Of a stretch of 64,000 bases of DNA, positions 1-64,000 are shown one piece after another. Source of the stretch: Laetmonice hystrix (Eukaryota); assembly GCA_965235115.1 (NCBI GenBank), contig OZ249436.1, positions 21,950,001 to 22,014,000 on the forward strand, given 5' to 3'. The position numbers and the translations under genes are program-made. Every line of letters begins with the position of its first letter. Position 1 is the stretch's first letter. The notes under the pieces are model-generated. The model did not search any database and had not been told where the DNA came from. It worked only from the letters and a program-made list of their open reading frames with translations.

Positions 1-3000
1 GCCTGCGGTGGATCCGGTGTTTTTAGCTTTGGCCAGTCAGATAGTTCCGGAGTGGCGGTGATTTTTAGACGAGGCCTTGAGTATGACATTAAATCGTCTA
101 GATGCGATGACAGTGGCAGGGTCACTTCAGTAGTGGCGGAAATAAATGGCCAGGTTTTTAATTTTATCAATATATACGCTCCAAATATTGCTGTCCAGAG
201 GAAAGCTTTTATTTCAGGCTTGGCTGACTTTGTCATGTTTGAAAGAGCTGTAATTTTGGCTGGAGATTTTAACTTTATAGAGGATGTCTTCATGGATAAG
301 AAAGGTGGGCACCCAAAGAGAGGTCTGGGGGGCAAAGTGGAAATGGAGGCCCTGGCCGGCAGATTTAATTTATTGGATGTCTTCAGACATAAAAACCCGT
401 CGAGAAAGGAATTCTCCTTTTCTGGGGCAGGAGTAGCCACCAGGCTTGACCGGTTTTATGTTACCAAGGATTTAGTCGAGAATGTTGAGAATGTTGGGTA
501 TGTTCCCTGTTCGTATTCTGATCATAAGATAGTTGACATGCAGCTATCTTGGAAGAGTATATCTGAGGACTTTCGTCATTCAGGTCTTTGGAAATGTAAT
601 GTAACGGTTTTAAAGGATATTGATTTTGTGCGAGACATGGAAATGGAGTGGCAGGTTTTAAGCCAGTCCAAAGTCAAAGATATGGTTTGGTGGGAAGACT
701 GTAAAGTCCGTTTTAAATCTTTAATAATTAAACATTCCAAGCGGTTGGCTCGACAACGTAGACAACATGTTTTGCAGCTTGAGAAGTCGATTCTTTTCTT
801 TCAAGCATTGGCTGATGGGGGCTTGGAGGATTTGGAAGGTGTAGTAGATGGTCTTAAACTGGACTTGGAGCATTTGTTAGAAGAAAAACTGAAAGGGGCT
901 AGGATAAGATCTCGTGTTCAACACGTGGAGAATGACGAAAAGCCTTCCCGTTTTTTCCTGAAGCAGGAGAAAATGAATGGAAGCGCGAAGGTTATTTCCG
1001 AACTAGAGGTTGAAGGTCGAGTCATAACTGATAAAATGGACATAGTGGCAGCTTGTCGTAACTTTTATAAATGTCTGTATACGAAGGAAGACATTGATCG
1101 AGAGGTAGCACAGAAATACCTGGATTGTCTTCCTCGGTTGGCCTCTGAAGGTAGAGCAGGGTGCGAGGGGTTTTTAAGTAAGGAGGAAGTATTTTCTTCC
1201 CTAAAGTCCATGAAGGATGGGAAAAGTCCGGGTGAGGACGGCCTCCCCCAGGAATTTTATGTTGGATTTTTTCATCTGTTTGGTGGTGATTTAGTCAATG
1301 TTTTTAATCAAGCCTTTCACGCAGGCGTCTTAGGCGAGTCCCTTAGGACAGGAGTCATTAGATTGATCTGTAAAGATGTAACAAAAAAAGAGAATTTAGG
1401 TTACTGGAGGCCTATTTCTCTTCTTAACACCGATTATAAACTTATTTCAAAGTCCATTTGTAATAGAATGGTCAAGGTTTTGGATGAAATAGTACATGAA
1501 GATCAGACGTGTGCCATTAAGGGAAGGACTATACATGATAGTTTACACTTAATTCGATCTGTCATTGACTATGCCAATGACCATGATATACCGTGTGGGA
1601 TTTTGAGTCTAGATCAGGAAAAGGCCTTTGATAGGGTTTCTCACGAGTTCCTTTTCATGGCTCTACGAAGTTATGGTTTTGGCCCCGATTTGATTAGATG
1701 GGTCCGCCTTTTGTATACGGACATTAGTTCAAGGGTGTTTGTCAATGGTATACTGTCAAATGAGTTTGAAGTCCAACGTTCGGTGAGACAAGGTTGTGGT
1801 CTGTCTCCCCTTTTATATGTTTTAGTTATCGAACCACTTGCAGTCATGATGAGAGCTAACTTCCGTATGGAAGGGCTCAAAATCCCTGGCTCACCAAGGA
1901 CGGTTCAACTTGTGCACTATGCCGACGACATGAACCCAGTTGTTACATCGGAGAGAGCAGTGAGAGTCGCTCTGGAAATTGTTAATGAGTTTGGGCGGGC
2001 ATCTGGGGCCAAGCTTAACAGACGCAAGTCAAAAGGCATGTGGGTTGGGAAGTGGAGGCACCGAAAGGGTGTTTTGCATGGTATTGATTTTAGTTGCGAA
2101 AGTTTAAAGTGTCTGGGAGTAGTTTTTGGTAGACACCAAAGTGAGTGGCAAAAATTGAATTGGGAACCGCTGGTCGAGAAATTGGCTAAAGTATTGGAAG
2201 GCTGGAAAGTTCGTAAAATGACGCTAGCAGGCAGAGCAGTTATTCTGAACACGGTGGCCTTATCCAAATTGTGGCACCAAGTCATTCATATGAATGATAA
2301 GTACATTAAGAAGTTCGAGCGTATTATCTACAAGTTTCTTTGGCCTGGTGGGGCGGAGAGGGTCCAACGAAGAGTCATGGTTCTGGATAGAGTCAGGGGA
2401 GGTGTTGGCCTCGTCGACCTTGGCTCGAAGTTGGAATCATTTCGAATTAGCCATATTGGCAAGTTATTGAGAAGCCAGCTAGCCCAGAAATGGTCCGAGT
2501 TTGCTGTTTTTTATTGTGGTTTTCAGTTGAGGGCAGAAAGGCCCGAGTTTGGGAGTAATTCTAGACCTCATGCTTGGAACATTTCTCTCTTTTACGAAAG
2601 GTGTCTTCGGGAATGGAAGAAGTTTAATGAAAGTCAGAATGTCTCTTTGCAGAGCCTTACAAGTGGCGACATTTACAAAGTGTTGACCAAGAAATGGGTC
2701 ATTGTGCCACTGGTTGCAACCAAGTCTGTGAACATTTTTGTTGATTTTAGTGTTTGTTGGAATAACTGTTGCCACTGGTTCCTCCCGTCGGAAATCAAAG
2801 AATTTGCCTGGCGGGTAGGGCAACATATACTCCCTGTTAATGACAAACTTCACAGGCACAACAAACGTTTACCTGTAAAGTGTGAACTATGTGGGGCGGG
2901 CAGGGAAACTTTAGATCACATTTTATTGCTGTGTCCAGTTGTACGTCCGGTTGCAAGGGAAGTGGAGGTCTTGATCTCAGAGATCTTGGATGCTCCATTT

Positions 3001-3300
3001 TTCCTGGACAGAGAAGTAATTTTATTCAATATTTTACCTCGGATGAGGGATCAGACACAAGGTCTAGTGTTACTTCTCTTAAATTGTTTTAAGAGGGAGG
3101 TCTGGCATCATCGTAATAGGGTTAAGTTGGGCTTGGCCAGACCTAACCCTGAGAGAGTGTGGTCGGCCCTGATGGCAGGGCTCAAGTGGAGGTTTTCTAT
3201 TGATGTGTGTCGCCCTCAAAATACAAAATGGGTAGAAGCATGGGCAGTTGGAAAGGTTTGTGCGGGAAAAGTGGGTGAGGAATTTGTCTTCCTCTTGTAG
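1..3300 (+). CDS. ORF2 (APE endonuclease + reverse transcriptase + C-terminal CCHC), N-terminus cut by window edge
   Basis: NIYAPN, LAGDFN, RLDRFY, SDH (APE); WRPISLLNTDYK, SLDQEKAFDRV, VRQGCGLSPLLY, YADD (RT); CELC..H..C; frame open from base 1. Confidence 0.95.
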   Translation, partial: ACGGSGVFSFGQSDSSGVAVIFRRGLEYDIKSSRCDDSGRVTSVVAEINGQVFNFINIYAPNIAVQRKAFISGLADFVMFERAVILAGDFNFIEDVFMDKKGGHPKRGLGGKVEMEALAGRFNLLDVFRHKNPSRKEFSFSGAGVATRLDRFYVTKDLVENVENVGYVPCSYSDHKIVDMQLSWKSISEDFRHSGLWKCNVTVLKDIDFVRDMEMEWQVLSQSKVKDMVWWEDCKVRFKSLIIKHSKRLARQRRQHVLQLEKSILFFQALADGGLEDLEGVVDGLKLDLEHLLEEKLKGARIRSRVQHVENDEKPSRFFLKQEKMNGSAKVISELEVEGRVITDKMDIVAACRNFYKCLYTKEDIDREVAQKYLDCLPRLASEGRAGCEGFLSKEEVFSSLKSMKDGKSPGEDGLPQEFYVGFFHLFGGDLVNVFNQAFHAGVLGESLRTGVIRLICKDVTKKENLGYWRPISLLNTDYKLISKSICNRMVKVLDEIVHEDQTCAIKGRTIHDSLHLIRSVIDYANDHDIPCGILSLDQEKAFDRVSHEFLFMALRSYGFGPDLIRWVRLLYTDISSRVFVNGILSNEFEVQRSVRQGCGLSPLLYVLVIEPLAVMMRANFRMEGLKIPGSPRTVQLVHYADDMNPVVTSERAVRVALEIVNEFGRASGAKLNRRKSKGMWVGKWRHRKGVLHGIDFSCESLKCLGVVFGRHQSEWQKLNWEPLVEKLAKVLEGWKVRKMTLAGRAVILNTVALSKLWHQVIHMNDKYIKKFERIIYKFLWPGGAERVQRRVMVLDRVRGGVGLVDLGSKLESFRISHIGKLLRSQLAQKWSEFAVFYCGFQLRAERPEFGSNSRPHAWNISLFYERCLREWKKFNESQNVSLQSLTSGDIYKVLTKKWVIVPLVATKSVNIFVDFSVCWNNCCHWFLPSEIKEFAWRVGQHILPVNDKLHRHNKRLPVKCELCGAGRETLDHILLLCPVVRPVAREVEVLISEILDAPFFLDREVILFNILPRMRDQTQGLVLLLLNCFKREVWHHRNRVKLGLARPNPERVWSALMAGLKWRFSIDVCRPQNTKWVEAWAVGKVCAGKVGEEFVFLL

Positions 3301-3588
3301 AATAGTTCACCCCCCCTTTTTTTTAAAGGATATGGTCGGTGCATATTGAAGGATTGTTGAAATGGTGGAGTATTCCTTGAGTGTGCAGGTTTTAATGTTT
3401 GAGTGTTGCCACTTGGGAGTTTTTAACTAGTCAACTCTAGCCTTTTTCAATTTTCCTTTTGTACTTAGTTTGCTCTTTACTATATTGTCCGGCATGTAGG
3501 CTTTAGGGTCTGGTGCCAGGGTTATCGTTAAGAGTAGTTATTGGTTTTTAGAGTCTTTTATAAATAAAAAAAAAAAAAAAAAAAAAAA
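1..3588 (+). mobile_element. Tx1-like non-LTR retrotransposon, copy A (5' part outside window), inserted in U5 snRNA gene
   Basis: ORF2 + ~265-bp 3'UTR + poly(A) joined to AAAGATTTCCGTGGGGAGG (U5 3' half); near-identical to copy at 15332-21206. Confidence 0.95.
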
Positions 3589-3660
3589 GATTTCCGTGGG
3601 GAGGAACATTACAATGAGTCTATAGACGAATTTTTGCATCCCTGCTCTCAGAGCGGGGTA
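3586..3660 (+). pseudogene. U5 snRNA 3' half (variant b) behind Tx1 poly(A)
   Basis: AAAGATTTCCGTGGGGAGGAAC...Sm site AATTTTTG...3' hairpin CCCTGCTC-TCA-GAGCGGGG. Confidence 0.93.
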
Positions 3661-4178
3661 ATTAAAAAAGGAAGAATAGTCTCCTAACGCAAACTGATTC
3701 AGACGACGAATGTTGTTTGTAAATAGGCCTAAATAAGATGGAAAAACAAAAATTGTAACATAGTAAATGAAGAAATTAAGGTTACCGCAAGGAAATATAT
3801 TCCAGTGGTTTCAGAATTATTTTAGGAACATCTCCTCAAAGAGTGGGGAATTTAATGCAAAGGAACTGCATGTTCTGCCTGAAGGCGGCATTATGTACAC
3901 GTTACAGGTATAAAATGTTTTCTTTTTATTATAAATGGTTATTCTGCCTGGAAAGAAACAAATAACACAAACACGTAATGGGCCCCCGGACGGGCGCGTT
4001 GGCAACAGAGGTAGACCTACCTGCCTGTTGTCCAAAAGATTACCTATAAATAAATTTTGCAGTTCTTGTTAAAAGGAGACTGCGCTTCAAGATACTCTAT
4101 TCTTAGCATATTTTGTCATTTGATCTGGGCCATGGCACAAATTGGGCGCTTTTGCTGTGCAATAAGTCGGCCGGGGAG

Positions 4179-6166
4179 CAGTCTCGGTAACGCCAGACTC
4201 TCAGATAAGAGAGTCTGGGAGAGTTCCGATCTTTCATTGTTACCGCATGGTGGCGCGTCGAACGTTTAGGAACATAAGCGGCTCGAGGAGGCCAGAGAAA
4301 AACAACCGACCTTTTCGCTTCACGAAAATTCGCTTGATAAAATTGCTCGACAAGACTACGTTTTACTAAGAAAAAGTCGTCATCATGTGTAAAATATGAC
4401 TCTAGGCCCCCTATTTTGGCTATAGGCCTATAGGCCGACTGATTGCATTGTGCGGTGTAGAGCGAACACCTAGGCTGTGTGCATGTCAATTGTCCGTTGA
4501 AATTTGAAAAATCCTTAATACTATCTTACTCAGTTCCTAAAGTTCTATGGTTCATACAATAAAGTTAATTGCTTATCAAACGACATATAGGCCCACTAGC
4601 CTATATGTAGGTGACCGATTAAACAGACGCTGTCTCAGGTTTGGAAATATGTGATCTATGATATAGGCCCCTATGCCGTGCTGGGCAGTGGGCGGGCGCT
4701 TACTGGCTCACCCGCCGGGAGCGACCGGTGGGGGCCAGGGGCAGGGGAGCGAGGCGGCAGGCAGGCAAGACGCCAGAGTCCATGCAAGCAGGGATGATGC
4801 CGTCCTTGCAAAACGTCTCTAGACTAGAATATAAAACACACATTCCGCCCAATAGCGCTCCAATATTAGTTACGGGTTTTCCTATTAAACCGAGGCTGTC
4901 TCAGGCTTGAAAATATGGCAGACTCTGACTGCGTAAGGTCAGACTTGCAGGCTCAGCCCGGCGGGAGTGACCGAGCCCGAGGTGGCGGCCGGCGCTGCAG
5001 GCGGGGTAGGCCTACCGAAGTCTGTGCATGCATGCACTCGGAACAGGTTTCTAGGTCATATCCGGAGGCGAAGCAGGCCTCGGATGTATGAAGCGGCCAT
5101 TTTCCCGTTTTTCGTGCAAAGTAGTGTAAAGCGGTCGCACATGAACACAAGAGTAAATAGTCGACCCCTACGCACAGGCACATAGGCCTTGTTCAAATAT
5201 AATTTCTCAGCATACCTATACCTCGAATTTTCTATCGTGGAGACAAAACAGTCTCTTCTTCACCTGGGAGGAAACCCAGATATTCTGACTTTGTATAAAG
5301 TCCGACACTAGGGAGTTCTACATTTTCGGCACGGCGGCAGCGCGCGAGTTTGTTGTTTACATCCGGGTCAGTGGTCCCGACCTAGCCACCCACCCACCCC
5401 ACCCCCCAGCATGGCGACCTTCGTCGTACAGCCGAGATATGACGGAGTCAATCGTGGGTGAGCCGAGTGTGCATGCATGATGCCGCCGTTGGAGGCTTGT
5501 ATAAAACGTCGCGAGAACGCTAAAACCAGCCGTTGATCAGCATGAGCAGACTTCCGCTAAATTTGACCAATCGGCTGCAAGACGACCGGATGCAGAATTC
5601 CTGTAGCCTACTTTTTGAAAGCCGCTTATGTCTCGGAACAACGTCACAAACAGTAGATACAAAAGGTTATGATCCACTATTTATTTTCTTCTATAATTTA
5701 ATGTAATGTTTTGGCCATTTTCAATGTTTAAAATAATTTCTGCGAATGTCTGCTTGGCATGGCAGGTTAGATATGCATGTTTCCGACAATAAAAACTCAA
5801 TTTACGTATAGGTTGAATGATTAGATTTTATTTTATCGGAGCTTCTGTTACATGACCCCAGGTGGCACCACCAAATCGACCAGAATACAGGCCTGTGATA
5901 CATAACATATTGGCTAAGATTTTCCAAGGAAAGTTAAGCAGATATTCTCTAATAATACACTGATATTATTGATCATAAAGTGAACTTTTTCTCTGTGGTA
6001 TTTGATGAGCACATTCAGGGGGGTTATATCCATTCTTGGCCCTAGATACATTCACTCCATACCTTTTTGAGGGACAACCAGCAGCCCATTGGCTAAATAG
6101 GGGGTCATGACCAAAAGCTTCCAGACCCTCTGCTAGGGCCGCTGAGGGTCTGGATAATCGAGACTG
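4179..6166. mobile_element. Non-autonomous DNA transposon, 1988 bp, ~25-bp imperfect TIR, 9-bp TSD (AcademH-like or Mutator-like)
   Basis: CAGTCTCGGTAACGCCAGACTCTCAG ... CTGAGGGTCTGGATAATCGAGACTG flanked by GCCGGGGAG twice; empty site with a single GCCGGGGAG in the sister spacer near 7215. Confidence 0.85.
5665..6112 (-). mobile_element. Solo 448-bp long direct repeat of the KolobokP-like element, 4-bp TSD AAAA
   Basis: Reverse complement of 59323-59770; ends GGTTATGATCC...GGGTCATGACC (imperfect TIR); AAAA on both sides. Confidence 0.88.
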
Positions 6167-6448
6167 GCCGGGGAGCGGTTTGACGCGTTGTCGCCAGACG
6201 GCCTTCAGTGCACAAGGCTATAGGTGGCGCTGTGGTCACCGTAAGTAAACCAAGGTATATGCTGATAACAGAAGTACATAAAAATATTAGCCTATGTTGT
6301 TTTATCATAACAAAGAAAAAGAAAAGTTCCTTCTTCTAAATCAGCATTTATTGTGAAAAATAGCAAGCTTGGATACCTTATCTCAGACCTAAGGCATTTT
6401 CCAGTAAGGACCCCCCCCCCCCCAAATGAAACATTCGTAGATGAAAAG

Positions 6449-6466
6449 ACACCATTCTGGATGAGT
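6449..6466 (+). promoter_or_regulatory. Candidate snRNA proximal sequence element (PSE)
   Basis: ACACCATTCT(G/T)GATGAGT at about -64 to -47, conserved upstream of both U5 variants; CACC core and position fit a PSE, but the match to known consensus is loose. Confidence 0.4.
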
Positions 6467-6512
6467 TAGGTACTTGAACCACTCGACACTTCCCCTGTTC
6501 AGTAAATCAGAG

Positions 6513-6634
6513 AACTCACGTTTCTCCTCATTCCACGTATAAATCTTTCGCCTTTTACTAAAGATTTCCGTGGGGAGGAACATTACAATGAGTCTATAGA
6601 CGAATTTTTGCATCCCTGCTCTAAGAGCGGGGTA
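6513..6634 (+). ncRNA. U5: U5 spliceosomal snRNA, variant a (intact)
   Basis: AAATCTTTC-GCCTTTTAC-TAAAGATTTCCGTGG (stem and invariant loop I), 5' AACTC pairing with GAGT, Sm site AATTTTTG, 3' hairpin; ~122 nt; ends approximate. Confidence 0.96.
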
Positions 6635-7558
6635 AATGAATAATGAAGAATAGTCTCCTAACGCAAACTGATTCAGACGAAGAATGTTGTTTATGAATAG
6701 GCCTAATTGGGATGGAAAATAAAAATTGTAACTAGTAAATGAAGAAAAAAAGATTACCGCAAGGAGATACATTCCAGTGCCTTTCAGAATTATTTGAGGA
6801 ACATCTCCTCAAAGGGCTGGGTATTTAAAGCGAGGGAACTGAATGTTCTGCCTGAAGGCAGCATATAGGTACACGCTACAGTTAATGTTTTCTTTTTATC
6901 ATAAATATCTATTCTGCCTGAAAAAAACCCATCAAACACGCAATGTGCCCCCGGACGGGCGCGGTGACGACAGAGGTAGACCTACCTTCCCGTTGTCCTA
7001 AAGATTACCTACACACAGAAGCCTTAGAGCGTCTGTACTCTTTTCATGGTCTCGATGTATGGATCAATTTGACAAAACCAATGCGTCTAAGACAAATAAA
7101 TTTTGCAGTCGTTCTTCAAGGCAGACTGCCCTTCAAGATGCTCTATTCTTAGCATATTTTGTCATTTGATCTGGGCCATGGCGTAAATTGGGCACTTTTG
7201 CTGTGCAATAAGTCGGCCGGGGAGCGGTTTGACACGTTGTCGCCAGACGGCCTTCAGTGCACAAGGCTAGGTGGCGCTGTGGTCACCGTAAGTAAACCAA
7301 GGTATTGCTGATAACAGAAGTTCATAAACATATTATGTTGTTTTATCATAACGAAGAAAAAGAAAAGTTCCTTCTTCTAAATCAGCATTAATTTTATTGT
7401 GAAAATAGCAAGCTTGGATACCTTATCTCAGAACTAAGGGCATTATCCTTTCAGTATTCCCAAATGAAAAAATGAAACCTTCGTAGATGAAAATACACCA
7501 TTCTTGATGAGTTAGGTACTTGAACCACTCGACACTTCCCCTCTTCAGTAAATCAGAG

Positions 7559-7680
7559 AACTCACGTTTCTCCTCATTCCACGTATAAATCTTTCGCCTT
7601 TTACTAAAGATTTCCGTGGGGAGGAACATTACAATGAGTCTATAGACGAATTTTTGCATCCCTGCTCTCAGAGCGGGGTA
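7559..7680 (+). ncRNA. U5: U5 snRNA, variant b (intact)
   Basis: As variant a; differs in 3' hairpin loop (TCA vs TAA) and in flanks. Confidence 0.96.
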
Positions 7681-8198
7681 ATTAAAAAAGAAAGAATAGT
7701 CTCCTAACGCAAACTGATTCAGACGACGAATGTTGTTTGTAAATAGGCCTAAATAAGATGGAAAAACAAAAATTGTAAAATAGTAAATGAAGAAATTAAG
7801 GTTACCGCAAGGAAATATATTCCAGTGGTTTCAGAATTATTTTAGGAACATCTCCTCAAAGAGTGGGGAATTTAATGCAAAGGAACTGCATGTTCTGCCT
7901 GAAGGCGGCATTATGTACACGTTACAGGTATAAAATGTTTTCTTTTTATTATAAATGGTTATTCTGCCTGGAAAGAAACAAATAACACAAACACGTAATG
8001 GGCCCCCGGACGGGCGCGTTGGCAACAGAGGTAGACCTACCTGCCTGTTGTCCAAAAGATTACCTATAAATAAATTTTGCAGTTCTTGTTAAAAGGAGAC
8101 TGCGCTTCAAGATACTCTATTCTTAGCATATGTTGTCATTTGATCTGGGCCATGGCACAAATTGGGCGCTTTTGCTGTGCAATAAGTCGGCCGGGGAG

Positions 8199-10186
8199 CA
8201 GTCTCGGTAACGCCAGACTCTCAGATAAGAGAGTCTGGGAGAGTTCCGATCTTTCATTGTTACCGCATGGTGGCGCGTCGAACGTTTAGGAACATAAGCG
8301 GCTCGAGGAGGCCAGAGAAAAACAACCGACCTTTTCGCTTCACGAAAATTCGCTTGATAAAATTGCTCAACAAGACTACGTTTTACTAAGAAAAAGTCGT
8401 CATCATGTGTAAAATATGACTCTAGGCCCCCTATTTTGGCTATAGGCCTATAGGCCGACTGATTGCATTGTGCGGTGTAAAGCGAACACCTAGGCTGTGT
8501 GCATGTCAATTGTCCGTTGAAATTTGAAAAATCCTTAATACTATCTTACTCAGTTCCTAAAGTTCTATGGTTCATACAATAAAGTTAATTGCTTATCAAA
8601 CGACATATAGGCCCACTAGCCTATATGTAGGTGACCGATTAAACAGACGCTGTCTCAGGTTTGGAAATATGTGATCTATGATATAGGCCCCTATGCCGTG
8701 CTGGGCAGTGGGCGGGCGCTTACTGGCTCACCCGCCGGGAGCGACCGGTGGGGGCCAGGGGCAGGGGAGCGAGGCGGCAGGCAGGCAAGACGCCAGAGTC
8801 CATGCAAGCAGGGATGATGCCGTCCTTGCAAAACGTCTCTAGACTAGAATATAAAACACACATTCCGCCCAATAGCGCTCCAATATTAGTTACGGGTTTT
8901 CCTATTAAACCGAGGCTGTCTCAGGCTTGAAAATATGGCAGACTCTGACTGCGTAAGGTCAGACTTGCAGGCTCAGCCCGGCGGGAGTGACCGAGCCCGA
9001 GGTGGCGGCCGGCGCTGCAGGCGGGGTAGGCCTACCGAAGTCTGTGCATGCATGCACTCGGAACAGGTTTCTAGGTCATATCCGGAGGCGAAGCAGGCCT
9101 CGGATGTATGAAGCGGCCATTTTCCCGTTTTTCGTGCAAAGTAGTGTAAAGCGGTCGCACATGAACACAAGAGTAAATAGTCGACCCCTACGCACAGGCA
9201 CATAGGCCTTGTTCAAATATAATTTCTCAGCATACCTATACCTCGAATTTTCTATCGTGGAGACAAAACAGTCTCTTCTTCACCTGGGAGGAAACCCAGA
9301 TATTCTGACTTTGTATAAAGTCCGACACTAGGGAGTTCTACATTTTCGGCACGGCGGCAGCGCGCGAGTTTGTTGTTTACATCCGGGTCAGTGGTCCCGA
9401 CCTAGCCACCCACCCACCCCACCCCCCAGCATGGCGACCTTCGTCGTACAGCCGAGATATGACGGAGTCAATCGTGGGTGAGCCGAGTGTGCATGCATGA
9501 TGCCGCCGTTGGAGGCTTGTATAAAACGTCGCGAGAACGCTAAAACCAGCCGTTGATCAGCATGAGCAGACTTCCGCTAAATTTGACCAATCGGCTGCAA
9601 GACGACCGGATGCAGAATTCCTGTAGCCTACTTTTTGAAAGCCGCTTATGTCTCGGAACAACGTCACAAACAGTAGATACAAAAGGTTATGATCCACTAT
9701 TTATTTTCTTCTATAATTTAATGTAATGTTTTGGCCATTTTCAATGTTTAAAATAATTTCTGCGAATGTCTGCTTGGCATGGCAGGTTAGATATGCATGT
9801 TTCCGACAATAAAAACTCAATTTACGTATAGGTTGAATGATTAGATTTTATTTTATCGGAGCTTCTGTTACATGACCCCAGGTGGCACCACCAAATCGAC
9901 CAGAATACAGGCCTGTGATACATAACATATTGGCTAAGATTTTCCAAGGAAAGTTAAGCAGATATTCTCTAATAATACACTGATATTATTGATCATATAG
10001 TGAACTTTTTCTCTGTGGTATTTGATGAGCACATTCAGGGGGGTTATATCCATTCTTGGCCCTAGATACATTCACTCCATACCTTTTTGAGGGACAACCA
10101 GCAGCCCATTGACTAAATAGGGGGTCATGACCAAAAGCTTCCAGACCCTCTGCTAGGGCCGCTGAGGGTCTGGATAATCGAGACTG
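8199..10186. mobile_element. Non-autonomous TIR transposon, 9-bp TSD (copy 2)
   Basis: Same as 4179-6166. Confidence 0.85.
9685..10132 (-). mobile_element. Solo KolobokP-like long direct repeat (copy 2)
   Basis: Same as 5665-6112. Confidence 0.88.
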
Positions 10187-10530
10187 GCCGGGGAGCGGTT
10201 TGACGCGTTGTCGCCAGACGGCCTTCAGTGCACAAGGCTATAGGTGGCGCTGTGGTCACCGTAAGTAAACCAAGGTATATGCTGATAACAGAAGTACATA
10301 AAAATATTAGCCTATGTTGTTTTATCATAACAAAGAAAAAGAAAAGTTCCTTCTTCTAAATCAGCATTTATTGTGAAAAATAGCAAGCTTGGATACCTTA
10401 TCTCAGACCTAAGGCATTTTCCAGTAAGGACCCCCCCCCCCAAATGAAACATTCGTAGATGAAAAGACACCATTCTGGATGAGTTAGGTACTTGAACCAC
10501 TCGACACTTCCCCTGTTCAGTAAATCAGAG

Positions 10531-10652
10531 AACTCACGTTTCTCCTCATTCCACGTATAAATCTTTCGCCTTTTACTAAAGATTTCCGTGGGGAGGAACA
10601 TTACAATGAGTCTATAGACGAATTTTTGCATCCCTGCTCTAAGAGCGGGGTA
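10531..10652 (+). ncRNA. U5: U5 snRNA, variant a (intact)
   Basis: Identical to 6513-6634. Confidence 0.96.
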
Positions 10653-11576
10653 AATGAATAATGAAGAATAGTCTCCTAACGCAAACTGATTCAGACGAAG
10701 AATGTTGTTTATGAATAGGCCTAATTGGGATGGAAAATAAAAATTGTAACTAGTAAATGAAGAAAAAAAGATTACCGCAAGGAGATACATTCCAGTGCCT
10801 TTCAGAATTATTTGAGGAACATCTCCTCAAAGGGCTGGGTATTTAAAGCGAGGGAACTGAATGTTCTGCCTGAAGGCAGCATATAGGTACACGCTACAGT
10901 TAATGTTTTCTTTTTATCATAAATATCTATTCTGCCTGAAAAAAACCCATCAAACACGCAATGTGCCCCCGGACGGGCGCGGTGACGACAGAGGTAGACC
11001 TACCTTCCCGTTGTCCTAAAGATTACCTACACACAGAAGCCTTAGAGCGTCTGTACTCTTTTCATGGTCTCGATGTATGGATCAATTTGACAAAACCAAT
11101 GCGTCTAAGACAAATAAATTTTGCAGTCGTTCTTCAAGGCAGACTGCCCTTCAAGATGCTCTATTCTTAGCATATTTTGTCATTTGATCTGGGCCATGGC
11201 GTAAATTGGGCACTTTTGCTGTGCAATAAGTCGGCCGGGGAGCGGTTTGACACGTTGTCGCCAGACGGCCTTCAGTGCACAAGGCTAGGTGGCGCTGTGG
11301 TCACCGTAAGTAAACCAAGGTATTGCTGATAACAGAAGTTCATAAACATATTATGTTGTTTTATCATAACGAAGAAAAAGAAAAGTTCCTTCTTCTAAAT
11401 CAGCATTAATTTTATTGTGAAAATAGCAAGCTTGGATACCTTATCTCAGAACTAAGGGCATTATCCTTTCAGTATTCCCAAATGAAAAAATGAAACCTTC
11501 GTAGATGAAAATACACCATTCTTGATGAGTTAGGTACTTGAACCACTCGACACTTCCCCTCTTCAGTAAATCAGAG

Positions 11577-11698
11577 AACTCACGTTTCTCCTCATTCCAC
11601 GTATAAATCTTTCGCCTTTTACTAAAGATTTCCGTGGGGAGGAACATTACAATGAGTCTATAGACGAATTTTTGCATCCCTGCTCTCAGAGCGGGGTA
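11577..11698 (+). ncRNA. U5: U5 snRNA, variant b (intact)
   Basis: Identical to 7559-7680. Confidence 0.96.
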
Positions 11699-12216
11699 AT
11701 TAAAAAAGAAAGAATAGTCTCCTAACGCAAACTGATTCAGACGACGAATGTTGTTTGTAAATAGGCCTAAATAAGATGGAAAAACAAAAATTGTAAAATA
11801 GTAAATGAAGAAATTAAGGTTACCGCAAGGAAATATATTCCAGTGGTTTCAGAATTATTTTAGGAACATCTCCTCAAAGAGTGGGGAATTTAATGCAAAG
11901 GAACTGCATGTTCTGCCTGAAGGCGGCATTATGTACACGTTACAGGTATAAAATGTTTTCTTTTTATTATAAATGGTTATTCTGCCTGGAAAGAAACAAA
12001 TAACACAAACACGTAATGGGCCCCCGGACGGGCGCGTTGGCAACAGAGGTAGACCTACCTGCCTGTTGTCCAAAAGATTACCTATAAATAAATTTTGCAG
12101 TTCTTGTTAAAAGGAGACTGCGCTTCAAGATACTCTATTCTTAGCATATTTTGTCATTTGATCTGGGCCATGGCACAAATTGGGCGCTTTTGCTGTGCAA
12201 TAAGTCGGCCGGGGAG

Positions 12217-14204
12217 CAGTCTCGGTAACGCCAGACTCTCAGATAAGAGAGTCTGGGAGAGTTCCGATCTTTCATTGTTACCGCATGGTGGCGCGTCGAA
12301 CGTTTAGGAACATAAGCGGCTCGAGGAGGCCAGAGAAAAACAACCGACCTTTTCGCTTCACGAAAATTCGCTTGATAAAATTGCTCGACAAGACTACGTT
12401 TTACTAAGAAAAAGTCGTCATCATGTGTAAAATATGACTCTAGGCCCCCTATTTTGGCTATAGGCCTATAGGCCGACTGATTGCATTGTGCGGTGTAGAG
12501 CGAACACCTAGGCTGTGTGCATGTCAATTGTCCGTTGAAATTTGAAAAATCCTTAATACTATCTTACTCAGTTCCTAAAGTTCTATGGTTCATACAATAA
12601 AGTTAATTGCTTATCAAACGACATATAGGCCCACTAGCCTATATGTAGGTGACCGATTAAACAGACGCTGTCTCAGGTTTGGAAATATGTGATCTATGAT
12701 ATAGGCCCCTATGCCGTGCTGGGCAGTGGGCGGGCGCTTACTGGCTCACCCGCCGGGAGCGACCGGTGGGGGCCAGGGGCAGGGGAGCGAGGCGGCAGGC
12801 AGGCAAGACGCCAGAGTCCATGCAAGCAGGGATGATGCCGTCCTTGCAAAACGTCTCTAGACTAGAATATAAAACACACATTCCGCCCAATAGCGCTCCA
12901 ATATTAGTTACGGGTTTTCCTATTAAACCGAGGCTGTCTCAGGCTTGAAAATATGGCAGACTCTGACTGCGTAAGGTCAGACTTGCAGGCTCAGCCCGGC
13001 GGGAGTGACCGAGCCCGAGGTGGCGGCCGGCGCTGCAGGCGGGGTAGGCCTACCGAAGTCTGTGCATGCATGCACTCGGAACAGGTTTCTAGGTCATATC
13101 CGGAGGCGAAGCAGGCCTCGGATGTATGAAGCGGCCATTTTCCCGTTTTTCGTGCAAAGTAGTGTAAAGCGGTCGCACATGAACACAAGAGTAAATAGTC
13201 GACCCCTACGCACAGGCACATAGGCCTTGTTCAAATATAATTTCTCAGCATACCTATACCTCGAATTTTCTATCGTGGAGACAAAACAGTCTCTTCTTCA
13301 CCTGGGAGGAAACCCAGATATTCTGACTTTGTATAAAGTCCGACACTAGGGAGTTCTACATTTTCGGCACGGCGGCAGCGCGCGAGTTTGTTGTTTACAT
13401 CCGGGTCAGTGGTCCCGACCTAGCCACCCACCCACCCCACCCCCCAGCATGGCGACCTTCGTCGTACAGCCGAGATATGACGGAGTCAATCGTGGGTGAG
13501 CCGAGTGTGCATGCATGATGCCGCCGTTGGAGGCTTGTATAAAACGTCGCGAGAACGCTAAAACCAGCCGTTGATCAGCATGAGCAGACTTCCGCTAAAT
13601 TTGACCAATCGGCTGCAAGACGACCGGATGCAGAATTCCTGTAGCCTACTTTTTGAAAGCCGCTTATGTCTCGGAACAACGTCACAAACAGTAGATACAA
13701 AAGGTTATGATCCACTATTTATTTTCTTCTATAATTTAATGTAATGTTTTGGCCATTTTCAATGTTTAAAATAATTTCTGCGAATGTCTGCTTGGCATGG
13801 CAGGTTAGATATGCATGTTTCCGACAATAAAAACTCAATTTACGTATAGGTTGAATGATTAGATTTTATTTTATCGGAGCTTCTGTTACATGACCCCAGG
13901 TGGCACCACCAAATCGACCAGAATACAGGCCTGTGATACATAACATATTGGCTAAGATTTTCCAAGGAAAGTTAAGCAGATATTCTCTAATAATACACTG
14001 ATATTATTGATCATATAGTGAACTTTTTCTCTGTGGTATTTGATGAGCACATTCAGGGGGGTTATATCCATTCTTGGCCCTAGATACATTCACTCCATAC
14101 CTTTTTGAGGGACAACCAGCAGCCCATTGGCTAAATAGGGGGTCATGACCAAAAGCTTCCAGACCCTCTGCTAGGGCCGCTGAGGGTCTGGATAATCGAG
14201 ACTG
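12217..14204. mobile_element. Non-autonomous TIR transposon, 9-bp TSD (copy 3)
   Basis: Same as 4179-6166. Confidence 0.85.
13703..14150 (-). mobile_element. Solo KolobokP-like long direct repeat (copy 3)
   Basis: Same as 5665-6112. Confidence 0.88.
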
Positions 14205-14551
14205 GCCGGGGAGCGGTTTGACGCGTTGTCGCCAGACGGCCTTCAGTGCACAAGGCTATAGGTGGCGCTGTGGTCACCGTAAGTAAACCAAGGTATATGC
14301 TGATAACAGAAGTACATAAAAATATTAGCCTATGTTGTTTTATCATAACAAAGAAAAAGAAAAGTTCCTTCTTCTAAATCAGCATTTATTGTGAAAAATA
14401 GCAAGCTTGGATACCTTATCTCAGACCTAAGGCATTTTCCAGTAAGGACCCCCCCCCCCCCCAAATGAAACATTCGTAGATGAAAAGACACCATTCTGGA
14501 TGAGTTAGGTACTTGAACCACTCGACACTTCCCCTGTTCAGTAAATCAGAG

Positions 14552-14673
14552 AACTCACGTTTCTCCTCATTCCACGTATAAATCTTTCGCCTTTTACTAA
14601 AGATTTCCGTGGGGAGGAACATTACAATGAGTCTATAGACGAATTTTTGCATCCCTGCTCTAAGAGCGGGGTA
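14552..14673 (+). ncRNA. U5: U5 snRNA, variant a (intact, followed ~85 bp later by a truncated Tx1)
   Basis: Identical to 6513-6634. Confidence 0.95.
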
Positions 14674-14756
14674 AATGAATAATGAAGAATAGTCTCCTAA
14701 CGCAAACTGATTCAGACGAAGAATGTTGTTTATGAATAGGCCTAATTGGGATGGAA

Positions 14757-15319
14757 AATTTTATTCAATATTTTACCTCGGATGAGGGATCAGACACAAG
14801 GTCTAGTGTTACTTCTCTTAAATTGTTTTAAGAGGGAGGTCTGGCATCATCGTAATAGGGTTAAGTTGGGCTTGGCCAGACCTAACCCTGAGAGAGTGTG
14901 GTCGGCCCTGATGGCAGGGCTCAAGTGGAGGTTTTCTATTGATGTGTGTCGCCCTCAAAATACAAAATGGGTAGAAGCATGGGCAGTTGGAAAGGTTTGT
15001 GCGGGAAAAGTGGGTGAGGAATTTGTCTTCCTCTTGTAGAATAGTTCACCCCCCTTTTTTTAAAGGATATGGTCGGTGCATATTGAAGGATTGTTGAAAT
15101 GGTGGAGTATTCCTTGAGTGTGCAGGTTTTAATGTTTGAGTGTTGCCACTTGGGAGTTTTTAACTAGTCAACTCTAGCCTTTTTCAATTTTCCTTTTGTA
15201 CTTAGTTTGCTCTTTACTATATTGTCCGGCATGTAGGCTTTAGGGTCTGGTGCCAGGGTTATCGTTAAGAGTAGTTATTGGTTTTTAGAGTCTTTTATAA
15301 ATAAAATAAAAAAAAAAAA
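14757..15319 (+). mobile_element. 5'-truncated Tx1-like copy B (~560 bp)
   Basis: Last ~93 codons of ORF2 + 3'UTR + poly(A); joined to the U5 3' flank through AAT microhomology. Confidence 0.93.
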
Positions 15320-15772
15320 GATTTCCGTGGGATTTGGAGAATACGGAGAATTTGGGTTGATTTGGATCGATCAGTTGTTAGCTTTTGGTGGTTTTCTCCT
15401 TTTGGAGTCGTAGGTTGGTCAGTTGACTTGAAACTACCCTTGGGACCGGGTCATAATAGGTCCTTGGTTTCGTTTCTAGGCTGACCTTTCATACTGTCCG
15501 CGGGACCCGGAATATAATAGGTCCTTTTCTATTTGCATCCGTGGGGACCCGGATTAAAATAGGTCTCTCGTTCGCTTGGGTATCTGGTGGTAGCTTCCAG
15601 CCCAACGTGATAATTCTTTATGTTAATCCGTAGAGGTCCGGAATAAAATAGGCCTCCTTTTCCTTTCCTTCTCTCTTCTTTCACCGTGTAAATGGTCTTA
15701 GTTGCCGTCACGGTGTAAGCCAACCTCTCCCCTTTTCAGTTAATTTTGTTTTCCGCCTGCCACTCCGGTGGC

Positions 15773-17359
15773 ATGGCGACAGGCATGGAATATGATTCTG
15801 ACGACACGGATTTGGCCCTGGTTATAGACGATAATATGGCTTCAACAACTTCTCCTCTACCTGTTGCGAGGAGCAGTCAGGTGGCAGAAACGTCGGGCGT
15901 ACAATCTGGAGGCATCTCCAAAGAGTTAGCCCATCATAGTTTTCAGAGGGATTTGATCTTGTCCTCTGATGAGGACGGATGGTCGGTCCAGAAAAAGAAA
16001 ACAAAAGGTGGTCGGAAGGTGGGAGGGAAAGTTTTCCCTACGTCGAAGCCAGATGGTGCGGCACCCCCATCCAAGACCGTTAAATTGAATTCAGGGCGCT
16101 CAAAGCCAGTAAAAGTATCGAGAGTAGGGCAAGACCCTGTCTTCCTGAAAAAAAACCTTCTCAATTGAGGAGCAAAGGGTAAGGGCTGAAAGCCTCATTG
16201 AGAGAAGTGCGGTTTTTAAGTTTGTTGACCGGGGTAGCCCCATCTTGCGGGATGATTTTGCGGAGCCCTTGTCGGCACTGATCGATCTAAAGGAAGTTTT
16301 GTTTTTGGCCAGTATAGGTCGGGGTGACGAGTGGCACGTTACCCTGACAAATACTGCAGCGAAGGCAGCCCTCTTAACGAGTGATGGGTTTTGTGTGGGG
16401 GGACGTAGGTGCTACGTCAAAGAGGATGACACGCTTAAGGGTCGAGGAGGGACTTTCTGCTACCCGGTAGTGCGTGTACATTGGAATAGTCCTTCTTTAC
16501 CTTTGAATGTCGTGCCAGATATCCTGGGGGTCCATGGTGACATAATATCTGATGTCTTTGAAGAGTCGTCATCATCGCGATTCCCAGGGGTGTTAACTGG
16601 GGTCCGCAAACTAGTGTTTAAAATCCCTACTAAAGATAAGAGAGCCTTTTTGGAGGATCTCCCACATTTGCTTCACCCTGAGTTTGATGGGGTGAAGTTT
16701 CGCTTGTTGGTGGTGGTCAACGGCCGGAAACCTTTGTGTTTGAGGTGCCAGAAGATGGGCCATCAATCCAAAAAATGCCTCGAGACTGAGTACTGTTCGT
16801 TTTGTCGTCTCTATGGCCATAGTACGGGGGTGTGTCCTAGGAAGGGTTCCTATGCGGCAAAGCTCTTAAGTGTCCCTCAGCAAGAGGCAGATCCTGTCCC
16901 GCCGGAAGTACCGGTGGTGGAGGACGAGACGCCGCAAGGTGCAGCGGAGGGTGGTCAACAGGCTGAGCCTGTTGAGGTCCCACAGGGAGGTGATGGTGGA
17001 GAGGAGTCCACTCCTATCGATTTGTCTAGCGAATCCATGGGACGGAAGTCTGAGCATCCCGTGCAAAAACATCAGGCCCCTATTAAAGTTTCCGAGGGCG
17101 ACGTGGAACCCCCCAACCCATTTTAGAGGGCGACGTACCTCAGAAACTCGAGCCGGCCCCTCAGCGGGCAAGTAGGAGATCGGATAGAGGGAAACGCTCT
17201 CATGTTCCCCAGGGAGCCGTAGCGGGAGCCTTGGCAGGGCTTGCTCCTAGAGAGACCTCAGCTCCGCCAACTCTGAGGGCGAAGCTAGAACCCCATCTTG
17301 GGCCCAAGAGTCTTTTGGGGGCAGAAGGGCTTAAAGAGGGCTCTTTCCAGCCTCCCTGA
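15773..17359 (+). pseudogene. ORF1 (gag-like, two CCHC knuckles) with two homopolymer frameshifts
   Basis: Aligns to the intact ORF1 at 24636-26222; extra base in the A-run near 16150 and one C fewer near 17110. Confidence 0.88.
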
Positions 17360-17457
17360 GTTTATCCATTTCTTAGGTCTTATCGCACATTTTAGTTAAA
17401 ATACCTTTTGAATCAATTATTTGCATTTCCAACGCCTGACAAATTACAAATTACCTG

Positions 17458-20400
17458 ATGGCGAAGTCGTTCAAAATCACTTCACTGAACTGTAAAGGGT
17501 TACAGAATCCTATAAAGTGTGATCTTTTGGGCAGTTATCTGGCCACTAGATCTTTTGATGTCCTGTTCCTACAAGAGACACATGTGGGTGGGGCAGAGGA
17601 TCAGGATCGTGTGGAGTCTGCCTGCGGTGGATCCGGTGTTTTTAGCTTTGGCCAGTCAGATAGTTCCGGAGTGGCGGTGATTTTTAGACGAGGCCTTGAG
17701 TATGACATTAAATCGTCTAGATGCGATGACAGTGGCAGGGTCACTTCAGTAGTGGCGGAAATAAATGGCCAGGTTTTTAATTTTATCAATATATACGCTC
17801 CAAATGTTGCTGTCCAGAGGAAAGCTTTTATTTCAGGCTTGGCTGACTTTGTCATGTTTGAAAGAGCTGTAATTTTGGCTGGAGATTTTAACTTTATAGA
17901 GGATGTCTTCATGGATAAGAAAGGTGGGCACCCAAAGAGAGGTCTGGGGGGCAAAGTGGAAATGGAGGCCCTGGCCGGCAGATTTAATTTATTGGATGTC
18001 TTCAGACATAAAAACCCGTCGAGAAAGGAATTCTCCTTTTCTGGGGCAGGAGTAGCCACCAGGCTTGACCGGTTTTATGTTACCAAGGATTTAGTCGAGA
18101 ATGTTGAGAATGTTGGGTATGTTCCCTGTTCGTATTCTGATCATAAGATAGTTGACATGCAGCTATCTTGGAAGAGTATATCTGAGGACTTTCGTCATTC
18201 AGGTCTTTGGAAATGTAATGTAACGGTTTTAAAGGATATTGATTTTGTGCGAGACATGGAAATGGAGTGGCAGGTTTTAAGCCAGTCCAAAGTCAAAGAT
18301 ATGGTTTGGTGGGAAGACTGTAAAGTCCGTTTTAAATCTTTAATAATTAAACATTCCAAGCGGTTGGCTCGACAACGTAGACAACATGTTTTGCAGCTTG
18401 AGAAGTCGATTCTTTTCTTTCAAGCATTGGCTGATGGGGGCTTGGAGGATTTGGAAGGTGTAGTAGATGGTCTTAAACTGGACTTGGAGCATTTGTTAGA
18501 AGAAAAACTGAAAGGGGCTAGGATAAGATCTCGTGTTCAACACGTGGAGAATGACGAAAAGCCTTCCCGTTTTTTCCTGAAGCAGGAGAAAATGAATGGA
18601 AGCGCGAAGGTTATTTCCGAACTAGAGGTTGAAGGTCGAGTCATAACTGATAAAATGGACATAGTGGCAGCTTGTCGTAACTTTTATAAATGTCTGTATA
18701 CGAAGGAAGACATTGATCGAGAGGTAGCACAGAAATACCTGGATTGTCTTCCTCGGTTGGCCTCTGAAGGTAGAGCAGGGTGCGAGGGGTTTTTAAGTAA
18801 GGAGGAAGTATTTTCTTCCCTAAAGTCCATGAAGGATGGGAAAAGTCCGGGTGAGGACGGCCTCCCCCAGGAATTTTATGTTGGATTTTTTCATCTGTTT
18901 GGTGGTGATTTAGTCAATGTTTTTAATCAAGCCTTTCACGCAGGCGTCTTAGGCGAGTCCCTTAGGACAGGAGTCATTAGATTGATCTGTAAAGATGTAA
19001 CAAAAAAAGAGAATTTAGGTTACTGGAGGCCTATTTCTCTTCTTAACACCGATTATAAACTTATTTCAAAGTCCATTTGTAATAGAATGGTCAAGGTTTT
19101 GGATGAAATAGTACATGAAGATCAGACGTGTGCCATTAAGGGAAGGACTATACATGATAGTTTACACTTAATTCGATCTGTCATTGACTATGCCAATGAC
19201 CATGATATACCGTGTGGGATTTTGAGTCTAGATCAGGAAAAGGCCTTTGATAGGGTTTCTCACGAGTTCCTTTTCATGGCTCTACGAAGTTATGGTTTTG
19301 GCCCCGATTTGATTAGATGGGTCCGCCTTTTGTATACGGACATTAGTTCAAGGGTGTTTGTCAATGGTATACTGTCAAATGAGTTTGAAGTCCAACGTTC
19401 GGTGAGACAAGGTTGTGGTCTGTCTCCCCTTTTATATGTTTTAGTTATCGAACCACTTGCAGTCATGATGAGAGCTGACTTCCGTATGGAAGGGCTCAAA
19501 ATCCCTGGCTCACCAAGGACGGTTCAACTTGTGCACTATGCCGACGACATGAACCCAGTTGTTACATCGGAGAGAGCAGTGAGAGTCGCTCTGGAAATTG
19601 TTAATGAGTTTGGGCGGGCATCTGGGGCCAAGCTTAACAGACGCAAGTCAAAAGGCATGTGGGTTGGGAAGTGGAGGCACCGAAAGGGTGTTTTGCATGG
19701 TATTGATTTTAGTTGCGAAAGTTTAAAGTGTCTGGGAGTAGTTTTTGGTAGACACCAAAGTGAGTGGCAAAAATTGAATTGGGAACCGCTGGTCGAGAAA
19801 TTGGCTAAAGTATTGGAAGGCTGGAAAGTTCGTAAAATGACGCTAGCAGGCAGAGCAGTTATTCTGAACACGGTGGCCTTATCCAAATTGTGGCACCAAG
19901 TCATTCATATGAATGATAAGTACATTAAGAAGTTCGAGCGTATTATCTACAAGTTTCTTTGGCCTGGTGGGGCGGAGAGGGTCCAACGAAGAGTCATGGT
20001 TCTGGATAGAGTCAGGGGAGGTGTTGGCCTCGTCGACCTTGGCTCGAAGTTGGAATCATTTCGAATTAGCCATATTGGCAAGTTATTGAGAAGCCAGCTA
20101 GCCCAGAAATGGTCCGAGTTTGCTGTTTTTTATTGTGGTTTTCAGTTGAGGGCAGAAAGGCCCGAGTTTGGGAGTAATTCTAGACCTCATGCTTGGAACA
20201 TTTCTCTCTTTTACGAAAGGTGTCTTCGGGAATGGAAGAAGTTTAATGAAAGTCAGAATGTCTCTTTGCAGAGCCTTACAAGTGGCGACATTTACAAAGT
20301 GTTGACCAAGAAATGGGTCATTGTGCCACTGGTTGCAACCAAGTCTGTGAACATTTTTGTTGATTTTAGTGTTTGTTGGAATAACTGTTGCCACTGGTTC

Positions 20401-20919
20401 CTCCCGTCGGAAATCAAAGAATTTGCCTGGCGGGTAGGGCAACATATACTCCCTGTTAATGACAAACTTCACAGGCACAACAAACGTTTACCTGTAAAGT
20501 GTGAACTATGTGGGGCGGGCAGGGAAACTTTAGATCACATTTTATTGCTGTGTCCAGTTGTACGTCCGGTTGCAAGGGAAGTGGAGGTCTTGATCTCAGA
20601 GATCTTGGATGCTCCATTTTTCCTGGACAGAGAAGTAATTTTATTCAATATTTTACCTCGGATGAGGGATCAGACACAAGGTCTAGTGTTACTTCTCTTA
20701 AATTGTTTTAAGAGGGAGGTCTGGCATCATCGTAATAGGGTTAAGTTGGGCTTGGCCAGACCTAACCCTGAGAGAGTGTGGTCGGCCCTGATGGCAGGGC
20801 TCAAGTGGAGGTTTTCTATTGATGTGTGTCGCCCTCAAAATACAAAATGGGTAGAAGCATGGGCAGTTGGAAAGGTTTGTGCGGGAAAAGTGGGTGAGGA
20901 ATTTGTCTTCCTCTTGTAG
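17458..20919 (+). CDS. ORF2 APE-RT, 1153 aa
   Basis: SLNCKGL, FLQETH, GDFN, SDH, QGCGLSP, YADD, C-terminal CCHC; lacks 2 residues (RG) relative to other copies. Confidence 0.96.
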   Translation: MAKSFKITSLNCKGLQNPIKCDLLGSYLATRSFDVLFLQETHVGGAEDQDRVESACGGSGVFSFGQSDSSGVAVIFRRGLEYDIKSSRCDDSGRVTSVVAEINGQVFNFINIYAPNVAVQRKAFISGLADFVMFERAVILAGDFNFIEDVFMDKKGGHPKRGLGGKVEMEALAGRFNLLDVFRHKNPSRKEFSFSGAGVATRLDRFYVTKDLVENVENVGYVPCSYSDHKIVDMQLSWKSISEDFRHSGLWKCNVTVLKDIDFVRDMEMEWQVLSQSKVKDMVWWEDCKVRFKSLIIKHSKRLARQRRQHVLQLEKSILFFQALADGGLEDLEGVVDGLKLDLEHLLEEKLKGARIRSRVQHVENDEKPSRFFLKQEKMNGSAKVISELEVEGRVITDKMDIVAACRNFYKCLYTKEDIDREVAQKYLDCLPRLASEGRAGCEGFLSKEEVFSSLKSMKDGKSPGEDGLPQEFYVGFFHLFGGDLVNVFNQAFHAGVLGESLRTGVIRLICKDVTKKENLGYWRPISLLNTDYKLISKSICNRMVKVLDEIVHEDQTCAIKGRTIHDSLHLIRSVIDYANDHDIPCGILSLDQEKAFDRVSHEFLFMALRSYGFGPDLIRWVRLLYTDISSRVFVNGILSNEFEVQRSVRQGCGLSPLLYVLVIEPLAVMMRADFRMEGLKIPGSPRTVQLVHYADDMNPVVTSERAVRVALEIVNEFGRASGAKLNRRKSKGMWVGKWRHRKGVLHGIDFSCESLKCLGVVFGRHQSEWQKLNWEPLVEKLAKVLEGWKVRKMTLAGRAVILNTVALSKLWHQVIHMNDKYIKKFERIIYKFLWPGGAERVQRRVMVLDRVRGGVGLVDLGSKLESFRISHIGKLLRSQLAQKWSEFAVFYCGFQLRAERPEFGSNSRPHAWNISLFYERCLREWKKFNESQNVSLQSLTSGDIYKVLTKKWVIVPLVATKSVNIFVDFSVCWNNCCHWFLPSEIKEFAWRVGQHILPVNDKLHRHNKRLPVKCELCGAGRETLDHILLLCPVVRPVAREVEVLISEILDAPFFLDREVILFNILPRMRDQTQGLVLLLLNCFKREVWHHRNRVKLGLARPNPERVWSALMAGLKWRFSIDVCRPQNTKWVEAWAVGKVCAGKVGEEFVFLL

Positions 20920-21203
20920 AATAGTTCACCCCCCCTTTTTTTTAAAGGATATGGTCGGTGCATATTGAAGGATTGTTGAAATGGTGGAGTATTCCTTGAG
21001 TGTGCAGGTTTTAATGTTTGAGTGTTGCCACTTGGGAGTTTTTAACTAGTCAACTCTAGCCTTTTTCAATTTTCCTTTTGTACTTAGTTTGCTCTTTACT
21101 ATATTGTCCGGCATGTAGGCTTTAGGGTCTGGTGCCAGGGTTATCGTTAAGAGTAGTTATTGGTTTTTAGAGTCTTTTATAAATAAAAAAAAAAAAAAAA
21201 AAA

Positions 21204-21278
21204 AAAGATTTCCGTGGGGAGGAACATTACAATGAGTCTATAGACGAATTTTTGCATCCCTGCTCTCAGAGCGGGGTA
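21204..21278 (+). pseudogene. U5 snRNA 3' half (variant b)
   Basis: Follows the poly(A) of copy C. Confidence 0.93.
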
Positions 21279-21796
21279 ATTAAAAAAGGAAGAATAGTCT
21301 CCTAACGCAAACTGATTCAGACGACGAATGTTGTTTGTAAATAGGCCTAAATAAGATGGAAAAACAAAAATTGTAACATAGTAAATGAAGAAATTAAGGT
21401 TACCGCAAGGAAATATATTCCAGTGGTTTCAGAATTATTTTAGGAACATCTCCTCAAAGAGTGGGGAATTTAATGCAAAGGAACTGCATGTTCTGCCTGA
21501 AGGCGGCATTATGTACACGTTACAGGTATAAAATGTTTTCTTTTTATTATAAATGGTTATTCTGCCTGGAAAGAAACAAATAACACAAACACGTAATGGG
21601 CCCCCGGACGGGCGCGTTGGCAACAGAGGTAGACCTACCTGCCTGTTGTCCAAAAGATTACCTATAAATAAATTTTGCAGTTCTTGTTAAAAGGAGACTG
21701 CGCTTCAAGATACTCTATTCTTAGCATATTTTGTCATTTGATCTGGGCCATGGCACAAATTGGGCGCTTTTGCTGTGCAATAAGTCGGCCGGGGAG

Positions 21797-23784
21797 CAGT
21801 CTCGGTAACGCCAGACTCTCAGATAAGAGAGTCTGGGAGAGTTCCGATCTTTCATTGTTACCGCATGGTGGCGCGTCGAACGTTTAGGAACATAAGCGGC
21901 TCGAGGAGGCCAGAGAAAAACAACCGACCTTTTCGCTTCACGAAAATTCGCTTGATAAAATTGCTCGACAAGACTACGTTTTACTAAGAAAAAGTCGTCA
22001 TCATGTGTAAAATATGACTCTAGGCCCCCTATTTTGGCTATAGGCCTATAGGCCGACTGATTGCATTGTGCGGTGTAGAGCGAACACCTAGGCTGTGTGC
22101 ATGTCAATTGTCCGTTGAAATTTGAAAAATCCTTAATACTATCTTACTCAGTTCCTAAAGTTCTATGGTTCATACAATAAAGTTAATTGCTTATCAAACG
22201 ACATATAGGCCCACTAGCCTATATGTAGGTGACCGATTAAACAGACGCTGTCTCAGGTTTGGAAATATGTGATCTATGATATAGGCCCCTATGCCGTGCT
22301 GGGCAGTGGGCGGGCGCTTACTGGCTCACCCGCCGGGAGCGACCGGTGGGGGCCAGGGGCAGGGGAGCGAGGCGGCAGGCAGGCAAGACGCCAGAGTCCA
22401 TGCAAGCAGGGATGATGCCGTCCTTGCAAAACGTCTCTAGACTAGAATATAAAACACACATTCCGCCCAATAGCGCTCCAATATTAGTTACGGGTTTTCC
22501 TATTAAACCGAGGCTGTCTCAGGCTTGAAAATATGGCAGACTCTGACTGCGTAAGGTCAGACTTGCAGGCTCAGCCCGGCGGGAGTGACCGAGCCCGAGG
22601 TGGCGGCCGGCGCTGCAGGCGGGGTAGGCCTACCGAAGTCTGTGCATGCATGCACTCGGAACAGGTTTCTAGGTCATATCCGGAGGCGAAGCAGGCCTCG
22701 GATGTATGAAGCGGCCATTTTCCCGTTTTTCGTGCAAAGTAGTGTAAAGCGGTCGCACATGAACACAAGAGTAAATAGTCGACCCCTACGCACAGGCACA
22801 TAGGCCTTGTTCAAATATAATTTCTCAGCATACCTATACCTCGAATTTTCTATCGTGGAGACAAAACAGTCTCTTCTTCACCTGGGAGGAAACCCAGATA
22901 TTCTGACTTTGTATAAAGTCCGACACTAGGGAGTTCTACATTTTCGGCACGGCGGCAGCGCGCGAGTTTGTTGTTTACATCCGGGTCAGTGGTCCCGACC
23001 TAGCCACCCACCCACCCCACCCCCCAGCATGGCGACCTTCGTCGTACAGCCGAGATATGACGGAGTCAATCGTGGGTGAGCCGAGTGTGCATGCATGATG
23101 CCGCCGTTGGAGGCTTGTATAAAACGTCGCGAGAACGCTAAAACCAGCCGTTGATCAGCATGAGCAGACTTCCGCTAAATTTGACCAATCGGCTGCAAGA
23201 CGACCGGATGCAGAATTCCTGTAGCCTACTTTTTGAAAGCCGCTTATGTCTCGGAACAACGTCACAAACAGTAGATACAAAAGGTTATGATCCACTATTT
23301 ATTTTCTTCTATAATTTAATGTAATGTTTTGGCCATTTTCAATGTTTAAAATAATTTCTGCGAATGTCTGCTTGGCATGGCAGGTTAGATATGCATGTTT
23401 CCGACAATAAAAACTCAATTTACGTATAGGTTGAATGATTAGATTTTATTTTATCGGAGCTTCTGTTACATGACCCCAGGTGGCACCACCAAATCGACCA
23501 GAATACAGGCCTGTGATACATAACATATTGGCTAAGATTTTCCAAGGAAAGTTAAGCAGATATTCTCTAATAATACACTGATATTATTGATCATATAGTG
23601 AACTTTTTCTCTGTGGTATTTGATGAGCACATTCAGGGGGGTTATATCCATTCTTGGCCCTAGATACATTCACTCCATACCTTTTTGAGGGACAACCAGC
23701 AGCCCATTGGCTAAATAGGGGGTCATGACCAAAAGCTTCCAGACCCTCTGCTAGGGCCGCTGAGGGTCTGGATAATCGAGACTG
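21797..23784. mobile_element. Non-autonomous TIR transposon, 9-bp TSD (copy 4)
   Basis: Same as 4179-6166. Confidence 0.85.
23283..23730 (-). mobile_element. Solo KolobokP-like long direct repeat (copy 4)
   Basis: Same as 5665-6112. Confidence 0.88.
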
Positions 23785-24131
23785 GCCGGGGAGCGGTTTG
23801 ACGCGTTGTCGCCAGACGGCCTTCAGTGCACAAGGCTATAGGTGGCGCTGTGGTCACCGTAAGTAAACCAAGGTATATGCTGATAACAGAAGTACATAAA
23901 AATATTAGCCTATGTTGTTTTATCATAACAAAGAAAAAGAAAAGTTCCTTCTTCTAAATCAGCATTTATTGTGAAAAATAGCAAGCTTGGATACCTTATC
24001 TCAGACCTAAGGCATTTTCCAGTAAGGACCCCCCCCCCCCCCAAATGAAACATTCGTAGATGAAAAGACACCATTCTGGATGAGTTAGGTACTTGAACCA
24101 CTCGACACTTCCCCTGTTCAGTAAATCAGAG

Positions 24132-24194
24132 AACTCACGTTTCTCCTCATTCCACGTATAAATCTTTCGCCTTTTACTAAAGATTTCCGTGGGG
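24132..24194 (+). pseudogene. U5 snRNA 5' part (nt ~1-63, upstream region intact), interrupted by Tx1 copy D
   Basis: AACTCACG...GCCTTTTACTAAAGATTTCCGTGGGG then Tx1 5'UTR; remainder of the gene at 30074-30148. Confidence 0.95.
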
Positions 24195-24635
24195 ATTTGG
24201 AGAATACGGAGAATTTGGGTTCATTTGGATCGATCAGTTGTTAGCTTTTGGTGGTTTTCTCCTTTTGGAGTCGTAGGTTGGTCAGTTGCCTTGAAACTAC
24301 CCTTGGGACCGGGTCATAATAGGTCCTTGGTTTCGTTTCTAGGCTGACCTTTCATACTGTCCGCGGGACCCGGAATATAATAGGTCCTTTTCTATTTGCA
24401 TCCGTGGGGACCCGGATTAAAATAGGTCTCTCGTTCGCTTGGGTATCTGGTGGTAGCTTCCAGCCCAACGTGATAATTCTTTATGTTAATCCGTAGAGGT
24501 CCGGAATAAAATAGGCCTCCTTTTCCTTTCCTTCTCTCTTCTTTCACCGTGTAAATGGTCTTAGTTGCCGTCACGGTGTAAGCCAACCTCTCCCCTTTTC
24601 AGTTAATTTTGTTTTCCGCCTGCCACCCCGGTGGC

Positions 24636-26222
24636 ATGGCGACAGGCATGGAATTTGATTCGGACGACACGGATTTGGCCCTGGTTATAGACGATAATAT
24701 GGCTTCAACAACTTCTCCTCTACCTGTTGCGAGGAGCAGTCAGGTGGCAGAAACGTCGGGCGTACAATCTGGAGGCATCTCCAAAGAGTTAGCCCATCAT
24801 AGTTTTCAGAGGGATTTGATCTTGTCCTCTGATGAGGACGGATGGTCGGTCCAGAAAAAGAAAACAAAAGGTGGTTGGAAGGTGGGAGGGAAAGTTTTCC
24901 CTACGTCGAAGCCAGATGGCGCGGCACCCCCATCCAAGACCGTTAAATTGAATTCAGGGCGCTCAAAGCCAGTAAAAGTATCGAGAGTAGGGCAAGACCC
25001 TGTCTTCCTGAAAAAACCCTTCTCAATTGAGGAGCAAAAGGTAAGGGCTGAAAGCCTCATTGAGAGAAGTGCGGTTTTTAAGTTTGTTGACCGGGGTAGC
25101 CCCATCTTGCGGGATGATTTTGCGGAGCCCTTGTCGGCACTGATCGATCTGAAGGAAGTTTTGTTTTTGGCCAGTATAGGTCGGGGTGACGAGTGGCACG
25201 TTACCCTGACAAATACTGCAGCGAAGGCAGCCCTCTTAACGAGTGATGGGTTTTGTGTGGGGGGACGTAGGTGCTACGTCAAAGAGGATGACACGCTTAA
25301 GGGTCGAGGAGGGACTTTCTGCTACCCGGTAGTGCGTGTACATTGGAATAGTCCTTCTTTACCTTTGAATGTCGTGCCAGATATCCTGGGGGTCCATGGT
25401 GACATAATATCTGATGTCTTTGAAGAGTCGTCATCATCGCGATTCCCAGGGGTGTTAACTGGGGTCCGCAAACTAGTGTTTAAAATCCCTACTAAAGATA
25501 GGAGAGCCTTTTTGGAGGATCTCCCACATTTGCTTCACCCTGAGTTTGATGGGGTGAAGTTTCGCTTGTTGGTGGTGGTCAACGGCCGGAAACCTTTGTG
25601 TTTGAGGTGCCAAAAGATGGGCCATCAATCCAAAAAATGCCTCGAGACTGAGTTCTGTTCGTTTTGTCGTCTCTATGGCCATAGTACGGGGGTGTGTCCT
25701 AGGAAGGGTTCCTATGCGGCAAAGCTCTTAAGTGTCCCTCAGCAAGAGGCAGATCCTGTCCCGCCGGAAGTACCGGTGGTGGAGGACGAGACGCCGCAAG
25801 GTGCAGCGGAGGGTGGTCAACAGGCTGAGCCTGTTGAGGTCCCACAGGGAGGTGATGGTGGAGAGGAGTCCACTCCTATCGATTTGTCTAGCGAATCCAT
25901 GGGACGGAAGTCTGAGCATCCCGTGCAAAAACATCAGGCCCCTATTAAAGTTTCCGAGGGCGACGTGGAGCCCCCCCAACCCATTGTAGAGGGCGACGTA
26001 CCTCAGAAACTCGAGCCGGCCCCTCAGCGGGCAAGTAGGAGATCGGATAGAGGGAAACGCTCTCATGTTCCCCAGGGAGCCGTAGCGGGAGCCTTGGCAG
26101 GGCTTGCTCCTAGAGAGACCTCAGCTCCGCCAACTCTGAGGGCGAAGCTAGAACCCCATCTTGGGCCCAAGAGTCTTTTGGGGGCAGAAGGGCTTAAAGA
26201 GGGCTCTTTCCAGCCTCCCTGA
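24636..26222 (+). CDS. ORF1, gag-like nucleic-acid-binding protein, 528 aa from first ATG
   Basis: CLRCQKMGHQSKKC and CSFCRLYGHSTGVC (CX2CX4HX4C x2), LTGVRKL motif, basic N-terminal and acidic/Pro-rich C-terminal regions. Confidence 0.92.
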   Translation: MATGMEFDSDDTDLALVIDDNMASTTSPLPVARSSQVAETSGVQSGGISKELAHHSFQRDLILSSDEDGWSVQKKKTKGGWKVGGKVFPTSKPDGAAPPSKTVKLNSGRSKPVKVSRVGQDPVFLKKPFSIEEQKVRAESLIERSAVFKFVDRGSPILRDDFAEPLSALIDLKEVLFLASIGRGDEWHVTLTNTAAKAALLTSDGFCVGGRRCYVKEDDTLKGRGGTFCYPVVRVHWNSPSLPLNVVPDILGVHGDIISDVFEESSSSRFPGVLTGVRKLVFKIPTKDRRAFLEDLPHLLHPEFDGVKFRLLVVVNGRKPLCLRCQKMGHQSKKCLETEFCSFCRLYGHSTGVCPRKGSYAAKLLSVPQQEADPVPPEVPVVEDETPQGAAEGGQQAEPVEVPQGGDGGEESTPIDLSSESMGRKSEHPVQKHQAPIKVSEGDVEPPQPIVEGDVPQKLEPAPQRASRRSDRGKRSHVPQGAVAGALAGLAPRETSAPPTLRAKLEPHLGPKSLLGAEGLKEGSFQPP

Positions 26223-26320
26223 GTTTATCCATTTCTTAGGTCTTATCGCACATTTTAGTTAAAATACCTTTTGAATCAATTATTTGCATTTCCAACGCCT
26301 GACAAATTACAAATTACCTG

Positions 26321-29300
26321 ATGGCGAAGTCGTTCAAAATCACTTCACTGAACTGTAAAGGGTTACAGAATCCTATAAAGTGTGATCTTTTGGGCAGTTA
26401 TCTAGCCACTAGATCTTTTGATGTCCTGTTCCTACAAGAGACACATGTGGGTGGGGCAGAGGATCAGGATCGTGTGGAGTCTGCCTGCGGTGGATCCGGT
26501 GTTTTTAGCTTTGGCCAGTCAGATAGTTCCGGAGTGGCGGTGATTTTTAGACGAGGCCTTGAGTATGACATTAAATCGTCTAGATGCGATGACAGTGGCA
26601 GGGTCACTTCAGTAGTGGCGGAAATAAATGGCCAGGTTTTTAATTTTATCAATATATACGCTCCAAATATTGCTGTCCAGAGGAAAGCTTTTATTTCAGG
26701 CTTGGCTGACTTTGTCATGTTTGAAGGAGCTGTAATTTTGGCTGGAGATTTTAACTTTATAGAGGATGTCTTCATGGATAAGAAAGGTGGGAACCCAAAG
26801 AGAGGTCTGGGGGGCAAAGTGGAAATGGAGGCCCTGGCCGGCAGATTTAATTTATTGGATGTCTTCAGACATAAAAACCCGTCGAGAAAGGAATTCTCCT
26901 TTTCTGGGGCAGGAGTAGCCACCAGGCTTGACCGGTTTTATGTTACCAAGGATTTAGTCGAGAATGTTGAGAATGTTGGGTATGTTCCCTGTTCGTATTC
27001 TGATCATAAGATAGTTGACATGCAGCTATCTTGGAAGAGTATATCTGAGGACTTTCGTCATTCAGGTCTTTGGAAATGTAATGTAACGGTTTTAAAGGAT
27101 ATTGATTTTGTGCGAGACATGGAAATGGAGTGGCAGGTTTTAAGCCAGTCCAAAGTCAAAGATATGGTTTGGTGGGAAGACTGTAAAGTCCGTTTTAAAT
27201 CTTTAATAATTAAACATTCCAAGCGGTTGGCTCGACAACGTAGACAACATGTTTTGCAGCTTGAGAAGTCGATTCTTTTCTTTCAAGCATTGGCTGATGG
27301 GGGCTTGGAGGATTTGGAATGTGTAGTAGATGGTCTTAAACTGGACTTGGAGCATTTGTTAGAAGAAAAACTGAAAGGGGCTAGGATAAGATCTCGTGTT
27401 CAACACGTGGAGAATGACGAAAAGCCTTCCCGTTTTTTCCTGAAGCAGGAGAAAATGAATGGAAGCGCGAAGGTTATTTCCGAACTAGAGGTTGAAGGTC
27501 GAGTCATAACTGATAAAATGGACATAGTGGCAGCTTGTCGTAACTTTTATAAATGTCTGTATACGAAGGAAGACATTGATCGAGAGGTAGCACAGAAATA
27601 CCTGGATCGTCTTCCTCGGTTGGCCTCTGAAGGTAGAGCAGAGTGCGAGGGGTTTTTAAGTAAGGAGGAAGTATTTTCTTCCCTAAAGTCCATGAAGGAT
27701 GGGAAAAGTCCGGGTGAGGACGGCCTCCCCCAGGAATTTTATGTTGGATTTTTTCATCTGTTTGGTGGTGATTTAGTCAATGTTTTTAATCAAGCCTTTC
27801 ACGCAGGCGTCTTAGGCGAGTCCCTTAGGACAGGAGTCATTAGATTGATCTGTAAAGATGTAACAAAAAAAGAGAATTTAGGTTACTGGAGGCCTATTTC
27901 TCTTCTTAACACCGATTATAAACTTATTTCAAAGTCCATTTGTAATAGAATGGTCAAGGTGTTGGATGAAATAGTACATGAAGATCAGACGTGTGCCATT
28001 AAGGGAAGGACTATACATGATAGTTTACACTTAATTCGATCTGTCATTGACTATGCCAATGACCATGATATACCGTGTGGGATTTTGAGTCTAGATCAGG
28101 AAAAGGCCTTTGATAGGGTTTCTCACGAGTTCCTTTTCATGGCTCTACGAAGTTATGGTTTTGGCCCCGATTTGATTAGATGGGTCCGCCTTTTGTATAC
28201 GGACATTAGTTCAAGGGTGTTTGTCAATGGTATACTGTCAAATGAGTTTGAAGTCCAACGTTCGGTGAGACAAGGTTGTGGTCTGTCTCCCCTTTTATAT
28301 GTTTTAGTTATCGAACCACTTGCAGTTATGATGAGAGCTGACTTCCGTATGGAAGGGCTCAAAATCCCTGGCTCACCAAGGACGGTTCAACTTGTGCACT
28401 ATGCCGACGACATGAACCCAGTTGTTACATCGGAGAGAGCAGTGAGAGTCGCTCTGGAAATTGTTAATGAGTTTGGGCGGGCATCTGGGGCCAAGCTTAA
28501 CAGACGCAAGTCAAAAGGCATGTGGGTTGGGAAGTGGAGGCACCGAAAGGGTGTTTTGCATGGTATTGATTTTAGTTGCGAAAGTTTAAAGTGTCTGGGA
28601 GTAGTTTTTGGTAGACACCAAAGTGAGTGGCAAAAATTGAATTGGGAACCGCTGGTCGAGAAATTGGCTAAAGTATTGGAAGGCTGGAAAGTTCGTAAAA
28701 TGACGCTAGCAGGCAGAGCAGTTATTCTGAACACGGTGGCCTTATCCAAATTGTGGCACCGTGGACAAGTCATTCATATGAATGATAAGTACATTAAGAA
28801 GTTCGAGCGTATTATCTACAAGTTTCTTTGGCCTGGTGGGGCGGAGAGGGTCCAACGAAGAGTCATGGTTCTGGATAGAGTCAGGGGAGGTGTTGGCCTC
28901 GTCGACCTTGGCTCGAAGTTGGAATCATTTCGAATTAGCCATATTGGCAAGTTATTGAGAAGCCAGCTAGCCCAGAAATGGTCCGAGTTTGCTGTTTTTT
29001 ATTGTGGTTTTCAGTTGAGGGCAGAAAGGCCCGAGTTTGGGAGTAATTCTAGACCTCATGCTTGGAACATTTCTCTCTTTTACGAAAGGTGTCTTCGGGA
29101 ATGGAAGAAGTTTAATGAAAGTCAGAATGTCTCTTTGCAGAGCCTTACAAGTGGCGACATTTACAAAGTGTTGACCAAGAAATGGGTCATTGTGCCACTG
29201 GTTGCAACCAAGTCTGTGAACATTTTTGTTGATTTTAGTGTTTGTTGGAATGACTGTTGCCACTGGTTCCTCCCGTCGGAAATCAAAGAATTTGCCTGGC

Positions 29301-29788
29301 GGGTAGGGCAACATATACTCCCTGTTAATGACAAACTTCACAGGCATAACAAACGTTTACCTGTAAAGTGTGAACTATGTGGGGCGGGCAGGGAAACTTT
29401 AGATCACATTTTATTGTTGTGTCCAGTTGTACGTCCGGTTGCAAGGGAAGTGGAGGTCTTGATCTCAGAGATCTTGGATGCTCCATTTTTCCTGGACAGA
29501 GAAGTAATTTTATTCAATATTTTACCTCGGATGAGGGATCAGACACGGGGTCTGGTGTTGCTTCTCTTGAATTGTTTTAAGAGGGAGGTCTGGCATCATC
29601 GTAATAGGGTTAAGTTGGGCTTGGCCAGACCTAACCCTGAAAGAGTGTGGTCGGCCCTGATGGCAGGGCTCAAGTGGAGGTTTTCTATTGATGTGTGTCG
29701 CCCTCAAAATACTAAATGGGTAGAAGCATGGGCAGTTGGAAAGGTTTGTGCGGGAAAAGTGGGTGAGGAATTTGTCTTCCTCTTGTAG
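26321..29788 (+). CDS. ORF2 APE-RT, 1155 aa (intact)
   Basis: All APE, RT and CCHC motifs present. Confidence 0.97.
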   Translation: MAKSFKITSLNCKGLQNPIKCDLLGSYLATRSFDVLFLQETHVGGAEDQDRVESACGGSGVFSFGQSDSSGVAVIFRRGLEYDIKSSRCDDSGRVTSVVAEINGQVFNFINIYAPNIAVQRKAFISGLADFVMFEGAVILAGDFNFIEDVFMDKKGGNPKRGLGGKVEMEALAGRFNLLDVFRHKNPSRKEFSFSGAGVATRLDRFYVTKDLVENVENVGYVPCSYSDHKIVDMQLSWKSISEDFRHSGLWKCNVTVLKDIDFVRDMEMEWQVLSQSKVKDMVWWEDCKVRFKSLIIKHSKRLARQRRQHVLQLEKSILFFQALADGGLEDLECVVDGLKLDLEHLLEEKLKGARIRSRVQHVENDEKPSRFFLKQEKMNGSAKVISELEVEGRVITDKMDIVAACRNFYKCLYTKEDIDREVAQKYLDRLPRLASEGRAECEGFLSKEEVFSSLKSMKDGKSPGEDGLPQEFYVGFFHLFGGDLVNVFNQAFHAGVLGESLRTGVIRLICKDVTKKENLGYWRPISLLNTDYKLISKSICNRMVKVLDEIVHEDQTCAIKGRTIHDSLHLIRSVIDYANDHDIPCGILSLDQEKAFDRVSHEFLFMALRSYGFGPDLIRWVRLLYTDISSRVFVNGILSNEFEVQRSVRQGCGLSPLLYVLVIEPLAVMMRADFRMEGLKIPGSPRTVQLVHYADDMNPVVTSERAVRVALEIVNEFGRASGAKLNRRKSKGMWVGKWRHRKGVLHGIDFSCESLKCLGVVFGRHQSEWQKLNWEPLVEKLAKVLEGWKVRKMTLAGRAVILNTVALSKLWHRGQVIHMNDKYIKKFERIIYKFLWPGGAERVQRRVMVLDRVRGGVGLVDLGSKLESFRISHIGKLLRSQLAQKWSEFAVFYCGFQLRAERPEFGSNSRPHAWNISLFYERCLREWKKFNESQNVSLQSLTSGDIYKVLTKKWVIVPLVATKSVNIFVDFSVCWNDCCHWFLPSEIKEFAWRVGQHILPVNDKLHRHNKRLPVKCELCGAGRETLDHILLLCPVVRPVAREVEVLISEILDAPFFLDREVILFNILPRMRDQTRGLVLLLLNCFKREVWHHRNRVKLGLARPNPERVWSALMAGLKWRFSIDVCRPQNTKWVEAWAVGKVCAGKVGEEFVFLL

Positions 29789-30073
29789 AATAGTTCACCC
29801 CCCCTTTTTTTAAAGGATATGGTCGGTGCATATTGAAGGATTGTTGAAATGGTGGAGTATTCCTTGAGTGTGCAGGTTTTAATGTTTGAGTGTTGCCACT
29901 TGGGAGTTTTTAACTAGTCAACTCTAGCCTTTTTTTCAATTTTCCTTTTGTACTTAGTTTGCTCTTTACTATATTGTCTGGCATGTAGACTTTAGGGTCT
30001 GGTGCCAGGGTTATCGTTAAGAGTACGTATTGGTTTTTAGAGTCTTTTATAATGAGAAAAAAAAAAAAAAAAA

Positions 30074-30148
30074 AAAGATTTCCGTGGGGAGGAACATTAC
30101 AATGAGTCTATAGACGAATTTTTGCATCCCTGCTCTAAGAGCGGGGTA
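30074..30148 (+). pseudogene. U5 snRNA 3' half (variant a)
   Basis: Continuation of the gene broken at 24194. Confidence 0.93.
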
Positions 30149-30231
30149 AATGAATAATGAAGAATAGTCTCCTAACGCAAACTGATTCAGACGAAGAATG
30201 TTGTTTATGAATAGGCCTAATTGGGATGGAA

Positions 30232-30822
30232 AATTTTATTCAATATTTTACCTCGGATGAGGGATCAGACACAAGGTCTAGTGTTACTTCTCTTAAATTG
30301 TTTTAAGAGGGAGGTCTGGCATCATCGTAATAGGGTTAAGTTGGGCTTGGCCAGACCTAACCCTGAGAGAGTGTGGTCGGCCCTGATGGCAGGGCTCAAG
30401 TGGAGGTTTTCTATTGATGTGTGTCGCCCTCAAAATACAAAATGGGTAGAAGCATGGGCAGTTGGAAAGGTTTGTGCGGGAAAAGTGGGTGAGGAATTTG
30501 TCTTCCTCTTGTAGAATAGTTCACCCCCCTTTTTTTTAAAGGATATGGTCGGTGCATATTGAAGGATTGTTGAAATGGTTAAGTATTCCTTGAGTGTGCA
30601 GGTTTTAATGTTTGAGTGTTGCCACTTGGGAGTTTTTAACTAGTCAGCTCTAGCCTTTTTCAATCTTCCTTTTGTACTTAGTTTGCTCTTTACTATATTG
30701 TCCGGCATGTAGGCTTTAGGGTCTGGTGCCAGGGTTATCGTTAAGAGTAGTTATTGGTTTTTAGAGTCTTTTATAAATAAAAAAAAATAAAAATAAAAAA
30801 TAAAAAAAAAATAAAAAAAAAA
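30232..30822 (+). mobile_element. 5'-truncated Tx1-like copy E (same 5' junction as copy B)
   Basis: GGGATGGAA-AAT-TTTATTCAAT junction identical to 14757; tail is (A)n interrupted by T. Confidence 0.93.
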
Positions 30823-31280
30823 GATTTCCGTGGGGATTTGGAGAATACGGAGAATTTGGGTTGATTTGGATCGATCAGTTGTTAGCTTTTGGTGGTTTTC
30901 TCCTTTTGGAGTCGTAGGTTGGTCAGTTGCCTTGAAACTACCCTTGGGACCGGGTCATAATAGGTCCTTGGTTTCGTTTCTAGGCTGACCTTTCATACTG
31001 TCCGCGGGACCCGGAATATAATAGGTCCTTTTCTATTTGCATCCGTGGGGACCCGGATTAAAATAGGTCTCTCGTTCGCTTGGGTATCTGGTGGTAGCTT
31101 CCAGCCCAACGTGATAATTCTTTATGTTAATCCGTAGAGGTCCGGAATCAAATAGGCCTCCTTTTCCTTCCCTTCTCTCTTCTTTCACCGTGTAAATGGT
31201 CTTAGTTGCCGTCACGACCGGTGTAAGCCAACCTCTCCCCTTTTCAGTTAATTTTGTTTTCCGCCTGCCACTCCGGTGGC

Positions 31281-32868
31281 ATGGCGACAGGCATGGAATA
31301 TGATTCTGACGACACGGATTTGGCCCTGGTTATAGACGATAATATGGCTTCAACAACTTCTCCTCTACCTGTTGCGAGGAGCAGTCAGGTGGCAGAAACG
31401 TCGGGCGTACAATCTGGAGGCATCTCCAAAGAGTTAGCCCATCATAGTTTTCAGAGGGATTTGATCTTGTCCTCTGATGAGGACGGATGGTCGGTCCAGA
31501 AAAAGAAAACAAAAGGTGGTCGGAAGGTGGGAGGGAAAGTTTTCCCTACGTCGAAGCCAGATGGCGCGGCACCCCCATCCAAGACCGTTAAATTGAATTC
31601 AGGGCGCTCAAAGCCAGTAAAAGTATCGAGAGTAGGGCAAGACCCTGTCTTCCTGAAAAAAACCCTTCTCAATTGAGGAGCAAAGGGTAAGGGCTGAAAG
31701 CCTCATTGAGAGAAGTGCGGTTTTTAAGTTTGTTGACCGGGGTAGCCCCATCTTGCGGGATGATTTTGCGGAGCCCTTGTCGGCACTGATCGATCTGAAG
31801 GAAGTTTTGTTTTTGGCCAGTATAGGTCGGGGTGACGAGTGGCACGTTACCCTGACAAATACTGCAGCGAAGGCAGCCCTCTTAACGAGTGATGGGTTTT
31901 GTGTGGGGGGACGTAGGTGCTACGTCAAAGAGGATGACACGCTTAAGGGTCGAGGAGGGACTTTCTGCTACCCGGTAGTGCGTGTACATTGGAATAGTCC
32001 TTCTTTACCTTTGAATGTCGTGCCAGATATCCTGGGGGTCCATGGTGACATAATATCTGATGTCTTTGAAGAGTCGTCATCATCGCGATTCCCAGGGGTG
32101 TTAACTGGGGTCCGCAAACTAGTGTTTAAAATCCCTACTAAAGATAGGAGAGCCTTTTTGGAGGATCTCCCACATTTGCTTCACCCTGAGTTTGATGGGG
32201 TGAAGTTTCGTTTGTTGGTGGTGGTCAACGGCCGGAAACCTTTGTGTTTGAGGTGCCAGAAGATGGGCCATCAATCCAAAAAATGCCTCGAGACTGAGTA
32301 CTGTTCGTTTTGTCGTCTCTATGGCCATAGTACGGGGGTGTGTCCTAGGAAGGGTTCCTATGCGGCAAAGCTCTTAAGTGTCCCTCAGCAAGAGGCAGAT
32401 CCTGTCCCGCCGGAAGTACCGGTGGTGGAGGACGAGACGCCGCAAGATGCAGCGGAGGGTGGTCAACAGGCTAAGCCTGTTGAGGTCCCACAGGGAGGTG
32501 ATGGTGGAGAGGAGTCCACTCCTATCGATTTGTCTAGCGAATCCATGGGACGGAAGTCTGAGCATCCCGTGCAAAAACATCAGGCCCCTATTAAAGTTTC
32601 CGAGGGCGACGTGGAACCCCCCCAACCCATTGTAGAGGGCGACGTACCTCAGAAACTCGAGCCGGCCCCTCAGCGGGCAAGTAGGAGATCGGATAGAGGG
32701 AAACGCTCTCATGTTCCCCAGGGAGCCGTAGCGGGAGCCTTGGCAGGGCTTGCTCCTAGAGAGACCTCAGCTCCGCCAACTCTGAGGGCGAAGCTAGAAC
32801 CCCATCTTGGGCCCAAGAGTCTTTTGGGGGCAGAAGGGCTTAAAGAGGGCTCTTTCCAGCCTCCCTGA
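31281..32868 (+). pseudogene. ORF1 with +1 frameshift in the A-run near 31660
   Basis: Split into the 31254-31676 and 31753-32868 ORFs; same run that is shifted in copy C. Confidence 0.88.
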
Positions 32869-32966
32869 GTTTATCCATTTCTTAGGTCTTATCGCACATT
32901 TTAGTTAAAATACCTTTTGAATCAATTATTTGCATTTCCAACGCCTGACAAATTACAAATTACCTG

Positions 32967-35900
32967 ATGGCGAAGTCGTTCAAAATCACTTCACTGAACT
33001 GTAAAGGGTTACAGAATCCTATAAAGTGTGATCTTTTGGGCAGTTATCTGGCCACTAGATCTTTTGATGTCCTGTTCCTACAAGAGACACATGTGGGTGG
33101 GGCAGAGGATCAGGATCGTGTGGAGTCTGCCTGCGGTGGATCCGGTGTTTTTAGCTTTGGCCAGTCAGATAGTTCCGGAGTGGCGGTGATTTTTAGACGA
33201 GGCCTTGAGTATGACATTAAATCGTCTAGATGCGATGACAGTGGCAGGGTCACTTCAGTAGTGGCGGAAATAAATGGCCAGGTTTTTAATTTTATCAATA
33301 TATACGCTCCAAATATTGCTGTCCAGAGGAAAGCTTTTATTTCAGGCTTGGCTGACTTTGTCATGTTTGAAAGAGCTGTAATTTTGGCTGGAGATTTTAA
33401 CTTTATAGAGGATGTCTTCATGGATAAGAAAGGTGGGCACCCAAAGAGAGGTCTGGGGGGCAAAGTGGAAATGGAGGCCCTGGCCGGCAGATTTAATTTA
33501 TTGGATGTCTTCAGACATAAAAACCCGTCGAGAAAGGAATTCTCCTTTTCTGGGGCAGGAGTAGCCACCAGGCTTGACCGGTTTTATGTTACCAAGGATT
33601 TAGTCGAGAATGTTGAGAATGTTGGGTATGTTCCCTGTTCGTATTCTGATCATAAGATAGTTGACATGCAGCTATCTTGGAAGAGTATATCTGAGGACTT
33701 TCGTCATTCAGGTCTTTGGAAATGTAACGTAACGGTTTTAAAGGATATTGATTTTGTGCGAGACATGGAAATGGAGTGGCAGGTTTTAAGCCAGTCCAAA
33801 GTCAAAGATATGGTTTGGGAAGACTGTAAAGTCCGTTTTAAATCTTTAATAATTAAACATTCCAAGCGGTTGGCTCGACAACGTAGACAACATGTTTTGC
33901 AGCTTGAGAAGTCGATTCTTTTCTTTCAAGCATTGGCTGATGGGGGCTTGGAGGATTTGGAAGGTGTAGTAGATGGTCTTAAACTGGACTTGGAGCATTT
34001 GTTAGAAGAAAAACTGAAAGGGGCTAGGATAAGATCTCGTGTCCAACACGTGGAGAATGACGAAAAGCCTTCCCGTTTTTTCCTGAAGCAGGAGAAAATG
34101 AATGGAAGCGCGAAGGTTATTTCCGAACTAGAGGTTGAAGGTCGAGTCATAACTGATAAAATGGACATAGTGGCAGCTTGTCGTAACTTTTATAAATGTC
34201 TGTATACGAAGGAAGACATTGATCGAGAGGTAGCACAGAAATACCTGGATTGTCTTCCTCGGTTGGCCTCTGAAGGTAGAGCAGAGTGCGAGGGGTTTTT
34301 AAGTAAGGAGGAAGTATTTTCTTCCCTAAAGTCCATGAAGGATGGGAAAAGTCCGGGTGAGGACGGCCTCCCCCAGGAATTTTATGTTGGATTTTTTCAT
34401 CTGTTTGGTGGTGATTTAGTCAATGTTTTTAATCAAGCCTTTCACGCAGGCGTCTTAGGCGAGTCCCTTAGGACAGGAGTCATTAGATTGATCTGTAAAG
34501 ATGTAACAAAAAAAGAGAATTTAGGTTACTGGAGGCCTATTTCTCTTCTTAACACCGATTATAAACTTATTTCAAAGTCCATTTGTAATAGAATGGTCAA
34601 GGTGTTGGATGAAATAGTACATGAAGATCAGACGTGTGCCATTAAGGGAAGGACTATACATGATAGTTTACACTTAATTCGATCTGTCATTGACTATGCC
34701 AATGACCATGATATACCGTGTGGGATTTTGAGTCTAGATCAGGAAAAGGCCTTTGATAGGGTTTCTCACGAGTTCCTTTTCATGGCTCTACGAAGTTATG
34801 GTTTTGGCCCCGATTTGATTAGATGGGTCCGCCTTTTGTATACGGACATTAGTTCAAGGGTGTTTGTCAATGGTATACTGTCAAATGAGTTTGAAGTCCA
34901 ACGTTCGGTGAGACAAGGTTGTGGTCTGTCTCCCCTTTTATATGTTTTAGTTATCGAACCACTTGCAGTCATGATGAGAGCTGACTTCCGTATGGAAGGG
35001 CTCAAAATCCCTGGCTCACCAAGGACGGTTCAACTTGTGCACTATGCCGACGACATGAACCCAGTTGTTACATCGGAGAGAGCAGTGAGAGTCGCTCTGG
35101 AAATTGTTAATGAGTTTGGGCGGGCATCTGGGGCCAAGCTTAACAGACGCAAGTCAAAAGGCATGTGGGTTGGGAAGTGGAGGCACCGAAAGGGTGTTTT
35201 GCATGGTATTGATTTTAGTTGCGAAAGTTTAAAGTGTCTGGGAGTAGTTTTTGGTAGACACCAAAGTGAGTGGCAAAAATTGAATTGGGAACCGCTGGTC
35301 GAGAAATTGGCTAAAGTATTGGAAGGCTGGAAAGTTCGTAAAATGACGCTAGCAGGCAGAGCAGTTATTCTGAACACGGTGGCCTTATCCAAATTGTGGC
35401 ACCGTGGACAAGTCATTCACATGAACGACAAGTATATTAAGAAGTTCGAACGTATAATTTTTAAGTTTCTTTGGCCAGGCCAGGAGAGGGTCCAACGGAG
35501 AGTCATGGTTCTGGATAGAGTAAGAGGAGGTGTTGGTCTGGTAGACCTCGGCTCGAAGTTGGAAGCCTTCCGAATTAACCACATTGGCAAGTTATTGAGG
35601 AGCCAACTAATCCAGAAATGGTCCGAGTTTGCTGTTTTTTATTGTGGCTTTCAGTTGAGAACAGAAAGACCAGAGTTTGGGGTTAATTCTAGACCCCATG
35701 CTTGGAACATTTCCCCATTTTACGAAAGGTGTCTTAGGGAATGGAAGAATTTTAAAGGAAATCGGAATGTTTCTTTGGAGAGCCTTACAAGTGGTAACAT
35801 TTATAAAGAGTTGACTAAGAAATGGGTCATTGTGCCACTGGTTGCAACCAAGTCTGTGAACATTTTTGTTGATTTTAGTGTTTGTTGGAATAACTGTTGC

Positions 35901-36428
35901 CACTGGTTCCTCCCGTCGGAAATCAAAGAATTTGCCTGGCGGCTAGGGCAACATATACTCCCTGTTAATGACAAACTTCACAGGCATAACAAACGTTTAC
36001 CTGTAAAGTGTGAACTATGTGGGGCGGGCAGGGAAACTTTAGATCACATTTTATTGCTGTGTCCAGTTGTACGTCCGGTTGCAAGGGAAGTGGAGGTCTT
36101 GATCTCAGAGATCTTGGATGCTCCATTTTTCCTGGACAGAGAAGTAATTTTATTCAATATTTTACCTCGGATGAGGGATCAGACACAAGGTCTAGTGTTA
36201 CTTCTCTTAAATTGTTTTAAGAGGGAGGTCTGGCATCATCGTAATAGGGTTAAGTTGGGCTTGGCCAGACCTAACCCTGAGAGAGTGTGGTCGGCCCTGA
36301 TGGCAGGGCTCAAGTGGAGGTCTTCTATTGATGTGTGTCGCCCTCAAAATACAAAATGGGTAGAAGCATGGGCAGTTGGAAAGGTTTGTGCGGGAAAAGT
36401 GGGTGAGGAATTTGTCTTCCTCTTGTAG
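32967..36428 (+). CDS. ORF2 APE-RT, 1153 aa
   Basis: All motifs present; one Trp codon deleted; divergent patch at ~35420-35816. Confidence 0.95.
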   Translation: MAKSFKITSLNCKGLQNPIKCDLLGSYLATRSFDVLFLQETHVGGAEDQDRVESACGGSGVFSFGQSDSSGVAVIFRRGLEYDIKSSRCDDSGRVTSVVAEINGQVFNFINIYAPNIAVQRKAFISGLADFVMFERAVILAGDFNFIEDVFMDKKGGHPKRGLGGKVEMEALAGRFNLLDVFRHKNPSRKEFSFSGAGVATRLDRFYVTKDLVENVENVGYVPCSYSDHKIVDMQLSWKSISEDFRHSGLWKCNVTVLKDIDFVRDMEMEWQVLSQSKVKDMVWEDCKVRFKSLIIKHSKRLARQRRQHVLQLEKSILFFQALADGGLEDLEGVVDGLKLDLEHLLEEKLKGARIRSRVQHVENDEKPSRFFLKQEKMNGSAKVISELEVEGRVITDKMDIVAACRNFYKCLYTKEDIDREVAQKYLDCLPRLASEGRAECEGFLSKEEVFSSLKSMKDGKSPGEDGLPQEFYVGFFHLFGGDLVNVFNQAFHAGVLGESLRTGVIRLICKDVTKKENLGYWRPISLLNTDYKLISKSICNRMVKVLDEIVHEDQTCAIKGRTIHDSLHLIRSVIDYANDHDIPCGILSLDQEKAFDRVSHEFLFMALRSYGFGPDLIRWVRLLYTDISSRVFVNGILSNEFEVQRSVRQGCGLSPLLYVLVIEPLAVMMRADFRMEGLKIPGSPRTVQLVHYADDMNPVVTSERAVRVALEIVNEFGRASGAKLNRRKSKGMWVGKWRHRKGVLHGIDFSCESLKCLGVVFGRHQSEWQKLNWEPLVEKLAKVLEGWKVRKMTLAGRAVILNTVALSKLWHRGQVIHMNDKYIKKFERIIFKFLWPGQERVQRRVMVLDRVRGGVGLVDLGSKLEAFRINHIGKLLRSQLIQKWSEFAVFYCGFQLRTERPEFGVNSRPHAWNISPFYERCLREWKNFKGNRNVSLESLTSGNIYKELTKKWVIVPLVATKSVNIFVDFSVCWNNCCHWFLPSEIKEFAWRLGQHILPVNDKLHRHNKRLPVKCELCGAGRETLDHILLLCPVVRPVAREVEVLISEILDAPFFLDREVILFNILPRMRDQTQGLVLLLLNCFKREVWHHRNRVKLGLARPNPERVWSALMAGLKWRSSIDVCRPQNTKWVEAWAVGKVCAGKVGEEFVFLL

Positions 36429-36704
36429 AATAGTTCACCCCCCCCCCTTTTTTTAAAAGGATATGGTCGGTGCATATTGAAGGATTGTTGAAATGGTGGA
36501 GTATTCCTTGAGTGTGCAGGTTTTAATGTTTGAGTGTTGCCACTTGGGAGTTTTTAACTAGTCAACTCTAGCCTTTTTCAATTTTCCTTTTGTACTTAGT
36601 TTGCTCTTTACTATATTGTCTGGCATGTAGGCTTTAGGGTCTGGTGCCAGGGTTATCGTTAAGAGTAGTTATTGGTAAAAAGAAAAAAAAAAAAAAAAAA
36701 AAAA

Positions 36705-36755
36705 AAAGATTTCCGTGGGGAGGAACATTACAATGAGTCTATAGACGAATTTTTG
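36705..36755 (+). pseudogene. 51-bp U5 fragment ending exactly at the Sm site
   Basis: AAAGATTTCC...GACGAATTTTTG then ATT then Tx1 ORF2 sequence. Confidence 0.9.
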
Positions 36756-37744
36756 ATTTGAAGCAGGAGAAAATGAATGGAAGCGCGAAGGTTATTTCCG
36801 AACTAGAGGTTGAAGGTCGAGTCATAACTGATAAAATGGACATAGTGGCAGCTTGTCGTAACTTTTATAAATGTCTGTATACGAAGGAAGACATTGATCG
36901 AGAGGTAGCACAGAAATACCTGGATTGTCTTCCTCGGTTGGCCTCTGAAGGTAGAGCAGGGTGCGAGGGGTTTTTAAGTAAGGAGGAAGTATTTTCTTCC
37001 CTAAAGTCCATGAAGGATGGGAAAAGTCCGGGTGAGGACGGCCTCCCCCAGGAATTTTATGTTGGATTTTTTCATGTTTGGTGGTGATTTAGTCAATGTT
37101 TTTAATCAAGCCTTTCACGCAGGCGTCTTAGGCGAGTCCCTTAGGACAGGAGTCATTAGATTGATCTGTAAAGATGTAACAAAAAAAGAGAATTTAGGTT
37201 ACTGGAGGCCTATTTCTCTTCTTAACACCGATTATAAACTTATTTCAAAGTCCATTTGTAATAGAATGGTCAAGGTGTTGGATGAAATAGTACATGAAGA
37301 TCAGACGTGTGCCATTAAGGGAAGGACTATACATGATAGTTTACACTTAATTCGATCTGTCATTGACTATGCCAATGACCATGATATACCGTGTGGGATT
37401 TTGAGTCTAGATCAGGAAAAGGCCTTTGATAGGGTTTCTCACGAGTTCCTTTTCATGGCTCTACGAAGTTATGGTTTTGGCCCCGATTTGATTAGATGGG
37501 TCCGCCTTTTGTATACGGACATTAGTTCAAGGGTGTTTGTCAATGGTATACTGTCAAATGAGTTTGAAGTCCAACGTTCGGTGAGACAAGGTTGTGGTCT
37601 GTCTCCCCTTTTATATGTTTTAGTTATCGAACCACTTGCAGTCATGATGAGAGCTGACTTCCGTATGGAAGGGCTCAAAATCCCTGGCTCACCAAGGACG
37701 GTTCAACTTGTGCACTATGCCGACGACATGAACCCAGTTGTTAC

Positions 37745-38245
37745 TGTGGTATATTTATCTGAACTTTACACAACAGACTATACTTACCAACCAGATAACA
37801 TGGACATGCCTGGACACTGTTATCAGACCTTTGTTCTCAGTCATGGTTAGAGATAACCACACTATCAAAGGAACAAGTCCAAACACACATACCACTGTCA
37901 TGTAATCGAGCTCTTGTGTAATGAAGCATAATCATTACATCTAAGGAAAGATAGAACACCTCCCGCAGTAATGTAAGCACACCATGTCAGCTCCAATCTT
38001 TCATGACCACATACGTTTCCTTATGCAAACAAATAAGTATCATGCACCCTCCTCCACTACAGAGAGGACCCATTTGTAATCACCTGACTAATGATAAGCA
38101 TTTTAGTATATATAGTACAACAATGTAATAGAAAGAGAGAGAGAGATAGACAGAGACGAGAACGCACGACGCGACTGTCTATCGTGACGAATAAAACCTC
38201 AGCACACAACAAGTCTGTCTTCCCTTCCATGTTCACAACATAACA
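37745..38245 (+). repeat. 5' LTR (501 bp)
   Basis: TGTGG...TAACA; TATATA near 38107, AATAAA near 38190; matches the 3' LTR. Confidence 0.96.
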
Positions 38246-38255
38246 TGGTGGAGAA
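38246..38255 (+). promoter_or_regulatory. Primer binding site, probably tRNA-Ala
   Basis: TGGTGGAGAA directly after the LTR, complementary to a ...TTCTCCACCA tRNA 3' end; only ~10 nt of match. Confidence 0.65.
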
Positions 38256-38497
38256 CAACCGGATCTGCTTCGAACGACAATGAGCTGCACGACAACAAAA
38301 TGGTAAGACCCATTCTTTGATATGTGCTAGCTTTATGTTCAACCAGGGCATCGGAGGTTCATGTCAGTAAGCAATAACCGTGTGGACGAAAAGCAAGGTG
38401 AAAAACAAAACAAAACAAGTAGTCAAAACAAGTTTAACAGTTGTAACGTACAGGTAGTTCGATAGACGGTGCAAAGCTCACAAAACAAAGAAAGGCA

Positions 38498-39562
38498 ATG
38501 GCCAACCCGAATCAACAACATGGGTATCTCCCAAGGTTACACGATTTGTTTCCCAGACTTTTTACAGGGGAAGGTGATTCAAACCCGTACAGTCATTGGT
38601 TGAAATGGGAGGACTATTGTATAGCGCATCAATACGACGATAACAACAAGGTTAACCAGTTCAAACTATCACTCAGTGGTGAAGCCAGAGAATGGATCGC
38701 GAATAAGCAGTTTAATAACCCTGCAAACTTAAGGGATGCTTTCACACTATATTTCTCAGGACTAACGTCAAGAGAAGCGTCTTTGGAAGCTTTTAGGTCG
38801 CTCAGGTGGACACCACCAGATAGCGTGGAGCGATATTCGAACAAGCTAAGAAGGTTAGCAGAGAGGCTGAACCTGGGGCCAGAACTAGTCAGGGAACAGT
38901 TCCTGAACGGGTTACCGTTTGAGATGAAAACATTCGTGGTAATGAGCGGGGCAGTACAACTGAACGATCTAACAGCGAGGGCACAGCGCTATGCTGATCT
39001 ACAGAGGGAAAAGCCGATGGTAGCAGGAAACATATTATGCACACAAGGGGAGAGAACAAACCAAAAGACAGAAATAGACCACCTCACACACTGTGTAAGG
39101 GAACTAACGCTAGGACAGGACAGATTGATGGCTATGGTAGGGAACCAACAACAGGTAGATAGGAGCAGAGACCAATCTAGAGGGCGTTACAGGAACACAA
39201 ATAAACAGGAGGGTAGAAACCGCTATGATAGCCGGAGTCGGTATGACAGCCGTAGCCGAGGCCGACATGAGAGTAGGGGCCGACACGAAGGCCGAGGCCA
39301 ACACGAGTCGCGAGGTAGATATCAATCGAGGGAGCGATACGAGTCCAGAGGTCGATATGACGGCCGAGATAAGTCGAAGAGCCGAGAAAGGCCTACTGAG
39401 AAGGTAACAAGACAGAGAGACGCAACACCACACGCCGATAGGAACCATAGGCAGGACATCATATGTAACTTCTGTCACAAACAAGGACATGCGTGGAGAC
39501 AATGTTATATGTTAGCAAACAAACTAGATAACCTACAACACGGCCAGGAACAGGATTTTTAG
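38498..39562 (+). CDS. gag: Gag, 354 aa
   Basis: Retrotransposon capsid-like region (LSGEAREW, ERYSNKL, EQFLNGLP), Arg/Ser-rich repeats, CNFCHKQGHAWRQC knuckle. Confidence 0.92.
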   Translation: MANPNQQHGYLPRLHDLFPRLFTGEGDSNPYSHWLKWEDYCIAHQYDDNNKVNQFKLSLSGEAREWIANKQFNNPANLRDAFTLYFSGLTSREASLEAFRSLRWTPPDSVERYSNKLRRLAERLNLGPELVREQFLNGLPFEMKTFVVMSGAVQLNDLTARAQRYADLQREKPMVAGNILCTQGERTNQKTEIDHLTHCVRELTLGQDRLMAMVGNQQQVDRSRDQSRGRYRNTNKQEGRNRYDSRSRYDSRSRGRHESRGRHEGRGQHESRGRYQSRERYESRGRYDGRDKSKSRERPTEKVTRQRDATPHADRNHRQDIICNFCHKQGHAWRQCYMLANKLDNLQHGQEQDF

Positions 39563-39600
39563 AGGGGAGACAGCCAGAGGACGCCAGTCTGTCTGTTTCC
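39553..39600 (+). promoter_or_regulatory. Putative -1 ribosomal frameshift signal
   Basis: G GAT TTT immediately before the gag TAG; the -1 frame is open into pol; hairpin GGAGACAG-C-CAGA...TCTG-T-CTGTTTCC starts ~6 nt downstream. Confidence 0.75.
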
Positions 39601-42600
39601 AAAGACACAATCAAATCCACCACAACACATAATTCACCACATCCATTACAAAAAACCACACCCACTAGATTGCCAACCAACTCAAATTCAGAAACGGATA
39701 ACGCACATAGTTTAGAGGTTAGAACCAACACGTTAACCGACGACGAAACCACGACGGTACTTAAAGTTCACGAACAGTCGACTACATTTGATCCCAATGA
39801 AGACGCATCATTAGTACATGTTAACAGCGCACAAAACCAGAACAACAATGAAACAATATGCCTCGAACTTAATCCCAGAAACATGACATCAGCAAAACTA
39901 CCGAATCGCGAAACCATCACAATACTTTTTGATTCAGGAGCATCACACACATTAATCTGTGCTAATACCATAAATGAGTCGAGATACTTGTCAGAACTAC
40001 CAAAACGCCAATGCAAACAGATGAGATTCAAGGTAGGGAACGGAGAATATCTAACAACGGACCATGCTATTGACGTAACTATTAACATACAAGACCACAA
40101 GTTTCTAGTGACCGCACTAGTTGTCAATACCCTAGGGGGAATATCAATGGTATTAGGAAGCCCGTCGATGGGAGAAATCGACGCCAAACTTGAGTTCAGG
40201 ACACACAGACTGAAATTTAAATCGAGTTCCATTCTCCTAAAACCATCTTGTGATACCATCCTACAACCCCATCAGACAAGGAGCATCACGATACAGGGGA
40301 AACTACCACACTTTTTAAGGAATTCCAACATTCTTATCAAAGCCACAAAATTCCTCGAAAACCTATCATCCAAGCTAATGTTGGTACAGTTCAGAAATTC
40401 AACAGCCGCAATTGTCGTACGGAATCCATCAAACACGCCAATCAGGATTAGACGAGATAAACCCGTGGCAACTGTGGAACCAAGAGCAATGACCAACATG
40501 TATACGGCAGTATCACACGCTGAGATAACATCAGCAAGCACCACTGTACACTACTATGCATGCACTGCGCGCTCGGAGAGACCAACACCCGAACCGATAA
40601 AAGATAAGACCGGACAAGACGGAGAACCACTAGAGCGAGACACTCTGTACGAATATAAGAAACAGAAATACCCTTTTTTAGAAGACACAGACGACCGACT
40701 TAAAATGTTTGACGAAGAAATTATAAACAGAGACATTAAATTTGAGCACTGTGTACTTGACATGGAGGGAAAAATGAAAGTCAGAACAATGTTAAATAAA
40801 TACAAAAACGCGCTTAGTTTACACTCAGAGGTAGGCCAAACCGACATGACAGTCGACTTTCAGTTAAACGACACAAAACCGTTCTACATCAGGCCATTTA
40901 CCGTTCCGGCGACGGAAAAACCAATCATTGACAAAGAACTTAACAAACTAGTCAAGATGGGAATTCTGCAGGAAGGACACTCCCAGTACTCGAGTCCAGT
41001 TATGCTTCTCAGGAAGAAAGACACAAAGACATACCGACTAGTCACCGATTTCCGACATCTCAACCAGCGTATCGTGAAGAGGAATCTGCCATTTCCTCTT
41101 ATCAAAGACACGCTACAGATAATAGGACACTCCCAAGCTCAAATACTGTCAGTACTAGATCTTAAAGAAGCCTATCATTGTTTGAATCTATCAGAAAGAT
41201 GCCGCCAATACACAGGAATTGCTTCATACTTTGGTGGAAAAACATACTTCTACAAGAAACTACCAATGGGCCTTAACATAAGTCCAGCAGAGTTCCAAAC
41301 CAGAATCAACCGAATCTTAGACGAAATTCAAGAGGGCAACCAGTTTTGCATAGGAATCATGGATGATTTGATAATCTACTCAAAAGGGACCAAAGATCAC
41401 TACCAACACGTTGAAACGATCCTTGCAGTTCTACAGAAATACGGACTCAAAATTTCACCTGCAAAAGCCAAGTTGTTTAGAGAACGAGTCACATACATGG
41501 GCCATGAGATTATCATACATAACAAACAACCATGTATCCGAGCTCTCATGGAGAGAACGGAAGCAATACAGAAGTTGCCGATTCCAACAACAAAACGGAA
41601 GTTGAAGGGATTCATAGGCAAAGTATCGTATCTCAGCATGTACTTGCCTCATCTCCAAATTCTACTTCAACCGCTGCACTCCATTGCAACAAAGAAGGCC
41701 GACTTTGTATGGGACCAAATAGCACAGGATAACTACGACAAGATTATAAAACTCTTACAAGAATCACCCATTCTCACCATGCCACGCAGCCAGGGACTCT
41801 TCAGACTGTACACTGACACTTCAAAAATCGGAGTAGGAGCGAGCCTGTGGCAAGTCCAGGGCGGATCAGAAAGGCTTATAGCCTACTACTCTAAAGCTCT
41901 TCCTAAAGCTGCATCGAACTATGGAATCACAGAATTAGAGCTAACAGGTCTTACGATAGCAGTAACAGCATTCAGACACCTGGTAAAAGGCACTCATTTT
42001 GAGTGTTACACAGATCACGCCGCCATCCCAAGGATAATGAAATCCAAGGCAGAGCCCACGTCGGACAGGATAAAAAGGCTGCTTGAGAAGTTGAGTGGAT
42101 ACTGCATAAAAGTGGGTTACAAAAAGGGATCGAGTCTAGTTATCGCAGACTACTTGTCGCGAAACCCACCGCCAGTAGACGACACAAACCAGGAAGACAC
42201 GATTGCATTCCCAATCACGAGGTCCATGGCGCGAAGAAACAACATCGCTATGCCACCAATACCTCCAGCAGACATATCACCCGAAAATAAAGCCAGGAAA
42301 AGCGTGAGAAATAACACCCCAACACCAACGGCAAACAAAGCTACAACCGAACGCGTTACGCAACAACAAGAGCCAATAGTAAATAACGATATGACTCTGT
42401 TATTCCCAAGATACAACACAAGAGAGCAAGCTCAAACACACCGACTAGTAGACACACAAACACCATTAAAACACATCCCGATTGAAGCACAAACACCTGA
42501 AACAAGTGAGACAGAAATCTTCGAAACCCATACGTCACCACCAGACCATTTCTACCGCCAGCCAACTCAGCTCATTTCTAATCTTTCGGATCAAAACATC

Positions 42601-44439
42601 AAGATTGGCCGGACCCCAAAACAAGCAAGTATAAACCAACTACTAAAGAGAATCAAACAAAAGGTATTAAGAGACTATCATCTGCCACAAACCAAAAGGG
42701 AGATTGCAAAGGAACAGGCAAGCTGTCCAGACTTTAAAGACATTCACTTATACCTAGATGAGGGCCTATTACCAAACACGAAGAAAGCAGCAAAGAAAGT
42801 GCTACTAGAAGCAGAAAACTATGTGTTAATAGATAGAGTCTTGTTCAGATTCACGCAGAAACCGAACACAGAAGAAATCAGAGTAAATCTAGCTGTTCCA
42901 AGATCAATGGTGAGCGAGATCATCTCAATGCACCATGACTCACTGCTAGCGTGCCATCAAGGTATCAACCGAGTAGCACTGACCATCAAGAAAAAGTACT
43001 ACTTCCCATTGCTGTATCAAAGAATCACTGACTACGTCAAAGCTTGTCACACCTGTCAAACAAGAAAACACCCCATAAACGCCGACAGACCGTTCGAGGT
43101 GAACATCCCAACGGAATACGCACCAATGGAAACAGTTTACTGTGACCTGAAAGTAATGCCGGAATCACATAGCAGACACCGCTACATATTAGTCCTAGTA
43201 TGCGCGGTCACCCGATATACAATTCTAGTACCACTACAAAGCAAGGACGCGCCATCAGTCGCTGAAGCGATCCTACAAAAATGCATTCTTATACATGGGC
43301 CGTTCAAGAGGTTCATTTGCGACGAGGGAAGAGAGTTCAACAACCAAGTCATCGCATACGTGTTCAACGCTCTAAAGGTTGACCAAAGATTTGTGTCTGT
43401 GGGAAACCACAAGTCAAACAAGTCTGAACGTTATGTGGGAACAGTATCAAGCTTCTTGACCTCCTGTCTTACTGGAAACGGGAAGAACTGGCACTTGTTC
43501 TGCAATGCCGTAGCATTTGCTATGAACTCTTTCGCCAGCCCATCATTAAGTGGATACAGTCCCTATTACTTGGTTTATCTAAGGAACCCACCATCTGCGT
43601 TCGAATGCGGACCAGCAGATGCGATCAGCAGAAATTACGTAGACTATGTGGAGTCAATGAAGGAGAGACTGCAGAAGGTTTCAAAGACAGTTTTGGACTT
43701 ACATGCCAGGAACCAAACAAAACAAGCGCAAACGCAATTGAAGAAAGTGAAAAACCCACCAATATTCACAGAAGGTATGCTTATCTATCTGCTGTCACCG
43801 TCGCATAGCGCCTTACAGACAAACTCTAAGAAAATCCGAATGGATTTCATTGGACCACTATCAATCAAATCCATGCTTGACCGCAACCACGCTATTCTGC
43901 AAACACTCGAGGGCCAACAGATAAATGGAGTATTTCATGTGGCCAGACTGAAAGTCGCGTGGATCAGAACAGAAACTGGAACAGTCAACCATGTCAACGA
44001 ATTGAAACCCATTCTAAAGAAACCCACCATACAGGTAACTAACGAGCAAGGGGAAAAGGTCACCAACATGCCACAAAACGCCTTAAACTTTACAATTCAA
44101 GGGGAGCCAGTGAACATCAACTTACAGGTACAACACGCAGAAGCCAATGGCAGATTGGCAGCACCTACCAAACTTAAGGACAGGACGAAGGCAACGATTT
44201 TCAGAATGACAGAACAAATATCAAAGGAATCTATGGAACTGGAGATCAAGAAAGCAAGGTATAAAGACGGAGCCCTACAACTACTGTTGAGGTCGCCAAG
44301 TGAGGAATATCACAACTTTTGGATGCGCACAGCGGACCATCCTTATGTACTGCCATGGGCAAAAGCGTTGGATAACGACCCAGATCTGAGGATAACCGGA
44401 TCTAGGAAAAGGTTTGCTCATCGGTTTTACGCATTTTAG
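39559..44439 (+). CDS. pol: Pol polyprotein (protease, RT, RNase H, integrase), probably translated as Gag-Pol
   Basis: LFDSGASH (PR); LDLKEAY, LPMGL, IMDDL (RT); YTDTS, ELEL, TDH (RH); HH..H..CHTC, YCDL, CDEGREF, SER (IN). Confidence 0.95.
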   Translation, partial: LEGRQPEDASLSVSKDTIKSTTTHNSPHPLQKTTPTRLPTNSNSETDNAHSLEVRTNTLTDDETTTVLKVHEQSTTFDPNEDASLVHVNSAQNQNNNETICLELNPRNMTSAKLPNRETITILFDSGASHTLICANTINESRYLSELPKRQCKQMRFKVGNGEYLTTDHAIDVTINIQDHKFLVTALVVNTLGGISMVLGSPSMGEIDAKLEFRTHRLKFKSSSILLKPSCDTILQPHQTRSITIQGKLPHFLRNSNILIKATKFLENLSSKLMLVQFRNSTAAIVVRNPSNTPIRIRRDKPVATVEPRAMTNMYTAVSHAEITSASTTVHYYACTARSERPTPEPIKDKTGQDGEPLERDTLYEYKKQKYPFLEDTDDRLKMFDEEIINRDIKFEHCVLDMEGKMKVRTMLNKYKNALSLHSEVGQTDMTVDFQLNDTKPFYIRPFTVPATEKPIIDKELNKLVKMGILQEGHSQYSSPVMLLRKKDTKTYRLVTDFRHLNQRIVKRNLPFPLIKDTLQIIGHSQAQILSVLDLKEAYHCLNLSERCRQYTGIASYFGGKTYFYKKLPMGLNISPAEFQTRINRILDEIQEGNQFCIGIMDDLIIYSKGTKDHYQHVETILAVLQKYGLKISPAKAKLFRERVTYMGHEIIIHNKQPCIRALMERTEAIQKLPIPTTKRKLKGFIGKVSYLSMYLPHLQILLQPLHSIATKKADFVWDQIAQDNYDKIIKLLQESPILTMPRSQGLFRLYTDTSKIGVGASLWQVQGGSERLIAYYSKALPKAASNYGITELELTGLTIAVTAFRHLVKGTHFECYTDHAAIPRIMKSKAEPTSDRIKRLLEKLSGYCIKVGYKKGSSLVIADYLSRNPPPVDDTNQEDTIAFPITRSMARRNNIAMPPIPPADISPENKARKSVRNNTPTPTANKATTERVTQQQEPIVNNDMTLLFPRYNTREQAQTHRLVDTQTPLKHIPIEAQTPETSETEIFETHTSPPDHFYRQPTQLISNLSDQNIKIGRTPKQASINQLLKRIKQKVLRDYHLPQTKREIAKEQASCPDFKDIHLYLDEGLLPNTKKAAKKVLLEAENYVLIDRVLFRFTQKPNTEEIRVNLAVPRSMVSEIISMHHDSLLACHQGINRVALTIKKKYYFPLLYQRITDYVKACHTCQTRKHPINADRPFEVNIPTEYAPMETVYCDLKVMPESHSRHRYILVLVCAVTRYTILVPLQSKDAPSVAEAILQKCILIHGPFKRFICDEGREFNNQVIAYVFNALKVDQRFVSVGNHKSNKSERYVGTVSSFLTSCLTGNGKNWHLFCNAVAFAMNSFASPSLSGYSPYYLVYLRNPPSAFECGPADAISRNYVDYVESMKERLQKVSKTVLDLHARNQTKQAQTQLKKVKNPPIFTEGMLIYLLSPSHSALQTNSKKIRMDFIGPLSIKSMLDRNHAILQTLEGQQINGVFHVARLKVAWIRTETGTVNHVNELKPILKKPTIQVTNEQGEKVTNMPQNALNFTIQGEPVNINLQVQHAEANGRLAAPTKLKDRTKATIFRMTEQISKESMELEIKKARYKDGALQLLLRSPSEEYHNFWMRTADHPYVLPWAKALDNDPDLRITGSRKRFAHRFYAF

Positions 44440-46743
44440 GCGTTATGTATAAATGTTTCTAGGATATAAAGTAGCTAATGCATATGCGGAGTTAGTTTAA
44501 TGATGATAACACATGTATTGCGTAGTAGGTACCACAACCACTAACGCAGCCAGCCACTACTAGGCCGGGATGACAATAACACAGTTAACGTGATATCAGT
44601 TTCACGACGTCATCTCAAGAATACCTAGGCACGATTCTCAAACTCATTACTTCGATCACTCGCGCTCCGTGGTGGGAGCACATTTGGCGTACACACGCTT
44701 AATTACACAGCAGCTATCAACCCGTCTAGACTTCAAAATGATAAGTCTCAGTTGCTGTGGGATTGTGCGTAACTTCATTATTATGTATAACCATCAAGTG
44801 GGTAAGACTATTGTGCCTCACTGAACAACACTTCAGTGCACCCCAGGGTTATCAAACTATCGAGAATCGCTGCACAATGCAATGTAACAAAGCTGGCTAA
44901 TGCTTTTCATGTTGAACCGAGTCATATTTACAGAGATTCGCATCGTGGGTATGAGGTAACCATATCCGAGATAAAACGCACGAATACGCAGGACACACAC
45001 TGCCAAAACGTTGCCATATCGGCAACACTTAAAGCCGCCAGCGTTATCGACATCACATGTCCGATGGCGCACACCTATGCCACAGACGCACAATGGACGT
45101 TAAGTAGCGTCAGGTAACACCCTGATGGTTGATTACCCCACTAAATGATAGTATATGTCATGTGCAGAACAATGTATCAGTTAGTTTAGTGTACATACTA
45201 TATCAGCAGACGAAATAGGGAGACTTACGTTTCCTAGTTATGTCAGACTGCCACTATGCTCGTACGGGAAGTTCAAAAGATTGATCCGACGAACGAAAGT
45301 GGTGAAAGTCATTCTAGTATCAGGGGAGAACTGGGTCGAAGTCTCGAGTCACTCGGAATTTACCGATACCAGCGGGATTTTCCAACCGGTTCCCCGAACT
45401 CAGAGATTCGAACCCAAACAGAACACAGGGGAGACAATCCAGATAGCACTAAGTGGACCCAGCAGTCCGATAGAAGATTCAGGAAGTGAGAGTTGCCACA
45501 CTGCAATGGAAAGGCAGGATATTTATTAGGCAACATATAAAGTATGACAAAGTAAAACTAAAAATGCAGGAGTACCCTAGTTCGTAGATTCAAAACTGTT
45601 TGTGAGCCGAGCAACACCGTAGATAGAACTATACTTAGCAAATTTTAAGGTAATTATAGATACATATATATATATATATATATAACCTCTAAATGTTCCA
45701 CACAGTTAAGTTGTTTCTGCAGGCATTAACCGCTCTCAGCCATCTGGTGTTCATATTGTTTGCATGTATCAATGCTTTGTGGTCTGAGTCTAAATGCAGA
45801 GACAAGCGAAAAACAGAAGCAGAAGACAGTCACTGAACAAAAGATCCTGAAGCCGGAAGGAGAAGACAGAAATGAAAATTAAACAAGCTGAGAATGACAC
45901 CGCAGAACCGCTCACCGAAGCAGCAGTTCAGCGCAAACCCACAAGAAGTTTGTAACGCTGTAACGAACGCAACGGTGGAAACAAAAACCATCATCGAAGA
46001 TCAAGCGCAACCTGATGGACTTCCTGGCTAACGACAGACAGCAACGAAGGCCAAGTCCATCAGCATAAACATACACCAAACGCCATCCCCAGATGCATCC
46101 CTTGGTGTATGTCGGAAACACCAAACGCACCTACCAGAAACACCGACCAAGAAGGCCACAGTTGAGGGCGCAGCAACGCAAGCCGTAAAACTACAGCAAG
46201 TACCGAGGTTAATAACACCCTCCAAACGTGCCATCAACGATAAAGAGGGTGCTGCAAGTGTGTGAAACGTCTTTACTTTGCGGACATCGCAGTCAACATT
46301 TTATTAAGATGCACCAAAATAATCAGTGCGAATGGATGAAAAGTCATCCCGTGGTAGAGGTCGCAAGTAACACTTCTCGATAATAACGACCACTCTCAGA
46401 GACTGTTTCACGATCAAGTCCAGTCACCAGGGATCGTCCATAGATGGATGACAGAGTGATGTAAAACGGTGGACCTCAAACCCGAACTATAAGTGACTCA
46501 TAAACTCCAAACCTTGAGTGACTCTTGCCAGCAGACGTTTTGCCAATTATCGCAATCACATTTTAAGTGACTTTATCAATTAGAGTTCGGATTTATGCTC
46601 AATTATATTTACGATCATAATGCTAAACCAAGAGCATGTGGTATATTTAATCAACCGATGGACTGATGATAAAAATTTAAGAGTTCACAAATTCCTTTTA
46701 GGAAATAATTCACTATCATAAATTTTTCTTGAAACCAAGAGCA

Positions 46744-47246
46744 TGTGGTATATTTATCTGAACTTTACACAACAGACTATACTTACCAACCAGATAACAT
46801 GGACATGCCTGGACACTGTTATCAGACCTTTGTTCTCAGTCATGGTTAGAGATAACCACACTATCAAAGGAACAAGTCCAAACACACATACCACTGTCAT
46901 GTAATCGAGCTCTTGTGTAATGAAGCATAATCATTACATCTAAGGAAAGATAGAACACCTCCCGCAGTAATGTAAGCACACCATGTCAGCTCCAATCTTT
47001 CATGACCACATACGTTTCCTTATGCAAACAAATAAGTATCATGCACCCTCCTCCACTACAGAGAGGACCCATTTGTAATCACCTGACTAATGATAAGCAT
47101 TTTAGTATATATAGTACAACAATGTAATAGAAAGAGAGAGAGAGAGATAGACAGAGACGAGAACGCACGACGCGACTGTCTATCGTGACGAATAAAACCT
47201 CAGCACACAACAAGTCTGTCTTCCCTTCCATGTTCACAACATAACA
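46744..47246 (+). repeat. 3' LTR (503 bp)
   Basis: By eye identical to the 5' LTR except for one extra AG in the (AG)n tract. Confidence 0.96.
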
Positions 47247-48898
47247 GTTACATCGGAGAGAGCAGTGAGAGTTGCTCTGGAAATTGTTAATGAGTTTGGG
47301 CGGGCATCTGGGGCCAAGCTTAACAGACGCAAGTCAAAAGGCATGTGGGTTGGGAAGTGGAGGCACCGAAAGGGTGTTTTGCATGGTATTGATTTTAGTT
47401 GCGAAAGTTTAAAGTGTCTGGGAGTAGTTTTTGGTAGACACCAAAGTGAGTGGCAAAAATTGAATTGGGAACCGCTGGTCGAGAAATTGGCTAAAGTATT
47501 GGAAGGCTGGAAAGTTCGTAAAATGACGCTAGCAGGCAGAGCAGTTATTCTGAACACGGTGGCCTTATCCAAATTGTGGCACCGTGGACAAGTCATTCAT
47601 ATGAATGATAAGTACATTAAGAAGTTCGAGCGTATTATCTACAAGTTTCTTTGGCCTGGTGGGGCGGAGAGGGTCCAACGAAGAGTCATGGTTCTGGATA
47701 GAGTCAGGGGAGGTGTTGGCCTCGTCGACCTTGGCTCGAAGTTGGAATCATTTCGAATTAGCCATATTGGCAAGTTATTGAGAAGCCAGCTAGCCCAGAA
47801 ATGGTCCGAGTTTGCTGTTTTTTATTGTGGTTTTCAGTTGAGGGCAGAAAGGCCCGAGTTTGGGAGTAATTCTAGACCTCATGCTTGGAACATTTCTCTC
47901 TTTTACGAAAGGTGTCTTCGGGAATGGAAGAAGTTTAATGAAAGTCAGAATGTCTCTTTGCAGAGCCTTACAAGTGGCGACATTTACAAAGTGTTGACCA
48001 AGAAATGGGTCATTGTGCCACTGGTTGCAACCAAGTCTGTGAACATTTTTGTTGATTTTAGTGTTTGTTGGAATAACTGTTGCCACTGGTTCCTCCCGTC
48101 GGAAATCAAAGAATTTGCCTGGCGGGTAGGGCAACATATACTCCCTGTTAATGACAAACTTCATAGGGACAACAAACGTTTACCTGTAAAGTGTGAACTA
48201 TGTGGGGCGGGCAGGGAAACTTTAGATCACATTTTATTGCTGTGTCCGGTTGTACGTCCGGTTGCAAGGGAAGTGGAGGTCTTGATCTCAGAGATCTTGG
48301 ATGCTCCATTTTTCCTGGACAGAGAAGTAATTTTATTCAATATTTTACCTCGGATGAGGGATCAGACACAAGGTCTAGTGTTACTTCTCTTAAATTGTTT
48401 TAAGAGGGAGGTCTGGCATCATCGTAATAGGGTTAAGTTGGGCTTGGCCAGACCTAACCCTGAGAGAGTGTGGTCGGCCCTGATGGCAGGGCTCAAGTGG
48501 AGGTTTTCCATTGATGTGTGTCGCCCTCAAAATACAAAATGGGTAGAAGCATGGGCAGTTGGAAAGGTTTGTGCGGGAAAAGTGGGTGAGGAATTTGTCT
48601 TTCTCTTGTAGAATAGTTCACCCCCCCCCTTTTTTTAAAGGATATGGTCGGTGCATATTGAAGGATTGTTGAAATGGTGGAGTATTCCTTGAGTGTGCAG
48701 GTTTTAATGTTTGAGTGTTGCCACTTGGGAGTTTCTAACTAGTCAACTCTAGCCTTTTTCAATTTTCCTTTTGTACTTAGTTTGCTCTTTACTATATTGT
48801 CCGGCATGTAGGCTTTACGGTCTGGTGCCAGGGTTATCGTTAAGAGTAGTTATTGGTTTTTAGAGTCTTTTATAAATTTAAAAAAAAAAAAAAAAAAA

Positions 48899-48949
48899 AA
48901 AGATTTCCGTGGGGAGGAACATTACAATGAGTCTATAGACGAATTTTTG
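48899..48949 (+). pseudogene. 51-bp U5 fragment ending at the Sm site
   Basis: Same as 36705-36755. Confidence 0.9.
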
Positions 48950-48952
48950 ATT

Positions 48953-51564
48953 TGAAGCAGGAGAAAATGAATGGAAGCGCGAAGGTTATTTCCGAACTAG
49001 AGGTTGAAGGTCGAGTCATAACTGATAAAATGGACATAGTGGCAGCTTGTCGTAACTTTTATAAATGTCTGTATACGAAGGAAGACATTGATCGAGAGGT
49101 AGCACAGAAATACCTGGATCGTCTTCCTCGGTTGGCCTCTGAAGGTAGAGCAGAGTGCGAGGGGTTTTTAAGTAAGGAGGAAGTATTTTCTTCCCTAAAG
49201 TCCATGAAGGATGGGAAAAGTCCGGGTGAGGACGGCCTCCCCCAGGAATTTTATGTTGGATTTTTTCATCTGTTTGGTGGTGATTTAGTCAATGTTTTTA
49301 ATCAAGCCTTTCACGCAGGCGTCTTAGGCGAGTCCCTTAGGACAGGAGTCATTAGATTGATCTGTAAAGATGTAACAAAAAAAGAGAATTTAGGTTACTG
49401 GAGGCCTATTTCTCTTCTTAACACCGATTATAAACTTATTTCAAAGTCCATTTGTAATAGAATGGTCAAGGTGTTGGATGAAATAGTACATGAAGATCAG
49501 ACGTGTGCCATTAAGGGAAGGACTATACATGATAGTTTACACTTAATTCGATCTGTCATTGACTATGCCAATGACCATGATATACCGTGTGGGATTTTGA
49601 GTCTAGATCAGGAAAAGGCCTTTGATAGGGTTTCTCACGAGTTCCTTTTCATGGCTCTACGAAGTTATGGTTTTGGCCCCGATTTGATTAGATGGGTCCG
49701 CCTTTTGTATACGGACATTAGTTCAAGGGTGTTTGTCAATGGTATACTGTCAAATGAGTTTGAAGTCCAACGTTCGGTGAGACAAGGTTGTGGTCTGTCT
49801 CCCCTTTTATATGTTTTAGTTATCGAACCACTTGCAGTCATGATGAGAGCTGACTTCCGTATGGAAGGGCTCAAAATCCCTGGCTCACCAAGGACGGTTC
49901 AACTTGTGCACTATGCCGACGACATGAACCCAGTTGTTACATCGGAGAGAGCAGTGAGAGTCGCTCTGGAAATTGTTAATGAGTTTGGGCGGGCATCTGG
50001 GGCCAAGCTTAACAGACGCAAGTCAAAAGGCATGTAGGTTGGGAAGTGGAGGCACCAAAAGGGTGTTTTGCATGGTATTGATTTTAGTTGCGAAAGTTTA
50101 AAGTGTCTGGGAGTAGTTTTTGGTAGACACCAAAGTGAGTGGCAAAAATTGAATTGGGAACCGCTGGTCGAGAAATTGGCTAAAGTATTGGAAGGCTGGA
50201 AAGTTCGTAAAATGACGCTAGCAGGCAGAGCAGTTATTCTGAACACGGTGGCCTTATCCAAATTGTGGCACCGTGGACAAGTCATTCATATGAGTGATAA
50301 GTACATTAAGAAGTTCGAGCGTATTATCTACAAGTTTCTTTGGCCTGGTGGGGCGGAGAGGGTCCAACGAAGAGTCATGGTTCTGGATAGAGTCAGGGGA
50401 GGTGTTGGCCTCGTCGACCTTGGCTCGAAGTTGGAATCATTTCGAATTAGCCATATTGGCAAGTTATTGAGAAGCCAGCTAGCCCAGAAATGGTCCGAGT
50501 TTGCTGTTTTTTATTGTGGTTTTCAGTTGAGGGCAGAAAGGCCCGAGTTTGGGAGTAATTCTAGACCTCATGCTTGGAACATTTCTCTCTTTTACGAAAG
50601 GTGTCTTCGGGAATGGAAGAAGTTTAATGAAAGTCAGAATGTCTCTTTGCAGAGCCTTACAAGTGGCGACATTTACAAAGTGTTGACCAAGAAATGGGTC
50701 ATTGTGCCACTGGTTGCAACCAAGTCTGTGAACATTTTTGTTGATTTTAGTGTTTGTTGGAATAACTGTTGCCACTGGTTCCTCCCGTCGGAAATCAAAG
50801 AATTTGCCTGGCGGGTAGGGCAACATATACTCCCTGTTAATGACAAACTTCACAGGCACAACAAACGTTTACCTGTAAAGTGTGAACTATGTGGGGCGGG
50901 CAGGGAAACTTCAGATCACATTTTATTGCTGTGTCCAGTTGTACGTCCGGTTGCAAGGGAAGTGGAGGTCTTGATCTCAGAGATCTTGGATGCTCCATTT
51001 TTCCTGGACAGAGAAGTAATTTTATTCAATATTTTACCTCGGATGAGGGATCAGCACAAGGTCTAGTGTTACTTCTCTTAAATTGTTTTAAGAGGGAGGT
51101 CTGGCATCATCGTAATAGGGTTAAGTTGGGCTTGGCCAGACCTAACCCTGAGAGAGTGTGGTCGGCCCTAATGGCAGGGCTCAAGTGGAGGTTTTCCATT
51201 GATGTGTGTCGCCCTCAAAATACAAAATGGGTAGAAGCATGGGCAGTTGGAAAGGTTTGTGCGGGAAAAGTGGGTGAGGAATTTGTCTTTCTCTTGTAGA
51301 ATAGTTCACCCCCCCCTTTTTTTAAAGGATATGGTCGGTGCATATTGAAGGATTGTTGAAATGGTGGAGTATTCCTTGAGTGTGCAGGTTTTAATGTTTG
51401 AGTGTTGCCACTTGGGAGTTTTTAACTAGTCAACTCTAGCCTTTTTCAATTTTCCTTTTGTACTTAGTTTGCTCTTTACTATATTGTCCGGCATGTAGGC
51501 TTTAGGGTCTGGTGCCAGGGTTATCGTTAAGAGTAGTTATTGGTTTTTAGAGTCTTTTATAAAT

Positions 51565-51598
<34 letters not shown>
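48953..51598 (+). mobile_element. 5'-truncated Tx1-like copy H (same junction as G, no LTR insert)
   Basis: TTTTTG-ATT-TGAAGCAGG junction; TGG>TAG stop at 50035; frameshift near 51055; poly(A). Confidence 0.93.
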
Positions 51599-51600
<2 letters not shown>

Positions 51601-51611
51601 TTTCCGTGGGG

Positions 51612-52100
51612 ATTTGGAGAATACGGAGAATTTGTGTTGATTTGGATCGATCAGTTGTTAGCTTTTGGTGGTTTTCTCCTTTTGGAGTCGTAGGTTGGTC
51701 AGTTGCCTTGAAACTACCCTTGGGACCGGGTCATAATAGGTCCTTGGTTTCGTTTCTAGGCTGACCTTTCATACTGTCCGCGGGACCCGGAATATAATAG
51801 GTCCTTTTCTATTTGCATCCGTGGGGACCCGGATTAAAATAGGTCTCTCGTTCGCTTGGGTATCTGGTGGTAGCTTCCAGCCCAACGTGATAATTCTTTA
51901 TGTTAATCCGTAGAGGTCCGGAATCAAATAGGCCTCCTTTTCCTTTCCTTCTCTCTTCTTTCACCGTGTAAATGGTCTTAGTTGCCGTCACGGTGTAAGC
52001 CAACCTCTCCCCTTTTCAGTTAATTTTGTTTTCCGCCTGCCACCCCGGTGGCATGGCGACAGGCATGGAATATGATTCTGACGACACGGATTTGGCCCTG
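51612..52100 (+). mobile_element. Tx1-like copy I, 5'UTR and first ORF1 codons only (rest deleted)
   Basis: Preceded by AAAGATTTCCGTGGGG; breaks after GATTTGGCCCTG with a short local duplication, then U5 variant-c 3' flank. Confidence 0.88.
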
Positions 52101-52475
52101 ATTTGGCCCAGGGTAATTTGAAAATATAAAAATAGTACAGAACTGTTAAATAGTTAAACCATTTAGAGAAGTATAATTTTGAGGATAACATATATACTGG
52201 GTCTCATGCTACTAATAAATGCCGTTACACGATGGAGTTATCGCACAACGTTTAACCAAATGGCTACAGAACTTTCGAGTGACAGCAAAAGCTTAAATGA
52301 TAAAACAAAATGAAGATATTGCTGTCAATTGACAATGACTCGTTTGAATATTAAGATCTGTCAGCTAACTGAGCCTGCAGCTTGAACAGGTGATTGGACA
52401 CGGTTAACTTTACAGTGCCCACCAAAAGGGGTGCTTGAACGCACCACCAGCCCCGCCCCCCCCTCCAGCTCTCCC

Positions 52476-52511
52476 GACGAATTTTTGCAGCCCTGCTCAA
52501 AGAGCAGGGTA
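52476..52511 (+). pseudogene. U5 3'-terminal fragment, variant c
   Basis: GACGAATTTTTGCAGCCCTGCTCAAAGAGCAGGGTA (Sm site + hairpin). Confidence 0.8.
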
Positions 52512-52695
52512 ATTTGAAAATAAAAAATAGTAAAGAAATATTAAATAGTTAAACCATTCCGAGAAGTATAATTTTGAGTATAACGTGTTGGGTCCAATGC
52601 TGTCAATTGACAATGATTCGTTTGCATAAAATGTGTAAATATTTTTATTTTATATTTTTCCAAGGATGAGGGATCAATTAAAAAAAAAAAAAAAA

Positions 52696-52770
52696 AAAGA
52701 TTTCCGTGGGGAGGAACATTACAATGAGTCTATAGACGAATTTTTGCAGCCCTGCTCAAAGAGCAGGGTA
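52696..52770 (+). pseudogene. U5 3' half, variant c, behind a poly(A) and a tiny Tx1 remnant
   Basis: GGATGAGGGATCA-ATT-(A)n-GATTTCCGTGGGGAGG... Confidence 0.88.
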
Positions 52771-52858
52771 ATCTGAAAATATAAAAATAGTACACAACTA
52801 TTAAATAGGTAAACGTCTAAAACGTCCTGGGTCTCATGCTCTACTGATGGCGACAATA

Positions 52859-55331
52859 AAGACATTGACCTTGAAGTTGCACAGAAATATCTGGGCCGTC
52901 TTCCTCAGTTAGCTTCTGAAAGTAGAGAAGGTTGTGAGGGGTTCTTAAGTAAGGAAGAAGTATTCTCTTCCTTAAAGTCCATGAAGGATGGGAAAAGTCC
53001 AGGAGAGGATGGCCTCCCCAAAGAATTCTATATAGCTTTTTTCCATCTCTTTGGAAACGATCTAGTCAACGTTTTTAATCAAGCCTTTCATGCAGGCGTG
53101 TTAGGCGAGTCCCTCCGGACAGGAGTTATTAGGTTGATTTGTAAAGATGTGGCAAAAAAAGAGAATTTAGGTTTCTGGAGGCCTATTTCTCTTCTTAATA
53201 CTGATTATAAACTTATTTCAAAGTCCATCTGTTCTAGAATGGTTAAGGTAATGGATGAAATTGTACACGTTGACCAAACGTGTGCAATTAAAGGAAGGAC
53301 TATACATGACAGTTTACATTTAATTCGTTTGGTCATTGATTATGCTAATGACCATGATATACCATGTGGAATCTTGAGCCTCGATCAGGAAAAGGCCTTT
53401 GACAGGGTTTCTCATGACTTTCTTTTCTTGGCCCTTCACAGTTATGGTTTCGGCCCCGATTTAATTAGATGGGTCCGCCTTTTGTATACGGAGATTAGCT
53501 CAAAGGTTCTTGTTAATGGTATACTGTCAGATGAATTTGAAGTCCAGCGTTCGGTGAGACAAGGCTGTGGTCTTTCTCCCCTCTTATATGTTTTAGCCAT
53601 TGAACCACTTGCTGTCATGATGAGAGCAGGCTTCCGTATGGAAGGACTCAAAATCCCTGGCTCACCAAGGTCAGTTCAACTAGTGCACTATGCCGATGAC
53701 ATGAATCCAGTTGTCACATCGGAAAGATCAGTTAGAGTTGCCTTGGAGATTGTTAATGAGTTTGGGAGGGCTTCTGGCGCTAAGCTTAACAGACACAAGT
53801 CAAAAGGCATGTGGTTTGGCAAGTGGCGTCACCGAAAGGGTATTTTGCATGGCATTGATTTCAGCAGCGAAAGTTTAAAGTGTTTAGGAGTGGTTTTTGG
53901 TAGAAATCAAAGTGAGTGGCAAACATCAAATTGGGAACCTCTGGTCGAAAAATTGGCCAAAGTTTTGGATGCCTGGAAATGTCGTAAAATGACCCTAGCA
54001 GGTAGAGCAATTATTCTGAATACGGTGGCATTATCCAAATTGTGGCATCGTGGACAAGTCATTCACATGAACGACAAGTACATTAAGAAGTTCGAACGTA
54101 TTATTTTTAAGTTTCTTTGGCCAGGCCAGGAGAGGGTCCAACGGAGAGTCATGGTTCTGGATAGAGTAAGAGGAGGTGTTGGTCTGGTAGACCTCGGCTC
54201 GAAGTTGGAAGCCTTCCGAATTAACCACATTGGCAAGTTATTGAGGAGCCAACTAATCCAGAAATGGTCCGAGTTTGCTGTTTTTTATTGTGGCTTTCAG
54301 TTGAGAACAGAAAGACCAGAGTTTGGGGTTAATTCTAGACCCCATGCTTGGAACATTTCCCCATTTTACGAAAGGTGTCTTCGGGAATGGAAGAATTTTA
54401 AAGGAAATCGGAATGTTTCTTTGGAGAGCCTTACAAGTGGTTACATTTACACAGAATTGACCAGGAAATGGGTTATTGTGCCACTGGTTGCAACCAAGTC
54501 TGTTAACATTTTTATTGATTTTGGTGTTTGTTGGAATAACTGTTGCCATTGGTTTCTGCCATCGGAAATCAAAGAATTTGCCTGGCGGGTAGGGCAACAT
54601 ATACTCCCTGTTAACGACAAACTTCACAGGCACAACAAACGTTTACCTGTAAAGTGTGAACTATGTGGGGCGGGCAGGGAAACTTTAGATCACATTTTAT
54701 TGCTGTGTCCAGTTGTACGTCCGGTTTTAAGGGAAGTGGAAGTCTTGATCTCAGAGATCTTGGATGCTCCATTTTTCCGGGGCAGAGAAGTAATTTTGTT
54801 TAACGTTTTACCAAGAATGAGGGACCAGACACGAGGAATTGTGCTCCTTCTCTTGAATTCTTTCAAGAGAGAAGTGTGGTTTCATCGAAACAAGGTTAGA
54901 ATGGGCTTAGCCAGGCCTAACCCTGAGAGAGTGTGGTCGGCCCTGATGGCAGGGCTCAAGTGGAGGTTTTCCATTGATGTGTGTCGCCCTCAAAGTACAA
55001 AATGGGTAGAAGCATGGGCAGTTGGAAAGGTTTGTGCGGGAAAAGTGGGTGAGGAATTTGTCTTTCTCTTGTAAAATAGTTCCCCCTTTTTTTTAAAGGA
55101 TATGGTCGGTGCATATTGAAGGATTGTTGAAATGGTGGAGTACTCCTTGAGTGTGCAGGTTTTAATGTTTGAGTGTTGCCACTTGGGAGTTTTTAACTAG
55201 TCAGCTCTAGCCTTTTTCAATCTTCCTTTTGTACTTAGTTTGCTCTTTACTATATTGTCTGGCATGTAGGCCTTAGGGTCAGGTGCCAGGGTTATCGTTA
55301 AGAGTAGGTATTGGTTTTTAGAGTCTTTTAT

Positions 55332-55363
<32 letters not shown>
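52859..55363 (+). mobile_element. 5'-truncated Tx1-like copy of a second, diverged subfamily; ~166-bp target duplication
   Basis: Many mostly synonymous differences from copies A-H; 52696-52861 repeated at 55364-55506. Confidence 0.92.
52861..55074 (+). CDS. ORF2 fragment (RT + C-terminus) of the diverged subfamily, frame open
   Basis: DIDLEVAQKYL... through YADD to VGEEFVFLL; no endonuclease domain. Confidence 0.85.
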   Translation, partial: DIDLEVAQKYLGRLPQLASESREGCEGFLSKEEVFSSLKSMKDGKSPGEDGLPKEFYIAFFHLFGNDLVNVFNQAFHAGVLGESLRTGVIRLICKDVAKKENLGFWRPISLLNTDYKLISKSICSRMVKVMDEIVHVDQTCAIKGRTIHDSLHLIRLVIDYANDHDIPCGILSLDQEKAFDRVSHDFLFLALHSYGFGPDLIRWVRLLYTEISSKVLVNGILSDEFEVQRSVRQGCGLSPLLYVLAIEPLAVMMRAGFRMEGLKIPGSPRSVQLVHYADDMNPVVTSERSVRVALEIVNEFGRASGAKLNRHKSKGMWFGKWRHRKGILHGIDFSSESLKCLGVVFGRNQSEWQTSNWEPLVEKLAKVLDAWKCRKMTLAGRAIILNTVALSKLWHRGQVIHMNDKYIKKFERIIFKFLWPGQERVQRRVMVLDRVRGGVGLVDLGSKLEAFRINHIGKLLRSQLIQKWSEFAVFYCGFQLRTERPEFGVNSRPHAWNISPFYERCLREWKNFKGNRNVSLESLTSGYIYTELTRKWVIVPLVATKSVNIFIDFGVCWNNCCHWFLPSEIKEFAWRVGQHILPVNDKLHRHNKRLPVKCELCGAGRETLDHILLLCPVVRPVLREVEVLISEILDAPFFRGREVILFNVLPRMRDQTRGIVLLLLNSFKREVWFHRNKVRMGLARPNPERVWSALMAGLKWRFSIDVCRPQSTKWVEAWAVGKVCAGKVGEEFVFLL

Positions 55364-55365
<2 letters not shown>

Positions 55366-55415
55366 CCGTGGGGAGGAACATTACAGTGAGTCTATAGACG
55401 AATTTTTGCAGGGTA
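55364..55415 (+). pseudogene. U5 3' half, variant c, 3' hairpin deleted
   Basis: GCAGCCCTGCTCAAAGAGCAGGGT collapsed to GCAGGGT via the GCAG direct repeat. Confidence 0.85.
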
Positions 55416-55809
55416 ATCTGAAAATATAAAAATAGTACACAACTATTAAATAGGTAAACGTCTAAAACGTCCTGGGTCTCATGCTCTACTGATGGCGACA
55501 ATAAAGGGTGGCGGGTAATCCGGTGTCTCTCACTAGGTGGCGCCAATATATTTTACAAATCGCTAGTGGTGTGCCGATCATGTGACCACTGAATTCCAGC
55601 ACTGCCCCTCATATTAATATAATTTCAATAAGTTGACAGAATAATGATACTAGATTCAGATATGCTTGATTTTACAATTAATTTGAATTATGTATCATCC
55701 ACTTAGTGTGTATCAATAATAGTTTAAGACACAGTTTTAGTGAATAGAGAGGGTTAGACTTGAGTATGTAAAGAAAACACCAGCTGTAGATATGTCTTGG
55801 TCGGTTCAA

Positions 55810-56271
55810 ATCCAGAAATGGTCCTAATTGCTGTATTTTGTTGTGGCTTTCAGTTGAGAGCAGAGAGACCAGAGTTTGGGGTTAATTCTAGACCCCCATG
55901 CTTGGAATATTTCCCCATTTTATGAAAGGTGTATTCGGGAATGGAAGAATTTTAAAGGAAGTTGAAATGTTTCTTTGGAGAGCCTGACAAGTGGTTACAT
56001 TTACAAAGAGTTGACCAAGAAATGGGTCACTGTGCCATTGGTTTCTCCCGTCGGAAATCAAGGAGTTTGCCTGGCGGGTAAGGCAACATATATTACTTGT
56101 ATACGATAAGCTCCACAGACACAACAGACGTTTACCTGTAAAGTGCGAACTGTGTGGGGCGGGCAGGGAAACTTTAGATCATATATTTTATTGTTGTGTC
56201 CAGTAATTTTATTTATATTGTTGTGTCCAGTAATTTTATTTAATATTTTACCAAGAAATATAAAAAAAAAA
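55810..56271 (+). mobile_element. Old, internally deleted Tx1-like remnant ending in an A-run at the U5 site
   Basis: Degenerate ORF2 3' segment (TCCAGAAATGGTC...AATATTTTACCAAG) then (A)n-GATTTCCG. Confidence 0.8.
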
Positions 56272-56343
56272 GATTTCCGTGGGGAGGAACATTACAATGA
56301 GTCTATAGACGAATTTTTGCATCCCTGCTTTCAAAGCGGGGTA
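56269..56343 (+). pseudogene. U5 3' half, variant d
   Basis: Hairpin CCCTGCTT-TCA-AAGCGGGG; a/b-like 3' flank continues to ~56505. Confidence 0.88.
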
Positions 56344-56774
56344 ATTGAATAATGAAGAATAGTCTCCTAACGCAAACTGATTCAGACGACCAATGTTCTT
56401 TATGAATAGGTCTAATTTAGATGAAAAAATAAAAATTGTAAACTAGTAAATGACGAAATTAAGATTACCGCAAGGAGATATATTCCAGTGCCTTTCATAA
56501 TTATTTTAAAGTGGCACTATTTCTTCGCCCCAGGAAGTTGACCCCTCCCATATGGATCCCCTGCACTTATCGTAATAAATTTGAGTGGAACCAACCCGAT
56601 TTACTGTGAGAACCGACGATGTACCATGATAGTATCATGCCTGCGTCTCCGCGCCATTTCGGCTGGGTAACGGGGGAATTCCGTCTATGCGCGCGCATAA
56701 CCACGTGACTGCATCTACTTCCCGAGAGGAGCACGCGGAAAATGGCGGACAGCGAAGAGGAGGTTAGGCATGTA

Positions 56775-57222
56775 AGTCATGACCCCCTATTTAGCCAATG
56801 GGCTGCTGGTTGTCCCTCAAAATGGTATGGAGTGAATGTATCTAGGGCCAAGAATGGATATAACCCCCCTGAATGTGCTCATCAAATACCACAGAGAAAA
56901 AGTTCACTATATGATCAATAATATCAGTGTATTATTAGAGAATATCTGCTTAACTTTCCTTGGAAAATCTTAGCCAATATGTTATGTATCACAGGCCTGT
57001 ATTCTGGTCGATTTGGTGGTGCCACCTGGGGTCATGTAACAGAAGCTCCGATAAAATAAAATCTAATCATTCAACCTATACGTAAATTGAGTTTTTATTG
57101 TCGGAAACATGCATATCTAACCTGCCATGCCAAGCAGACATTCGCAGAAATTATTTTAAACATTGAAAATGGCCAAAACATTACATTAAATTATAGAAGA
57201 AAATAAATAGTGGATCATAACC
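56775..57222 (+). repeat. Long direct repeat 1 (448 bp)
   Basis: (A/G)GTCATGACCC...GGATCATAACC, flanked by TGTA. Confidence 0.9.
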
Positions 57223-57320
57223 TGTAGGGGCCTGATGGGAAACTCACTATACAAAGGAATTTTACTTCTGGTTGCCAAAGTCAACATTCAGAGAGTGTCA
57301 CCCATACCCACCAAAGCATC

Positions 57321-57742
57321 ATGGAGCCGCGGCAGTTTGTCACAAAAGTACAGGGCAGGTTACTGAGTAAAAGTAGACTCGTTTGTGGAGGGTGCCTCCT
57401 GTGGACAGAGGCCAGGACTGGTGGGGAGATTCACACTATGGGGTTCTAAGTCTTCGTTTGCCAGGTTCCTCTAAAAAGATTTATTTTCGTGTCCATAGAT
57501 TAGCCTATCAATTACACTACCTTATTCAACAACCAAATATTAACCACATTTCGGTTCAGATTTTAATGCCCCCCAACATCAATCTTCAGGGAGATAGGGT
57601 TGAAATTAGCCATTTGTGCCACCAAACCCTGTGTGTGAATCCCTCCCACCTGACCCTTGAGCCACGTCCAGTGAATGCTGCAAGACGTGTTTGTAATGCA
57701 CAGCAAGTTTGCACCCGGGAACACACCCCTAGGCCCCCCTAA
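57321..57742 (+). pseudogene. His-Me finger (His-Cys box) endonuclease, frameshifted
   Basis: ATG frame gives MEPRQF...GCLLWTEARTGG; a -1 shift in the G-run near 57425 continues with HYG...VHRLAY...ISHLCHQTLCVNPSHL...N..R..C....C. Confidence 0.85.
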
Positions 57743-57814
57743 CTGTTTTTTTCCTGGTAGGTGTAGCTCTAGTTTAGGTCTAACCCCGAGCTCTCTCACC
57801 GCCATAATTTATGT

Positions 57815-58597
57815 TCACATTTTTGTGTAGGTATGGTCACTGTGCTGAGTCTGTTTCAAGGCAAGATTTTTCTGGTAATAAGTTTTAGAATCCTGTGGTT
57901 CGCAGGTGTCCTTAAGCTTAAAAAGTGTCCTTCTTTTGTTGATTCGTGCATTCTTTTTCTTTGTTGACCCCCTGGCAAGTTTTCTGGCCATGTCCTGCTG
58001 CTGACGTCGCAGCAGGCCACGTGTCACCCGTGTACCAGGAGTGACTGGGGCTCCCACAAACTCCGCTTGACTCAGGATTGAATCACCAATCCCTCGATTT
58101 ACAGCATTCACAGCACAGTGCACTCTGGCAGCAAAGTTCCTTGAAAATGTTTTGTTCTTGGGTGTTGTACTGCTTATGGCCCTGTTGACAGCTTCACATT
58201 TCTGGGTGGTTAACAGGTGTTTGGTCTTTTCCAGGACTTTCTGGCCCAGCCTGTATTCAATCAGTCTGACCAGTTTCTCCTTGTCACCATCCGTGCATGT
58301 AAGGCCAAAGCCCTCAGGCAGGAATGCACTGTGTGACAGCCAGTTTTTCTTCTTTTTTGCTTTGCAAGGCCTTGCCTTGCACAGCCGGCCCTCACTGTCG
58401 GTGATGGTGGCTGCAGCCTGATCTCCTCTTCCACTGTGTGTAGGTGAGCGGAGTAATATGAATTCTTCTTTGGTGGGTCTTACATAGACACCTACGTCTG
58501 GTTCAGGCCTACCGGCCTGCTTTCTCAACTTGTAGGCGCAGTTACCAGGTTGAAAGCCATGTCTCCAGCTGTGCTTCTTTCTGCTACGTGATGTCAT
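57815..58597 (-). pseudogene. Kolobok-type DDE transposase with a large in-frame internal deletion (260 aa)
   Basis: Basic N-terminus (HGFQPGN, YVRPT) fused to the C-terminal TTQKCEAVNRAISSTTPKNKTFSRNFAARVH region (presumed catalytic E); no recognisable D/D core. Confidence 0.72.
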
Positions 58598-59322
58598 GGT
58601 AGTTTTCTAAGAAATTCTCTATAATTTAGGCGAATTTTTTTCAAAATCCTGTTCTAATCAAACAGAAAAATGATACTGAGTTTGATCTGCCTGTTGGCTT
58701 CATATATACCCACTCCCACCCTCTTCCCAGGCAGCTCAGACTCTCAAGTGGCACCTTTGAACCCCTCCCCCTAATAACCTAGGCTTCCTGCCTGGGGTGG
58801 GTGACCACCTTTGAGGGGTCCATACATCCACACAGACACTTGGAGTACATCTCTTTTGATGTTTCTTTGAAGTGAACATCCTTCCCATATTCCCTCAACT
58901 GAATTTGACACTTTTGAAATCCAACATAGGGAGATATGGGGATAAATATAATAAAATGGACCTTTTTTTTACTGAAAATATGACAGGGGATACTCACATG
59001 CTTCATAGGGAATGAAGATTCTCACTTTATATTTATTAATTTCAACTTTTGAACACTTTACATGTTGGCTTAATACATAACTAAAATGAGAAGTTCATAG
59101 ATGAATTTATTCATTGTCTAATTTGTGCACAAAGTCAGAATACTGCTATGAGTGCAGGGCAAAATAGGGGTTTTTTATCTCCGAGTGTCCATATTGTATA
59201 TGATCGATAACTCAGTCTTCATTTAGTCTACACCATTTATATTTTGTGTGGTTGTTGCAAACATATAACCATTAAAGGGGTCCAATTTTGAACAGATTCG
59301 GGGTGATGGGTCTTGATCTGTA

Positions 59323-59770
59323 GGTCATGACCCCCTATTTAGCCAATGGGCTGCTGGTTGTCCCTCAAAATGGTATGGAGTGAATGTATCTAGGGCCAAG
59401 AATGGATATAACCCCCCTGAATGTGCTCATCAAATACCACAGAGAAAAAGTTCACTATATGATCAATAATATCAGTGTATTATTAGAGAATATCTGCTTA
59501 ACTTTCCTTGGAAAATCTTAGCCAATATGTTATGTATCACAGGCCTGTATTCTGGTCGATTTGGTGGTGCCACCTGGGGTCATGTAACAGAAGCTCCGAT
59601 AAAATAAAATCTAATCATTCAACCTATACGTAAATTGAGTTTTTATTGTCGGAAACATGCATATCTAACCTGCCATGCCAAGCAGACATTCGCAGAAATT
59701 ATTTTAAACATTGAAAATGGCCAAAACATTACATTAAATTATAGAAGAAAATAAATAGTGGATCATAACC
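59323..59770 (+). repeat. Long direct repeat 2
   Basis: TGTA-GGTCATGA...TCATAACC-TGTA. Confidence 0.9.
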
Positions 59771-59868
59771 TGTAGGGGCCTGATGGGAAACTCACTATAC
59801 AAAGGAATTTTACTTCTGGTTGCCAAAGTCAACATTCAGAGAGTGTCACCCATACCCACCAAAGCATC

Positions 59869-60290
59869 ATGGAGCCGCGGCAGTTTGTCACAAAAGTACA
59901 GGGCAGGTTACTGAGTAAAAGTAGACTCGTTTGTGGAGGGTGCCTCCTGTGGACAGAGGCCAGGACTGGTGGGGAGATTCACACTATGGGGTTCTAAGTC
60001 TTCGTTTGCCAGGTTCCTCTAAAAAGATTTATTTTCGTGTCCATAGATTAGCCTATCAATTACACTACCTTATTCAACAACCAAATATTAACCACATTTC
60101 GGTTCAGATTTTAATGCCCCCCAACATCAATCTTCAGGGAGATAGGGTTGAAATTAGCCATTTGTGCCACCAAACCCTGTGTGTGAATCCCTCCCACCTG
60201 ACCCTTGAGCCACGTCCAGTGAATGCTGCAAGACGTGTTTGTAATGCACAGCAAGTTTGCACCCGGGAACACACCCCTAGGCCCCCCTAA
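59869..60290 (+). pseudogene. His-Me finger endonuclease, frameshifted (copy 2)
   Basis: Identical to 57321-57742. Confidence 0.85.
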
Positions 60291-60362
60291 CTGTTTTTTT
60301 CCTGGTAGGTGTAGCTCTAGTTTAGGTCTAACCCCGAGCTCTCTCACCGCCATAATTTATGT

Positions 60363-61145
60363 TCACATTTTTGTGTAGGTATGGTCACTGTGCTGAGTCT
60401 GTTTCAAGGCAAGATTTTTCTGGTAATAAGTTTTAGAATCCTGTGGTTCGCAGGTGTCCTTAAGCTTAAAAAGTGTCCTTCTTTTGTTGATTCGTGCATT
60501 CTTTTTCTTTGTTGACCCCCTGGCAAGTTTTCTGGCCATGTCCTGCTGCTGACGTCGCAGCAGGCCACGTGTCACCCGTGTACCAGGAGTGACTGGGGCT
60601 CCCACAAACTCCGCTTGACTCAGGATTGAATCACCAATCCCTCGATTTACAGCATTCACAGCACAGTGCACTCTGGCAGCAAAGTTCCTTGAAAATGTTT
60701 TGTTCTTGGGTGTTGTACTGCTTATGGCCCTGTTGACAGCTTCACATTTCTGGGTGGTTAACAGGTGTTTGGTCTTTTCCAGGACTTTCTGGCCCAGCCT
60801 GTATTCAATCAGTCTGACCAGTTTCTCCTTGTCACCATCCGTGCATGTAAGGCCAAAGCCCTCAGGCAGGAATGCACTGTGTGACAGCCAGTTTTTCTTC
60901 TTTTTTGCTTTGCAAGGCCTTGCCTTGCACAGCCGGCCCTCACTGTCGGTGATGGTGGCTGCAGCCTGATCTCCTCTTCCACTGTGTGTAGGTGAGCGGA
61001 GTAATATGAATTCTTCTTTGGTGGGTCTTACATAGACACCTACGTCTGGTTCAGGCCTACCGGCCTGCTTTCTCAACTTGTAGGCGCAGTTACCAGGTTG
61101 AAAGCCATGTCTCCAGCTGTGCTTCTTTCTGCTACGTGATGTCAT
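60363..61145 (-). pseudogene. Deleted Kolobok-type transposase (copy 2)
   Basis: Identical to 57815-58597. Confidence 0.72.
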
Positions 61146-61870
61146 GGTAGTTTTCTAAGAAATTCTCTATAATTTAGGCGAATTTTTTTCAAAATCCTGT
61201 TCTAATCAAACAGAAAAATGATACTGAGTTTGATCTGCCTGTTGGCTTCATATATACCCACTCCCACCCTCTTCCCAGGCAGCTCAGACTCTCAAGTGGC
61301 ACCTTTGAACCCCTCCCCCTAATAACCTAGGCTTCCTGCCTGGGGTGGGTGACCACCTTTGAGGGGTCCATACATCCACACAGACACTTGGAGTACATCT
61401 CTTTTGATGTTTCTTTGAAGTGAACATCCTTCCCATATTCCCTCAACTGAATTTGACACTTTTGAAATCCAACATAGGGAGATATGGGGATAAATATAAT
61501 AAAATGGACCTTTTTTTTACTGAAAATATGACAGGGGATACTCACATGCTTCATAGGGAATGAAGATTCTCACTTTATATTTATTAATTTCAACTTTTGA
61601 ACACTTTACATGTTGGCTTAATACATAACTAAAATGAGAAGTTCATAGATGAATTTATTCATTGTCTAATTTGTGCACAAAGTCAGAATACTGCTATGAG
61701 TGCAGGGCAAAATAGGGGTTTTTTATCTCCGAGTGTCCATATTGTATATGATCGATAACTCAGTCTTCATTTAGTCTACACCATTTATATTTTGTGTGGT
61801 TGTTGCAAACATATAACCATTAAAGGGGTCCAATTTTGAACAGATTCGGGGTGATGGGTCTTGATCTGTA

Positions 61871-62318
61871 GGTCATGACCCCCTATTTAGCCAATGGGCT
61901 GCTGGTTGTCCCTCAAAATGGTATGGAGTGAATGTATCTAGGGCCAAGAATGGATATAACCCCCCTGAATGTGCTCATCAAATACCACAGAGAAAAAGTT
62001 CACTATATGATCAATAATATCAGTGTATTATTAGAGAATATCTGCTTAACTTTCCTTGGAAAATCTTAGCCAATATGTTATGTATCACAGGCCTGTATTC
62101 TGGTCGATTTGGTGGTGCCACCTGGGGTCATGTAACAGAAGCTCCGATAAAATAAAATCTAATCATTCAACCTATACGTAAATTGAGTTTTTATTGTCGG
62201 AAACATGCATATCTAACCTGCCATGCCAAGCAGACATTCGCAGAAATTATTTTAAACATTGAAAATGGCCAAAACATTACATTAAATTATAGAAGAAAAT
62301 AAATAGTGGATCATAACC
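61871..62318 (+). repeat. Long direct repeat 3
   Basis: As LDR 2. Confidence 0.9.
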
Positions 62319-62416
62319 TGTAGGGGCCTGATGGGAAACTCACTATACAAAGGAATTTTACTTCTGGTTGCCAAAGTCAACATTCAGAGAGTGTCACCCA
62401 TACCCACCAAAGCATC

Positions 62417-62838
62417 ATGGAGCCGCGGCAGTTTGTCACAAAAGTACAGGGCAGGTTACTGAGTAAAAGTAGACTCGTTTGTGGAGGGTGCCTCCTGTGG
62501 ACAGAGGCCAGGACTGGTGGGGAGATTCACACTATGGGGTTCTAAGTCTTCGTTTGCCAGGTTCCTCTAAAAAGATTTATTTTCGTGTCCATAGATTAGC
62601 CTATCAATTACACTACCTTATTCAACAACCAAATATTAACCACATTTCGGTTCAGATTTTAATGCCCCCCAACATCAATCTTCAGGGAGATAGGGTTGAA
62701 ATTAGCCATTTGTGCCACCAAACCCTGTGTGTGAATCCCTCCCACCTGACCCTTGAGCCACGTCCAGTGAATGCTGCAAGACGTGTTTGTAATGCACAGC
62801 AAGTTTGCACCCGGGAACACACCCCTAGGCCCCCCTAA
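62417..62838 (+). pseudogene. His-Me finger endonuclease, frameshifted (copy 3)
   Basis: Identical to 57321-57742. Confidence 0.85.
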
Positions 62839-62910
62839 CTGTTTTTTTCCTGGTAGGTGTAGCTCTAGTTTAGGTCTAACCCCGAGCTCTCTCACCGCCA
62901 TAATTTATGT

Positions 62911-63450
62911 TCACATTTTTGTGTAGGTATGGTCACTGTGCTGAGTCTGTTTCAAGGCAAGATTTTTCTGGTAATAAGTTTTAGAATCCTGTGGTTCGCA
63001 GGTGTCCTTAAGCTTAAAAAGTGTCCTTCTTTTGTTGATTCGTGCATTCTTTTTCTTTGTTGACCCCCTGGCAAGTTTTCTGGCCATGTCCTGCTGCTGA
63101 CGTCGCAGCAGGCCACGTGTCACCCGTGTACCAGGAGTGACTGGGGCTCCCACAAACTCCGCTTGACTCAGGATTGAATCACCAATCCCTCGATTTACAG
63201 CATTCACAGCACAGTGCACTCTGGCAGCAAAGTTCCTTGAAAATGTTTTGTTCTTGGGTGTTGTACTGCTTATGGCCCTGTTGACAGCTTCACATTTCTG
63301 GGTGGTTAACAGGTGTTTGGTCTTTTCCAGGACTTTCTGGCCCAGCCTGTATTCAATCAGTCTGACCAGTTTCTCCTTGTCACCATCCGTGCATGTAAGG
63401 CCAAAGCCCTCAGGCAGGAATGCACTGTGTGACAGCCAGTTTTTCTTCTT
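62911..63450 (-). pseudogene. Transposase remnant (copy 3), interrupted by an insertion
   Basis: C-terminal ~180 aa identical to the other copies; identity stops in a T-run at ~63451. Confidence 0.72.
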
Positions 63451-64000
63451 TTTAGCCCCCAAACCCATCGGGTTTTGGGGGCTTATGATTCACCCTCTGT
63501 CCGTCCGTCCGTCCGTCCGTCCGTCCGTCCGTCCGTCCGTCCGTACGTCCGTCCGTCCGTCTGTCCGTCCGTCCGTGAACAGCGATATCTCAGAAACGTG
63601 CGGAACAATCATTTTCATATTTGAACACAAGATCAGGTACCATCCTGGCATGATGCACGTCAAAAGATTTTTTGATACGATCCAAGATGGCCGCCTGGCA
63701 GCCATATTGGTGAAATACACATTTACAGCGATATCTCTGTTAAAAGAATACCATTTTCATTCAAACTTAGCACAACGATAGGGGTTCATGGGGCAAACAT
63801 ACACGTCATTTTGTTTTCAGTTCGGATCCAATATGGCCGATCGGCAGCCATGTTTGTGTTGTTGGCAATGTCATTAGACTTTAGTGGCGTATAACTTGAC
63901 AATGGGGCGAGGTGTGGGTAAAGTTACTATGGGGAGCGAATAGGAAGTCATATATGAGGAATCTTTTGACACCATTATATTTGACCTTGGGTTGACATTT
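63451..64000 (+). mobile_element. HINE/DINE-1-like (Helentron-associated) non-autonomous element, end not resolved
   Basis: Starts in a T-run; AGCCCCCAAACCC-ATC-GGGTTTTGGGGGCT inverted repeat, (GTCC)n microsatellite at ~63498-63575, then ~147-bp-spaced CAA(G/T)ATGGCCG...GGCAGCCAT motifs. Confidence 0.7.

Follow-up and report, generated by a model that had tools for sequence, protein, structure and literature searches.

The analysed window, 64,000 nucleotides of Laetmonice hystrix DNA, holds an array of U5 snRNA genes into which copies of a LINE family are inserted (Table 1). Five U5 genes are intact, all on the + strand, and a scan with the Rfam U5 model bears out the initial annotation, which had placed one of them at 6513-6634. 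The 4-kb array unit is mostly spacer. In addition, Rfam matched the 5' half of a U5 gene at 24141, where the full-length copy D begins shortly downstream. The motif AAAGATTTCCGTGGG occurs 17 times in the window on the + strand only (16 exact, one with two mismatches) against 0.16 expected, and none of 100 shuffles reached this number. These 17 sites are accounted for by the five intact genes, the 5' junction of copy D and eleven positions behind A-runs.

Table 1. U5 snRNA genes, LINE copies and other features of the window
Feature	Position	Strand	Evidence
U5 snRNA gene, intact, type a, 4018-bp array unit	6512..6633	+	Rfam RF00020, 91.7 bits, model 1-117
U5 snRNA gene, intact, type b	7558-7679	+	Rfam RF00020, 91.7 bits
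U5 snRNA genes, intact	10530-10651; 11576-11697; 14551-14672	+	Rfam RF00020, 91.7 bits each
Copy A, 5' end outside window, ORF2 frame open, tail 3566-3588 joined to U5(b) 3' half	1..3588	+	A-C 99.94% over 3563 nt
Copy B, 547-bp 3' fragment and tail	14757..15319	+	544/544 nt identical to matching part of C
Copy C, full length, tail joined to U5(b) 3' half	15333..21206	+	ORF2 open 17458-20919, 1153 aa; ORF1 broken
U5(a) nt 1-65, upstream of copy D, complete loop-I hairpin	24131..24195	+	This half alone 49.7 bits in Rfam
Copy D, full length, 5881 bp including 20-nt tail	24196..30076	+	ORF1 and ORF2 both open
ORF1 of copy D, 528 aa	24636..26222	+	Predicted core: tandem pair of RRM-like domains (about aa 143-320), then CCHC knuckles at aa 322-335 and aa 339-355
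ORF2 of copy D, 1155 aa	26321..29788	+	AP-type endonuclease aa 10-229, reverse transcriptase aa 516-761, zf-RVT aa 982-1038
U5(a) nt 49-122, downstream of copy D	30074..30147	+	30074-30090 is 3' copy of target-site duplication
Copy E, 5' junction identical to B	30232..30822	+	B-E 99.26%
Copy F, full length	30837..36707	+	ORF2 open 32967-36428; ORF1 broken
Copy G, 5'-truncated at element position 3245, tail joined to U5	36759..48901	+	5' junction shared with H
Ty3/Gypsy-type LTR retrotransposon, 9.5 kb, splitting copy G	37745-47246		Pfam gag, RVT_1, RNase H and integrase hits
Copy H, 5' junction as in G: U5 nt 49-99 + GATT|TGAAGCAGG	48953..51598	+	Tandem duplicate of G event
Copy I, first 490 bp of full-length element left, standard U5|TTTGGAG 5' junction	51613..52103	+	Preceded by tail of H and duplicated target
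Old-subfamily fragment, about 45 nt and 19-nt tail, standard U5 site	52640..52698	+	Tail joins U5
Copy J, second subfamily (89% to D), 5'-truncated, tail ..AAAA|TTCCGTGG	52859..55362	+	Joins U5 few nt downstream
Copy K, old remnant (85-87% to D), different 3' end, 10-nt tail, standard U5 site	55812..56271	+	Tail joins U5

Copy D splits a U5(a) gene that stays intact in the paralogous repeat. Its 5' end, TTTGGAGAATACGG, directly abuts U5 nt 1-65, and its tail (30057-30076) is followed by GATTTCCGTGGGGAGGAAC. The initial annotation had located the cut at about nt 47/48 with a duplication of about 15-17 bp; the analysis gives ACT^AAAG at nt 48/49 and a target-site duplication, (AAA)GATTTCCGTGGGGA, of 14-17 bp, with the 5' copy at 24179-24195 and the 3' copy at 30074-30090, the first three A's of which are common to the tail. 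The 5' UTR (24196-24635) contains four 22-nt hairpin motifs, and both reading frames are open, as had been claimed.

Eleven poly(A) tails, the ends of copies A-H, J, K and the old fragment, were found where they had been proposed, and each is followed by the U5 3' half in U5 sense orientation. Ten of the junctions are exact, with A-runs of 10-30; the eleventh, that of copy J, joins ..AAAATTCCGTGG and is displaced by a few nucleotides. As also noticed earlier, more than one subfamily, and by the present analysis at least three, use the U5 junction in the window (groups of 100%, 89% and 85-87%). The 5' junctions had been taken to be distinct. In fact, one is common to copies B and E and another to copies G and H. 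In copy B the 5' end is attached to unit position 209, which lies 87 bp downstream of an intact U5(a), and a deletion has removed 885 bp of the unit; B and E represent one insertion event. Copy H is a tandem duplicate of the G event because the 5' junctions are identical, and copy A duplicates copy C by way of a 17.6-kb higher-order repeat that carries both. Since these three pairs are array duplicates, the eleven tails correspond to about 7-8 insertion events. Copy F has 17 derived sites in common with A and C against D and is therefore probably an older duplicate of the copy C event. The raw count of U5-embedded copies thus overstates the number of events, many copies being products of array amplification. 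Three pairs stand head to tail: between copies B and C lies GATTTCCGTGGG, between copies E and F lies GATTTCCGTGGGGA, and the duplicated target separates the tail of copy H from copy I.

The ORF1 protein is predicted by AlphaFold to have a core of two beta-alpha-beta-beta-alpha-beta domains with moderate confidence (core pLDDT 60-76, mean 47), and the top Foldseek matches of this model are all tandem-RRM proteins (E 4e-7). It carries two CX2CX4HX4C knuckles, the first of which (C322, C325, H330, C335) is invariant in all five aligned ORF1s; in Pfam the zinc knuckle is weak (E 0.14 only). ORF2 matches PF03372 (Exo_endo_phos, E 9e-12), RVT_1 (E 8.6e-36) and zf-RVT (E 8.7e-9) and contains YADD. 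Its nearest solved structure is human L1 ORF2p (8sxt, E 4e-73), with which it is colinear (6-863 vs 9-875), and the N, E, Y, D-x-N, D and D-H motifs of the L1 endonuclease (1vyb/8sxt) are conserved. R2 proteins match over the reverse transcriptase only (E 7e-21) and no restriction-like endonuclease was found in ORF2 by Pfam; with its N-terminal AP-type endonuclease, the element does not belong to the RLE-type LINEs (R2, Utopia, NeSL). A collection of 5.8 billion proteins yielded no ORF2 relative more than 39% identical. Among the 40 of 2356 candidates scored, eight of nine full-length ORF2 matches of >=98% identity have no stop, and the family is probably active.

An AP-type endonuclease, a reverse transcriptase and a C-terminal zinc-binding motif colinear with L1 ORF2p place the family, as judged from its sequence, in the L1/Tx1 group. 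Poly(A) tails, target-site duplications and variable 5' truncation (at element positions 452, 595, 3108, 3245, 3374 and 5310) are further features of this group. ORF1 proteins of Tx1 elements combine RRM domain(s) with CCHC zinc knuckle(s), a feature that the window ORF1 shows with the moderate confidence of its model. Assignment to the Tx1 clade itself would be indirect, by way of a tree in which the family is nested among families inserted at the Keno site of U2; protein cluster names and the ESM Atlas yielded no clade labels. The same genome harbors sister families, 37-38% identical in ORF2, which target U1, H2B and, in U2, essentially the Keno site. Two of them (L055 and L056) join U2 at A(n)|(GT)ATCTGTTCTTATCAG, and the same junction occurs in metagenomic relatives. 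In tandem histone H2B arrays, the sister of the U5 family is inserted in the coding sequence, about 19 nt from its start; for this protein-coding gene target we found no report. A further U5 insertion is present on the metagenome contig Ga0224510_10005461 (L099, one copy), where a LINE tail GAAAAAGAAAAAA is directly joined to TTTACTAAAGATTTCCGTGC.., i.e. U5. L099 shares the APE and RT architecture of ORF2 and an A-rich tail leading into U5. However, its ORF2 is only 31% identical, its junction is within loop I, 7-8 nt before the site of the window family, and it falls into another subclade; forcing the two together, a grouping named after the tree had been seen, costs 290.6 lnL (p-AU 1.2e-8). 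We regard L099 as an unrelated U5-inserted LINE. At a little under even odds, one LINE clade of this genome could repeatedly have retargeted its AP-type endonuclease to single nucleotides of U2, U1, U5 and H2B, with U5 targeting arising twice in unrelated lineages 7-8 nt apart. If true, this would provide a natural series of close enzymes with switched targets, including a protein-coding gene.

The genome-wide tally covered 62 candidates, of which 40 3' ends were scored and 36 resolved; the 5'-UTR and ORF2 searches were scored in part (40 of 2356 candidates), so that their counts are lower bounds. Twenty of the 40 3' ends join U5, 16 join unrelated DNA and four are ambiguous. Exact A10|GATTTCCGTGG junctions occur 23 times in the genome, all at one site (reversed-pattern control 0), and the exact 5' junction of U5 nt <=65 and TTTGGAGAATA is found at 17 places, including those of an 82%-diverged subfamily on C3, C10 and C13. 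Off-target sites are A-rich, e.g. CCAA^CAAG and AAAAAA^GATTT, and four of the four off-target copies examined are 5'-truncated, with duplications of 99 bp or 254 bp or none found. U5 specificity is thus strong but leaky, a preference far from absolute. The earlier view of a U5-specific family with no insertions elsewhere holds for all eleven tails in the window and is overstated for the genome, where 16 of the 36 resolved copies lie outside U5. A majority of non-U5 flanks, which would have spoken against specificity, was approached but not reached, and with U5 at 20 of 40 scored or 20 of 36 resolved ends the family still counts as target-specific by the Methods criterion of PMC4494074 (one sequence type in >20% of family flanks).

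We interpret the element as an L1/Tx1-group LINE of 5.9 kb with a poly(A) tail that is nested within the Keno-like elements, and give this reading, together with the following mechanism as a whole, a probability of roughly 85%. The AP-type endonuclease would most likely nick the bottom strand of U5 DNA at 5'-GGAAATCTTT^AGTAAAAGG-3', which on the top strand corresponds to ACT^AAAG (U5 nt 48/49), where loop I has its 3' edge. The released TTT-3'OH could then pair with the poly(A) of the element and prime reverse transcription, as suggested in the initial annotation; this would be consistent with the 3-nt A overlap at the junction. Cleavage of the top strand after nt 65 would give the 14-17 bp duplication and the exact 5' junction. 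As U5 nt 1-65 are kept there, the site would remain a target and head-to-tail pairs would accumulate. The pairs B-C, E-F and H-I show that U5 nt >=66 are dispensable for targeting. Nicks would also be made at A-rich sites off target, the resulting copies being 5'-truncated with long or no duplications. Because off-target copies are truncated, the lineage would be carried by full-length copies in the tandem U5 arrays, which comprise >100 genes. The sequences show the anatomy of the element, its junctions and orientation, the independence of insertions, open ORFs and conserved catalytic motifs; from these we infer that the endonuclease sets the specificity, that poly(A) pairs with TTT, how transcription takes place and that the family is active at present.

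One could argue that one or a few insertions reached a U5 array by chance and were then copied through unequal crossing-over and segmental duplication, the link to U5 reflecting array dynamics rather than target choice. Such multiplication is evident in the window from the A/C, B/E and G/H pairs and the higher-order repeat, and the junction of the 82% subfamily recurs at least 8 times in one C3 array. As the sole cause, however, it is largely refuted and very improbable. The U5 loci on five chromosomes, C1, C3, C20, C29 and C18, carry elements that are 97-100% identical in the 3' UTR, whereas the flanks beyond U5 of the C1, C3, C20 and C29 copies are unalignable or 88-92% identical. A single founding insertion followed by duplication is therefore excluded, in agreement with the initial annotation. 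In addition, three subfamilies share the site, and the gene split by copy D is whole in the paralogous repeat. It would be just as improbable that insertion is nearly random and L1-like at TTT/A, with copies in U5 arrays surviving because they are harmless there. Off-target events at A-rich sites make up about half of the independent ones, and the off-target copies are all truncated, as such a retention bias would allow, but retention cannot give single-nucleotide precision: all 11 window tails and all 23 exact matches have one nucleotide and one orientation in common although the unit is mostly spacer, and only 135 occurrences of the exact loop-I target 24-mer in 627 Mb take 20 of the 36 resolved copies. 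Least probable of all are chimeric retrocopies, in which the reverse transcriptase would have switched template to U5 RNA in the manner of mammalian U6/L1 chimeras. Such a product would combine a complete snRNA with a LINE fragment, enclosed by a single target-site duplication, at an unrelated locus. U5 sequence does adjoin the element 5' end, but the U5 5' half runs on from the upstream spacer of the array (unit 3675-4018), the 3' half behind the poly(A) passes into array spacer, both halves overlap by the duplication, and the U5 model score rises by only 0.4 bits when the element 5' end is included (50.1 vs 49.7), all of which identifies an interrupted gene.

A site-specific insertion into U5 genes by a young, poly(A)-tailed LINE is thus a real case of an already known type of element, of which the family is a new member. 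Contrary to the suggestion that the target might be novel, the Fig. 3 legend of PMC4494074 (Kojima 2015) lists 'U5, U5 snRNA' among the known Tx1 targets, with families from Repbase. By this legend description, the listed family agrees with ours in clade label and target gene; it may be the same family, an orthologue or unrelated. A written account of a U5 Tx1 family does not seem to exist, since a later paper of the same group, where it lists reported snRNA targets, names only U2, U1 and U6 (PMC4640811). Keno is a Tx1-clade LINE that has U2 snRNA genes as its specific target (Kojima and Fujiwara 2004, quoted in PMC4494074, PMC4640811 and PMC6136364) with TCTGTTCTTATCAGTTTAAT as its 3' target sequence (PMC6136364). 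Both Keno and the U5 family have an AP-type endonuclease, a reverse transcriptase and poly(A), insert in sense orientation at one nucleotide, and destroy a copy of a tandemly repeated Pol II snRNA gene. They differ in the target, U2 versus U5 nt 48/49; the Keno site being U2 ..^TCTGTTCTTATCAG, the family is not Keno, and its kinship with Keno would follow from the U2 site of the sister families. Utopia, as described in PMC4640811, also targets a spliceosomal snRNA gene, U2, and forms tandem arrays in it, and in some Utopia families specificity is weak, off-target copies occurring at look-alike sites as observed here; yet its endonuclease is of the restriction-like PD-(D/E)xK type instead of the AP type. 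With human LINE-1 ORF2p (8sxt, 8uw3; endonuclease 1vyb) the family would share a nick that leaves a T-run 3' end able to pair with poly(A). The ORF1 proteins differ, being of the coiled-coil/RRM/CTD type in L1 and of the RRM and CCHC knuckle type here, and L1 is not known to have target specificity at the level of genes.

Site-specific LINEs are natural models of targeted, RNA-templated DNA insertion. In the U5 family, a nearly invariant sequence receives a nick and a second-strand cut of single-nucleotide precision, reuse of the 5' junction reveals from the DNA how far the required target extends, the off-target rate is measurable at about one event in two, and intact copies are present. Comparison of the endonuclease with those of the U1, U2 and H2B sisters could reveal the residues that determine specificity. 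On the side of the host, the edge of the U5 array is being eroded, and nested insertions have turned part of the window into a graveyard.

The array of U5 snRNA genes in the window has repeatedly received LINEs of one family, as the initial annotation had proposed from the sequence alone. An Rfam scan finds the expected U5 genes, five complete and one partial, in an array whose 4018-bp tandem unit carries two of them, a and b. The junction motif AAAGATTTCCGTGGG occurs 17 times in the window, exclusively on the + strand, at an expectation of 0.16. These 17 sites comprise the five intact U5 genes, one 5' junction belonging to the full-length reference copy D, and eleven sites behind A-runs. At the ten exact junctions the A-runs are 10–30 nt long and stop precisely at the tail ends reported earlier. 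The eleventh tail, of copy J, had correctly been described as shifted; its junction, ..AAAATTCCGTGG, is a few nt downstream of the standard site. Overall, the element is a U5-targeting, probably active, Tx1-like LINE. The kind of element thus stands as first annotated, whereas its specificity, the number of independent events and its novelty had been overstated.

Copy D matches its earlier description as an insertion that splits a U5 gene, with a short duplication and both ORFs intact. On its 5' side, U5 nt 1–65 at 24131–24195 are followed by TTTGGAGAATACGG from 24196; the tail occupies 30057–30076, after which the remaining U5 resumes at GATTTCC. The target duplication is (AAA)GATTTCCGTGGGGA, 14–17 bp long depending on the assignment of three A's. 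ORF2 comprises an AP-type endonuclease, a reverse transcriptase (RT) and a zf-RVT domain. Of the proteins with a solved structure, human L1 ORF2p (8sxt, E 4e-73) matches best, colinear across residues 6–863, and the catalytic motifs of the ORF2 endonuclease can be aligned with those of L1 EN. For ORF1, a Pfam search returned no domain above threshold. The protein bears two CX2CX4HX4C knuckles, the first of which is invariant in 5/5 aligned ORF1s of related families. A structural model of moderate confidence (core pLDDT 60–76) predicts two beta-alpha-beta-beta-alpha-beta domains, and the top Foldseek matches of this model are tandem-RRM proteins without exception. Judged by domain layout, the architecture of the element is L1/Tx1. 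ESM Atlas, cluster member names and source names provided generic RT/endonuclease labels and no clade name.

Features of the U5 array, the LINE copies A–K and related host-genome loci (window coordinates unless prefixed by a host contig, C, or the host genome, G000)
Feature	Position	Strand	Remark
Complete U5 snRNA genes (n=5)	start 6512, 7558, 10530, 11576, 14551		Rfam, 91.7 bits apiece
Partial U5	24141-24241		Rfam; 5' half only
Copy A	1-3588		99.94% identical to C, both inside 17.6-kb higher-order repeat
Copies B and E	14757-15319 and 30232-30822		One 547-bp 3' fragment, 5' junction common to both
Copy C	15333-21206		99.94% identical to A; 17.6-kb higher-order repeat
ORF1 of copy D	24636-26222		528 aa
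ORF2 of copy D	26321-29788		1155 aa
Copy F	30837-36707		17 derived sites in common with A and C
Copy I			First 490 bp of full-length copy
Copy J			Member of 89% subfamily
Copy K			Remnant, 85-87%
~45-nt fragment	before tail at 52698		
L052	G000:C3:22545500-22555400	-	H2B-targeting
L053	C5:13646500-13656400		H2B-targeting
L059	C13:7651000-7660900		H2B-targeting
L057	G000:C3:25141500-25151400	-	Groups with U2-targeting families; tail joined to GTATATTTCATTAAACCTCTGGTGCC..

Both ORFs are open in D alone among the copies of the window, and ORF2 only in C, in F and in A as far as it is visible. The eleven tails trace back to about 7–8 events rather than eleven, as A and C, B and E, and G and H are duplicates. 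B and E have their common 5' junction 87 bp beyond an intact U5(a), where the unit lacks 885 bp; in G and H, U5 nt 49–99 are joined to element position 3245. Copy G is interrupted by a 9.5-kb Ty3/Gypsy-type LTR retrotransposon (37745-47246) with a gag ORF at 38498-39562 and a pol ORF at 39883-44439 (1518 aa; protease, RT, RNase H and integrase). On the - strand, 56776-62319 contains a 465-bp segment from the spacer of the U5 array (unit 3173-3637) three times, inverted and with a 2548-bp period. Two of these repeats each hold a 260-aa ORF (57815-58597 and 60363-61145) without a match in Pfam.

Target choice was assessed by searching the host genome (627 Mb, 35 contigs) with the 3' UTR of D, where 40 of 62 candidates were scored by reading each flank. 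This genome-wide tally placed 20 ends on the U5 3' half and 16 on unrelated DNA spread over 12 chromosomes; the remaining 4 gave no junction call, as the match stops short of the tail. Twelve U5-joined ends lie in the array surrounding the window on contig C1, and eight elsewhere, on C20 (2), C3 (2), C1:30.97 Mb, C29 and C18 (2). Across chromosomes the 3' UTRs are 97–100% identical, but the DNA past the U5 gene is unalignable or 88–92% identical. These are therefore separate insertions and not one locus copied. The exact 24-nt loop-I target has 135 genomic occurrences, at least 17 of which are element 5' junctions, and exact A10|GATTTCCGTGG junctions number 23 genome-wide, compared to 0 for the reversed control pattern. 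That 20 of 36 resolved copies sit on one nucleotide of ~135 sites in 627 Mb cannot be explained by chance or mere retention. Non-U5 flanks are in the minority, yet with 16 of the 36 copies off-target the U5 specificity first assigned to the family is a strong preference and not an exclusive one. The family passes the >20% of flanks given as working criterion for a target-specific family in the Methods of PMC4494074.

Nine full-length ORF2 matches were found at ≥98% identity, eight of them without a stop, and seven of these eight reside in U5 arrays, as do 7/7 of the 5' UTRs at ≥98% identity. The off-target copies examined are all 5'-truncated (4/4), with duplications of 99 bp, 254 bp or none found, and off-target sites include CCAA^CAAG and AAAAAA^GATTT. 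Precise second-strand cleavage and full-length insertion probably take place at U5 only, so that the U5-resident copies would carry the lineage.

The junction of tail and target is constant, ACT^AAAG, which would place a ...CTTT-3' end at the bottom-strand nick. Such an end could pair with poly(A), and the three shared A's are consistent with CTTT/poly(A) pairing. An exact 5' junction, U5 ..CCGTGGGGA|TTTGGAGAATA, is found at 17 places; in A and C it is one G shorter. Among the 17 are sites of an 82%-diverged subfamily, whose arrays lie on C3, C1:22.66 Mb, C10 and C13; most 5' flanks of this subfamily were judged by pattern count, with two 901-bp stretches retrieved. Three head-to-tail pairs (B>C, E>F and H>I) consist of a tail, GATTTCCGTGGG(G)A and a full-length 5' end; therefore, the 5' junction is still usable as a target and U5 nt ≥66 are dispensable. 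B is identical to the adjoining part of C at 544/544 positions. In the arrays C3:6261088-6300399, C1:22659757-22673317 and C13:27923596-27931951, the unit itself carries a U5 5' half fused to the 5' end of the 82%-diverged subfamily, which suggests that this junction was amplified through tandem duplication.

Restoration of the gene by mimicry, with the element's 5' end completing a U5-like RNA, was rejected: the chimera scores 50.1 bits vs 49.7 for the U5 half alone. An Rfam scan of 24100-24700 gave the U5 half alone, with no ribozyme or further known RNA family where U5 meets the 5' UTR. The 5' UTR contains a 22-nt motif, GGGACCCGGAATATAATAGGTC, four times at 24304-24517, with a potential 5–6 bp hairpin. 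By eye, two stem pairs differ between copies 4 and 2 with base-pairing preserved, and the 82% subfamily (L060, L061) retains two copies of the motif, which may serve as a promoter or protein-binding element.

The U5 target is not novel, as a U5-target Tx1 family already features in PMC4494074 (Kojima 2015), where the legend of Fig. 3 includes U5 snRNA among the targets of Tx1 families and the name of the family is given only in the figure itself. Our search on Tx1 and U5 snRNA found nothing beyond this paper, and the relevant passage of PMC4640811 names Keno and Utopia (U2) together with Dada-U1 and Dada-U6 as the sole snRNA-targeting transposons reported. Given this listing and this omission, the family appears to be catalogued without a written description.

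Of greatest interest is a finding beyond the coordinates of the insertion itself: a local radiation of sister families that have switched targets, including a histone coding sequence. The closest protein to ORF2 among 5.8 billion is 39% identical, and host-genome families with 37–38% ORF2 identity have tails joined to genes other than U5. A tree of 57 ORF2s unites eight sequences of this genome in one clade (SH-aLRT 99), consisting of U5 copy D, three H2B-, one U1- and two U2-targeting elements and one of unassigned target, with the U5 family sister to the H2B family (97). The tails of the U2-targeting L055 and L056 end at A(n)|GTATCTGTTCTTATCAG, at most 3 nt from TCTGTTCTTATCAGTTTAAT, quoted as the Keno 3' target sequence in a passage of PMC6136364. 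U1 is joined at A(n)|GTGATCGAGCC in the single locus read, L054 (G000:C1:71068000-71077900); for this target, a review passage mentions the DNA transposon Dada-U1 alone. In the H2B family, whose ORF2 is 37% identical to that of the U5 element, the tail joins the coding sequence ~19 nt past the ATG, A(n)|CGAAGGGAGCTAAGAAGGCC.. (Pfam Histone E 1e-7), at loci on three chromosomes. Past the junction, the flank comprises the H2B coding sequence, its 3' stem-loop and then the next H2B copy. In the tree the three ORF2s hardly differ (end branches ≤0.003), while many positions vary among their aligned H2B flanks; at least one target H2B copy is frameshifted (L053). No report of a histone-gene-specific LINE was found in the literature passages retrieved. 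The target of L057 had no Rfam match at E≤1.

A motif scan for junctions in 80 metagenome loci, retained out of 573 confirmed ones, detected Keno-site U2 junctions at seven loci and a U1 junction at one, L082, with A(n)|GTGATCACTAAGG at the same place as in L054. In another, L099, the junction lies within U5 loop I, 7–8 nt upstream of the site used by the window family. L099 belongs to a different subclade, and forcing it together with the window family, a grouping picked after the tree was seen, costs 290.6 lnL (p-AU 1.2e-8). It therefore appears that U5 targeting has evolved on at least two occasions. L109 (Ga0126337_10013743) may represent a third U5 insertion site, as a related LINE ending in ..AATAAACAAAA is followed at 5230-5376 by U5 from ~nt 15 (CCTTCTGCACGAAAAAATCTTTCGCC..) in a single copy. 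L102 (OFEQ01000009.1) has two U5 genes upstream of a related LINE, at 460-1010. The second stops after ~nt 80 and continues into AGCTTTGCGCAGT, which we take to resemble the start of U4 snRNA, and L102 may thus hold an snRNA-snRNA chimera adjoining the LINE.

Follow-up and report, generated by a model that had tools for sequence, protein, structure and literature searches.

How can a retrotransposon that inserts at one fixed site come to stand six times, head to tail, in what looks like a single small nuclear RNA (snRNA) gene, and does each insertion renew the target for the next one? These questions are raised by a stack of retroelement copies in the genome of Laetmonice hystrix, located at positions 24131 to 52103 of the window, i.e. 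the whole stretch of 64,000 nucleotides analysed here (contig OZ249436.1, positions 21,950,001 to 22,014,000 of the forward strand). The initial annotation had read the stack as six insertions into one U5 site, the full-length copies having landed behind existing poly(A) tails and the dead genes acting as sinks for new insertions. The structure is real; the history proposed for it is overstated, and a stack as such is an already known kind of structure.

The U5 array and its site-specific retrotransposon

The window corresponds to a tandem array of U5 snRNA genes of an animal, in which Rfam recognises five complete U5 genes (at 6512, 7558, 10530, 11576 and 14551) and a partial one at 24141. 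The array unit of 4018 bp comprises two alleles, U5a and U5b, spaced by 1046 bp and about 2973 bp and distinguished by 13 differing positions within the 161 bp located 3' of the insertion site. The part of the array devoid of insertions (6512..11697, plus strand) carries U5a at 6512 and 10530 and U5b at 7558 and 11576. Over the window, six U5 5' halves are counted versus 13 U5 3' halves.

The invading element is 5.9 kb long and encodes an ORF1 of 528 aa and an ORF2 of 1155 aa, the latter with an APE-type endonuclease, a reverse transcriptase (RT) and a C-terminal zinc-binding zf-RVT domain (PF03372, PF00078 and PF13966, matched in copies C, D and F). ORF1 contains two CCHC knuckle-like motifs that stay below the Pfam cut-offs (E 0.14 and 0.62). 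The 5' UTR (24196-24640) folds better than its shuffled versions (z -3.0), and a short hairpin motif recurs in it about four times. The element carries a poly(A) tail and a target-site duplication (TSD), as members of the Tx1 clade do, and in the window the U5 3' half is found directly behind all 11 element poly(A) ends, in ten cases from the identical U5 base and in the last one, copy J, from 3 nt further on. This site specificity lies far beyond chance, and the preference for a multicopy target, a Tx1-like trait, is likewise displayed by these 11 tails of the window. Judged by its domains, tail, TSD and target, the family appears to be a Tx1-like APE/RT non-LTR retrotransposon.

In databases, the nearest proteins show about 40% identity and bear no family name. 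Among 80 related metagenome loci, 67 of which were scanned with Rfam, many adjoin U1, U2, U4, U5 or 5S genes. A quick RT tree of 80 rows, for which 68 loci were kept, nine dropped for short matches and three as near-duplicates, groups the window family with relatives flanked by small-RNA genes (98 SH-aLRT, 26 rows), in a comparison that contains neither a named Tx1 family nor other clades; the U5 label needs three changes on this tree. U5 pieces occur in five of the 80 loci, none of which has the 3' junction of the window family, and no stack is present in these five, whose contigs are short. Three relatives (L037:6615-6667, L072:6981-7072 and L079:5262-5355) have their ends at U5 some 6, 8 and 19 nt before the site used by the window family; L037 and L072 are placed elsewhere in the tree and L079 is absent from it, which suggests repeated, separate gains of U5 targeting. 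L069, L070, L072, L073 and L074 are copies of one Tx1-like family (97-99.6% identical) with a U4-like 5' end: L074 lies inside a U4 gene, the 3' end of L072 and the 5' end of L069 adjoin U5 genes, and an intact U5 gene precedes L072, so that two snRNA targets may be used by one family.

The window element shares with the snRNA-targeting Tx1 families its two ORFs, APE-RT architecture, poly(A) tail and snRNA-gene target. Keno, of the Tx1 clade, is inserted in U2 instead of U5, and another family is labelled ‘U5 snRNA’ in the legend of Fig. 3 of Kojima 2015 (PMC4494074); this entry, comparable by its figure-legend label only, may bear on the novelty of the window element.

Layout of the stack

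The order of the six same-strand pieces given by the initial annotation is correct, and the lengths of the U5 pieces that separate them, hereafter brackets, are exact (16/161/16/51/51/16 bp). On the plus strand throughout, the stack opens with the 5' half, through loop I, of a U5a-type snRNA gene (24131..24178), located 2975 bp past the previous site, its normal array position. The left copy of a 16-bp TSD (24179..24194) precedes copy D (24195..30076), which is full length with a poly(A) tail and is the sole copy with both ORFs open (ORF1, 24636-26222, 528 aa; ORF2, 26321-29788, APE-RT-zf). A bracket of 161 bp (30074..30234), formed by 74 bp of U5a 3' half and 87 bp of flank and identical to 14599-14759, leads to the 5'-truncated copy E (30235..30822), and a bracket of 16 bp (30820..30835) joins the tail of E to the full-length copy F (30836..36707), which has a small deletion ahead of its tail. 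Between F and G stands a bracket of 51 bp (36705..36755), and an identical one (48899..48949) separates G from H. The 5'-truncated copy G (36756..48901) is split into two parts (36756-37744 and 47247-48901) by a Ty3/gypsy-type LTR retrotransposon (37745..47246) with open gag and pol and a 5-bp TSD, whose presence had been correctly annotated. The LTRs of this nested element are identical at 501 of 501 positions, plus a 2-nt gap, indicating a very young insertion, and the 2.3 kb from pol to the 3' LTR contain no plus-strand frame longer than 114 aa. Copy H (48950..51598), also 5'-truncated, is followed by a 16-bp bracket (51596..51611) and by copy I (51612..52103). The latter had been taken for a full-length copy; it consists of its first 492 bp only, the 3' part being deleted, and is cut at 52103 where it joins a diverged U5 3' flank representing a third flank type. 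The 51-bp brackets contain no diagnostic U5a/U5b base.

A sister segment of the stack occurs upstream (14551..21206, plus strand) and is composed of an intact U5a gene (14551-14672), a 161-bp bracket, copy B (14760-15319), a 15-bp bracket, copy C (15332-21206) and a U5b-type flank. Downstream of the stack, 52104-56500 forms the edge of the array, with the third U5 flank type and decayed copies; in two of the latter, poly(A) lies directly behind the AT-rich spot where B and E start. This edge includes copy J (52696..55506 with its TSD, element 52862-55363, plus strand), from a sister subfamily 89% identical. Farther on, a 2548-bp tandem repeat in about 2.6 copies (56771-63456) contains 465 bp of U5 spacer (5664-6128) in inverted orientation and a minus-strand frame of 263 aa without Pfam match.

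That the stack arose as an assembly artefact is scarcely credible. Its setting is a tandem array of near-identical units, copies A and C with flank showing 3 mismatches in 6575; against this, the copies of the stack differ from each other by 0.4-2.9%, with private indels and different tails, and the LTR element is found in G only, as is a foreign tract in F only. Of the sequence words of 23700-30234, a fraction of 0.82-0.83 is present in three runs, which come from one sample of one study, possibly the source of the assembly, and so are not independent of it; no RNA run is listed for the words of this interval.

Target-site duplications and shared junctions

Copy J is flanked on both sides by a direct repeat of 166 bp (52696-52861 and 55361-55506), whose two copies are identical at 145 of 146 aligned bases, with 20 gap bases, and terminate at the same position. 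Between D and the truncated copy J, codon differences number 156 synonymous versus 71 non-synonymous. J is preceded by the poly(A) of a decayed fragment, the upstream bracket of which is too decayed to be measured and carries no polarity information. Since this repeat is present on both sides, truncated copies do make long TSDs, at least in the case of J, and the premise that the 51- and 161-bp pieces are TSDs gains direct support. Brackets of 15-16 bp stand in front of all four copies with a full-length start, and brackets of 51-166 bp in front of all five truncated copies with a readable junction, which represent three independent events, one of these long duplications being seen on both sides. 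Random deletion ends were considered for the values of 161 and 51 and rejected: three ends would fall within 166 bp of the site, with a rough, after-the-fact chance of 0.0006, and J is a true duplication. Two of the three long duplications, of 161 bp (14599-14759) and 166 bp (52696-52861), are near the nucleosome repeat, a likeness that concerns two values only. Any duplication exceeding 74 bp restores the U5 gene in full, and an intact U5 gene does stand before B. The split between long and short duplications, together with this restoration of the gene, is the best-supported new point of the locus.

Other retrotransposons provide partial parallels. Human L1 produces long TSDs in some cultured cell lines (PMC4245944), and tandem Alu inserts are also described (PMC4245944, PMC3415434). 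Like the U5 element, L1 displays a TSD of about 15 bp with direct joining when full length, microhomology when truncated, and a class above 20 bp; unlike it, L1 is not site-specific and its long duplications rebuild no host gene. Ancestral-type R1 generates a TSD of about 14 bp for full-length and truncated copies alike (PMC2718515), whereas truncated copies of the U5 element are associated with 51-166 bp, of which 166 bp for J. Utopia, occasionally inserted in tandem in U2 arrays, has in Phytophthora an intact U2 gene upstream of its copies, which its authors read as the result of a deletion (PMC4640811). This resembles the intact U5 gene before B, although Utopia has a restriction-like endonuclease and a U2 target, and J shows that at U5 a long duplication can make such a gene.

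The junctions also reveal that six elements do not equal six insertions. E starts at the same base as B, with the same 3-nt microhomology and behind the same 161 bp, and 14599-21254 matches 30074-36755 at 97.9%. G and H share their start base and the same three extra bases, matching neither U5 nor the element. Because the junctions of B and E, and those of G and H, are identical, the stack contains at least two duplications of earlier events (E-F from B-C, and G-H). In both C and F, moreover, an additional A in the same run terminates ORF1 at 131 aa, although this is a homopolymer site where parallel slippage or a base-calling error is possible. A history of six separate insertions into a single U5 site, every one behind the tail of its predecessor and with dead genes as protective sinks, is therefore contradicted, since 5' junctions identical to the base would have to form anew on two occasions, in one of them with three identical extra bases, and is very improbable; all bracket lengths formally fit such a left-to-right growth and the long duplications are real, but the E junction also occurs without D, before an intact gene (at B), and the U5 alleles do not match.

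Mosaicism is likewise apparent among the copies: in a four-gamete test, 10 of the 22 informative pairs of sites are incompatible. A tract of about 400 bp in F (about 35420-35820) differs from J at 9 of 408 positions versus 53 of 408 from C; F keeps its ORF2 open despite this tract of the J subfamily, an exchange between subfamilies 11% apart. The 3' affinities of C and F differ (sites 3448, 5147 and 5778), and the last 560 bp of H are homologous to B and E. G and H show 13 differences in 2610 positions, each of them differs from C at 10-11 of 2605, and their tails are different. A simple origin of G by crossover between F and H is not favoured, G matching H and not F at eight sites up to position 5778 and having neither the tract nor the tail deletion of F. 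Private substitutions (B 0/519, C 8/5414, D 25/5419, E 4/520, F 9/5420, G 6/2176, H 4/2177, I 2/492) were discarded as a guide to copy order, their intervals overlapping for B/C, E/F and H/I.

That G and H differ from each other as much as from C, with different tails, could also fit truncated copies co-transcribed from the U5 promoter, headed by a 51- or 161-nt U5 piece and re-inserted before older copies. G/H and B/E would then be repeat transpositions of U5-headed non-autonomous elements, stacking on the 5' side as in R1. The related family with the U4-like head and the existence of snRNA-headed elements mobilised by Tx1, such as SINEU (PMC4494074), speak for this read-through origin. The frameshift common to C and F points instead to DNA duplication of the whole segment. 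The 161-nt head would moreover span the entire U5 gene together with its 3' flank, a region in which snRNA transcripts usually stop, and we regard this origin as improbable.

Growth of the stack and possible renewal of the target

Whether a full-length copy landed behind an existing poly(A), as initially proposed, can be approached by a simple rule: a copy landing in front of an older one cannot duplicate more U5 than the following bracket holds. The D/E (16 bp before, 161 bp after), F/G (16 and 51 bp) and G/H (51 and 51 bp) junctions comply with it and therefore need no poly(A) target. The B/C, E/F and H/I junctions do not, with 51-161 bp upstream exceeding 15-16 bp downstream; given the long TSD of J, these lengths imply that 5'-side stacking of the R1 type cannot make them. 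R1 in Drosophila 28S rDNA forms TSD-separated head-to-tail stacks followed by unequal exchange (PMC2718515; bioRxiv 10.1101/158386), and similar stacks are described for Utopia in U2 genes (PMC4640811) and for Dada (PMC3706591). The locus resembles R1 in its site-specific APE-type non-LTR element, in head-to-tail copies separated by TSDs, in double insertion followed by unequal exchange and in nested insertions and deletions in the array; it differs in that the sources cited propose for R1 stacks a growth by insertion at the 5' duplication flanking the copy already in place, whereas two junction types are here incompatible with 5'-side growth. In the literature outside subscription papers and Repbase Reports, we found no account of stacks at U5, of a target-specific Tx1 element that stacks on the 3' side, or of long duplications that restore a gene.

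The B/C junction, identical to E/F, and the H/I junction require either re-insertion on the poly(A) side or the collapse of neighbouring U5 genes. The case for insertion behind a poly(A) thus narrows to the junctions that fail the rule of 5' growth, at most two events, B being the same as E. Its only typeable case, B/C, joins two U5 alleles, the bracket before B being U5a at 13/13 diagnostic bases and the flank after C U5b at 12/13, and the 1046-bp spacer between U5a and U5b is absent between the two sides of the segment. With the third flank type at the end of the stack, these alleles also mean that insertion into a single U5 site is not established. Because it joins two alleles, B/C must have undergone recombination or deletion and cannot decide between two routes that give this sequence equally: C may have inserted behind the tail of B and exchanged its 3' part afterwards with a copy located in a U5b gene, or it may have inserted in the neighbouring gene, with subsequent collapse of the two sites across 15 bp. 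H/I could be a recombinant of the B/C junction, given the homology of the end of H to B and E.

Collapse of two neighbouring inserted U5 genes could account for all the junctions between a tail, 15 or 16 bp of U5 and a full-length copy, every first-strand nick being then at a loop I site and none behind a poly(A). The join would be a deletion between short repeats or a U5b-primed insertion connected by its 5' end to a remnant site 1 kb upstream, and the longer brackets would come from crossover in the 51-166 bp. A single step accounts for the U5a type of the bracket before B, the U5b type of the flank behind C and the loss of the 1046-bp spacer, whereas re-insertion at B/C needs one extra crossover, which counts against our preferred explanation. 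The third flank type at the stack end, the recombination demonstrably active in the copies and the ability of R1Bm to recognise its top-strand site without regard to the bottom-strand one (PMC1919474) are also in its favour. It would however need joins within only 15-16 bp, up to twice, though kilobases of homology were available, and re-insertion followed by crossover inside C gives the same product, the 3' affinities of C and F being indeed different. We consider collapse as the sole source of these junctions somewhat unlikely.

Use of a site preceded by poly(A) is compatible with what is described for endonucleases of the APE type, which read only about 8-10 bp (PMC1919474, PMC1950540). Recognition by those of R1Bm and Tx1L extends over about 10 bp spanning the nick (PMC1919474), that of L1 depends on 5 bp at the duplication side together with 3 bp at the opposite side (PMC1950540), and R1 uses off-target sites with 4-9 bp of identity (PMC2718515). 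At U5, three A's of the insertion site merge with the tail, and the nick cannot be placed within them. A site preceded by poly(A) keeps 6/10 bases if the nick falls before the three A's, 8/10 (6/6 of the nearest) if it falls after them and 10/10 at the position suggested by the tail of J. That loop I would be dispensable for targeting, as initially proposed, is thus biochemically plausible, and re-insertion behind poly(A) is reasonable, at about even odds.

From this we infer an order of events, a nick position and re-insertion on the poly(A) side. The explanation that we favour as a whole, with a probability of roughly 0.55, is that target-primed reverse transcription places the element at the 3' edge of loop I in U5 and that the stack combines insertions, DNA duplications and recombination. 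Full-length copies would leave a 15-16-bp duplication, while 5'-truncated ones would join further downstream, often via microhomology, leaving 51-166 bp and, above 74 bp, rebuilding a complete U5 gene before the element. Each insertion would therefore leave two reusable half-sites. Some four or five insertions would have built the stack, along with two or more duplications at the DNA level and several recombinations within the array. D would have hit the intact left site or arrived by crossover in the 161 bp; most simply, it hit a complete U5a gene, because the E junction is also found at B behind an intact gene. E-F would be a copy of the B-C segment, and G-H one insertion, duplicated; the LTR element would have entered G afterwards and a deletion cut I. 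B/C, with E/F as its copy, and H/I would most likely represent one or two true re-insertions behind poly(A), the 3' flank of C being swapped after the event. The role of dead genes as sinks finds no support, D sitting in a complete U5a gene and one or two re-insertions standing against several first hits.

How site-specific retrotransposons survive on snRNA targets of low copy number is a question raised in PMC4640811. We propose, tentatively and as a rather doubtful generalisation, that the element renews its target in two ways, the duplications of truncated copies (50-170 bp) restoring a U5 gene and a fully usable site persisting behind the poly(A), so that stacks grow 3', opposite to R1. 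If this is true, a duplication longer than 74 bp would place a complete U5 gene before the element and the insertion would cost the host nothing, and the endonuclease would read only the three A's and the downstream U5 bases, keeping the site on the poly(A) side usable. A site-specific element could thereby persist on a low-copy snRNA target, and the intact snRNA genes upstream of Utopia copies could be explained. The split between 15-16 and 51-166 bp would also bear on second-strand cutting and joining. With gene-rebuilding long duplications, a site behind the tail that could be used again and the intact copy D at hand, the locus would offer a testable answer to how such elements survive.
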